A stretch of 40,694 nucleotides of DNA, from contig KE560844.1 of assembly GCA_000442015.1 (NCBI GenBank), positions 1 to 40,694 on the forward strand, in the 5' to 3' direction. The notes below the pieces were generated by a model. It did no database searches and was not told where the DNA came from. It saw only the letters and a list, made by a program, of their open reading frames with translations. The position numbers were made by a program, and so were the translations under genes. This DNA is from Rozella allomycis CSF55 (taxonomy: Eukaryota). This document shows positions 1 through 40,694 of the stretch, piece after piece. Numbering within the stretch: position 1 is the first letter of the stretch; each line of letters begins with the position of its first letter.

Positions 1-2847
1 ATTTAATTGCTGCTTCTCTAACTCCATGCTTTTTGGCAAAGATCTACAACTAAAACTATGTTAAGGTTACGTTGAAAACATTCTTTGGTTTCTCTTCTAC
101 TACAGTTTTTTTAATTTTAGAGTCGAAGGATTTAAATATATCGGCAGCACTGCTTGTTTGTCTCGAATTAGGAACAGAAAAAGACAAGGCAGAACCACTG
201 GCTCTGGAATTTGATGTCTTTATTTCATTATTTGTATTGGCTGTGTTAGTAGGATGGTTTAATCTTCTTGGATTCTCTTCTTTGTTGGAATCATCAATTA
301 ATGAGAATGATCGTTTCATAAACATTGGATCTGAAGGTGCTCTGACGATAAATGAATTCTTATTAAAGAAAAGCAAAGAAAATACTTTTAATGAAGGATC
401 CTTTTGTATCTTAAAAAAATTTACAAGTTGCGTTTGTGCTAATCCAAAACTATTAAAAACTTTAGTGAACGGTCTAATCCATTTTGAAAAATTGTTTCTT
501 GTATTATTTCTTTGGAATCTTTCATCACACAAAATGACAGCGCCATAATCATTTTTGTGACGAATGACTCTTCCTATAGCTTGATTCACAGCCCTTGATG
601 CTTGTTGGTGATACCATTCATTTCCATTTAAACACATTGCATTAGCTTTCTTTTTTACTTCTTCATCCATAAAGTTTTTTTTCAATGTAATTCTAGGGTC
701 TAACATTGGGGGATATGGAATTCCTGTAATGATAACAGCGCGGGCTTTGGCATCTGAAAAATCAATTCCCTCGGAAATCTTATAATAAGATTTATCATAA
801 TAATTTACTTTTCCTCTACAAACTCCAAAATACATTGCCCCTGTCAATTCACTTGTTTTAAAATCTATTGCTTCATAATATTCTTTCATTGACTTTGAAA
901 AGAGTAAAAATGACTTACTTCAATAAATTCATTTCTATCTTTTGGTTCAATCACAATCTTTTTGTATTGATTCATTCTACTCCAAACAGATTGTCTAGAT
1001 CCCTTTAATTACCCAAAATAAATAATCTTTTACTTTAATCTTTTTCCATTCATTACAAGCTGCTTCCATTGTAGAATAAGATGGGAAAAACACTAGAATA
1101 CCATCAGGAACAATTCTGCAAAAATTAACCAAAGAATCTCCTAAATCCAATAAATATTCTGAGTTTGTTCTATTTTGATATGACGATGATAATGGAATGC
1201 CCTTTGGCCCAACTGTCAATATACCAACATACAATTGTTCAGGTGGAATCACATGTGGATTTTCTAACACTTGTCCGAATTCCCTGCATTATAATCATAA
1301 ATATATTTTACAAAAGAAAATCTGAAGCAAAAGATTTGATTGGTGATAAAGTTCCACTGGTAAGAATCAAATTTCTAACTCCTTCTTCAAGTAAATCTTT
1401 CAATGCCATTCCTGGACAGAAACACCACAAATTTAATGATTTAGCTTTATCTAATTCAATTAGTTGACACCAAATTACTTCCTTTCATTCCTTTCTTTGT
1501 TACTTGTTCTGTAACTTGTATATGCGTTCGATAATATCTTTGAATATTCTCCATGTGTTTCACTTGTGTTCCAGTTGCTGACGCATAAAGGATCTTCAAT
1601 GCTTCTTCAAACTCTCTTAAACTAGCTTTCTTCTCAATGTTATGGTCAAATGCATCTTTATTCAACATTTAAAATCAAATTACATTGTTCCAAAATCTCA
1701 CATGCATTTCCAACAAGTGGTAATAGATGAGTAGCCACTTGTAGATCTATACCGCACTGTGTGAAAAATGTATAGATAAAGGATCCAGATTCTGATCGAC
1801 CTTTTGATGTGTCTTGGATCGGCATATCCATCAACTTCCTTTCCATAGTAGTCAACAAGGATCGCATTAAAGAAATATCTTCATCCGCTATACTTTGATC
1901 CTCATTATTATTCTTTTTCTTTTTGAAAAAATCTTTCTCTATCGATTTTTTACCATTTGAATATTGCTTTATAGCTCTACTTAAAATATTCATTTCATCA
2001 ATCGCCAACCCCAAATCAACACTGGTGAGTTCAAACGATTTACTTTCACTACAAAAATTTTCCAAATTATGAGCTTCATCAAATATTATTATAGAATCTT
2101 TAACATCAACCTTTTGAAATGTTCTTGCATCTCGATCAATCAAATAATTGTAAGGGACAACTAAAAAATCACTATTATCTTGATCACATCTAGACAAATA
2201 ATATGGGCAGGCATGATTCTCAAGTGATAACGAAGCTATTTCTTCTATATCCATCACTGTCCCTTTAAACTTTGACTCGCAAGCGCTCATGTTCTTATGA
2301 AACTCGCAATTTCCCTTTCTTGCAAGCTTTCTACAAACAGCCGTCTTTGCAGTATTAGTCGATACTTTTTGCACATCAGGATGAAGACACATATGATCTC
2401 TAGAGGCCAGCGTTGTTACTTTCGGACTAGAAATCGCAAATGATTATACTTACTTGTATTTCGACTTTTTCAACTCTTTCACCACCTGTGATAACTGTGA
2501 ATGTGTTCTTGATGCAAATATAATTTTCGGCAGTCGCACTCTAACCTCGTCCGAATCTCCATCCGGCATTCTATCGCCCATATCCTTCATGACATTCTTG
2601 AATTCATGTGCCCTCCAGGCAAGAGTAGCACAAAGCAGACACAATGTTTTACCAGTTCCTGCAACAAAATATTTTTTTGCTGTTACCTGTTGGTGATTCC
2701 AAAAGTGCATGTTCGCGCTAATTTTTTAAATAGAATAATCAATACCTGTTGCAAAGATGCGATCACTTTTTCCATAAATACTAACTGGCAGTCATATGCT
2801 TCGTATGGGAAGTCAACGTCGATCCCTCTGATCTTGTACGTCGGCAT
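1..2847 (-). CDS. RTEL1: Regulator of telomere elongation helicase 1 (XPD/DinG-family Fe-S helicase); 3' end runs off the window
   Basis: The spliced reading gives [29 protein letters not shown] (Walker A), [37 protein letters not shown] and [19 protein letters not shown]. About 10 GT-AG introns of 26-31 nt (e.g. 2718-2745, 2659-2686, 2427-2453, 1656-1683, 1451-1478, 1284-1311, 1003-1033, 893-918, 779-808). FANCJ is the less likely paralog. Confidence 0.88.
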
Positions 2848-2945
2848 TCCTGAAAAATACAAAACGTAAAGGGCGGCATCTTGTGTTGCGACAGATACGT
2901 TATACATTATTGGAATCTCAGAGCAGAGGACAGAATATTAATTTA

Positions 2946-4314
2946 TTAAATATTTGCAACTTTAGGAATCAAAATTTTATAAAAGTCGATCCCTTCAAAG
3001 AAAACAGCCTCATTAATGAACTCATTGTAGTCATGTAAAAGAATAGGCGTATTTCGCATGGGAGATACATTGTAAGCGAGAATTCCCTTTCGTCTAACAA
3101 ATCTGGAATCGGTCGCCCCGCGAAATATGTCCAACTCATATTCAATACCCATCTCCTTGAAAGTTTGATCAATGCATCCAAAAAATGGACCAGTAATTGG
3201 CGAAGTAGTTCCATCCATCCATTTGTTTATAAACTCTACTTTTACGCTTTAAAAACTATATCAAACATTTACTTGTAAGGTTTTGTCCATGTCTCAACAA
3301 GTGCTTCAAAGTTCACTTTATTCACGTTTGGAGGAAGGCGAATATCAATACCTTGATTACTTTAGCATTGATTTTTTTACGTGCTTCAACTACATCTGGC
3401 ACGATGTTAGTTTGATATCCGCCATTGAGCATCGTTATATTACATGTTGGCGTCTCACCGACGCTTTTTCCATGAATGGTTGATTCTTCAATCATCCTCT
3501 TGCTGAATGTTTTAAAATGATCAAGACAATCAAGCTAGTAAAAGCAATACAATCTAAAATACCATATTTGTCATTGCACTGTTAATTATAAACTGCGAGC
3601 CATGTGCCATTTGACCGTTCGCTGTCAATTTTAACCACCAAGGAGCTCTTTCTCCATAGAAGACTGTAATAGAATTTTTTGGTGATGCTAGGCCTTCATC
3701 AAACAAAACATCGATTCCTAAATTTTTAAAAGCGCCGGTTTCTGCGAAACAACTCATGCCATCTTCCCCGCCAATTTCTTCATCTGGAACGAATTGAGTA
3801 AAATATAATACCAGGAAGAAACATAAAATGAATTGTCCTGGACATGCTTTGATTTGCTTTCTTTAGAATTCTGATCGCTTCGTAAGACCTAGTAATATTA
3901 ATTGATATGTTGGCTACATCATGCCAATTGATTTCATATCCTGCGCCCCTCGGGCAACAATGTCACCATTTTCAAATTTTTTAGCTTCAAATGGTCCTGA
4001 TTTCCACTTTTTAATGTCGCCCACAGGTACAACGTCCATATGACAGGAGAATGCGATTGCGCCTTTGTTCGAATCAGTACCTGGTAGTGTAGCAACAAAA
4101 ACTGGTTTGTTATTCTTGTTAAATACTCTTTTCAATAATACCTGAATTCTGAAAATTTGAAAGGAAACTTGAATATCATGAAATATCTATGACTAGCATA
4201 ATTATTGTTTACTTTTGTTAGAAATTCTATGCATGATTCATAGTTTGGATCTGGGTGAGAGGTGTTGATTCTTAAAAATTGCTGCAATCTATGAATCGAA
4301 TCAGCCTCTGTCAT
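2946..4314 (-). CDS. ACY1: Aminoacylase-1 (M20 family)
   Basis: LQQFLRINTSHPDPNY, SCHMDVVP, ARGAQDMKSIG, PDEEIGGEDGM, DEGLAS, FYGERAPWW, GATDSRFVR, TPILLHDYNEF; 7 short introns. Confidence 0.92.
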
Positions 4315-4331
4315 TTTAGAAATTTCCAAAG

Positions 4332-6553
4332 ATGGGTGTCACACTGACTCCACCGTTCGTGCAGCAGTTGGCAGTGTTTGCATTGTACGAAGACTGGAAA
4401 AATTGTGAGTCCTTACTGGACAAAGTTCCTGAAATCGAAAGAAATGTTTCATTTCGACTGACATTGAAATCATCGTCAACGACACTGACCCAGCACTTGA
4501 TCTCTTGTGGGGTTTCCAATAAAATCATAAGTATATTAGAAAAATACCACATAAATGTATTGAATCGTGATGAAAACGGAAACTCATGTCTGCACACGGC
4601 TGCCAAACTAAACGCTATCGACTGGTTGGACATGCTCTGCGAAAAGTATCCAGACATGATTAATGATAACGCTAATGCAAATAGTTGGACTCCTTTGTTT
4701 TTTGCTGGTAACATAAACGTTTTATGTAAAGGCGATAGCAATGCAAGGGCATCGAAAATGCATCGAATTGTTATTATCGAAAAACGCAAAAGTGAATGAA
4801 GTTGATAAATCTGGATGGTCCGCGTTTGAGCATGCTCTTTATCATGGCCATAAGAACTTGTCGGATTTATTATCTCACAAATCGGAGCTTAAAGAGATAC
4901 CATCCAACAATTTAACAGTGAAGAAAATAAGCGAGGAAAAAGAAAAGAATCTCAATTGGCTTAAAAATGAAATTCTTATTAGGATTTCATTCGGATGGCA
5001 TCTAATAAGAACGTCAAAAACTCATTTCACATGGAAGGAGAAAATGTTCATGGGTCTGCCGCCGAAAGAGGTAGCAATCGCTATATCTTCAGATGATGAT
5101 ATTAAAATCGATCAACAAGACATTCTTTTAGTTGAAGGCTCGTATGAATCTATACATTTGCGAATCCCGGTCCCAGCGAATGTCGATAATTGGTGGTCAA
5201 TGATCCCTTCTATGGCCGATTCATTTTTGAAATTCAATTTCTTCTCCAATGGAAAGAAAATCGGATATTCTTTAGTCTCTTTGGCCGCACTGGTGGCGAA
5301 CCCTGTGTCTTTTCGTAACATGGGAATGTGCGACAATATTAACGAGATGACCGACTTGATTCCCAAGTTTAATTCTTTGTCTGCCACTTTTCCGACAAGT
5401 CACACCATTATCAACAATGAATCTTTACCTATTGGCCTTCTTCATCTCGAAAGTTTGATCGTATCACCATTCAGTCATCAAAATATTATGATGGATAATA
5501 TATTTTGGAAATCAATTAAAACATTTGTAGGATGAATTTATGTATTTATAATTAGGTTATTGGTCATAGAGGTGCTGGTGCTAATAATGGATTGAAACAC
5601 CCTTCCGTCGGTGAAAACACTATACTTTCATTTGTCACTGCTGCATCCCTTGGAGCTGAATATGTGGAGTTTGGTACGGTCTTTTTCTAGTGTTAAATAG
5701 ATGTCCAATTAACGAAGGACTTAATACCAGTCATTTACCATGATTGGGTCATCTCGGAAACCGGTGTAGATTTAACGCTTCCCAATGCTTCGTTAAAGCA
5801 ATTCAAAGAGATAAAAAAGGTAATTCATTTATTTACAAAATAAAAGAAAATCATCGAAAGAGAAAAGAGGGAATCTAGGTTGAGAAGGTCGGCCAGTTTT
5901 GCGGCAAATGCCAGGAATGACAACAATGACGATGAAGAACCCGTACAAGCACTAAAGAAGCCCACTAGATTTGTTATTGGGGATGGATTCACAACTCTAA
6001 AAGAAACATTTCAGGTATCCAAAACATATACGCTTAACAGAAATCTCCACCAACAATTGGGTTTAACATTGAAGTGAAATATCCGACTTTAGACGAATGC
6101 GAACAATATAATTTACAGCCAGAAGAAATTAATGTATATGTCGATAAAGTTTTGGAGTGTGTGTTCGACAATGCCCAAGACCGCCAGCTTTTCTTTTCAT
6201 CGTTTCATCCAGATATATGTTATGCCCTCAGTCTCAAACAACCAATCTATCCGGTCTTTCTATTGACTGAAGCTGGCACAGGAAAGGTAATAGACCCTCG
6301 CTGCAATTCAATTTTTGCTGCTGTGGAATTCGCGCAAAAGCATAATTTACTTGGTATTGTTAGTGAATCGTCGCCTTTACTTGAAGCACCGCATTTGATT
6401 AATGCGGTAAAAGAGAATGGTTTATTGTTGTTTACATATGGAAAAATGAACAATGATGTGGTGTCTGTGAGAATACAAAAAATGCATGGGGTAGATGCTG
6501 TCATTGTAGATTCTTTAGCGAGAATTCGTAAAAGCCTGACTTCTGATTTATGA
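4332..6553 (+). CDS. GDE1: Glycerophosphocholine phosphodiesterase Gde1-like (ankyrin repeats + GDPD; no SPX domain seen)
   Basis: Ankyrin motifs (GNSCLHTAA, WTPLFFAAMQGH), VIGHRGAG, GENTILSFVTAASLGAEYVEFDVQL, GFNIEVKYP, FFSSFHPD, GVDAVIVD; introns 4708-4738, 5527-5555, 5674-5700, 5820-5846, 6015-6040. Confidence 0.9.
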
Positions 6554-6599
6554 ATGAACTTAAATAAAATATAAATTTCCTATCATTTTGTTTGTTTTA

Positions 6600-7602
6600 T
6601 TAAAGGGCTGAAGCGCCTGTAATAATATCCACAAGCTCATTTGTAATGACAGACTGGCGAGTGCGATTAAACTTCATAGTCAGGTTATCAATGATCTCAC
6701 CTTTATAATATTTAGAAAACATAATGTACCAGCATTTTTTGTAGCGTTCTCCATTGCTGTTCTTCTTGCCGACATTTCGGAGGCATGAGTCTCAATCATA
6801 GCCCAGTAAATAGAACTGGCAGTAAGAAATTGGGTGTAATCAATTACTGACTCTGGATCATCAATTTCATAGTCTGATATTTTAGCTATAATATTAGTGA
6901 CATTGTAATACCTGAATTTGCAAGGTCGGCACTAGTAAAAACAGGAAGTGTCAATGTGTCATAAGCTATAACACTCTTAAATCTATTATAAATAATGCCT
7001 AGTTTGTCATAGGAACTATTAGTCTTAAAAATGAGTTGAGTAACCAACAGAGCATCAGTGAATGTTGGAATAGTCTTTCCGATTTGATTAAAGGAGGCCA
7101 GAATATTTTTACGTGCATCTCTCGAAATTTGAGCCTTAGCTTTATCACCTAAGACTATAATTTTTGTTGATGGATGTATTTTGATTTGTTTTTTTGCCAT
7201 TTTTGAAACGGAGGAGTGAATTGCACCGCATAAGCCGCGATCCGATGAAACAACTACAAGGACTTGATTATTACTATCCTTAATTTGTTTGGAATCTATA
7301 AACGACCCAAAACCTGATTAAATATATGGCCTATCAAGATTACGCGTACAGCTTGTTCCAAAAACCCTGCCTTTTTCCATAGCTTTTTGGGCTCTAGATA
7401 ACTTTGTGGATGCAATCATCTTCATTGACTGGGTGATTTTTGATATATTTTTAATGGATTTAAGGCGCATTGAAACTAGTGTGGACATATATATTAAAAT
7501 GTACTATCTTTCAAGGTTGCAAAACCACGCACACCGTATACCCTGTTATGATCCATGAATGTACATTAATTACTTCGATGATACTATAGGAGAAATGAGC
7601 AT
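6600..7602 (-). CDS. ATP3: Mitochondrial F1 ATP synthase gamma subunit
   Basis: Spliced: [98 protein letters not shown]; 5 introns. Confidence 0.96.
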
Positions 7603-7619
7603 GGTTTGTACCCTGGTCA

Positions 7620-8559
7620 ATGGGAATTAGCCAAACAGAAAAAGATTTTATTAAAAAAGGTGTTCTCTCCGATATTCGCACTGATGGTAGGACGCGAAAA
7701 AAGGCAAGAGAATTTAATGTTGACATAAATCCTCTGCCTCAGGCATCTGGAAGTGCGAGAGTGATGATGGACATGACCGATATTGTAGTGGGAGTAAAAA
7801 TAGACTTGTCATCTCCAAAAATTGATTCTCCAAATCAAGGATACGTATCCGTCAGCGTTGACTGGTATATCTTTTAGGTTTATAGAATAGTGCATCTTCA
7901 GCCTTCGAAACATTAGATCCTTCATATGATCCCCAAAATATTTCTACAGATCTTTCCAGATATTTAACTAATATTCTCATGACTAAAGAATGCATAAATT
8001 TAAAAAAGCTTTGCATAATTCCTCGTCAACAATGCTGGGTTCTTTACGTTGATGTCTTGTTGTTAAGTTATGGGGGAAATATTCATGATTCTGCCCTGTT
8101 AGCTTTGAGATATTCTTTGGAAAACGCTAAAATACCTTCAGTAAAATTTGGAGATGATGGAATGGCTTTTGAAATATCAAACGACATAGATTCGTATGAG
8201 TCAATTGAAATAGATGGTGTTCCCCTCTCCTTCACTTTTGCTCAAGTAACAAGTGGACGAATTTTGATATAGATTGGCGATGGAATTGTAATTGATCCAT
8301 CTGTGGCTGAAGAATTAGCCGCCCAGACTTGTTTGTCCATCGCTATAAATCGCCGGAACCAGGTTGTGTATATGCAATCGAGAGGACGAGGTTCTATCAA
8401 GCATAATATTTTGCTCGACATTATGAAGGTTTTTATGTAACTTATATTTTACATTAGGCTGCACAGAATAACGCTATTGAAACCTTCAATAATTACAAAA
8501 ATACATTAGCAGAGTCCAAAAATAGAAAATCTGTTGGATTTTTGGCAGTTGGTGTATAA
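7620..8559 (+). CDS. RRP42: Exosome complex component Rrp42 (EXOSC7)
   Basis: MGISQTEKDFIKKGV..RTDGR, PQASGSARV, LCIIPRQQCWVLYVDVLLLSYGGNIHD, IDPSVAEE; 3 introns. Confidence 0.92.
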
Positions 8560-8565
8560 ATTTTA

Positions 8566-10677
8566 TTAATTCCAGAGTTGTATTGTTCCTTCCGATCCCC
8601 CAGTCGCCAAAATGTCTGTTTTGATATCGATGGCAACCGACTGACACGATTTTTGTGCGCCTTTTAAAGTGTTTAGAACTTCATCTTTCTCGTAATTGTA
8701 GCTTTTTATCATAATAACTATTTTTACAGTTTGCAATCTCCATTAGCTTGAGCTAAAGCAATTGTTGTACCTCTTGCATCTAGTACAACCTTCTGAACAG
8801 AAGATGGGCCAAAATTATTTGTTTTAAGCTCTCGTGTGTTTCTTGTATCCCAGACTTTTACCACACCATCCAAATCACATGAAACAAACAATGTTCCCTA
8901 GATAGTAAAATGTATATGTTTTACCGATAGCGAAAACGACCCATGAACTACCGCATTCATATGCCCATACAATGATTGAGTACAAATGCCAGTTCTTGCA
9001 TCCCATTGTGAGATTGTTCGATCTCCTGAGCAACTCCATAGAAGGTTTGTGTAAGGCTTGAATGTGACAAAATTTACACTATCAGCGTGGCCCCGAAAAG
9101 TTAGTTTTGATTTACCACTAATATATTTCTACGTGATGCTTTACGTTCTTAAATCAAACAGGCGGGCAGTTTGATCCATAGAGCCAGAAGCAAGAAAATC
9201 ACCTAAGTCGTGAAATGCACAAGTCCAGACAGGTTGTGTATGATCTTTTAATTGCCTGACAGTTTGCCCATTATCAATGTTCCAAAGGCGAATCGTGCCA
9301 TCACCCGAACTAGTGGCAATCAAATTTTCTCTTCTCTTATGGGCATTAAAGAAATTACTTTGGATGAAAGTCGGAGTCCGCTACCCAATCCTTATGACCA
9401 TTTCCTGTTCTAATATGCTCCCCACTTGGTACGCTCCAAAGTTTCCATGTTCGGTCATCGGATGTAGACAAAAGCAAATTTTTGCTAGGAGAAAATTTAA
9501 GTCATTTATTAGATTTGGATATAATTTACGAGCTTACAGCCATAGAATGCGCTTTAATGCTAAGACCAGCCTTGTAGCTTAGTGCTTTACTTGAGAGTGA
9601 AGTCAATTTTTCACTGTTTTCTGCAAAAGGATTATTTCTATCTTCATTGGGTAGATAGTTTCCTAATGCTTTATTTGAGCTTAGTTGAACAGATTTTCTA
9701 CCATCATCATTATTTCTGGCAATGTTATCTTTGATGGCATATTTAAACCCATACTTTTAACTTTTTCTTCTATCTTGTTAACTCTGTAGAGCTACGTTTA
9801 TGTGAATAAAGTCTAGTACACTTCCGCTTTTTTCGTCTATCATTTTGTCTCTTTCTAAAGTTATCATAGTCTTTTCTTTCATCAATAATTCATATTTTTG
9901 TTGCCAATGCTTTAAAGTAGGCTCTATTTGCTCTAATTTGTTAGCTAATTTTTTGTAATCGCTCAATAATCGGTTCTTTTCTTGAGCGATTCTCTTGTGG
10001 TGTAATCTGTGGAAGTCTCTTTCTTTTTTAATTTTATAAAAAGTGGATTTGATGTTTCTTTTTTAAATTTACAGGAAAATTACGCGATGCTAGATTTATA
10101 AGCCTGAATTTCTTCTTGCGCTTTATGGAGTTCGGCATTCAAAACAATGTTTTGACTTTGTAAGTCATCTACTTCGGGAAGATCATTCTTTGAGATTTGA
10201 CCTGTTTGAATTTTTTCAAACCATTCGTTCTATCACTGCCTATTTTCAGAATTACTTGAAAAGCATCCAATGAGTTTTCAAGCTCATACTGTATGAAAAA
10301 ATTGCGGATAAAGTCATCCAATGTCTCAGTATATCTCTTAATTTCCGAGGATGCAAAGTTATTTTTTTGGCATCCATCAGACTGAACTTGCTGATCCATA
10401 AAGTTCTTTTGGTGCAACATTTGGACAACCTTATCAAGACTTTCCTCCTCTTCTTCGATATCAGACATGTCTACATCATCAAGTGGAATTTCATGATATT
10501 CGATCTCTTCATCATCTGCGATGTGTAATTCTTTTGTTAAAAGCTCAATTTCTATATGTGCCTTCTAAGACAGTTACTAAGATTAAGGTCCTCACGTTGA
10601 TCCTCGAAAGCCATATCATTATCTAAAAGATAGTTAGAGCTTCTTCTTCTGGAAGATGAACTAGAAACTGCTGCCAT
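8566..10677 (-). CDS. SPAG16: Flagellar central-apparatus WD40 protein SPAG16/PF20
   Basis: DDFIRNFF...LDAFQNEWFE, KKERDFHRLHHKRIAQEKNRL, and seven-blade WD40 with GHKDWVADSDFHP, DHTQPVWTCAFHDLGDFLASGSMD, FRGHADSVN; about 10 introns, one probably GT-TG. Confidence 0.9.
9503..9529 (-). other. Predicted non-canonical GT-TG intron (27 nt) in SPAG16
   Basis: gtaaattatatccaaatctaataaatg; removal gives HSMAVSSLKFSPSKNLLLSTSDDRTWKLW, a complete WD repeat. The next usable AG (45 nt) deletes LKFSPS. Confidence 0.7.
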
Positions 10678-10783
10678 TAAAGTAAAACGTAAACAAACAG
10701 CTTGATACTGGATTTTAAAGAGACGTATTAATAAAATAAAGTGAAACATGTTCGGACATATAAATATAATCCCGAAACATTGT

Positions 10784-13530
10784 TTATTGTTTAAATGTCT
10801 TTATTACGCTTTGACCTCCTACGTATATTTGTTGCAAAGAATCCTATTATCTATAAAAGAATTTTAATTACAGATCCATGCTGCCGAAAAATGATAGGCC
10901 TAATGTGGATGTCCTGGTTAAAATAGTACAACCTTCCTTGGTTAATAAAGCGTCTTCTGATGTCAGAAGGCCTCAGATTCTTGATGGAAAACTTGATGTC
11001 TAAACCATTAAAAATCCCTGGTTTTGAATTTGATTTGCGATTAACCCGACCATTATATGTTTTTGTCTGATCTCGTTGTTGCTCATTTATTCTAAGAAGA
11101 GTGTCAAAGGGTTTAGGCCTTATCACTTTAATATTTTTATATCCCAAGCCTTTTCCTGATACCGAAAAGTTGAGATCTCCATCTCTTATTTTTGAGGTAT
11201 GCATGCCGCTAAGCTTGTTTATTCTTTGCTTATTCTTAAATTCATGTTTTTCTGTTTGGTCTTCAAATTTAAAGTTGAAATCAAAGTCGTGGTGATTAAT
11301 CTCATCAATCTAATATATTTGCATATCCATTTTTACTTGATACGAAACTTTTTTGGCCAATAGGTTCGCATAATTATTGGTACTATTTTGCATTCTTTTA
11401 ATGAAAAAAGGTTGGAGACCGGACTCGTTATTATTTAAGTGTGAGGCCAGTCTAATTGTCTGGGCTGGTGAGAAATGTAGTATTCGGCTTTTGTCAAGGT
11501 CCGATCTACCTGTACGTGGTATTTCAAACTCAAAATCACTGATTTCTAGGTTCTAGTTTTAAAAAAGCCTTACCGGGCTCAACGAAATCTTCCTCATTCA
11601 TTAAAACATAATCTTTTTGTGACTCTAGTCTTGATTTCGGCTTTATTCCATGTTTTTCAAGAAGTCCAGAGATAGGATATCCCTAGAAAGAAATGTTTTT
11701 GGGGTATACTTGAGATAATAAGTTTGAAATTTGAAGTGCTGTATCTTTCTTTGAAAGAACTTGAAGAATATCTTTGGCGTAGTACTTGTTCGCGCCTATT
11801 AGCCTAAGAACTTCTGATGGCTTAATGTTGTACTATACTGAGAAAATTTAAAGATTACAGTCTCCATATTTCGTATAACGTTGGCTTTATCCAGTTCTTC
11901 TTGGTCCCCAATTATCCCATATGTAGCCAAAGGAGATACTGTGCCTTGAGCGATGTGCCGTTTTAATTCATCTATCTTCACGACTATTAATGTTTTAAAC
12001 ACAAAAGAACTTACTCCTTTTTCTTGGTGACAAGGGTTGCGACGAGAAACTTTGATCAATTAAAGCTGATGAATTTCGAATATCTTCATCATTTCTCTTT
12101 TTGGACTATTTTTAAAGGCTATTGCGTCTTACTCTTTTCAGATTGAATTCATTTTCCTCCAAATCAAGTGCCCCCGTTAAGTTGTAAAATTTCTTTGAGG
12201 CATCTGCTACATTTCCATATGTGGTAATTTCAAATACCTGTTAAAACAAATTGATTTCAATACCATGAGTCTATTAGACGATATGCAGTAGAGGTACATA
12301 TACGGCGTTAGTAAAAGTTTTGTTACAGGCGATGGCACATTTATTTGAAAAATTAACTGCCCTTTTCCAATATCCCAAAATCTACAGGTACAATCTGCGC
12401 TGGAACTGACAAGTAGACTATTTAATAGTATTACTACAGCATACTCTGAATTTATGGTAAACTGAAGGCCAATAACAGGCCCTTCATGGAAAAAAGTATA
12501 TATAAGATCTGCATGATAATTTTGGGGAAAAGTGGTTTCACCTATATATACTTCAGGTTATGCCACATTGAACTCCTCTCTAGTGATGTTTATATATCTA
12601 TGTGCGTTGTTTGACATTTCTGCTTGCTAGTTTTGACGTATTAGTAATATTACTTCCCTGCTACGCTTTATTTCATCAAGAGATTTAGAATACGAAACTG
12701 TGTTCCAAACCTTGCATTGTCCATTGAAATCACCCGTAGCCATTAAAATATTGTGTGATGAAAATGCTATACTACATATGCTGCTTGAATGACAAGATAA
12801 AGTGGTATTTGATTCAATATTTCTACTTATATTTGTAGGAGATATAGTATGTAGTTCAATGCCCTCCTTCCAATTCCAGGTGTGAATGGAACCATCGTCA
12901 CAACCACATGAAATTACATTGAAATTTTCATAGCATATATTAAAGGCACCAATACTAGAGCTATGCCTTAAAAATGAGTGAATGATATCGCCAGAATCCC
13001 AATCCCAAATTAGGATTTTTCCATCAATAGAACTAGAAAATAAGAATCTATCATCATCAGAGAACATGAGAGATAAAACCGGGCCAAGATGACCTGAAAG
13101 TTTTCCACTACTAGTTTCATTGTGTCTTTTACCGAAACCCTTTTTGACTTTCAAAATGCCACAAAATAATTTTCGAATCATTTGAACCAGTAGCTAAAAT
13201 ATCTCCATTGTTTGAAAATTTTATGTCTCTTATAATATCCTTATGAAAAAATGACCCGCTCTTTCCTAAATCACATGTTTTTTGATAAGTTTCTAAATTC
13301 CAAAGAGAAATCCAAGTTTCTGTGGCAAGTGCAAGCCTGTGTAGGTCATAAAAGATATCAAAAGTGAATATTTCAAACTCAGTGGCCAAACAATCATTCA
13401 GAGTGCATGAAATTGGTCTTCGCCCCGGTATCTTTTCTTGATGTCCAATAGAATTATCTATTAGTATAACTTAATATAAAATACCTGTAATTATTATTCA
13501 AATAGTTCTACCCCATAATTTCCAAGGCAT
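10784..13530 (-). CDS. WD40-repeat protein with long uncharacterised C-terminal region; contains an unresolved in-frame TAA at 12558-12560
   Basis: WD repeats (HKDIIRDIKFSNNGDILATGSNDSKIILW, GHLGPVLSLMFSDDDRFLFSSSIDGKILIW, HEGPVIGLQFTINSDLLVSSSADCTCRFW) joined by about 10 short introns; the start codon is inferred. Confidence 0.7.
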
Positions 13531-13562
13531 TTATCCAGTATGAAATATAAACAAAACATACA

Positions 13563-16338
13563 ATGAACGTAAGCAATTCGAATGCTAATTCTAATGCTAA
13601 TGCTGATGCAGCACTTCTTCATAGACTTTTTAAAGAAAACAATGATTTAAGAATCAAAATTCATAACTTTCAACGAGAAGTAAAAGACAAATTTCATATT
13701 TAATATTGCTCTTCAATAAAACAGTTCAATTAGAAAATTTAGAGGATGAATTTAGGATTCTAAAAAAGAGTTATGATGAAAAATCTAACGGAAAACAAAG
13801 CAGTCGAGTAAATAGGACGTTTATGAAATGACTAGCCATCAACAGGACAACAACATAGAATTATTCGCCAGACCTCAAATATGCTTCAGTCAAACAGCGT
13901 ATAAAGGCTAAAAATTACTAACAAGGACATAACAGACAGGCCTAGTAGCGGTCCATCTAGTGAGTCAAATTCAATACAAAAAAAGAATGCTGAAATTTTA
14001 AAACTAACGCAAGAAATAGATATATTGAAAGATGCTAATGAGCAAATGGAAACAACAATCGGTAAAACATTCAGGGATATTATAAAAGAACAACTTCAAG
14101 TCGCCGTGAAAGAATTGGAAAAGGTCAATCTAGATCTTAAAGAACAGGCAATCCAAAGGGAGGATTCTCCCGAAGAAGAAAGTAATTTTTATATATAAAA
14201 AATTTAGGGGTTAAACGAGATGGTGCAAATAATACCCAAAAGTTACTTGATGAAATGAATGATTTAAGAAAAAAGAATAAAGAGAACGAAGAATTCGTGG
14301 AACATCTTAAAGCCCAATTTAAAATTCAGATGGCAGAAAATAACAAAAAGAATAATGATCTTCAGAATCAATTGCAGGGAATAGAGTCTGTATGTCTGAT
14401 TTCATTTTTTTACAACTAGTTAGTAGAAGGGATAAAAAGGGAGTATGATGAATTTCTTGAGGTTACAAAACTTGAAAATGAAGCTCAAAGATCGTTACAA
14501 ACGCAAGAATATGAAAGATTGAAACACGATTACGACATTATAAAGTCAAATTCGTTGAATGAAAAGCGCAAAATCCTGGCTGAATTTCAGAATTTGTTAT
14601 ACACTCTGCAGTCAAATTTTGAAGAGTACAAATCTGCAAGTGAATTCATATTTAATCTGGAGATAACAAAGCTTGAAGAGGAATTAGTAAGCCAAGCATT
14701 ACGATTTGAACAAGAAATGATGTAAATGATATATAAAATGGTAATTTAGTTATCTTGTTCAAGCAAAAGATAAGTTTTACACTGAAATGATGATCGCAAA
14801 AGATGCAAAAATCATGAATTTGGTAGAGGGGTCGGATATGCAATCATTAATTCAGAAACATGAAGTTGACTTGGAAAATCTTCGTAGAGATCATGCGCGT
14901 GAAATGGCAAGAATAAGAGATGAGCGAGAATCAGAGCAAAAAAATCTTGTGGCAAATTTAACGAAAAATAATGCTTCATTGGAGGCTAAATGTGATAAGC
15001 TCCAATCTCAAGTCAAGTCATTGGAGCAAAAAATTCGAGAGTTGGTGAATACCATCGAGGGAAAAAATCGTACTATACACGAAAAGGAAGAATCCAAAAA
15101 GCGGTCTGAAGAAGAATATCAAATAAAGTTGGACATAGCTAATCAAAAGATAGAAACATTGGCTCAGGAAAAAGAACATTTGAGACATAAAATCATAAGA
15201 ATGAGCATGGACGCTAAAGGTGAGGGTGAAAATAACATGGAAAATATGCTCAAAAGAATTACCAGAGTATTTATATCATTCATGAATTATAAGGAAACAT
15301 CTGATTTATATATTCAATATGAAAAAATAATGAAAGAGAATAAAAATGTAGAAGAATTGTGTGCAACCCTAACTAAAAAGCTCAAGGAAAGAGACAGATA
15401 TATAACTTTTCTTGAGCGTGAAGTGCAAAGAAGGAATGACGAAATGTCAAACTTAGTATTTTAATTCTGCGTTGAAAGATAGTCTCAAACTTTTGAACGG
15501 TTTTTACTTTCACGCACTCAACAAAAACGACTGGAATCAAAGTTAAAAGAAGCAAAGAAATCTAAGGATCCCAAAACTGAAAACGAGAAAAATAATACAT
15601 TGTATAACTTAAATATTATTTGAATCAAGGCCTGAACTAAAATTACATTTAGATGCTAACCCGAAACAAGAAGAAATTCCTGTCAGGGTACAAGCTAAAC
15701 TAAAGTTTCAACCACCTAAAGACATCGTAAAATTTTATGGTGGCATTAATCAGAGAAAGCTAAGCGAAGGTACTAAAATAGAAAAACGTACGTTAAGTGT
15801 CGAATTGGAGCAAGGATTCGCGTAACATATATTCATAATTATATTGCAAAGATATCTGAAAAGGTTTAACGCTATTTCTAAAGCCTTAAACACCACCAAT
15901 TTCAAGAGATATGCAATATTGTCTAGCATAGATCCTGAAAATGAGGTATCTGAATCAAAAGTACAAAACCTTTGCCAATTAAATTGAGAAAAAGAACTTC
16001 AATATACTTAATGTCATTGAAGAAAAGAGAAAGAACGGAGAAGAAGTCAAAATTTATGCTGAAAGTGATAACCAATTGGGAGTCCAAGAAATGTCGTCAA
16101 CACTGACTAAATCATTAACAGCCATGATCCATGACCCAGAAAAACATTCTAATTTAGATATCATGCGAGTAAGGTCTATCTACTAATGTAAAAGCCTCTA
16201 CAACATGGAAAAGTGTACACTCCAAAACATATTGTTTCTCCTTTATTACATCCAATGAACCACCAATCCAAGACGCCAGAGACTTTCTTAACTTTGAAAG
16301 GAAATAAAGTCACCTTACCCAATGAAAATCTCAAATAA
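13563..16338 (+). CDS. Long coiled-coil protein of unknown function
   Basis: Continuous E/K/L-rich heptad-like reading after removing about 12 introns of 26-30 nt, the first being GT-TG. Confidence 0.75.
13680..13708 (+). other. Predicted non-canonical GT-TG intron (29 nt)
   Basis: gtaaaagacaaatttcatatttaatattg; joins NFQRE|LFNKTVQLENLEDEF. The unspliced reading stops at TAA, the nearby AGs at 13724 and 13733 give stops, and the first in-frame AG is 65 nt away. Confidence 0.65.
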
Positions 16339-17137
16339 ATGCATCTTTGTATTTTTTATCTTATATCTAATATTTTAGGAACAATCCCATTATTTACCAC
16401 GATTGAATGATGTAAGTAATAAATGGACACCTAAATCTCCGTATCCAAGTATGAGACGATTCTTAAAGCACATGTCAAGATGCGTCATTAATTTTATAAT
16501 ATGGCCATATAGTAAAATAAAGTCTTTTCTTTCTTCAAACACCAAATCACACAGCGTTCAAAGCTCCAGAATAAAAAGCATAGAGTATTTACCGGTACAA
16601 AATATGTCAACAAAAAATTAGGATTACCAGAACGTGAAAGATGAAAAACCGCCCGCTTATCGTGAGACTGTTATGGAATCCTTAGCAGACGTAGGTTTAG
16701 TGACTATAGGTAGTTCAATTTCCAATATTTGAGCTAGATGACTTACCTGTAGGACCAGTACACGAATTTGTCCTTGCATTTGCCGGTAATTTGATGGTAA
16801 AATTTAGAAAGGGAGTATACTAATTCCTATTGTTTCGATCATTGTTATAAGGGTGCTTAACAGATCTCACGCCATGAATTTAGGCTCTATATCAGCCTTG
16901 GGAACGTTTCTTATGATTGTTTCCACATTCCAAGACTCATTAATGGAATACTTTCTGCAATTAGAATCCTATCAAGACATCATGGTTTTAAGAAGAAATT
17001 TGCGGTTAATCAAACTTGTTTTCTTTTTTATATCATTTATGGGATATATTATGACTGTCTATGGTTTTTATACGTATAGACACGCCAGACTGTATGCCAA
17101 GCAATTGGCACAAAACGCATGCGACTATGCAGCTTAG
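16322..17137 (+). CDS. Bsd2/NDFIP-like NEDD4/Rsp5 adaptor membrane protein (start uncertain)
   Basis: Spliced product has LPDY and PPAY (PY motifs), IDDLPVG, LNRSHAMNLGSISALG and three hydrophobic segments, matching the Bsd2/NDFIP layout. Confidence 0.72.
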
Positions 17138-17172
17138 TTAAAAATCAGAAAATAAATAAAATAATTTATATT

Positions 17173-17598
17173 TTAATACTCAGGTTTGAATTGGAACAAT
17201 TTAGCGTTGACCTTTTTCTTATCCTTATTGCCGGTAAGTTCTCTTATCAATCGACGACTCCATTTGGGTCTGAAAAAAGGCATCAATTTTGGCCTTTTAG
17301 GCTTTCTTTTTTTCATGAGTCCTTGAGCAACCTTTGTTTTATATTCTTGAATTCGTTTCCTTCTACTCTGACACAATTTTCACAACAGTATTACTCGAAG
17401 ATATTGGGACCAATAATACGATTTACTTTTTCCTTTTCTTGGTAAAAAGTGTAGTTTCCTCATTTGAATTTGTGGGAATTCAATATTTCTACCTGAATTG
17501 GTGTAGCAAGAGTTAGATATTGAGAAAACAACGGGCCTTTCAGTAAAAAACGATCTTACAAATCCCCCAATCCGAGTTAGGGCTACTTTTCTAAACAT
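17173..17598 (-). CDS. Small highly basic protein with mitochondrial presequence-like N-terminus (possibly mitoribosomal)
   Basis: MFRKVALTRIGGFVRSFF..., one 27-nt GT-AG intron, K/R-rich second exon; no family recognised. Confidence 0.55.
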
Positions 17599-17656
17599 GG
17601 ACATTTTCTGTAATCAGCAATATATCAGTGTCCGAATTTTCTCAATTTCTTACCGG

Positions 17657-17929
17657 ATGGCTGATTCCAAATTGAATACCAATAAGGCTCGATTCAAGCC
17701 ATTAAATAAAGAACAGAGAGATAAATGCTATGAAGCCAAAGACCTATATTTTAAATACTGCAATAGTTATGAAAAAGAAGATTCTGATGATTGTATCAAA
17801 TTAAATGAGCATTTCGCTCAGTCATGTCCAGAATCATGGGTAGTTCATTTTAAAGAGTTAAGAATGAGAGAAGTAGAGTACCAAAAACGATATGATGAAT
17901 ATAAGAAGCAAGGATATAATGTTGAATAA
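17657..17929 (+). CDS. COA6: Cytochrome c oxidase assembly factor 6-like
   Basis: KEQRDKCYEAKDLYFKYC...CIKLNEHFAQSCPESWVVHF (COX6B/COA6 fold, CPxSWVxHF). Confidence 0.8.
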   Translation: MADSKLNTNKARFKPLNKEQRDKCYEAKDLYFKYCNSYEKEDSDDCIKLNEHFAQSCPESWVVHFKELRMREVEYQKRYDEYKKQGYNVE

Positions 17930-17937
17930 ACGTAAAT

Positions 17938-19721
17938 TTATTGGACATCATCAGGCCCAATCATTTTCTCGGGCCTTACATAACGGTCAAACTCTTCAGA
18001 AGTCAGTAGCTTTAAGCTAAGTACAGCCTCTTTCAACGTTGTTCCTTCTTTATGAGCTTTCTTTGCTGCTTTCGCGGCGTCTAAGTTGATGAAAAAGTGG
18101 AATACTACTGTCATATCCAATATAGGGGTTTAATGATGTAACTAACATTAAAGACTCCTTCATGATTGTATTTATTCTTTCTTCATTAGCCTTGATCCCT
18201 ATGACACAATTTTTTCTAAATGATTCACATGCGTCTGTTAATAGTCTGGCAGATTGTAGAAAATTCTTTATTATTACAGGCTTAAAAACATTTAGCTATA
18301 AATTTTTAAAGTTATTATTACTTCAAAGTGACCGTTAGAACCGCTTATTGAAATAGCGGCATTGTTCCCCATAACCTGCGCACAGACCATAGTCATCGCT
18401 TCGCATTGAGTTGGATTAACCTTTAAGATTGATCATGCATTTTTACCTTTCCTGGCATTATTGATGATCCGGGTTCATTTTCAGGCAATAGTAGTTCTCC
18501 AAGACCACATCTTGGTCCTGATCCCAAAAGCCTTATATCATTAGCTATTTTCATCAAAGAAACAGCACAAGTATTAAGCGCTCCATGAGCATGGACTAGA
18601 GCGTCATGGGCAGCGAGTGCTTCAAACTCTAAAATTAGTGAAACGTATATACTTTATTAGCTGCTGGCTTAAACGGCAGTTTAGTTATTTTTCCTATTTC
18701 ATTTGCTATCTCTTCATCAAATCCTTTAAATGTATTAAGTCCCAATTATATTAACATTTTGCACAAAATTACTGTTCCAACAGCAGTGCCACCTTGGGCA
18801 AGTTCCAATAATGCCGGATATACTTGCTCAATTCTATGTATTGACATCTCTAACTGTCTAACGTATCCGCTAAATTCTTGTCCAAGAGTAAGCGGTGTGG
18901 CATCTTGAAGGTGCGTTCTCCCGATTTTTATAATTGAACCGAATCTCTTTACACAATCTTCAAATGCTAATTTCAATTTTTTTAACGAAGGTAATAATTC
19001 ATTATGCAAACTTAAAGCTCCAGCTACGTGCATGACAGTAGGAAATCTGACCTACTAATTGTTATTGTTGATTTACGTATCATTTGATGACTGTGATCGA
19101 TTAACGTGGTCATTTGGGTGTACTGGCTTCTTGCTTCCCAATTCTCCTCCCAAAATTTCAATAGCCCTATTTGAAATAACTTCATTGGCATTCATATTTG
19201 ATTGGGTGCCTGATCCAGTTTGCCAAACAACAAGTGGGAAGTGATCCATTAGTTTTCCTTGGTAAACCTCTTCGGAGGCTTCAATAATCGATTTTCCAAT
19301 ACTTTCATTCAAACCATGATTCATATTAACAATTGCTGCTGCCTTCTTTACAATTCCAAAGGCTCTTATTAATTCTTCCGGCATTCTCTCATTTGGTCCT
19401 CCAATGTCAAAATTTTGGAGACTTCTAAAATTATCTGTATAAGCAAATATGACCTTTGTGTTTGAGCGCCCCAATATTTATCACTTGGCACTTGAATTTC
19501 ACCAAAAGTATCCCTTTCAATCCTAAATGTTGCCTAGTATTAATAACTATTTGATATATACGTAATAACGATGAATAAGACTTATATTGAACTTCGCCCA
19601 TTGTAAATGCTAAGATTAACATCAATATGGGACAACGAGAAGAAATATTGGATTGAAAATCGTTATTATTTAGAATACCTACCTTTGCCTTTGACAACGT
19701 ATGTTGCAGATTCGAGTACAT
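17938..19721 (-). CDS. FUM1: Fumarate hydratase class II, mitochondrial
   Basis: [82 protein letters not shown]; 9 introns including a 73-nt one and a GT-TG one. Confidence 0.97.
18743..18772 (-). other. Predicted non-canonical GT-TG intron (30 nt) in fumarase
   Basis: gtaattttgtgcaaaatgttaatataattg separates GGTAVGT from GLNTFKGF; it contains an in-frame TAA and no AG dinucleotide. Confidence 0.9.
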
Positions 19722-20012
19722 TGGTGGCTTATTCCCAAACAAAATTTGATTAATTCGATAATTCAAATTAGATCAATTTAAGAAGTAATTATATTCTAAT
19801 TATTTAATTTTAGTCCTTAAATATCTATAACTCTGCCCTACATCACTTAACGATTGTAAAGCAACGTTAAATAAGCGACCAAGCTAAGGTAGGCTCTATC
19901 TCATTTTTGGGATTTTACAACGAGAGGATAATTTATGTGTTATCTTGACGACCCCTATTTAAATGACATAATTAGAAATTAAGCCCCCGACAACCATTTT
20001 TTGTTTGTGGAG

Positions 20013-20420
20013 ATGGATTCCGTTGATTCAGATAAAGTAGAACAAGTCAAATCATTTGAATTTATGCCTTATCCTCCTTACCAATATCATCTTGATATGA
20101 TGCGAAGCTCAACTCCGAAAATTTTCAGATTTCCAAAAGAACATTCTCATGAAACTGATATAGAATCATGGATGCTTTATCAAGCCCTTAACAATAGGCA
20201 ACAATTTTTTGAAGTGGAAACTCCAGACGAACAACCAATAATTAACTTAAGATCAAATTCAGATTCAACATATACTTCGGGGTTTAAGAAACGAGAACGA
20301 GAAAGAATAAAGAAAAATAATAGAAAAATAGATAAAGAAGAAGATCTTGTTCCCTTAAAACCGGAAAAAATAACATCTCTGGTGTTAAATGCATGCCCTT
20401 TGGTGGGTCCAAATGAATAA
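20013..20420 (+). CDS. Hypothetical protein
   Basis: Uninterrupted ORF with plausible composition filling the gap between genes; no motif recognised, start uncertain. Confidence 0.5.
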   Translation: MDSVDSDKVEQVKSFEFMPYPPYQYHLDMMRSSTPKIFRFPKEHSHETDIESWMLYQALNNRQQFFEVETPDEQPIINLRSNSDSTYTSGFKKRERERIKKNNRKIDKEEDLVPLKPEKITSLVLNACPLVGPNE

Positions 20421-20441
20421 AATGGCTTTATTAAAGACCTT

Positions 20442-22483
20442 TTACAGTGGTATTTGTTGCAAGAAACCGTCGCTTGTTCCGCACACTATGTATTGTTCAT
20501 TCTCCGAAAATGATACGGTTAAAATGCCGGAGTTGAAAATTCTCAACTGCCTAATTCTCTCACCGCTTTTCGTTCTAAAAATAGATATTGTGTTATCATA
20601 TGACCCCGCAGCAAATAATTGACCGTCACCTGAAAAGCACACAGTACAAGCCCAACTAGGTGCCATTGTAATGCAATGGATCTCTGAGCCATTGACATAG
20701 TCGAACAATCTAATAGTCATGTCCCTTGATGTAGTAAGTAATAAGTTCGGTTTTTGCATAACTACACATAATACTGAATCGTGATGCACATCAATACATC
20801 TGGTGTAGGTCATGTTTTTGCTATGGAGAACTTGTCGCATATCCCAAATATAAACTTTCTAAATTTAAATCAAATTGATTGATTTACATGGTCTAAACTT
20901 GCAGTGGCAACATGGGTTCCATCTGGACTGAAACGAATAGATTTTATCCATTTGGTATGTTTCTTCACAATAGCAACGCAGACACCATTAACCAAATCAT
21001 AAATTCTCGCTGTATTATCCATAGAAGAAGTTGCAAGATATCGTTGATCAGGAGATATGTCACAGCTAGTTATCCCATCGGAATGACCGGTGAAAGTTCT
21101 TTCGCAGACAGCTGTTTGAACATTCCAGATTTTAATAGTTCGATCAAAAGAAACTGAGATAATATGCAAATCTTTTTTAGTAACTTTAAGATCTGTAACA
21201 ATTGACCGATGACCTACATATTGTGCATGGCAAGACAAAGTATTAATGTCGAAAATCCTAATTATGCCATCATATCCACCAGTTATCCAAAATGAAGAGT
21301 TTAAACTCGAAACCTGCATACACTTTAGGCCTCGTCTATGAGCTAAAACCCCGACAGGAAATAGAAATATATCAATGCTAGATAAAACCTTAGAAATATA
21401 CTGCAGCTTCAAATATACTTTTGGTATTTTCCTATGACCTACGGTAGGTTTCTTATTCATTGGCATATCTGAGATTTCTCCTTTGCCTGAATTGCTGTTA
21501 ATGCTGAATGTACTCTCTCTTATCATGACGCTGTCTCGCAGTCTAAGAGTAGATTTTGAGCTGTTGCTAGAAGCCTCAAATAGAGCGGAATATCTTTGGA
21601 TCCACCACCTAAATATGTTTATGTCGCGTAACTCGGTCGAAGTAATGGGATCTTCATAAAAATCTTTGGCCAGTACATCAGCTAAAATTCTAAAGGTTTT
21701 CGATATTAAATCTGACGCGACTTCGGAGAGCTTTACAAGAATTTTGGTGAAACTTTCTAAATCTTTTAGTCCTTCACTTAACCCAAGAGAGACTATGGAA
21801 CAAGTTATCCTCAAGAAAGTATAATCAATGATAGAATCTATGAAAGTGTAAATTTGGTCAGGACTATAGGGGCCTTGCAAGTCTTCAAGAAACTCGTCAA
21901 TAAAGTTGGATGACGGCGGTTGTATCTTCTCCTCTGATGCAATAGCCTCTACCAAGTCTATAGAGTTACCCTTAGATGAAAGCTCTTCAGTGTCTGTTTC
22001 TTCAGTAATTGTCTTTATCGAATTTATACTCTCCATCGGTGGAATGTTTTCCGTAGGTTGATCATCATCAATTTTCAAATTCAATGATCGTTCTTCCAGT
22101 TCAGCATTCCATTTTTTTAAAACATCTTGATAGCCTTCAGCAAGTCTTTCAAATGCTCTAATCAATTTTTCTGCCTCTTGTTTCTCCGCCTCGTCATCTA
22201 GAGTAAAGCTGCGTGGTTCCCTTTGAATTTCAATATTTGACTCTTTTTCGTCAAAATCTTCTATTGCAACATTCCATCCATATATCCAATCACATAAGAA
22301 TTGATGTGTTGATCTAAATTCGCCAGCATCGACATCCCGAATGTTGAAATACTTGTTTGCTGAATTCCCTAATTTTCTTGTTAATGGGGGCGAGAGAATT
22401 TTAGACAGGTGATTCAGATACGGGATTTTTAAATTTTGACCCAGTCTACTCAAGTCATCGTATATTTTAAATGTGTCGTCCAT
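20442..22483 (-). CDS. WD40-repeat protein with acidic/helical N-terminal region
   Basis: GHRSIVTDL..SVSFDRTIKIWN, GHSDGITSCDISPD..TSSMDNTARIYD, KHTKWIKSIRFSPDG..TASLDH|KVYIWD; one 29-nt intron and a probable in-frame 30-nt intron at 21389-21418. Confidence 0.85.
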
Positions 22484-22537
22484 TATAGCTAAAGTATAAA
22501 TATTGAAATATAATAACAATAAAATAAATCGAATCGT

Positions 22538-24238
22538 TTATTGCGCAGTATTCAGGCGTGAATTTAAACATTTTTCCAATTTCGCTGCAATCAGAGCTAT
22601 CAATTTATCGCTTTCACTTTCAGAGTTGTCACAATTGCAAGGTGCGGTGGGTTGTTGGTTTTGTTCTTGTATTTTCATTGAAAGCTCATCTATTTTGCTT
22701 TGAAGGTCATTTATTTTTTCCGCATAAAACTTGTGGACTTCTTCCAATTCACCAGAAGAATCATCGACAACAGTGTCACCGTCGGAGTCATCATTGGCCA
22801 TATCATCTTCAAATTCATTATTTTGATCTTTCGAATCAGCAACATCGTCGACTTCAGTTTCGTCATCAGAGTCTTCTATAGTTGATGGAACTTCACTTTC
22901 AAGTTTCTCAAACAAGATTTCTTCATCTTTCTCGGAGGGTCTTTTTATTAATGTAAAAATATGTTACTTTTCCTTTGCGGAAATTAGACCATCTTCTTTA
23001 TCCAATTTTACATCTCCCAAATCAAATTGGTTCAAATCCACATCATCTTTAATTTTCTCAGATATTCTAATCCATAAGTATTTAATTCATTACAAATCAA
23101 GAAATTTTAATTCATCTTCTGAAAACGATGCAATTTCTTTGTCACGAACTTCTACTTGACTGTTGGTCGCATTGCCTTTAACTTTTATTTCAGCCTCATT
23201 ATCTACTTTCGCTGCATCACTATTTTAAAAACATTATAGGATTTACTCTTGAGAGTTTGGTACCTGCTCTTGAGCTAATTTTGATTCTTCCTCTAAAAAT
23301 TCCGCCAAATTAACATTTTCAATCCCTGATGAAATACTTTTTAATATTGATAATGTTATTTACGATTCTAAAAATATTAAATCATCAAGAGAATAATCAG
23401 TTGTACCCCGCAAATTAATTTCCTTGAGGCTGTTTTCTTTTCGAACTTCTGGTTTAGATTCAACAACATTAGACACAACATTATCGCTCTTAGTATTCAC
23501 GCTTTGCAGTCGTCTCCAGCAAGTAACCAATTCTTGACTTAATTTGGTAACAAGATTTCTTTTCGTGTAAAATTCATCTTCGAATTTCCTCGTCGGCACA
23601 GTAATTGGTGTAATTTCTTGATTTATCATAGTTCTGCACTTTGTTAACTCTTTTTTAAGTGCGTCCATATGATAAGAAATTTGCGTCTCGAGTTTTTTCG
23701 GTAAAGCCTGTGGTCTTTTCGATTTCTTTTCCCGCTTATGACCTTTAACATGGCTATTGAAACCATCCTGTCTATTAAATATTCTTCCACATTCGAAGCA
23801 TCTATACTGAGTCATGACCATATTCACTGCGGAGGCCAAATTAATATAAAACTTGGAATACGCATTGTGGAGGACTGTCTCGTCCTTTTCAACCATGATA
23901 TCATGTCTAGTGGACGCCGACATATCATCCCAAAACACCTTTGACGATGGATTAATTAACGGTGGCAGTAACAGAAACGTGCTGTTTGCTCTGTGCGCCT
24001 TGGCGTAGCAAGCATGCAAATGTTTATGAGCGCCTGATTGCAGCATCGGCATTCCGCAAATGTGGCAGTAGGGGTGTTTAATATTCTTGAAATTCTGCTG
24101 AAACTCGGGTGGCAGCAATGTGGCGAGTTCCGTAGCGTTTGGGCTGAGAAAAGTGTCTTTTACAACCCTGTTATATTTTTTGCGACAGAAAACGGCGAGA
24201 GCGAAATAAAAGATGAGCACAATCCCAATTTTTTTCAT
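22538..24238 (-). CDS. Zinc-finger protein (C2HC + C2H2) with N-terminal signal-peptide-like segment and acidic C-terminus
   Basis: MKKIGIVLIFYFALAVFC; CHICG..HLHAC; YRCFECGRIFNRQDGFNSHVKGH. Four 27-28 nt GT-AG introns join ORF 23360-24238 to ORF 22538-22915 in frame. Confidence 0.78.
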
Positions 24239-24423
24239 CCTGGATGTGGCTTGGTTGCGTGCATTTTAATACAGGGTTTAATAGCAGGCTGGCCATGCTA
24301 ATTTGATAGATTGATTAAATGGGGATTATGGAATTTTAGATGTTGTGTGGAATGTGTAGTTTTTTATGCTGATGATTTGGTTTGTGGTCACATTGTTTTT
24401 GGGGAATGCGCGGGATGTGGCGC

Positions 24424-27400
24424 ATGATGGATCCAGAGAATCGACCTTTCTGGGTCGTGAAATCGGGCGTGGAATTGTTGAGTAACGAAAAGAAAAAGGA
24501 TGTGATACATAATATGCAGAGTCATTTGGAGTTTACGGTATATTAAACGTTTTGGATTTAATAGGCAAGTGTCAATCGATTAGTAGTTGGCAGCCCGTAT
24601 AGTCTTGTTATTGTAAAGAAAGAGCTGTATCTAGTTAATTCTGATTATTCTTTGAAATGTTCATTTGAGTTTGGTAGATATTAAATGTATTTGTGATAGA
24701 AAATGATTTAGTTGAGATGAAGATGATAAGGGAATACGTTGTAGGATATGATAAAACGAATATTTTATATGTGTTGGATTTGAAAGAAGAAAAGGAAGTG
24801 TTTTCCCAAAACTTGGGATTTGATATTCAGCAATTGAGAATATTTGAAAAGGAGGATGGAACTTTAGATGTAGTAATAATTACAGAGGATAAAATTGTAC
24901 TATTTATAAGTGAACTTGATATACAAAGCATATCGGTTGAGCAAGTAAAGATGATACAATGTGAAAGATAAGATACAGAATAAAATGATACGAATTGATT
25001 GCGAAGAAANCCAAGTAATATATGCGAGAGATGTGGATGAATATTTGTTTTGTGGGAGTGGAGAGAATGTACTAGTCAAGATAGGAAGGAATGAATGTAT
25101 TGATATTATAGACTATTGCCCATTCAATTCATTTATCAAGAACATCGAGACAAGTGAGTATGAAGAGAACAGAGGGATTTTACTGACTATTGAAGAATTA
25201 AGTTTGTATTTGTGGGATTACAAGTCGATGATAGCAGTAGCATGGAAAGCATTTGATAAAAGAATTAGTGATGTGAAGATATGCAATCAATTCATTTTAT
25301 GTATTTGTGACAATGATTTAAATATATTGGAAATTCCAACATTGAATGTTTTGCATTCTTATACATTTAAAGAAGAAATTACGTTTGTTGATTGCAGTTT
25401 AAATGTAATAGAAATTAAAAGTTGAGATAGTCTGATAGTGTGTTTATTAAGCACGGCTGTGAATTGAAATCATTTCATGAATCTAATCCATTAAAGTTGT
25501 ATGGCAANAAGCATTTGATAAAAGAATTATTGATGTGAAGATATGCAATCAATTCATTTTATGTATTTGTGACAATGATTTAAATATATTGGAAATTCCA
25601 ACATTGAATGTTTTGTATTCCTATAAATTTAAAGAAGAAATAACGTTTGTTGAATGCAGTTTAAATGTAATAGAAATTGAAAGTTAAAATAGTCTGATAG
25701 TGTGTTTATTAAGCATGGATGTGAATTGAAATCATTTCATGAATCTAATCCATTAAAGTTGTATGGCAAGAGAATTAAAGAGAATGATTTTGAGCAAGCT
25801 AAATTGATAGCGAAAGAATTTAATTTAAATACAATGGTAAATACTATAAATGTTCTTTTTAAAGGATGTGTTGAAATCTAAATTTATTTATTTACGAGAG
25901 CAAGACAATGTTGTGGTTAATGAAGAGATGATAAATGAGCTGAATGAGATTGAAGATGAAGAATTTATTTTAGATTTTTGTTTGAATGTTGAATGTGAAT
26001 CTATTGAATCGTTTAATTTGATTTATGATTTTGGGATTGAAAGGTTTCCAATTATGCAAAGTTTGGTTTATAAGTTTGGAACGTTTAAATTGTTGAATTT
26101 GAGTGTAAAAGAATGGAAGAGATTTAAGAGAATTGGAATGTATGAAGAAGCAATAAAGTATTTGAAGCAAGGAGATATTTACAAGTCATTTGTTTTAATA
26201 AAGAGACATTTTGAAGAGATTGAAAATGTTTTGCAAGTGTTAGAGAATATTCCTACTAATAGAAACCCGAAAGATTATTCTATTCTAGTTTCTATTTTGA
26301 TTAAAGAAGAAATGAGTGAATGGGTGGAGAAAAGATGTAGGTTTATTGAACATTACCTTCAAAATGCATCGTTAGCTTTAGAGTTTTTGAATATAGTTTG
26401 GAAGTTTAATTCAAATGAGAATATTAATAGATTGAAGGTGGAATTGGAGTTGATTGTTTATTTGAAAGAGAAACATTCAATAATAAAAAGATTGGGTGAT
26501 GATCTAAGTGACCAGGGTGTGATAAATGTGATGATGGAAAGAATAACTTGCATTGAATTGATACCAAAAGAAATAGAAAATCATATTAAACCATTTTGTA
26601 TTAAGAGGGGGATTGATTATGAAGAATTGATTGTTGATTATTGTTTAAAAGTTGAAGATTTAGATTTTATTTCTTCTTTAATAAACTGTTTGAAATCAGA
26701 TGATAAAAAGATGGAATTAATTTTGAATTTATTAAAAGATTTGAATTCAGAAAATTTAATAAATTCAACAATTTTGTTAAATGAATTTACAAATTCAGAT
26801 TCAGATTCAACTTTGAATAATTTAATAAAAATGGTAAATTTAATTTAATAAAATTTTAAAGGGATTTGAATTAAAGAATTGTTTAAAGTTTAATGAATTT
26901 GAAGAACAAATAAAATTGTTAAAAACAAGATCTATTTTAAAGAAATATAAAATATCTTTAAATTCAATTTCATCTTCTTTATTTTCATTTACAACTTTAA
27001 TGAGAATAATAAATAATCCAAATGAAGATGCAGTTTCAGATTGTTTAAAGATAACAAGAGAATTTAACAATTGGAATATTTATGAAATTTATTTTAATAG
27101 ATTATGTTTTCTATGTAGATTTAATAAAGCCAATAATATTGAATATTTAAATGAATTGGAAGTGGAAATGAAACACAAAGTGTTAAAGAATTGTTCTGGT
27201 TGGTTGATTCAATTAATAGATTGTTCAAAAGAAGATGATTTAAATGATGAAGAATTGAAATGGGTTTATGAATCAATGCTTCCAATCTCAAAAGAATTGT
27301 TTAACACTCACAATCAACTATTGAATGAAAGTTTATTTAAAAATATTTCATTTAATGAGTTTACAAACATTATTAGTTTCTGTAATTGTTTAGAAAGACT

Positions 27401-30400
27401 TTCTTTACTCTACATTGAGTTTAATTTACCTTTTACTGTTTCTCAGCTAATGAACACTTCATTTGTTGAAATGACTTGCAAAGATTACATTAAATCTCAA
27501 GTAAATACAATTAGTTTTCATTTTAAAGAAATCATTTAATAATTCTAAAATAAATAGATTGGCTTACTTGCTAGGAATATCCAAAGTTACAATGCATTTA
27601 CTATATGCTGAAGAGAGTGCTAATCAAGGTGATCATTTGAAAATGATTCAATTATGCAATGTAAACATTTATTAATTAATTTAATAAGATTATTGTCAAT
27701 GAATATTTAGATTCATTTACTAGTGTAGAATTGTTAAGAATTTGTATTAGATTTATAAAATATTTAAACTCTCATTGGGAGAATTACAATCAGTTTGATT
27801 CAATTGAATTTATTTTAAATCAAATTTTATATTTCATTAACATTTCTTTATCTTTTTGTGATTCTGAATTTCTAGATTGTAAATCTATTTTTAATCTTTT
27901 AAATAGTTTGTTTGGAAGAGTATAAATTAGTCTATATTTTATTGATAATATTTAAAAAGACTGAAGATGGAGATTATTTAAAACCAATTTCAAATTCAGA
28001 TAAAAATTTGTATTTTTCAGAAATGTTTTTTGAACAAGGGTTGATCATGCCCACAAGAGAAAGTTTTGGAGAAGCTTTGAAATGTTTTTGTAAATCATCT
28101 AAAACATTTAAATTAATATCAAAAGAATCAAAACTTAAAGGTAGAATGAGCTATGAAGAGAATCCGTTAAATGGACTAGTTGAAATGTTGACTGAACAGG
28201 GGTATTATCAATCAGCATTGTTAATACGAAATAATTTGATGATATCGGAACCAAACAAGACTATAATTGAGCCTTATTTAAGAAAAGTGTTTAGTTTTAA
28301 AGAATTGGATTGTGAAGTGGCAGTTTCATTGATGATATCATTGCCAGTTGAAACAGCATTTAATTTATTCAGAGTAAAACAACTTTATTATTAATAAAGG
28401 GTGGATTGAGTACAATTGGAAATGATTATTTGAGATTAATAAAGTTGGCTAGTATTGGTATGGCGTGTGGTAATTTATGGAATCAGAGATCATTTTTTGT
28501 TGATTGTCAGCAATTGGAAAAGAATGGGATTTGGTGGTACCATTTGAATGTACTTGAAATACCATTTGATAATGTGAAATTCAGAACTAGTAAATTTGGG
28601 GAATACCAAAAGACGTTAATTCCAATGATATTAGAAAAGAGTGATTTGGATATTTCATCAGTTAAAGATTATTGTGAATGTTTTGATATTAATAAAGACT
28701 TTGCTTACTTTGAATTTATTCAACAGAGTATTAAAAAGAGAGAGTTTAAAGGAAATGTTTTAAATGTTATTGAAGAAATTAAAAATAAAGAAAAATTGAA
28801 AGATTTATTGTTGAATGAAATTTTAAACAATATTTCTCCTTTTGATTATTCAAGTAAAGTGAAATTGCGATTTAAAAATAGAAATTGAATTTGTTTTAAA
28901 ATTGATTTTGAAAATTGATAAAGAAAATTCATTTTGTAAGAAATCTGAATCTATTTTGAAATGTTTAATCAACTATGAACGAAATAAAGATCCATTGAAA
29001 GAAGAATTTAAATTTGTTAAAGATTATGATAAGAAATCTATTCAAGAATTAATCAATGTAAATTTTATAAAGCTTAGTTTAATTAGAATTATCCTGCAAG
29101 TAGAAAAAGAATTTCATTTGAATTGATTTTAAAAGATCCGTGGCTGATTCTTAATCATGAATTAGATTTTAATTCTTTGTCTATTTTAATTGGTTTATCA
29201 ATCCCATTAGAAATAGAAATTTCAAAGTTTTACATTTGTGTTATAAATAAATTACTGTCTAATCCTTGTTTGAATCAACAAATAATAAATCAGATTAAGA
29301 ATTGTTTGGAATTGATTAAAGATAAACAAGTTGCTGTTGGGGTTGCTAAATATTGTGCTGATCAATTTGATTCTGGAAATTTCAAAATTGAGTTTCTTAA
29401 ATTGTCTTTCAAACTGGCCAATGAATGGAAAAATGAAATTGAAGGGGGAGGGGGTGATAAGAGAGTTGGAAGAGATGAAAAGATTAAAAGTGGAGACGAC
29501 AACAGTAACGCTAATGAAGATGATAAAGAAAATGTTAAAATAAACACTACAGATACAATGGATACAATGAGTCATGACGCTATTGATAAAGACTCTGGTG
29601 ACTCTACAGATACAAAAGGAGAATTGAATCTTTGTTTGAAAGCTTTGAATAAATTAGAAAAGACAATTTCATTTTCAGAAACAGAATTTCAATTAAAAGA
29701 ATTGGGATTAGAAAAATTAATGAATGAAAATGTTGAAAAAATAATTTCTGATCTATTTGAAATTCAAGAAATAGATTTTAATAAAGTTTGTTCAGAAATA
29801 AGTTATAGACATTCATTAGATTTTGAAAATGTCAAAGTAAATTTATTAAATGAAAAAATTATTAAAAATACAACAGATCCAAATGATTTAAATTTTATTT
29901 ATATTTTAAGAGTTACTAGAAGTGAATTAAACACTTTTAAAAATGAAGAAAAGATTAATAAACATATTTTAAATTTACTTTCTTCAATGCCAACAGATAA
30001 ACAAATTCATTGGCTATTAAACATTGCTTATCAAGTAATCTCTTCTCTTTAAACTAATCTAGCAAAAAACTAATAAGATTACAACTCAAATGAGAATCAG
30101 AGCTTTATTTGTTCTCTTATCAAACTATTCAGAATTTGAAATTAATAAAATTCACAACTTTAACGAGATTAAAGATTACCACAAAATTCTACTCTTCATG
30201 GCCACCTTTGAAGAATTGAAAATTCCAAAAACTATTAAAGAATTCATCACTCAAGATAAACAACTATTAGCTAAATCAATCTACTTAAATTACAACAATG
30301 ATCCAAAAGCAATTCAATTAATCTTCAGTTTGAATACTTTTTATTCTTTAACTGATATCTCATTGTGGAAAAATGTCATTAATTCATTTCTATCTTTCAA

Positions 30401-31180
30401 CCAATTCAATCTAATCATCGATTCAATCTACTTTTTGTTTTCTAAAAATCTATTGAATTCTATTAACAATATTACTTTTATTATTCATCAATTATTATCC
30501 AACTGTTTATCCAACAATTACAATTCAAACAACACTTTAAACAATTACAGTTCAAACAATTACAGTTCAAATAATTCAAACAGTTCAAATAATGCAAAGT
30601 TAGCTTTTAGTTGCTTAAGGCTATTGTTTGAAATTTCAAAAATTAAATTAAATGAATCTCAAATTAAATCAGATCTAAATCTCATAAATGATCCTCTAAT
30701 CAAATGTTGCTCAATCTTTGTTCTTTTCCCAAACGATTTCAATGTAATTCATGTCTTAAATCTCTAAATTAGAATTCCTTGAATTCTGCAAACATTTTAA
30801 CTCTTGTAAACCTTTTAAATGATTCTGAATTCTTTTTAAAAGTATTAAACTCTTTTCTTTCTCATGTAGCGATTTATTATACTCGAAATATTCAATTATG
30901 TCAACCAAAACAAACTGTACAGCATATTCGTTAATACTTGTCATCTTTTGGATTTCATTAATTATTTAATTGATAAAGATGACATTCATGCTTTAATTAA
31001 TCATCTACTAGAATTTCAAATGTAATTTTTTAGGTCTCTCATCAAATTAGGTTGGATGAAGCATCTAAAGTTTGTTCAAAGTATTTCAAATCTAAACATC
31101 AAATTAACGTTCCATTAGAAGATTCACTTCAAGTAACAAATTCTTAAATTATTCAATAGAAATTTATATCCCTCCAATAA
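24424..31180 (+). CDS. KNTC1: Kinetochore-associated protein 1 / Rough deal (Rod, RZZ complex)
   Basis: Very large protein with beta-propeller-like N-terminus and helical solenoid; segments DCEVAVSLMISLP, GNDYLRLIKLASIG, WWYHLNVLEIPFD, ISPFDY, KDPWLILNHEL, RIRALFVL resemble Rod/Rod_C. About 17 short introns; interrupted by an assembly duplication at 25247-25769. Confidence 0.72.
25247..25769 (+). repeat. ~261-bp tandem duplication separated by a single N (probable uncollapsed alleles)
   Basis: 25247-25507 repeats at 25509-25769 with about 11 substitutions; N at 25508. Confidence 0.9.
30513..30593 (+). repeat. Imperfect 15-nt coding minisatellite (AACAATTACAGTTCA) encoding an N/S-rich tract
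   Basis: NNYNSNNTLNNYSSNNYSSNNSNSSNN within the Rod ORF. Confidence 0.8.
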
Positions 31181-31232
31181 ATGAAATTCATTTTTTAATA
31201 AATTCATTTTCTATAATGCCAATAAAATTTAT

Positions 31233-32404
31233 TTATGTAACATTCTTGTTATAGTTAATATAACCAATTCCAACACATCCCAAAACAACTGTTTCTGTTT
31301 CATGGTCTGCTTCAATCTTAAACTTGACTCCAAAATACTTTTTCAAATCCCTCAAAAATTGCACACTATAAACAACATCACCATATCTTACCTTTGATCA
31401 GTCAATTTCCCAAACCTAACCTTTGAAACATCTTCAGGACACAACACCATCAACAACAACACCAACCACTGGCAACTCGCATCAAAACACCCACCCCATT
31501 CTATCTGCTGCAACAATCTAGCTGCATTCGTCTTGCCCATTTCTTCAGGTACCTGTCCAGCTTCTCCAATCATCTCCGAAGACAACAATACTCCAGTTGT
31601 AGACTCGGCAACAAGTATAATTCCATATCCAGGCGACTTTCCTGATTCATGGCCTTTAAATACATCTGTATGCACATATATATCAGGTATAAACTGGTTC
31701 AACACAGATCTAGCACCATCAACCATTCTATTTGCCATTTGCGGTGTCACCCGGGACGCATGCGCTATACCCCTAATTCTTTTGATTTTCCCACAGTCAA
31801 GCATTTCCAATGGCTTCAGTTGTTTTACAACAGGGCATTTGAAAAAAACCTCGCCGCCTCCCATAGGCGCATATCCTCTCTTTACAATCTATTCAATTAT
31901 TTCATTTCATTTTACTTTAAATTCAGGCTCTTGCGCAATGCCAAACTGCTTCAACACTGGCAACAAAACAGTTCTGAACGCATCAACACTGCAATCAACA
32001 TCATTATTCGTCACCCCTCTAATCGTCAGCAAAACCGGCTCCTTGCAAAACGGCGCAATAGCCAACAGCGGCTCCAACCAGTAAGTAACACATCTCTCAT
32101 TCGTCGCGTCAAAAGTAACCTTGCCTCCAACCAAAACACCCGGCCGAAACACAACACTCGTCCCCGTATAGCTAATCTGCACAGTCGATCCATTCGTAAT
32201 AGCTTCTATCAATTTCAAAAATTTAATTTCCGTTTCTAAACAAACACATCACATTAACTTACCACTCAATCCAGGATTCGTACTGTTCGAACGTATCTTT
32301 TCTATTTTCACCGCCTTTTGACTAAGCGCAGACATCATTATACGCTGCCGGAAATGCGAACTGCCTTGGAACGTCAGATATTCTTGATGAGAGCCTTTTA
32401 TCAT
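31233..32404 (-). CDS. RCL1: RNA 3'-terminal phosphate cyclase-like protein Rcl1
   Basis: FQGSSHFRQR, IRSNSTNPGL, TNGSTVQISYTGT, LEPLLAIAPFCK, KRGYAPMGGGEV, GKSPGYGIILVAESTTG, CVGIGYINYNK; 3 introns. Confidence 0.95.
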
Positions 32405-32461
32405 AAAAATTTAGTGGCTTGGTTGGCGCAAAGTCGGTAATTCAATTACGCGTGTGGAACT

Positions 32462-33490
32462 ATGAACTCGCCATTTTCAGTGAAAAATAGTTTTGAAAAA
32501 GGGTCTGGTAATTTTGGGAATTCCAAGGAAAGTTTATCAAGGTCCGCGCAACGACGAGTGCAAAAGGTAGAGAAAAGGGCGTCAAAGAATTTGAGTGCAC
32601 GTATTAAAATTAAAAATCCTATATCGTTTAATTTCTTTAAAGAGGAAAGCAAGAGTTGGACTCTGGATGGGCAAAATAAGGAGAGTGTAAATAAGGACAC
32701 GCAGGATTGGACTTGCAAGCATTGTTTGGTTAGTAATCCTGTGAATGTCAAAGTTTGTCTGTGTTGTAATAGCTCTTCTTTACCAAAGGATTTGAAAATT
32801 TGTATATGTGGAAACATCAATAGATTAACGGAGCCATTTTGCTTGAAATGCCAAAGAAAGAATGAATTTTTCGACGAAAGTATGCTGATTAAGACAACAA
32901 AGGCTGATACTGTTCAAACAGATAACGCCAAGATCGTTAATGTTTCAACGGAGAAACAGGTAATTGGGTCTGAGAAACCGATAATTGCATCAGAGAAACC
33001 GGGTTTTCAAAATTTTAACGATAAAAACAAGACTAATTTACCAAAGAAAGATAATATTATGGTTATGCAGCCTTTGTCTACCAATAATTTCCAAAGTAAA
33101 AACACCGATTTACCAGTTATTGAAAAAACATCTCCACAGATATCAAACTTCTTCAAGGCTAATCATGTACCCGAAAGACAAAATAATACTATTTATTTAA
33201 AAGAAGCAAAAACTACTTCAATGGTTGCAGCACCTTGTATAGATCTTGAAAAGGCGGATTCCGAGAGTGTTGTTTCATTATCGATCCACTCTGATGTTGA
33301 AAATTATATTGACTGTCAAGAAAGTATAGTTAAAGAAAATATTGATATTGTCACCACAAAGGATGATATGGAATATAAAGCAATGCCCGAATTTACATTC
33401 ACAGCTTCAAAAGAGAGTCTAGATAATGGCATCAACTTTCTGATTGAAAAATATGGTGATGTGTCTCCTATTTTGATCAATTTTCAATAA
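32462..33490 (+). CDS. RanBP2-type zinc-finger protein (3' end may extend by a short exon)
   Basis: WTCKHCLVSNPVNVKVCLCC and a second degenerate finger CICGNINRLTEPFCLKC; remainder low complexity. Confidence 0.7.
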   Translation: MNSPFSVKNSFEKGSGNFGNSKESLSRSAQRRVQKVEKRASKNLSARIKIKNPISFNFFKEESKSWTLDGQNKESVNKDTQDWTCKHCLVSNPVNVKVCLCCNSSSLPKDLKICICGNINRLTEPFCLKCQRKNEFFDESMLIKTTKADTVQTDNAKIVNVSTEKQVIGSEKPIIASEKPGFQNFNDKNKTNLPKKDNIMVMQPLSTNNFQSKNTDLPVIEKTSPQISNFFKANHVPERQNNTIYLKEAKTTSMVAAPCIDLEKADSESVVSLSIHSDVENYIDCQESIVKENIDIVTTKDDMEYKAMPEFTFTASKESLDNGINFLIEKYGDVSPILINFQ

Positions 33491-33669
33491 ATAGTTTTTT
33501 CGCGTGTTAGATTTGCCATTTTATCATGTTAATGTCTGATTTGGAGTCATATTTGTATGTTTGAACACGTATAATTAGAGCAAAAACCACTACAAGTCTG
33601 ACATTAATTTCCAGTGTGAAAGAACAAATTTCAATATATCATTTTTTCGGTGAATTTCTCAAAACAGGA

Positions 33670-34713
33670 ATGGAAAAATTCAATGACTGGAGGGTATGAA
33701 ATATTTTCTGATAGCAATAATATAGGATCCGGGTACAGGAATTCATCCATTTCTTCCTACACAACGTAAATATAATGTGGCCACAGTTTTTTTCGGATTG
33801 TTTCTTGTTTTGGTGAGAATACCAATTATAGCGACTTTAATGGTGTATTGGTTAATCTTTGACACTATTTTATCCTTTCTACGTTTAAAAAAAGTACAAG
33901 TTCTAATCGATCGGGCCTTTGGAAAGTCGATTTTGGTTTTATGTGGTTTCTTATGCGTTAACTGTGCACCATTTGTTAAGAGGTAATCGTATTTTATATC
34001 CTAAATTACTGGAAATCAAAGCAAACCAACGCACAGGTTTCTGATAACGCAATAATAGTCAGTCATTTTAGCTCTTATATCGATATTATTTATTGCAAAT
34101 ATATGTAGGGCTTTACCATTGAGTTTAATATTTTAGATATTCTTGCTTATTTCTGTTTCCAGACGTCAAAGACGATACTTGTGTGCAAGTTTTATCATTT
34201 TACGATGCGTTAATATGTTGCATAACAAAGAGAGATTATATTGGCAAACGTGTATTAGTCGAAAACTTATCAAATGATATATATGTACTTTTTATTGAAG
34301 TAAAAGATCAATAACTTTGTCATAGGGTACAACGTCGAATGGTCGGGCTATTTTGAAGCCAGCTAACATTAATCTACAACCTATCAAAGAAAGATTACAT
34401 TTGATTTCGATAAGATATGAGTTTTTAAACTTTTCGCCCACATATGTTTGCGAATCTTTCTCGAGTCACATTTTTGGTTTATGCAGCCAAGTATTTTTCC
34501 ATCTTTCCTATAATATTCTAGTTTTATAATTCAATCACAATACGATCAATGAATAATTTTCAATTGTCTCGTGAATTACTGAGCGAAGAACCATTATTGC
34601 AATCTGTTTGCTTTGCTCTTTCTCGATTATCAAAACTTCGGTTGCTTTCGGTTAAATCAGCTGAAGATAAAACGGCATTTTTAAAATTTTACAATAAAAA
34701 GAAAAACAAATGA
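33670..34713 (+). CDS. LOA1: Lysophosphatidic acid acyltransferase Loa1/Vps66-like
   Basis: MEKFNDWR|DPGTGIHPFLP, VSHFSSYIDIIY, FIE|GTTSNGRAIL, EDKTAFLKFY; 5 introns, one probably GT-TG. Confidence 0.88.
33983..34011 (+). other. Predicted non-canonical GT-TG intron (29 nt) in LOA1
   Basis: gtaatcgtattttatatcctaaattactg; the phase-2 donor AAGAG|GTAATC joins in frame at CTG|G, while the AGs at 34021 and 34036 are out of phase. Confidence 0.65.
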
Positions 34714-34714
34714 G

Positions 34715-35686
34715 CTTCGTAATACTATTTACCCTATGGAGCATGATCCCCTAACAGCGTGTTCGCAAGAGTCTTTTTTAGCTATTGTTACTGAGAGTGG
34801 AGAGCCTTTTGATTATGATGTTTTGTCGGAAGTCCCAAAACCGCAGCATTTTCTAACTCAATGTATTCATACATCCAGTAAGAACAGTCTCATGTCCACG
34901 TCTTTAAATGATCGTGAAAAAGCCCGCCTCCACTCAGTTTCCATTAACTACTCTGGTGCTTTTTTGAATGTGGTACCTATTAAAAGTTTGGGTCTTGCTA
35001 TTGAATCCAAAGTTTTTTCGGCTGCTCTTCGTTTACGTTTAGGACTTACCCAGTACCAAAAAAGTTCTATTTGCCCTGTTTGCTTTTGTCATAGTGATGA
35101 AATGGGAGATCATTCTATCGCCTGTGCCTCAGCTGAACGTATCGAAAGACACAATGACATTGTGCGTGTGTCCGCTGCCGTAGTACGCGATGTTGGCGCT
35201 AGAGTTGATTTGGAACCTTCTAGATTATTTCCTGATGATAAGAAACGTCCCGATTTTACAATCGCTTCCTGGAATGGTGAATTTACTGCTTTTGATGTGT
35301 CTGTTGTCTCGCCTTTTACCTCATCCAACCCAGGAAAGGCAGCAGGAAACATTGGAGCTCATCTTAATTTTGCTGCGATTAAAATGGAAGAGAAATACAG
35401 TGAAGAACTTTCAGTGTTAGGAGCAGGGTTTATTCCTCTTATTTTTGATGCTTTAGGGGGGTTTCCATGATTCAGCGGTTTCGTGGGCAAAGAAGGTCGC
35501 TTTGCTAAAGTCCATTCGCCGTGGCACTTCATTTTCGGCAGAAAAAGAGCACTTGATTGAACACATTAGTGTATCCTTAGCGAAATACCTTGGCTTTATG
35601 ATTGTGTCAAGAACCCCGGAACCAACTTAGAAATATTCCTCTGGCTTTACATTCGTCTACTAAATAAAATCTTTAACGATTTAAAA
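34715..35686 (+). mobile_element. 5'-truncated non-LTR retrotransposon with restriction-like endonuclease (CRE-clade-like), frameshifted
   Basis: Intronless. SGAFLNVVP, ALRLRLG, zinc knuckle CPVC..DEMGDHSIAC, RHNDI, RPD..FDVSV..K (PD-D/ExK), FIPLIFDALGGF. One-base frameshift near 35460 continues HDSAVSW..HISVSLAK to TAG 35630. Short A tail and AAATGAG at both flanks; no RT domain present. Confidence 0.85.
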
Positions 35687-35718
35687 AAATGAGTTTTTCT
35701 AAATACGCTGCGTTTTAT

Positions 35719-37492
35719 TTATTGAATTATTTTCATTTCTTGTAAGTTTACCGAAGGAAAAGCTTCAATTTCTTTCTTCAAAATTGGTTGACTTGAACAA
35801 ACTTGGCATTCTTTTAATTTGTTGATATCAACATGGACAAAATTATCAATTAAATAACCGTCAGAAGCACATCGTGTTAAAGGTCTGTTACTGGTTGAAT
35901 TTATAATGCTCAACAAGTTTGTTTTACTTCCAATATTTTCAAACACACTTGCGTAAGTAGCGGCGACTGGATCATTGGTAACCCTTAATAGAAAGTGAAC
36001 CGTGGAAGGAATTAAATTATAATTTTGAAGAATTTCAACAAGATTGTCATGTTTGTGAAGTTTTAGTTCGGTCTTTTCTTTGATTAACATTTAATAAAAA
36101 GTTTACCTCGCGATTCATTCTCTTTGATAACTACCAGTTCATAATCTTTCCCTTTTTCACGAATCAAATTGAATTTAGGAAGGATAAGATGAATCACATC
36201 TCGAACTTTCATTAAAGAATCAACAGCGATAGTTTTGTAACTTTCCATTTTCCCATGACCTAACGTGTCTCCTTCCGTGTAAACTCTAATAAAGAAGTTA
36301 GTTTTCTCTGAATAATTAACTCTTTTATTCAAAATAAAACGAATTCCTTTCATGGCACCAAGTTTCTTTGAGTCAGAGACTCCCCATAAACTACCCAATC
36401 GGCTATCATCATTCTTGGCAATGTTAGCTCTGTGAACTGAAGATATATTTGCTTGATTGAGCATTTCAAAAAACGAAGAAGTGCCGGCATCAATATCTCT
36501 ATTTAAAATACTTTCAAATACTTTTTTGAAATGCGCATTTCGATCCAACACCAATTCTTTAAATTTAGCTTTTAACTTTTATAGAATTATTTACGGTTTT
36601 CAATGTCAACTACTGTCAAAAAATAATCGGACGCATCGTTGTTAAGAATGAATCTGTCCACAGCTAACTGAACAATATCATCAATTGTAGTTGTCGGTGT
36701 CACAAGCACAGTTTTGTAAAGTGAGTCTGTGGCACAAGTTGAACTCGCAAATATTCTCAATATTTGAACATTGGTCTATATTTCACAAAAACATTTAGTA
36801 GTTACATCTTTTAAAATTTTCTTTTTCGGTTTTCTAGATATCTGTTTCACAATCTTTTAAAATAAGAAAATATAATCGTACATTTGAAAATAACACAGAC
36901 GTTTTAGATTTTCTTCTTGGTGCGTCAGTTTTAGGACTCGGGGGAATAGATGATTCTTGTTCTGATTCTCGGAAGCTTCTTTCACTTTCCTCTTTATCTT
37001 CAATCTCAATTTCTTCCGATTCATCTTCAAAAGAATCAGACTCCAGTTCACTTTCATCTTCCTCTATTATGCTATTCTCTTCATCATTGTAAATAATTCG
37101 ATATTGAATTCGAGCGCTATCAAAAGAAACTGATTTCGATATATTTCTGCCTTTAATAAAATCATCATAATTCTCTTCATCGCGGAATCCTGTGACCTAA
37201 AAAATACAATTCACAAATTTACTTCAACGTTTTTATCTTTATTAAATCTCGCTACTCTTTCATTTTCATTTTCCAAATTCTCAGCTGGTACATAGCCAAC
37301 CTCTCCAGATTTTAATGAACGTACGAGCCACCAGTATGAATTGCTATCATCAAGTAATGTTAACACATCGTTTTTATACACCGTTATTTGCCCTTCAAGA
37401 CTAGCCACAAAAGTTTTGATTGCATAAAAACATTCCCCATGTTTTCTATTGGGATCTTCTGAATATGACGAGGTGGAGGATCTTCTTTGCAT
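35719..37492 (-). CDS. SH3 + Ras-association domain protein, Bud14/Tea4-like polarity factor
   Basis: SH3 YAIKTFVASLEGQ..LLDDSNSYWWLVR..GEVGYVPAENLE, KSVSF (RVxF-like PP1 docking), two RA-like units (LRIFA..YKTVLV; IRVYT..YKTIAV); 5 introns. Confidence 0.78.
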
Positions 37493-37617
37493 TGCGGTTG
37501 CCAAGGAGGAAATTTTAAAAAACTTTCATCTACTACCACACAGTACCTTAACTGAAAAATTCTAGTTCGTATTTATGAAATTTCCTATGTAACCCCTGGT
37601 TGAAGAAAAATCTTAAA

Positions 37618-37817
37618 ATGGTTCACTCAAACGTTTGGAACTCACATCCACGTCGCTTTGGAAAAGGCTCAAGAGAATGGTAAAAATATATTTTATTTTT
37701 TATTTTAGCCGTCTTTGCAGCCACGGTGCTGGTTTGATTCGCAAGTATGGATTGAATCTCTGTCGTCAATGTTTCCGCGAAAAGTCTGCTGATATTGGTT
37801 TCAAGAAATACCGTTAA
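37618..37817 (+). CDS. RPS29: 40S ribosomal protein S29 (uS14)
   Basis: [45 protein letters not shown]; one 29-nt intron. Confidence 0.97.
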
Positions 37818-37871
37818 GCACAATAAATCATAGTAATATTCTAGAAAATGCTTTATTGTTTAAAATTGAGG

Positions 37872-39603
37872 TCAACTTGAGAGTGATTCCCATATGGAGG
37901 CCACTTTGGAAGTGACAGATGATGAAACTTGGTTTAGTTTATCTTTTGTTTCATCGCTGTACAAAGATCCTGTCCCTGAATACTATTAAACCTTACCGAA
38001 AGTAGTCGATACTTTTGACTTCATACTATTAGCAATTTTGTCTAAACCAGACTCTTTTATTTTTGAGGACACCTCGGACACCAAATTCTGTAGGGTTGAT
38101 CGTTGATTAACAGGAAATCTAATTGTTAATATTGGAAAGAGTTGTTTACCCAGGCTCGTACATTTCATGCAGTAAAGGCGACGATTTCATATTCCACCTA
38201 TGGAAATTACCAGTATTCTGCCATTTATGAATGAAATTTAAATTGAAAGATTCCAAGTTGATGATTTCTTTATGAACAGATACAAAATTGATCACCATCA
38301 GTAGCAATATCATTTGACGACTTTAAGGACTGAAAATATCTAAACGTTGAAAAGAACGACAAGAGGTATTTTTGAAAATATCGCCTTATTTCATCTTCAA
38401 TTCTATTTATCAGTACAATATCATCTATTTTACGAAACTAAGCAATTTACCCAAATCATCAGGAAATTGAGATAAATAAAGACATATTTCTTCTATAAAA
38501 TGATTATCGTTGGTTGACAAGACAAAGTCATCTTGATCTTTCAAATCGATCACACCAGTGTCGACATTGAAGAATACGTCGTAGTTGAAAAACTCTACTT
38601 TTAGTAATATAGTATTGGTAATTCCAATGAGAAAATGGTTTAAAGATTTGGTGCAAACATAGTCTATTTCGTTCAAGGGGATATATGGCTGCAAAACTGC
38701 GTTATCCTACTATAAGCCAAGTAATAATCACATACTCTGTCAAATATGACTAATGGTAGTCCATTAGATTGCGTGTGTTTAGATTCTCTAGGTGGAATGA
38801 GCTGACAAGTCGCTGAAGAATGTCGAGGCACCGAATTAGTTATTGACAAGTCTATCGCAGGCAGAAGACTCATCAGGGAATGCACAACTTGAGAAAGTGT
38901 ACCTGAATAAGCGGAATAAATAACAATCTATATTGATTCAAATTAATATTGTCTACTCTTTTCTCCAATAGCATTAGTTTGAATAGCAAAAGAATATTTG
39001 ATTTGTAAAGTGGTACAATGGTCCTTAGAACAGTTCCTCTACAATTCAATCAATGTGATTACCATCCAAAAACATATCGGCACTAAAAGCCTTGCTATTC
39101 AGCATCTGATACACTTCCTCTAAAATTTTGGTATCAGTGAGATCGTCTTGTTTCATATAAGCCCTCAGCGCAATTTCCACTTTGCTCTTTACGAAAGAAT
39201 TAGCAGGGTTGGTAGAAACGACCACGATAGCTTTTTGGATTGAGCTTCTAGTAATTTCTTTGGTTACGGAGATTGGCGCTAATTGCGATACTGGGATCTG
39301 GGCAATGCAGGAAACAGCGAATAGACATGATTGGTCGGGGAGGTCCATTTCTTTGGTGACTGGGAGATGAAAGTAGACATGTTCTGCTGATTTTTGGTGT
39401 GAGCCCTCTGTTATTTAAAAGAAAGGAGAGTACCTGGTAAACTGAAAAAGGCTAGATTTTTCCAAGCGTGTGATAGATGGTTTGTAAAGGACTGTGGATA
39501 TATTTGTTGAACCTTGATGTTAATTAATTATGCTGAATACGTTTGGACCGAGAGTGTGATGGAATTCGATGAGGGCCACTGCAACAATAGCGCCTTTTTC
39601 CAT
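37872..39603 (-). CDS. AVL9: Late secretory pathway protein Avl9 (DENN-related)
   Basis: EFHHTLGP, LAFFSLPEGSH, LFAVSC..QI, ITRSSIQKAIVV, LFKLMLLEKRIV, GLPLVIF, QPYIPL, FLIGITN; 9 introns. Confidence 0.9.
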
Positions 39604-39634
39604 TTTGAAAATTCGCAAAGGGACAATATAAGAA

Positions 39635-39893
39635 AAGCCATCGCCAGGAGCCTATAACATTTCCACTCTCGTGAAAACTCCTATACGAGGTAGCTTTCCT
39701 TTAGATACTCAAGGATTAGTCCAAGAACTTTGATCATTCTATTCTTTGTAGAAGAGGCATGCGAGACTATTTAAAATGTCGAATGGACAACGATTTAATG
39801 GATAAAGAAGATATGGCTCGACTTGGATTTGCAGATCTAGAAGAAGAAGAAAGAGAGGAAGAAATAATAAGAAAGCTCCGAGAAAGTTTTTAG
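39635..39893 (+). pseudogene. COX19: COX19-like, apparently defective
   Basis: TPIRGSFPLDTQG and CRRGMRDYLKCRMDNDLMDKEDMARLGF match Cox19, but there is no in-frame ATG (AAG at 39635), the first CX9C helix is missing, and the two parts are out of frame. Confidence 0.72.
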
Positions 39894-40087
39894 TTTTATT
39901 AAGCTTATACACAATTGAATAAATTCAATTCATGGTAAAAAAGAGTTATTTAAAAATACATTGTAAGCTTTACGCTAGTAAGTAATTATATTTAAACTTC
40001 TTTTCAAAAATACTTTAAAAGATCAATTTACGTTTTGATTTCGGCTTCGTCCAATGTTTCTTTTTTTAATAAGTTAAAAAAAATTAT

Positions 40088-40174
40088 NNNNNNNNNNNNN
40101 NNNNNNNNNNNNNNNNNNNNNNNNNNNNNNNNNNNNNNNNNNNNNNNNNNNNNNNNNNNNNNNNNNNNNNNNNN
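40088..40174. other. Scaffold gap
   Basis: Run of N. Confidence 1.
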
Positions 40175-40315
40175 CCTAGGTAAAATATTTGATTTTAGTT
40201 TCCTAAAATATCATTAGGATTTAGGAATTAGGATAAAGTCTAAAATGTAAAAGTTTAATCTTGATGATCATGATTGTAAATTTAGAAAAAGGCAAACCTT
40301 GGAATAACCCCTGTA

Positions 40316-40694
40316 ATGGAAAGAGGAATGAAGAGAATATCTAGCGACTCTGAAGAAAAGTCAGTGAAAAGGGCCAAAATAGACATTAGCAAAAGTTTCC
40401 TGTTTGAATTTTTAATCAACTTTGAAAATAAATACGGTAAACCTGAAAGAGAAAAACTAGAAACAACTTTAAAGAACAAGAACTTGGATGAAAAGGCGGA
40501 ATACCTGAAAACAGAGTTCACAGAGGAATGGGACAAGGTTGTTCGAATTAGAGAAATTAAAGTGATTGTTGAAAGTGTAGTTGGCAGGCCTGATGGGTGT
40601 ACGAAGATTGTTGATCGTATTCCTACCACCTCAACGGATCAATGGAACATAGACTCTTTGAGGAAGGACTTGAATGATATGATCAAAGATGAGG
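40316..40694 (+). CDS. Partial ORF of unknown function, open to the window end
   Basis: MERGMKRISSDSEEKSVKRAKID... stays open for about 126 codons with no stop; the true start may lie upstream. Confidence 0.5.
   Translation, partial: MERGMKRISSDSEEKSVKRAKIDISKSFLFEFLINFENKYGKPEREKLETTLKNKNLDEKAEYLKTEFTEEWDKVVRIREIKVIVESVVGRPDGCTKIVDRIPTTSTDQWNIDSLRKDLNDMIKDE

What the first reader, a model, noticed from the sequence alone, without database searches (positions are those of the whole stretch)
9503..34011. Recurrent GT-TG tiny introns: a spliceosome with a relaxed 3' splice-site -2 position
Seen: four unrelated genes (SPAG16 9503-9529, coiled-coil 13680-13708, fumarase 18743-18772, LOA1 33983-34011) have a GTAA donor, an in-frame stop if unspliced, no AG in the usual 25-32 nt window, and a TG at 27, 29, 30 and 29 nt that restores the frame. 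That is about 4 of 110-130 hand-traced introns (~3%). Established: TG acceptors are very rare in model eukaryotes and are mostly minor alternatives next to an AG. In the catalytic spliceosome the last intron G pairs with the first G and the -2 A contacts the branch adenosine. Inference: here the terminal G and distance from the donor are kept while the -2 A is dispensable, which would be an unusual constitutive splicing mode possibly tied to altered U2AF1/Prp8/Slu7/Prp18. I cannot check whether this has been published for this organism.
Basis: partly seen in the sequence, partly recalled or inferred. Interest (0 to 1): 0.9.

Follow-up and report, generated by a model that had tools for sequence, protein, structure and literature searches.

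The report
Tiny Rozella introns ending in TG
Four very short introns in a contig of the fungal parasite Rozella allomycis appear to end in TG instead of the near-universal AG, which matters because it hints at a spliceosome that picks its 3' cut site by distance and tolerates a changed second-to-last base.

Summary
The window is a 40,694-base nuclear contig of Rozella allomycis CSF55, which uses the standard genetic code. Its introns are 26-31 nt and read GTA...[T/A]AG.

Each has a GTAA donor and an in-frame stop if left unspliced. None has an AG between about 8 nt and 38-48 nt from the donor. Each has a TG at 27, 29, 30 or 29 nt that restores the frame.

Protein homology fixes two junctions to the codon:
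- **Fumarase:** the two flanking exons abut residue-to-residue in 15 of 15 solved fumarases.
- **SPAG16-like WD40 gene:** 13 of 13 orthologues gap exactly the 27 nt.

A third site (acyltransferase) is partly supported by one orthologue. The fourth (coiled-coil) rests on frame and intron features only.

An AG-only gene model gives 121 introns. Of these, 119 are 24-31 nt, and the two outliers (45 and 63 nt) are exactly two of these sites. The public protein models use distal AGs, and so lose conserved residues or a whole exon.

No RNA evidence could be obtained. The strain is reported triploid, and I could not see whether every allele carries the T. My verdict is probable GT-TG introns that are the only workable 3' site, a new variant of a known rarity. 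Confidence is about 0.6.

The parts
9503..9529 (-). 27-nt GT..TG intron (phase 2) in the SPAG16-like WD40 gene
   Evidence: It carries in-frame TAA and TGA stops if unspliced. 13 of 13 orthologues gap exactly 9 codons at 9502-9528. The contig of run X1 that covers it has 0 differences from the window.
9485..9502 (-). 18 nt coding LKFSPS, a WD40 strand. The public models remove it by using the distal AG (45-nt intron 9485-9529).
   Evidence: P0001 and P0153 read ...AVSS|KNLLLSTSDD. The orthologues align xxFHPxK to LKFSPSK. Generic WD40 chains align FSP to it.
13680..13708 (+). 29-nt GT..TG intron (phase 0) after the first exon (13563-13679) of a coiled-coil gene
   Evidence: There is a TAA in frame if unspliced. 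TG is the only frame-compatible end in G among the 8 lengths tested from 20 to 41 nt. The AG at 45 nt gives a stop after 2 codons. The in-frame AG at 65 nt would delete 12 residues. No homology test was possible.
18743..18772 (-). 30-nt GT..TG intron (phase 0) in the class II fumarase gene, splitting GGTAVGT|GLN
   Evidence: The upstream exon ends at residue 242 of chain 6n1m_A and the downstream exon starts at residue 243. The same contiguity holds in all 15 fumarase sequences matched by both exons. The X1 contig differs from the window only at four other places.
18773..19045 (-). Fumarase exon upstream of the TG intron (91 codons as queried)
   Evidence: E = 1.4e-30 to chain 6n1m_A, residues 152-242.
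18653..18742 (-). Fumarase exon downstream of the TG intron (30 codons)
   Evidence: It aligns to residues 243-272 of 6n1m_A, 260-288 of 1yfm_A and 238-267 of 5upp_A.
33983..34011 (+). 29-nt GT..TG intron (phase 2) in an acyltransferase-like gene
   Evidence: There is a TAA right after the donor. With this donor, TG is the only frame-compatible end in G among the 8 lengths tested from 20 to 41 nt. PFVKR before the donor aligns to PIVKK of orthologue P0155.
34012..34104 (+). 93-nt exon carrying ...IIVSHFSSYIDII..., skipped by both public protein models
   Evidence: By eye it resembles ...FIANHSSYLDFLIL... of orthologue P0155, which carries PF01553. tblastn gave no alignment over it. P0002 and P0154 join ...PFVKR directly to YSCLFLFP.
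34105..34136 (+). 32-nt GT..AG intron that follows the skipped exon
   Evidence: Read by hand from the sequence. It keeps the frame into YSCLFLFPDVKDD.

Best explanation
These are ordinary U2-type ultrashort introns of Rozella allomycis whose 3' splice site is UG instead of AG.

In this genome the whole intron is only 26-31 nt, so the spliceosome has little room. After branching, the 3' site is probably taken at a near-fixed distance. The last G, which pairs with the first intron G at exon ligation, is kept. The A at -2 can be replaced by U when no AG lies within reach.

What is shown:
- the sequence anatomy;
- that exact removal of the GT..TG stretch restores conserved protein at two sites, and partly at a third;
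- that the AG alternatives are far outside the genome's intron length range.

What is inferred:
- that the RNA is really joined at UG;
- that this is the main product;
- that the cause is a distance-based, less stringent second step.
For: **Organism and intron type**
- The organism is named.
- My AG-only model gives 121 introns, 116 of them 26-31 nt. Donors are GTAA in 74 of the 119 introns of 24-31 nt. Acceptors are TAG in 68 and AAG in 36 of those 119.
- The four TG introns are 27, 29, 30 and 29 nt, all start GTAA, and are 76-83% AT. AG introns average 75% AT and exons 65.5%.

**Homology**
- Site 3: the exon coordinates are contiguous in 15 of 15 PDB fumarases matched by both exons. The full model has GGTAVGTGLN and [10 protein letters not shown] and no other break.
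- Site 1: 13 of 13 orthologues gap exactly the 27 nt and align to LKFSPS.
- Site 4: the skipped exon resembles the SSYLD block of an acyltransferase orthologue by eye, and PFVKR aligns before the donor.

**AG alternatives**
- The frame-keeping AGs need introns of 45, 65, 63 and 80 nt.
- The only two AG-only length outliers are sites 1 and 3.

**Sequence quality**
- Contigs of run X1, at a depth of about 280-300, match the window at sites 1 and 3.

**Precedent**
- UG 3' sites are used by human spliceosomes (PMC2374985, abstract and section 12 read).
- 'BG' 3' sites are used by yeast lacking Prp18 (PMC10711555, passages read).
Against: - There is no RNA evidence of any kind. No RNA run holds the stretch. 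The one RNA run laid gave only 8 pieces of 21-33 letters.
- Site 2 has no homology support.
- Site 4 rests on one orthologue of 30% identity. It has a rival 47-nt GTTAAG..AAAG intron, read by hand.
- The strain is reported triploid and heterozygous (PMC6784888, passages). The table of differences was cut (280 rows hidden), so other alleles could carry AG.
- In humans, TG sites are never the sole 3' site, and AG>TG mutants activate other AGs (PMC2374985, section 12).
- 26 GTAA...TG stretches of 26-31 nt lie inside exons and are evidently not spliced, so what marks the four is unknown.
- My denominator comes from a home-made gene finder, not from transcripts.
Confidence: 0.62

Rival explanations
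1. Allele-specific lesions. In a triploid, probably asexual strain, the assembled haplotype carries AG>TG splice-site mutations in one gene copy. The other alleles keep AG and supply the function. The TG copies are mis-spliced or degraded.
For: - R. allomycis is reported triploid with many heterozygous SNPs (PMC6784888, passages).
- Contigs of runs X3 and X7 differ from the window at about 0.4% and 1.2-1.7% of places. X1 shows minor variants at about one third of the depth.
- The differences at the four sites could not be read because 280 rows were hidden.
Against: - The same haplotype shows almost no other null mutations. My models hold about 11,233 codons, and 5.4% of single substitutions in them would give a stop. 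I found only one unexplained in-frame stop, at 12558. My models cannot pass stops, so that count is approximate.
- Nonsense targets outnumber splice-site targets about 3.7 to 1 by my arithmetic. Yet four splice lesions, all the same A>T at -2, would have to be seen.
- The main X1 contigs carry the T at sites 1 and 3.
Confidence: 0.13
2. Only AG is used. The true introns end at the distal AGs, as in the public gene models, and the proteins simply lack those residues or that exon.
For: Both NCBI protein sets use these models: the 45-nt intron in P0001 and P0153, and the 154-nt exon skip in P0002 and P0154. All four sites have a frame-keeping distal AG.
Against: - This would delete [11 protein letters not shown] from a block that aligns without gaps across the junction in 15 of 15 PDB fumarases.
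- It would delete a WD40 strand present in 13 of 13 orthologues.
- It would skip the exon that resembles the acyltransferase SSY(I/L)D block.
- It would need introns of 45-154 nt, where 119 of 121 are 24-31 nt.
- The nearest AG at sites 2, 3 and 4 gives a stop within 2-11 codons.
- The same public SPAG16-like model also drops conserved WD40 segments at other, plainly GT-AG, introns. It is therefore unreliable and evidently not built from transcripts.
Confidence: 0.1
3. The introns are retained or poorly spliced on purpose, as a brake on expression, or these gene copies are decaying pseudogenes.
For: Retention would give premature stops. There are no RNA data to exclude it.
Against: The fumarase and SPAG16-like genes are otherwise intact across 7 and about 12 introns, with conserved motifs throughout.
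Confidence: 0.08
4. Assembly or base-call errors turned AG into TG.
For: The window has N runs and differs from other assemblies at scattered places.
Against: Independently built contigs of run X1, at a depth of about 280-300, agree with the window at sites 1 and 3. Four identical errors at the same functional position are very unlikely. X1 may be the source data of the assembly, so this is not fully independent.
Confidence: 0.02

Closest known systems
Human TG-AG tandem alternative 3' splice sites (Szafranski et al. 2007, PMC2374985; abstract and section 12 read)
   Same: These are U2-type GT introns that end in TG. An AG lies within 28 nt downstream; here it is at +18, +16, +19 and +10 nt.
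   Different: In humans TG is only ever an alternative to a working AG, about 0.01% of candidate TGs are used, and AG>TG mutants switch to other AGs. Here the nearest AG gives a stop within 2-11 codons at three sites, or deletes a conserved strand at the fourth. The TG would therefore be the only productive site, at about 3% of introns.
Non-YAG ('BG', 'HAU') 3' splice sites used by S. cerevisiae lacking Prp18 (PMC10711555; passages read)
   Same: The 3' sites keep the G but lack the A at -2. They lie close to the branch point and upstream of the normal AG. The paper attributes their use to pairing with the first intron nucleoside.
   Different: That is a mutant phenotype, mostly yielding minor aberrant products. 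Here it would be the wild-type way to make functional mRNAs. Whether Rozella has Prp18 could not be tested.
Ultrashort-intron genomes: Encephalitozoon cuniculi, about 25 nt with standard GT-AG (PMC6349667, passages read); Paramecium (recalled, no call)
   Same: Intron length is tightly fixed in the 20-30 nt range, and Rozella is sister to microsporidia. That paper also notes about 30-nt Rozella introns lacking the E. cuniculi 5' and branch-point motifs.
   Different: Those introns are described with standard GT-AG borders. No TG class is reported.
[quoted passage not shown]
   Same: Lineage-wide departure from canonical terminal dinucleotides, tied by the authors to divergent U2AF and snRNA changes.
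   Different: There 95% of introns are affected and many dinucleotides occur. Here it is about 3%, a single A>U change at -2, and GT is kept.
GT-TG among rare human non-canonical junctions (PMC4176328; search listing only)
   Same: The same dinucleotide pair.
   Different: These are rare single cases among hundreds of thousands of introns.

Membership tests
Rozella ultrashort U2-type spliceosomal introns | 5' end GTA, mostly GTAA | tested here: met
   4 of 4 start GTAA, against 74 of 119 AG introns with GTAA and 116 of 119 with GTA.
Rozella ultrashort U2-type spliceosomal introns | Length 24-31 nt | tested here: met
   The four are 27, 29, 30 and 29 nt. 119 of 121 modelled AG introns are 24-31 nt.
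Rozella ultrashort U2-type spliceosomal introns | AT-rich relative to exons | tested here: met
   The four are 76-83% AT, against a mean of 75% for AG introns and 65.5% for exons.
Rozella ultrashort U2-type spliceosomal introns | 3' end AG | tested here: not met
   All four end TG. From 8 nt after the donor, no AG ends before 45, 45, 49 and 39 nt.
Rozella ultrashort U2-type spliceosomal introns | Exact removal restores the conserved protein | tested here: met
   Site 3: 15 of 15 PDB fumarases. Site 1: 13 of 13 orthologues. Site 4: partly, from one orthologue. Site 2: frame only.
Rozella ultrashort U2-type spliceosomal introns | Excised from RNA | not testable with these tools
   No RNA run holds the stretch.
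TG-AG tandem alternative 3' splice sites (human type) | An AG within 28 nt of the TG | tested here: met
   The next AG is 18, 16, 19 and 10 nt downstream. AG ends are frequent here (4-5 within 80 nt of the donor at sites 2-4, one at site 1), so this is roughly what chance would give (my estimate).
TG-AG tandem alternative 3' splice sites (human type) | The partner AG gives a viable alternative mRNA, so TG is never the sole site | tested here: not met
   The nearest AG gives a stop after 2, 5 and 11 codons at sites 2, 3 and 4. At site 1 it deletes the conserved LKFSPS.
U12-type introns | Extended donor (A/G)TATCCTT and TCCTTAAC branch site (motifs recalled) | tested here: not met
   The donors read GTAAAT, GTAAAA, GTAATT and GTAATC.
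Ciliate internal eliminated sequences (my first idea) | Ciliate host and TA-TA borders | tested here: not met
   The organism is a fungus relative using the standard code. The borders are GT..TG, with no TA repeat.

The most novel reading that the evidence does not exclude
Rozella allomycis routinely makes functional mRNAs from GU-UG introns in which UG is the only productive 3' splice site. This would affect about 3% of its introns genome-wide, which by my extrapolation means several hundred. The cause would be an ultrashort-intron spliceosome that picks the 3' site by distance from the branch and has relaxed proofreading of the -2 base. That could reflect loss or divergence of second-step or U2AF factors on the reductive lineage leading to microsporidia. 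If so, this would be a natural wild-type counterpart of the yeast prp18-null phenotype.
Probability: 0.4. Interest if true: 0.78.

Novelty: new variant of a known kind. Interest (0 to 1): 0.62.

Why it matters
- **Splicing mechanism.** The AG at the 3' end of U2-type introns is one of the firmest rules in gene structure. Human work concluded that TG can never be the sole 3' site. A free-living wild-type organism that depends on UG sites for essential enzymes such as fumarase would give a natural system for asking how the -2 adenine is read at exon ligation, and which factors enforce it.
- **Annotation.** Both public protein sets for this reference species of the Rozella lineage mis-model these genes. 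They delete conserved residues or a catalytic-motif exon. These proteins are used in many fungal phylogenomic and intron-evolution studies.

Tried and rejected
- **Ciliate idea.** I first read the window as ciliate DNA (code 6) and considered IES-type DNA elimination. I dropped this when standard-code ORFs and the source name showed Rozella.
- **RNA.** No RNA holder is listed. The one RNA run laid (X11) gave only 8 pieces of 21-33 letters, with joints on low-complexity sequence. This is no evidence either way.
- **DNA alleles.** Runs X3 and X7 cover sites 1 and 3, but 280 rows of differences were hidden. X7 does not cover 13559-13706. Site 4 lay outside the 20-kb limit.
- **Metagenome scan.** An exact scan of metagenome contigs with 28 bases of the site-3 intron found nothing.
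- **Stop codons in queries.** I used single exons instead.
- **Pfam.** Scans of single exons found no family for the acyltransferase-like or coiled-coil genes.
- **Open-frame scans.** Scans for 'needed' non-AG introns were too noisy to rank dinucleotides.
- **Gene finder limits.** My gene finder cannot tell ends 3 nt apart. It chose GT..AA and GT..TA at sites 3 and 2. Only homology fixes them.
- **Branch-point motif.** A loose branch-point-like motif occurs in 4 of 4 TG introns. It occurs in only 38 of 119 AG introns, the same as in shuffled introns (33%). It is therefore not a general signal, and the 4 of 4 is a post-hoc observation.
- **Junction at 12558.** A PDB search gave only generic WD40 hits.
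- **Literature.** Searches on Rozella with 'intron', 'splice site', 'GT-AG', 'spliceosom' and 'U2AF' found no report of TG acceptors. The 2013 genome paper is not in the library, and supplements were closed, so a mention there cannot be excluded.
Full report
**What the window is.** I first took the AT-rich sequence with tiny introns for ciliate DNA. That was wrong. Under the standard code the window breaks into exon-sized open frames. An exon of the first gene is 100% identical to 'WD40 repeat-like protein, partial [Rozella allomycis CSF55]'. A cluster look-up shows the two public protein sets of that strain, one of them on a contig of exactly 40,694 bases. GC content is 28-37%.

**The normal introns.** GTA...TAG pairs are enriched at 26-31 nt. 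I wrote a small dynamic-programming gene finder that uses codon log-odds, GT donors and AG acceptors. After removing models that merely mirrored a better one on the opposite strand, it gives 23 gene models with 121 introns.
- Lengths in nt (number of introns): 24 (1), 25 (2), 26 (31), 27 (28), 28 (31), 29 (13), 30 (5), 31 (8), 45 (1), 63 (1).
- Among the 119 short introns, donors are GTAA 74, GTAT 23, GTAC 12, GTAG 7 and other 3.
- Their ends are TAG 68, AAG 36, CAG 11 and GAG 4.
- Introns average 75% AT and exons 65.5%.

These models come from my own program and not from transcripts, so the counts are approximate.

Each begins GTAA and ends TG at 27, 29, 30 and 29 nt. Each carries an in-frame stop if unspliced. 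From 8 nt after the donor, the first AG ends only at 45, 45, 49 and 39 nt. The two length outliers of the AG-only model, 45 and 63 nt, are sites 1 and 3.

**Site 3, fumarase.**
- The exon before the stretch (18773-19045, minus strand) matches solved class II fumarases end to end, for example 6n1m_A residues 152-242.
- The 30-codon exon after it (18653-18742) matches residues 243-272 of the same chain.
- One search returned 21 sequences. The 15 that are fumarases all continue at the residue after the one where one search stopped. The other six are unrelated weak hits.
- So exactly 30 nt must go, joining GGTAVGT to GLN.
- The nearest AG, at 49 nt, shifts the frame to a stop after 5 codons. The in-frame AG at 63 nt would delete [11 protein letters not shown].
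- The full model also has [10 protein letters not shown] and no other break. I recall that motif as the fumarase signature loop.
- The borders could be slid one base, giving TA..GG, because a G follows the TG. GT..TG is the reading that keeps the genome's invariant donor.

**Site 1, SPAG16-like WD40 gene.**
- A search of the representative library with the public protein returned 150 proteins. Most are long multi-WD40 proteins.
- I took the 13 of about 580-720 residues that match in 1-4 stretches, and laid them on the window with tblastn.
- In 13 of 13 the alignment runs straight through the site with a gap of exactly 9 codons (9502-9528). LKFSPSK aligns to their xxFHPxK.
- Generic WD40 chains also align their FSP strand to it.
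- Both public models (P0001, P0153) instead use the AG at 45 nt and read ...AVSS|KNLLL, which drops that strand.
- The same public model also drops conserved segments at two further introns that have perfectly good 27-nt GT-AG solutions. It is therefore not a guide to real splicing.
- The orthologues carry no names. No call tested it.

**Site 4, acyltransferase-like gene.**
- Both public models (P0002, P0154) join ...PFVKR to YSCLFLFP. That means a 154-nt intron that skips 93 nt.
- Only one orthologue was found: P0155, 30% identical, E = 2.7e-11, carrying PF01553 and named 1-acylglycerol-3-phosphate O-acyltransferase.
- It reads ...PIVKKWKLFIANHSSYLDFLIL....
- The skipped 93 nt encode ...NAIIVSHFSSYIDIIY.... 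PFVKR just before the donor aligns to PIVKK.
- The exon therefore looks real and needs an upstream intron.
- With the GTAATC donor, the frame-compatible ends at the 8 lengths from 20 to 41 nt are CT, AA, TA, TG, AA, TC, AA and CA. Only the TG at 29 nt ends in G.
- The AGs at 39 and 54 nt lead to stops. The AG at 80 nt removes the strand before the histidine.
- A rival is a 47-nt intron from a GTTAAG donor eight bases upstream to the AG at 34020-34021. It would remove VKRKSK. I read it by hand.
- It has a donor type seen in at most 1 of 119 introns and an atypical length, but I cannot exclude it.
- Pfam found nothing on the single exons.

**Site 2, coiled-coil gene.** There is no usable homology. 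The first exon starts with ATG at 13563 (read). TG at 29 nt is the only frame-compatible end in G among the 8 lengths from 20 to 41 nt. The AG at 45 nt gives a stop after two codons. An in-frame AG at 65 nt would delete 12 residues. This site rests on anatomy alone.

**DNA quality and alleles.**
- No RNA run holds the stretch.
- I laid contigs of three DNA runs and the one RNA run on 9000-28999. Site 4 lay outside the 20-kb limit.
- The X1 contig over site 1 has 0 differences from the window.
- The X1 contig over site 3 has 4 differences, all listed elsewhere.
- The X1 contig over site 2 has 8 differences. Six are listed elsewhere and two were not shown.
- X3 and X7 cover sites 1 and 3 but differ from the window at 0.4% and 1.2-1.7% of places. 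The list of places was cut (280 rows hidden), so I could not read the -2 positions in them.
- X7 does not cover site 2.
- X1 may be the data the assembly was made from.
- The RNA run gave only 8 pieces of 21-33 letters.
- A paper on single-cell genomics of early fungi reports R. allomycis as triploid and heterozygous (PMC6784888, passages). Allele-specific AG>TG lesions are therefore a real rival.
- Against that rival, my models hold about 11,233 codons, and 5.4% of single substitutions in them would create a stop.
- At 1% neutral divergence that would give about 18 nonsense changes. I found one unexplained in-frame stop.
- By my arithmetic, nonsense targets outnumber splice-site targets about 3.7 to 1. 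Yet one would have to see four splice lesions, all A>T at -2.
- My models cannot pass stops, so the stop count is approximate.

**What marks these introns.** I do not know.
- Inside exons there are 26 GTAA...TG stretches of 26-31 nt, and 11 GTAA...AG ones, that are evidently not removed.
- In each of the four introns the terminal G is the only G from position 19 onward.
- A loose branch-point-like motif lies in the tail of 4 of 4. It lies in only 38 of 119 AG introns, the same as in shuffled introns. I saw this after the fact, so it is weak.
- Sixteen TGs lie at positions 22-26 of AG introns. TG is therefore not simply the first acceptable site. AG seems preferred when one is near.

**A fifth odd junction.**
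- In another WD40 gene an in-frame TAA at 12558-12560 separates two coding stretches.
- No GT-AG intron under about 70 nt keeps the frame.
- A 24-nt removal works. It can be written GT..TA or, slid one base, TG..AG.
- No insertion or deletion is listed there in the three DNA runs.
- PDB hits are generic WD40.
- It stays unexplained. It warns that the rule 'only -2 may change' may be too narrow.

**Comparison with what is known.**
- Szafranski et al. (PMC2374985, abstract and section 12 read) verified TG 3' sites in 36 human genes. These were always alternatives to an AG within 28 nt and never the sole site.
- Here an AG does lie 10-19 nt downstream, roughly what I would expect by chance. It is unproductive at three sites and removes a conserved strand at the fourth.
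- Roy et al. (PMC10711555, passages read) show that yeast lacking Prp18 uses 'BG' sites that are near the branch point and can pair with the first intron nucleoside. That is the closest mechanistic parallel.
- I recall, without a call, that cryo-EM structures of the post-catalytic spliceosome show the last G pairing with the first G and the -2 A contacting the branch adenosine.
- Whelan et al. (PMC6349667, passages read) note about 30-nt Rozella introns that lack E. cuniculi's motifs, and describe E. cuniculi introns as standard GT-AG.
- Searches for Rozella with 'intron', 'splice site', 'GT-AG', 'spliceosom' and 'U2AF' found no report of TG acceptors.
- The 2013 genome paper is not in the library and supplements were closed, so a mention there cannot be excluded.

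**Verdict.** The reading 'GT-TG introns' is well supported by homology at two sites, partly at a third, and by anatomy at the fourth. RNA proof, allele status and the proposed cause are all open. I rate it a new variant of a known kind, with confidence 0.62 and interest 0.62.

Noticed in passing
window 12542-12626, minus strand: An in-frame TAA at 12558-12560 lies inside a WD40 gene, and no GT-AG intron under about 70 nt keeps the frame. A 24-nt removal (GT..TA, or TG..AG slid one base) would. This may be a fifth non-canonical intron of another type, or a true lesion.
   Followed up: partly
window 8700-10600 (minus strand) and 33670-34710 (plus strand): Both public protein sets for this strain mis-model these genes. 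EPZ35401.1 and RKP19508.1 drop conserved WD40 segments at three introns. EPZ35413.1 and RKP17402.1 skip the 93-nt exon that resembles the acyltransferase SSY(I/L)D block. The predicted introns look systematically too long for a genome whose introns are 26-31 nt.
   Followed up: partly
window 24000-32000: This stretch is lower in GC (about 28% against 33-37% elsewhere), and 24001-28000 has a strong positive GC skew (0.385). It holds one very long plus-strand gene model (25024-31162) with 16 introns of 26-29 nt. I did not look into its function.
   Followed up: no
window 25010, 25508 and 40088-40174: There are single N letters at 25010 and 25508 and an 87-base N run. At 25010 a contig of run X3 carries 21 extra letters, so the assembly is incomplete there.
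   Followed up: no
window 9000-24500 (tables 3 and 8): Contigs of the other DNA runs differ from the window at 0.4-1.7% of places. In X1, minor variants sit at about one third of the depth. This fits the published report that the strain is triploid and heterozygous.
   Followed up: partly
several AG introns, for example the 28-nt introns at 1284-1311 and 2659-2686 (both minus strand): Four AG introns have a TG exactly 3 nt before the terminal AG (...TGNAG). This is an in-frame TG-AG tandem. If TG is usable, these could give one-codon alternative products.
   Followed up: no
window 16330-17510, plus strand: The gene models here are weak and broken (scores 12-13). I could not tell where the coiled-coil gene ends, or what lies between it and the fumarase gene.
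   Followed up: no

What the first reader, a model, noticed from the sequence alone, without database searches (positions are those of the whole stretch)
13458..13511. Two back-to-back 27-nt introns with a zero-nucleotide exon (candidate recursive splicing)
On the minus strand: ATG CCT TGG AAA TTA TGG G|gtagaactatttgaataataattacag|gtattttatattaagttatactaatag|AT AAT TCT. Each half is a typical 27-nt GT-AG intron for this genome, joined at a CAG|GTA ratchet-like site. Removing only one half leaves a stop (TAA or TGA). No in-frame ATG exists downstream before the WD repeats, so both must go if this ATG is the start. Recursive splicing is known mainly from very long animal introns; here it could be how a length-restricted spliceosome removes 54 nt.
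Basis: partly seen in the sequence, partly recalled or inferred. Interest (0 to 1): 0.7.

Follow-up and report, generated by a model that had tools for sequence, protein, structure and literature searches.

The report
Two abutting 27-nt introns, candidate
At the start of a WD-repeat gene in a fungal parasite with tiny introns, 54 bases that must be cut out look like two standard 27-base introns placed end to end, but no RNA data could be found to show whether they are removed in one cut or two.

Summary
On the minus strand, ATG 13530 is followed by 19 coding nt. Then come GT..AG 13511-13485 and GT..AG 13484-13458, 27 nt each, joined at CAG|GTA. The WD40 reading frame that follows contains no Met. 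Leaving either half in gives a stop after 10 codons; only removing all 54 nt, or 42 nt, opens the frame. A public model named for Rozella allomycis CSF55 begins MPWKLWDNSIGH, so it removes exactly these 54 nt.

The window's introns are tightly sized: 81 of 83 curated introns are 26-31 nt. In simulation, a random 54-nt intron of this composition has a central AG|GTA in about 0.3% of cases. This is the only tandem pair in the window in which both halves score well.

Two-step removal through a zero-length exon is therefore plausible, and I put it at about 0.5. It is not shown: no RNA run, ortholog or whole genome was available. Zero-length-exon splicing is also already documented in two fungi with short introns. 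I class it as a new member of a known kind, of moderate interest.

The parts
13512..13530 (-). Coding part of exon 1: ATG CCT TGG AAA TTA TGG G (MPWKLW plus the first base of the next codon). The donor is in phase 1.
   Evidence: It is the only ATG whose phase fits the downstream frame after GT..AG removal. The public model P0007 starts MPWKLWD.
13485..13511 (-). 5' half: a 27-nt GT..AG unit, GTAGAAC...TTACAG. If retained, it gives an in-frame TGA.
   Evidence: Its intron-model score is 0.69, the 14.6th percentile of 82 real introns scored leave-one-out. GTAG starts 4 of 83 curated introns and CAG ends 4 of 83.
13458..13484 (-). 3' half: a 27-nt GT..AG unit, GTATTTT...TACTAATAG. If retained, it gives an in-frame TAA.
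   Evidence: Its score is 4.07, the 53.7th percentile of real introns. GTAT starts 16 of 83 curated introns and TAG ends 50 of 83.
13482..13487 (-). CAG|GTA junction: an acceptor directly abutting a donor, i.e. a zero-length exon or ratchet-like site.
   Evidence: A central AG|GTA is expected in 0.29% of random 54-nt introns.
13470..13472 (-). Alternative acceptor AAG. Used with the donor at 13511 it would give an in-frame 42-nt intron (MPWKLWVILIDNS...).
13139..13457 (-). Exon 2: DNSIGHQEK...ESQKG. It has no Met and includes the first WD40 repeat.
   Evidence: Pfam WD40 match, E = 1.1e-6; ORF list; P0007 and P0008.
13111..13138 (-). The next intron: 28 nt (GTTTCGG..CTAG) as used by public model P0008. 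My own first parse was a 22-nt version, 13132-13111.
13563..13565 (+). ATG of the divergent neighbour gene. It lies only 32 nt from the WD gene's ATG, which leaves no room for a further upstream exon of the WD gene.
   Evidence: Another divergent pair in the window (ATGs at 4314 on the minus strand and 4331 on the plus strand) is 16 nt apart.

Best explanation
The 54 nt between the 19-nt first coding exon and the WD40 frame are two complete minimal introns of 27 + 27 nt. They abut with no exon base between them and are excised in two separate splicing reactions.

Either order yields the same mRNA. If the 5' half goes first, exon 1 is joined to GTATTT, which regenerates a donor that is then used with the TACTAATAG acceptor. 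If the 3' half goes first, the 5' half is left as an ordinary intron ending CAG|AT. A transcript that keeps either half carries a stop after 10 codons.

Shown here: the sequence anatomy, the frame logic, and the fit of both halves to this genome's intron size and signals.

Inferred: that splicing occurs at all (from the Met-less WD40 frame and a public gene model), and that it occurs in two steps rather than one.
For: 1. Only removal of all 54 nt, or of 42 nt, opens the frame from the only suitable ATG. Public model P0007 starts MPWKLWDNSIGH, which corresponds to exons 13530-13512 and 13457 onward.

2. Intron size in this window is very narrow. Of 83 curated introns, 63 are 26-28 nt and 81 are 26-31 nt. 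Of 99 introns in the unfiltered parse, 90 are 26-31 nt. Each half is 27 nt.

3. A central AG|GTA splitting a 54-nt intron into intron-sized halves arises in 0.29% of simulated introns, or 0.12% if both halves must score this well. It is the only tandem pair in the window with both halves scoring at least 0.6, out of 43 GT..AG|GT..AG pairs.

4. The halves score at the 14.6th and 53.7th percentile of real introns. Inside 29,474 nt of exons, only 10 of 488 GT..AG 25-31-mers score as high as the weaker half, and 5 of those 10 are in-frame 27-mers that may themselves be introns.

5. In 80 of 82 curated introns there is no AG 25 nt or more from the donor before the acceptor that is used. The 2 exceptions are in-frame alternatives. 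By that pattern the donor at 13511 would pair with the CAG at 27 nt. This set was capped at 31 nt by construction, so the test is weak.

6. From recall, not from a call: when two donors compete for one acceptor, the proximal one tends to win. The inner donor CAG|GTATTT also matches the general U1 consensus at 7 of 9 positions, against 4 of 9 for GGG|GTAGAA.
Against: - There is no RNA evidence of any kind. The mature mRNA is identical after one-step or two-step removal.
- The 5' half is a below-average intron: 15th percentile, with GTAG and CAG each seen in only 4 of 83 curated introns.
- One-piece removal of longer introns appears possible in this genome. Intron 9529-9485 is 45 nt with no internal AG, and the second public model reads AVSS|KNLLL across it. 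The neighbour gene's first intron has no usable AG before 45 nt.
- AG|GTA also occurs at ordinary intron-exon borders, in 2 of 83 introns. One of these is followed by a 31-nt GT..AG stretch (12237-12207) that must remain exon. Looking like an intron is therefore not sufficient for being spliced.
- The public models are predictions and disagree with each other elsewhere in this gene.
Confidence: 0.48

Rival explanations
1. It is one ordinary 54-nt first intron, removed in a single reaction using the donor at 13511, a branch near TACTAAT and the acceptor at 13458. The central CAG|GTA would be incidental, or a relic, for example of a lost micro-exon.
For: - The public annotation necessarily models it as one intron.
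- Longer one-piece introns probably exist in the window: 45 nt at 9529-9485 with no internal AG, and the neighbour's first intron of at least 45 nt.
- In related microsporidia a relatively long intron is spliced better than the short ones (PMC6349667, abstract and passages).
- The intron signals here carry little information, only GTA and AG.
Against: - A central AG|GTA with intron-sized halves is expected in only 0.29% of such introns.
- One-step removal would have to skip an AG at 27 nt and another at 42 nt, and ignore a closer inner donor.
- Introns above 31 nt are at most 4 of 99 in the parse of this window, and 2 of those 4 are probably false joins between genes.
Confidence: 0.28
2. It is a 42-nt intron from donor 13511 to acceptor AAG at 13470, giving MPWKLWVILIDNSIGH... 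The TACTAATAG stretch would then be coding.
For: It is in frame and open. AAG is a common acceptor, ending 27 of 83 curated introns.
Against: - It skips the AG at 27 nt.
- The acceptor context TATATTAAG fits the A-rich -7..-4 pattern less well than ACTAATAG does (by reading).
- The public model uses the acceptor at 13458.
- 42 nt is outside the 26-31 nt range of 81 of 83 curated introns.
Confidence: 0.05
3. The 5' end of the gene model is wrong. The ATG exon would not be used (a non-AUG start, or an exon or assembly error not seen here), or the gene is decaying, and the 54 nt are leader or spacer rather than intron.
For: - The support for exon 1 is only frame logic plus an ab initio style public model that is wrong elsewhere: it stops at GFR* where another model splices.
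- Further down the same gene, 12653-12542 cannot be spliced in frame with standard introns.
- The spacer to the divergent neighbour is only 32 nt.
Against: - Exon 2 is clearly coding (WD40 match; coding score 23.6) and has no Met. This ATG is the only one in the right phase.
- Very short spacers between divergent ATGs are seen elsewhere in this window, e.g. 16 nt at 4314/4331.
Confidence: 0.12

Closest known systems
Zero-length-exon recursive splicing in short-intron fungi: Cryptococcus neoformans BOT1 (375 nt = 210 + 165) and Schizosaccharomyces pombe SPNCRNA.445 (336 nt). Sources: bioRxiv 10.1101/224170 and 10.1101/226894, passages read.
   Same: [quoted passage not shown] Both cases are in fungi that use short introns, and the mature RNA lacks the whole stretch.
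   Different: Those cases were proven with spliceosome-bound intermediates, junctions and branches, and their segments are 165-210 nt. Here each segment is a minimal 27-nt intron, the total is 54 nt, it interrupts a coding frame seven codons in, and no RNA evidence exists.
Drosophila zero-nucleotide ratchet points (Duff et al., bioRxiv 10.1101/006163, passages read).
   Same: A juxtaposed 3'/5' splice site AG|GT, with the donor regenerated after the first step.
   Different: The Drosophila recursive introns are 11,341-132,736 bp with segments of 2,596-63,580 bp, a strong pyrimidine tract, and conservation across species. Here the unit is 54 nt, there is no pyrimidine tract, and conservation could not be tested.
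Stwintrons, the spliceosomal twin introns of filamentous fungi (PMC9024468, PMC5639578; search listing and abstract starts only).
   Same: A complex intervening sequence removed by two consecutive standard splicing reactions.
   Different: In a stwintron the internal intron interrupts the donor, branch or acceptor of the external one, so the order of removal is obligatory. Here the two units merely abut, each is complete on its own, and either order works (by reading).
Extreme micro-exons, e.g. the single-nucleotide exon of Arabidopsis (PMC4674806; title and start of abstract only).
   Same: Two introns separated by almost nothing. This locus would be the zero-nucleotide limit of that series.
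   Different: A 1-nt exon still contributes a base to the mRNA. Here nothing remains.
Genomes with ultra-short introns: myxobolid myxozoans and Dicyema (PMC13644364, main text read without the end of the reference list; PMC6543705, passages) and microsporidia and Rozella (PMC6349667, passages).
   Same: A median intron length near 27 nt, signals reduced to GTA...AG, and weak A-rich stretches before the AG. The window shows the same features.
   Different: None of the passages I read mentions abutting introns. Their supplements, which hold the length distributions, were not available to me.

Membership tests
Zero-nucleotide-exon recursive splicing | An acceptor AG directly followed by a donor GT inside a stretch that is absent from the mature mRNA | tested here: met
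   CAG|GTA at 13485/13484. Absence from the mRNA is inferred from frame logic and from public model P0007, not from RNA.
Zero-nucleotide-exon recursive splicing | Each flanking segment has its own full set of splice signals and a size that the organism's spliceosome handles | tested here: met
   Both halves are 27 nt, and 63 of 83 curated introns are 26-28 nt. Their model scores are at the 14.6th and 53.7th percentile of real introns. Branch sites cannot be called, because no branch motif is conserved here.
Zero-nucleotide-exon recursive splicing | Intermediates: exon 1 joined to the ratchet point, and separate lariats for each segment | not testable with these tools
   No RNA holder was listed. 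The one RNA run with the same species label put nothing on 1-20000 except two pieces of 21 and 24 nt.
Zero-nucleotide-exon recursive splicing | Conservation of the ratchet point in related species | tested here: inconclusive
   No orthologous protein or locus was found. The only hits were generic WD40 proteins and the same organism's own models.
Stwintron | An internal intron interrupts the donor, branch or acceptor of an external intron, so that the external intron exists only after the first excision | tested here: not met
   By reading, both GT..AG units are intact in the primary sequence. Removing 13511-13485 leaves G|GTATTT, which was already a GT donor. No split G|T donor arrangement fits.
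Ordinary single intron from the long tail of the length distribution | No internal functional splice sites; length within what the genome's one-step introns reach | tested here: inconclusive
   One-step introns of 45 nt or more probably exist. However, the internal AG|GTA at exactly the modal spacing is expected in only 0.29% of such introns.

The most novel reading that the evidence does not exclude
In this ultra-short-intron fungus the spliceosome works efficiently only near 26-31 nt. Longer non-coding spacers inside genes would then be tolerated mainly as chains of minimal introns joined at AG|GTA, forming a genome-wide class of 'concatenated introns' removed one unit at a time. That would produce secondary peaks in intron length near 54 nt (and 81 nt), enriched for central AG|GTA. 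This locus would be its first example and the smallest recursive splicing unit known.
Probability: 0.1. Interest if true: 0.75.

Novelty: new member of a known kind. Interest (0 to 1): 0.4.

Why it matters
If the two halves are removed separately, this would be by far the smallest recursively spliced unit. The total is 54 nt, against 336-375 nt in yeasts and more than 11 kb in flies. It would also be the zero-nucleotide end of the micro-exon series.

It would show that a spliceosome tuned to introns of about 27 nt treats two abutting minimal introns as independent substrates. That offers a simple handle on an open question raised in the 2026 paper on ultra-short animal introns (PMC13644364): whether a narrow intron-length distribution reflects a functional length optimum or only deletion pressure.

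It also has a practical side. Gene predictors cannot represent a zero-length exon, and the public models for this very gene disagree with one another.

If it turns out to be a plain 54-nt intron, the finding is ordinary.

Tried and rejected
RNA evidence
- No RNA holder was listed for 12000-14200.
- Laying the single RNA run with the same species label on 1-20000 gave only two pieces of 21 and 24 nt from one contig and no joints.

Genome and earlier notes
- No whole genome is held for this window, so the genome-wide test for a 54-nt peak could not be run.
- Earlier findings of this scan: nothing by place, words or sequence.

Orthologs
- A protein search with exon 2 among longer proteins found only generic WD40 proteins, 6 hits among 52 candidates.
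- The near-length search found only this organism's own two models.
- A metagenome scan matched 159 pattern stretches, none confirmed.

Other ideas tested
- RNA structure bringing the ends together: the 54-mer folds no better than shuffles (z = 0.39; 125 of 200 shuffles fold as well). The 96-nt context reaches z = -1.63, with 12 of 200 shuffles as good.
- Origin by tandem duplication of one intron: the halves are identical at 14 of 27 positions, against about 12.6 expected from composition (my arithmetic). Not supported.
- A stwintron parse and a start codon donated by a spliced leader: both rejected by reading the frames.

My own errors along the way
- My first guess at the organism, a dicyemid or myxozoan, was wrong. 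One search names a fungal parasite.
- My ORF-joining and dynamic-programming parses produced false long introns that in fact contain short exons: 57 nt at 3917-3861, and 118 nt at 13808-13925, which is really 28 nt + a 63-nt exon + 27 nt.
- They also produced false in-frame introns, e.g. 12793-12767. The two 22-nt introns in the curated set are probably longer: 13132-13111 is 28 nt in P0008.

Literature
- Searches for this organism together with recursive splicing terms returned no paper holding both. One search, pairing recursive splicing with short introns and Paramecium, listed nothing on abutting ultra-short introns.
- Supplements were not available to me, including the length distributions in PMC13644364 and Table S7 of PMC8042348.

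Full report
**What is there**

- ATG at 13530, followed by 19 coding nt (MPWKLW plus one G).
- A 27-nt GT..AG unit at 13511-13485 (GTAGAAC..TTACAG).
- Directly abutting it, a second 27-nt unit at 13484-13458 (GTATTTT..TACTAATAG).
- Then AT AAT TCT, continuing into ORF 13132-13470.

That ORF has no methionine, matches Pfam WD40, and has a clear coding score.

With nothing removed, or with either half alone removed, the frame stops after 10 codons. Removing all 54 nt gives MPWKLWDNSIGHQEK.... No other ATG between 13600 and 13132 fits.

**Which organism, and what public models say**

I first took the window for an ultra-short-intron animal parasite. That was wrong. A near-length protein search returned a 106-aa protein that a source names "hypothetical protein O9G_003815 [Rozella allomycis CSF55]". 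Its longest contig is 40,694 nt, the length of this window.

That protein begins MPWKLWDNSIGH. I reproduced it exactly from exons 13530-13512, 13457-13256 and 13228-13132. So a public model removes exactly 13511-13458.

This is supportive but weak. The model stops at GFR*, where a second public model (P0008) splices out a 28-nt intron at 13138-13111. It also removes an in-frame 27-mer (13255-13229) that the second model keeps. These look like predictions, not transcript-based models.

**The intron population of the window**

No genome was available, so I annotated the window myself by ORF joining and a small dynamic-programming parser.

The parser penalises introns shorter than 22 or longer than 31 nt. 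It gave 99 introns, of which 90 are 26-31 nt. A curated subset had flanking exons of at least 45 nt, breaks the frame if retained, and was capped at 22-31 nt by construction. It holds 83 introns:

| Length (nt) | 22 | 26 | 27 | 28 | 29 | 30 | 31 |
|---|---|---|---|---|---|---|---|
| Count | 2 | 23 | 18 | 22 | 10 | 4 | 4 |

. The two 22-mers are probably mis-set; one is 28 nt in P0008.

The signals are minimal:
- GTA starts 82 of 83 introns: GTAA 59, GTAT 16, GTAG 4, GTAC 3.
- The ends are TAG 50, AAG 27, CAG 4, GAG 2.
- There is a weak A-rich stretch at -7 to -4 and no conserved branch motif.

This matches what is written about ultra-short introns elsewhere (PMC13644364) and about introns of about 30 nt in this organism (PMC6349667).

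**Do the halves look like introns?**

Under a position and composition model scored leave-one-out, the 3' half lies at the 53.7th percentile of real introns and the 5' half at the 14.6th. The 5' half has the rarer GTAG start and CAG end.

Inside 29,474 nt of exons there are 488 GT..AG 25-31-mers. Only 10 of them score as high as the weaker half, and 5 of those 10 are in-frame 27-mers that may be unrecognised introns.

**Is the central AG|GTA chance?**

In 200,000 simulated 54-nt introns with this window's intron composition:

| Feature | Frequency |
|---|---|
| Central AGGT with halves of 24-30 nt | 0.98% |
| Central AG\|GTA | 0.29% |
| AG\|GTA with both halves scoring at least 0.69 | 0.12% |
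| Exactly 27+27 | 0.04% |

Scanning both strands gave 43 GT..AG|GT..AG pairs of the right sizes. Three have both scores at least -3, two at least 0, and only this one at least 0.6.

The runner-up is 12263-12207, in the same gene. It is a real 26-nt intron followed by a 31-nt GT..AG stretch that must stay exon, since removing it gives a stop.

AG|GTA at ordinary intron-exon borders is not avoided: 2 of 83 introns are followed by GTA and 6 of 83 by GT. Intron-likeness alone therefore does not prove splicing.

**One step or two?**

The mature mRNA is the same either way, and I found no RNA. No RNA holder was listed, and the one RNA run with the same species label put nothing useful on 1-20000.

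For two steps:
- Each half has modal length and its own signals.
- The central site is very unlikely by chance.
- In 80 of 82 curated introns, no AG lies 25 nt or more from the donor before the acceptor that is used. This is a weak test, because the set was capped at 31 nt.
- From recall: a proximal donor usually beats a distal one for the same acceptor, and the inner donor CAG|GTATTT fits the general U1 consensus better than the outer one.

Against the need for two steps:
- Intron 9529-9485 is 45 nt with no internal AG. The second public model reads AVSS|KNLLL across it. A non-canonical 27-nt GT..TG removal would, however, preserve a better WD blade there.
- The neighbour gene's first intron has no usable AG before 45 nt, and only a 65-nt removal is in frame.
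- In microsporidia, relatives of this organism, a relatively long intron is spliced better than the short ones (PMC6349667).

Other checks:
- No RNA structure brings the ends together.
- The halves are no more alike than chance, 14 of 27 positions, so a recent duplication is not supported.

**Odds**

| Explanation | Probability |
|---|---|
| Two separate excisions | about 0.48 |
| One 54-nt excision | about 0.28 |
| The 42-nt alternative | about 0.05 |
| A wrong 5' gene model | about 0.12 |
| Something else | the remainder |

**Comparison with what is known**

- Recursive splicing through zero-nucleotide exons is established in Drosophila. There the introns are 11,341-132,736 bp (10.1101/006163).
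The S. pombe SPNCRNA.445 intron is 336 nt (10.1101/226894). [quoted passage not shown]
- Stwintrons differ because one intron interrupts a signal of the other (abstracts only). That is not the case here.
- No paper in the library pairs this organism with recursive splicing.

The locus would thus be a new and extreme member of a known kind, with the smallest segments by an order of magnitude. It is not a new mechanism.

**Verdict**

Interest is moderate (0.4). It would rise if RNA data or a genome-wide excess of AG|GTA-centred introns of about 54 nt were shown.

Noticed in passing
window 12653-12542 (minus strand): Within the same WD gene, the stretch after KRSRE cannot be spliced in frame with standard 26-31-nt introns. 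The only in-frame solutions need a 7-nt or 11-12-nt micro-exon plus a 74-nt GT..AG intron (12615-12542) that is not AT-rich. This could be an assembly indel, an unusual intron, or gene decay.
   Followed up: partly
window 9529-9485 (minus strand): A 45-nt GT..AG intron with no internal AG; the second public model (P0009) uses it. Removing the non-canonical 27-mer GT..TG (9529-9503) instead would keep LKFSPS and give a much better WD blade. This suggests a recently lost acceptor, with the splice having moved 18 nt downstream.
   Followed up: partly
window 13680-13744 (plus strand): The first intron of the divergent neighbour gene (ATG at 13563) is also atypical. The first usable AG is 45 nt from the donor but out of frame, and only a 65-nt removal is in frame, which would discard a plausible coiled-coil stretch (VQLENLE).
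   Followed up: partly
window 12444-12418 and 13255-13229 (minus strand); 14062-14088 (plus strand): These are in-frame, stop-free 27-nt GT..AG units inside exons. The WD-blade pattern argues that 12444-12418 is a real intron. The two public models disagree on 13255-13229. Such '3n' introns are invisible to frame-based annotation.
   Followed up: partly
window 4312-4333 and 13528-13565: The start codons of divergent gene pairs are only 16 nt apart (M20 peptidase on the minus strand at 4314, ankyrin/GDPD gene on the plus strand at 4331) and 32 nt apart (WD gene and its neighbour). Promoters and 5' UTRs must therefore overlap the partner gene.
   Followed up: no
window 13475-13482 (plus strand): TATAAAAT lies inside the 3' half of the 54 nt when read on the opposite strand, 81 nt upstream of the neighbour gene's ATG. 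The extra intron length might house the neighbour's core promoter. In DNA this AT-rich, that could easily be chance.
   Followed up: no
window 24000-32000: A large plus-strand gene with KNTC1/Rod matches (about 24376-31144, 18 introns of 26-29 nt) lies in a block of low GC (0.23-0.32) with strong positive GC skew (+0.33 to +0.43). The skew flips to -0.38 where the minus-strand RNA 3'-phosphate cyclase gene begins.
   Followed up: no
window 12263-12207 (minus strand): A real 26-nt intron is directly followed by an exon that begins GTATTTG and reaches an AG 31 nt later, forming a look-alike tandem pair. Its second unit must not be spliced, because removing it gives a stop. It is a natural negative control for the finding.
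   Followed up: yes

Follow-up and report, generated by a model that had tools for sequence, protein, structure and literature searches.

Structure of the fumarase gene

The window analysed here is a stretch of 40,694 nucleotides of Rozella allomycis CSF55 (contig KE560844.1, positions 1 to 40,694 of the forward strand), to which all coordinates refer. It is AT-rich (GC 0.23-0.37), and its genes are split by very short introns. Its minus strand carries a gene for a class II fumarase, the model of which was built by coordinates from the sequence and comprises 1440 nt (479 codons) with an open frame throughout. The parts of the gene referred to below are the following.

17938..19721, minus strand: class II fumarase gene, start codon ATG at 19721, stop codon TAA at 17940-17938; 9 exons and 8 introns
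19534..19682, minus strand: putative intron 1, 149 nt, GT-AG, following a 13-codon exon 1
19425..19453, minus strand: intron 2, 29 nt, GT-AG; its excision restores QTQRSLQNF
19047..19076, minus strand: intron 3, 30 nt, GT-AG; its excision restores SSNDTFPT, and the AG used is the third in TTAGTAGGTCAG
18773..19046, minus strand: exon 4, the last codons of which encode GGTAVGT; Lyase_1 profile positions 115-207
18743..18772, minus strand: intron 4, 30 nt, phase 0, 5' end GTAATT, 3' end TTG, no internal AG
18653..18742, minus strand: exon 5, 30 codons, occupying the gap in the Lyase_1 profile (positions 208-235) between exons 4 and 6
18627..18652, minus strand: intron 5, 26 nt, GT-AG; the AG used is the second in TTTAGAG, and the frame is kept only with 26 nt
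18421..18446, minus strand: intron 6, 26 nt, GT-AG
18296..18321, minus strand: intron 7, 26 nt, GT-AG
18081..18108, minus strand: intron 8, 28 nt, GT-AG

The eight introns thus measure 149, 29, 30, 30, 26, 26, 26 and 28 nt, and seven of them have GT-AG ends, intron 4 being the exception. Of all parts of the model, intron 1 is the least secure; the N-terminus is identical in this model and in the deposited protein model P0003, which is annotated as "fumarate hydratase" of Rozella allomycis CSF55.

The product is a class II fumarase (FumC/Fum1), with the domains, the signature and the similarity to solved fumarases all present. Pfam assigned exons 3, 4, 6 and 7 to Lyase_1 and exons 8 and 9 to FumaraseC_C. 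The 28 Lyase_1 positions missing between exons 4 and 6 (exon 6 covers 236-294) are filled by the 30 codons of exon 5. The catalytic-site motifs, including the GSSxMPxKxN signature, are present in the exons. The translated gene matches solved fumarases (6n1m, 1yfm and others) with E values down to 4e-35 for exons 4-5, and its best matches among fungal fumarases share 69-75% amino acid sequence identity.

Sequence and boundaries of intron 4

Read on the minus strand from 18772 to 18743, intron 4 is GTAATTTTGTGCAAAATGTTAATATAATTG and falls precisely between the codons for GGTAVGT and those for GLN. Two further features within it are of concern here.

18746..18748, minus strand: in-frame TAA, the ninth codon of intron 4 (X at residue 100 of the read-through translation)
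18750..18754, minus strand: TTAAT, a possible branch-site-like motif, the second A of which lies 8 nt before the last base of the intron

The TAA blocks reading through the segment. That the segment contains a stop in frame and is devoid of AG had been proposed from the sequence-only reading, and both points can be read directly: the dinucleotide AG is absent over all 30 nt. The base responsible is A at position 18744 of the plus strand, which places a T at position -2 of the intron; a plus-strand T at this site would make a TAG acceptor. The acceptor context has T at -3, G at -1 and G at +1, each of them normal for this genome.

When the read-through translation was used as a query, 49 distinct PDB chains matched at E ≤0.001, and in each of the three alignments displayed (6n1m_A, 1yfm_A and 4hgv_A) the gap corresponded to exactly the 10 codons of intron 4. 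Shifting the boundaries one base to the right leaves the mRNA unchanged and gives the ends TA..GG, while a leftward shift by one base produces AG..TT ends and a synonymous ACG codon. Since both shifts lose the GT, a GT donor is kept by the GT..TG reading only, as had been claimed; the same claim had named the TA-GG shift.

The spacing of TTAAT in intron 4 matches that of CTAAT in intron 5 and of TCAAT in intron 6. As 62 introns of the window (see below) yielded no clear branch-site consensus, this spacing is a hint only and no weight is placed on the motif. A U12-type intron was considered and rejected: the U12-type consensus is GTATCCTT for the donor and TCCTTAAC for the branch site, whereas intron 4 has GTAATTTT as its donor and contains, over its 30 nt, nothing resembling TCCTTAAC. 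Judged by its sequence, intron 4 is a genuine ultrashort U2-type spliceosomal intron: donor, length, restored frame and shared position all fit, whereas the 3' AG is lacking.

Conservation of the protein across the junction

Two protein searches, each returning the best 120 of 8000 entries scored, were pooled to 230 homologues. The pattern GGTA.GTG.N was carried by 226 of them, and G-[LI]-N followed the motif directly in 229. Three of the four homologues outside the pattern differ by point changes and still have a contiguous G-[LI]-N; the lone exception is the annotated model P0211, in which a later segment comes directly after GGTAVGT at the same boundary. Taken together with the gaps in the PDB alignments, the contiguity in 229/230 homologues means that exactly the 30 nt of intron 4 must be removed, in agreement with the sequence-only reading; on their removal the motif is contiguous.

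The residues encoded immediately after the TG are those of the family: in 227 sequences the column counts are G 226, L 213, N 226, T 203, K 171, G 221, F 210 and D 203, and over the first 11 codons the Rozella residue is the commonest one in 7 family columns. Mean identity of the Rozella fumarase to 12 early-diverging fungi is 73.5%, as compared with 74.0-82.0% among the members of that panel, which indicates no marked relaxation of the protein. No sign of a pseudogene (frameshifts, stops in exons, lost motifs or faster evolution) was detected in any exon or in the 12-fungus comparison. Only one Rozella entry, and hence no second Rozella fumarase, appeared among the best 120 of 8000 in each search, which is weak evidence of a single copy.

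Orthologous introns end in AG

Metagenome contigs were scanned for GGTAVGT codons followed directly by GTA, with the 3' AG left outside the search pattern; the donors sampled are therefore GTA only, as required by the pattern. The scan gave at least 120 loci. Fumarase sequence lay upstream in 44 of the 120 listed, and in 42 of these 44 the pattern G-[LIVM]-N-[TASC]..[GNED]-[FYW] followed within 330 nt. At least 35 distinct introns of 25-191 nt (L102, L014, L029 and L003, for example) were found at the same phase-0 GGTAVGT/G[LI]N boundary, and all 35 listed end in AG (19 TAG, 10 CAG, 5 AAG and 1 GAG). Of the remaining two fumarase loci, L039 has, by eye, a TAG before GLNTKKG, and L036 runs off its contig.

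The shared position and the AG in 35/35 of the matches listed indicate that the position of the intron is old and that the TG is derived; that all listed relatives have kept the AG suggests that selection normally maintains it. These introns share with intron 4 of Rozella the codon boundary, phase 0 and the GTA donor, and 8 of the 35 are 25-37 nt long; unlike the Rozella intron, every listed one is AG-ended. On this comparison, intron 4 is orthologous to a widely kept intron and differs from it in a single respect, the A at -2.

Other introns of the window

With GT..AG introns limited to 20-45 nt, a path finder based on coding potential picked out 89 candidates in the window; the length was capped at 45 nt, as the finder joined unrelated genes when introns of up to 250 nt were admitted. 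Filtering for a GTA donor, a length of 22-36 nt and a strong gene path left 62 introns, AG-ended by construction. Most of these (46/62) are 26-28 nt long, which is the mode, and 7/62 are ≥30 nt. Their 3' ends are TAG in 34, AAG in 20, CAG in 6 and GAG in 2, and the donor GTAATT occurs in 7/62. Intron 4 resembles these canonical ultrashort introns in its GTA donor, its length within 22-36 nt, its AT-richness, the T at -3 (34/62) and the G at -1, but has T at -2 where they have A.

AGs near the ends of introns are skipped in several cases: in TTTAGAG of intron 5, in TTAGTAGGTCAG of intron 3 and in TATAGTAG of an Avl9-like gene. Accordingly, "first AG" is no rule in this window.

A search admitting any acceptor at a cost of 8 bits made seven non-AG proposals in the window, including fumarase intron 4. 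The other six were rejected by reading, not by homology: four (31237-34683) form a chain across separate genes, one (22569-22528) lies between two genes, and for one (12573-12544) a canonical 25-nt version exists. The corresponding any-donor search made 12 proposals, most of which begin at or near stop codons at the ends of genes, and none was convincing. Two apparent breaks, one a gap in the Avl9-like gene (39049-38706) and the other where an RNA cyclase-like gene begins (~32230-32420), proved canonical on reading. Neither search produced a second convincing non-AG intron among the ~70 of the window. Intron 4 is therefore a single case and no pattern, and a general laxity of the Rozella spliceosome about the AG is unsupported. 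In listings of the literature on Rozella and its introns, and in passages of PMC8476143, PMC6349667, PMC8042348 and PMC6944219, no report of non-AG introns in Rozella was found.

Support for the TG in DNA

Contigs of three DNA runs (X1, X2 and X3) and of one RNA run (X11) were aligned over 4001-24000. Intron 4 is spanned by one contig of each DNA run: 18500-21768 in X1, 16779-20210 in X2 and 6948-19817 in X3. The X1 contig shows four differences, at 19907, 20732, 21470 and 21479; as all of them lie elsewhere, X1 reads the same base at 18744. Among the differences listed for X2 and X3, none falls at 18744. Moreover, the 205 words sampled from 17900-19800 were found with a share of 1.00 in each of the three runs. 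For every run, the depth over the bin 18675-19341 is that of the single contig crossing the site, so that no contig with an alternative allele covers this interval.

Hence the plus-strand A at 18744, on which the sequence-only reading depended, stands in the DNA contigs, with certainty in X1 and, in X2 and X3, with no listed difference. The assembly may itself derive from X1-X3, or all three may come from the same strain; simple assembly error is thus excluded, but the TG may be specific to the strain and neither old nor fixed in the species. The identity, position and sequence of intron 4 and the base itself are direct observations. Over 20 kb the window differs from the run contigs at ~129 positions, often in blocks in which the runs disagree among themselves, and this suggests two haplotypes or a mixed culture. 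The RNA run X11 contributed five pieces of ~20-50 letters over 4001-24000, with many differences and with unlike flanks.

Relation to known TG acceptors

Among non-AG acceptors, TG is the one with good experimental support, its use having been verified in 36 human genes (Szafranski et al. 2007, PMC2374985). In the human TG acceptors, position -3 is a pyrimidine and position +1 a purine, and an AG lies no more than 28 nt away; they are reported as alternative sites beside an AG, never as the sole 3' site; in human AG>TG mutants neighbouring AGs are activated and no splicing occurs at the TG (PMC2374985). The Rozella TG shares these features of the human tandems: it has T at -3 and G at +1, and the next AG lies 19 nt downstream. 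Intron 4 is also like the human TG-AG tandems in combining a GT donor and a 3' TG with an otherwise ordinary U2-type intron. It is unlike them in that the AG partner of a human tandem is reported also to give a usable mRNA, whereas the nearest AG in Rozella shifts the frame. Furthermore, at only 30 nt, intron 4 leaves almost no room between a branch site and the intron end, unlike the human tandems.

The second point of comparison is the human disease-type A>T mutation at -2, which likewise turns AG into TG by one base in an otherwise normal acceptor with AGs nearby (PMC2374985). Such mutants are known loss-of-function alleles, whereas the Rozella TG is the sole allele seen, in a conserved, otherwise intact single-copy gene. 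By its ends, intron 4 falls within the known GT-TG class of non-canonical introns; a TG as the sole productive acceptor would go beyond that class.

Is the TG used?

From these data we infer how the TG may be used in RNA and by what mechanism it might be chosen. The acceptor AG of an ancient fumarase intron would have become TG by a single base change at -2, and an intact fumarase mRNA can arise only if the second splicing step joins exon 4 to the base after the TG. The TG could be joined, at least in part: its terminal G is kept, donor and TTAAT motif are spaced from it as usual, and the AG 19 nt downstream could aid early recognition in the manner of the human TG-AG tandems. Splicings that remove 49 nt (with a frameshift) or 63 nt (with a deletion of 11 residues) would then be by-products. 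Productive GT-TG splicing of intron 4 is argued for by the otherwise perfect gene, the conserved protein, the lack of a second listed Rozella fumarase and the human precedent for TG; doubt arises as the human TG is reported never to be the sole site, 35/35 listed relatives have AG, the window holds no second case and the runs possibly represent one strain. On balance, we regard productive use of the TG as a tentative reading with a chance a little short of even.

A wider version of this reading appears doubtful. It would hold that the 3' site of Rozella's 26-30-nt introns is set mainly by the distance from donor and branch region together with the terminal G, the A being dispensable, that the TG of intron 4 is a constitutive and sole productive acceptor, and that more such cases lie across the genome behind models forced to canonical ends.

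The most serious alternative, although on the whole an unlikely one, is that a recent mutation has disabled the acceptor, so that the intron is retained with its TAA or the 49-nt frameshift splicing takes place, the gene being then a severe hypomorph or else a pseudogene of very recent origin that has yet to collect further lesions. Rozella is an obligate parasite, for which a loss of mitochondrial metabolism is plausible, and its relatives have shed mitochondrial metabolism and the TCA cycle. The AG ends of the 35/35 listed orthologous introns and the lack of another non-AG intron found in the window are what a disabled site would lead one to expect, and the DNA runs, being possibly of one strain, would allow a recent mutation of the laboratory lineage. 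The human AG>TG mutants, which use neighbouring AGs and not the TG, and the human TG that is never the sole site point the same way (PMC2374985). On the other side, the lesion would be the single one in an otherwise perfect 479-codon gene with seven good introns, the fumarase sequence is conserved about as in free-living fungi, and no second fumarase of Rozella was met with among the best 120 of 8000 per search, which is weak support. Respiratory genes in the neighbourhood, those for COX6B (17507-17926) and an ATP synthase gamma-like ORF (~6600-7500), look intact, and no second allele was seen at the site in three runs, though the runs differ elsewhere in the window. It had been argued earlier that the intact rest of the gene speaks against a pseudogene. 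This holds in part: the exons are indeed intact and an old pseudogene is disfavoured, but a very recent splice-site knockout would show none of the signs sought and would leave the same picture, and for that reason this alternative stands.

The next alternative concerns the AGs downstream of the TG, which lie 19 nt (18725-18724), 31 nt (18713-18712) and 33 nt (18711-18710) from it and give rise to two sites of interest.

18724..18725, minus strand: first downstream AG; an intron ending here would be 49 nt long and would shift the frame, which then meets a TAG six codons on
18710..18713, minus strand: AGAG, the second AG of which is the acceptor of the in-frame 63-nt intron in P0003

As the nearest AG shifts the frame, productive splicing would have to rely on the TG alone, and an intact enzyme needs it. 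The deposited protein P0003 passes from GGTAVGT directly to IANEIG and lacks the 11 residues coded right after the TG. Were this model correct, a 63-nt GT-AG intron (18772-18710) would be removed and a 468-residue fumarase short of 11 residues made. It keeps the frame, has canonical ends and is the model that was deposited; we nevertheless consider it improbable. The AGs at 49 and 61 nt, both of them nearer, would have to be passed over, and the residues lost are encoded in frame just past the TG and, as shown above, agree column-wise with the family. The G-[LI]-N that follows the motif is kept in 229/230 homologues, the exception being another annotated model. The 19 codons left would not fit the 28 Lyase_1 positions that the 30 codons of exon 5 do fit. 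The intron would also exceed the 22-36 nt range of the filtered set of 62, from which, however, longer introns had been removed by the filter itself. Gene callers usually disallow non-canonical intron ends, and the deposited model is consequently no evidence of splicing. We read P0003 as the probable product of a caller forced to canonical ends.

It is very improbable that an AG allele is also, or really, present and that the TG belongs to one haplotype or is a consensus artefact common to assemblies of the same data. The ~129 block-wise differences in 20 kb, suggestive of two haplotypes or a mixed culture, would leave room for such an allele, and contigs drop minor variants. Against it stand the lack of a listed difference at 18744 (the four of X1 being all elsewhere), a depth in the bin 18675-19341 that corresponds to a single contig per run, and the presence of all 205 sampled words in X1, X2 and X3.

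That the 30 nt are kept in the mRNA and passed over by translational bypass or by read-through of the stop is scarcely credible: the length of the segment, divisible by 3, leaves the frame unchanged, yet the segment has the donor and the length of an intron at a conserved intron position, and reading through the stop would break up, with 10 extra residues, a motif that runs uninterrupted in 229/230 homologues. The little probability that is left goes to readings outside those named.

If the TG is used, intron 4 would be a natural U2-type intron the sole productive 3' end of which is not AG, and rules of 3'-site choice in ultrashort introns, among them whether distance or sequence decides and what a nearby AG contributes, could be tested directly in a simple setting. 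A sole TG in an essential single-copy housekeeping gene would, if true, be a situation expressly not found in the human survey (PMC2374985). If the TG is not used, the site would be an ordinary fresh splice-site knockout and a snapshot of the decay of the TCA cycle in a microsporidia-related lineage. The deposited protein lacks 11 conserved residues because, on our reading, the caller forced canonical ends, and similar silent model errors may exist in Rozella and in other compact genomes.

Fumarase models and motif matches

The deposited fumarate hydratase model of R. allomycis CSF55 (P0003) lacks 11 conserved residues because it takes a canonical intron of 63 nt (18710-18772, minus strand), and this deletion, now carried by several protein databases, is probably an annotation artefact. 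In the fumarase model of another early-diverging fungus (P0211), GGTAVGT is followed directly by TAPNKFEAL, with ∼27 residues absent; here the gene caller probably overlooked a small exon at the same intron boundary as in Rozella.

The metagenome scan for codons of GGTAVGT directly followed by GTA returned at least 120 loci, and among the 120 matches listed, 76 belong to something other than fumarase. In these non-fumarase loci the most frequent upstream contexts end in [LM]AY[TV]LI, which suggests an unrelated protein family carrying GGTAVGTV.

Intron size and splice sites

The introns of R. allomycis are extremely short and uniform. Filtering of the GT-AG proposals across the whole window (GTA donor, 22-36 nt, strong gene path) left 62, of which 46 measure 26-28 nt, and the donor starts with GTA[AT] in nearly all of them, GTA itself being required by the filter. 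Short introns are exemplified by 4708-4738, 14182-14207 and 36594-36569. Median intron lengths of 29-197 bp have been given for a fungal set that includes R. allomycis, in a passage that ties the value of 29 to no named species (PMC8042348).

Near the acceptors of three introns, AG dinucleotides are left unused:

18627-18652, minus strand: fumarase intron 5, TTTAGAG, upstream AG unused
19047-19076, minus strand: fumarase intron 3, TTAGTAGGTCAG, AGs just upstream unused
38707-38735, minus strand: intron of the Avl9-like gene, TATAGTAG, AGs just upstream unused

In each case the reading frame is kept by the last AG only. It is possible that these AG runs represent alternative sites of the NAGNAG type, or that very proximal AGs are unreachable.

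An intron of the RNase PH-like gene is ambiguous, one acceptor being combined with three in-frame donors:

7845-7885, plus strand: donors GTATCC (41 nt), GTCAGC (35 nt) and GTTGAC (29 nt)

A gap of ∼27 positions in the Pfam profile spans this intron.

Sequence variation and composition of the window

Comparison of positions 4001-24000 with the contigs of three DNA runs, possibly sources of the assembly, revealed ∼129 differing places, and none of those listed lies in the fumarase gene. The differences often occur in blocks in which one run agrees with the window while the others differ (for example, 13390-13568 versus 14069-14162), a pattern suggesting that either the culture is mixed or two haplotypes are present. 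At 23143-23183, two runs show a 39-nt skip and three other letters.

A strong anomaly of strand composition was noted at 24001-32000 (GC 0.23-0.32): the GC skew reaches +0.33 to +0.43 across the KNTC1/Rod-like gene and flips to -0.38 at 30-32 kb. The same gene contains two near-identical exon-plus-intron units (24955-25700, plus strand). A stretch of ∼55 residues is common to the ORFs at 24955-25422 and 25487-25684, the introns at 25405-25430 and 25667-25692 differ by 2 bases, and single Ns at 25010 and 25508 adjoin the repeated units. Either a genuine tandem duplication or the serial assembly of two haplotypes could account for the repeat.
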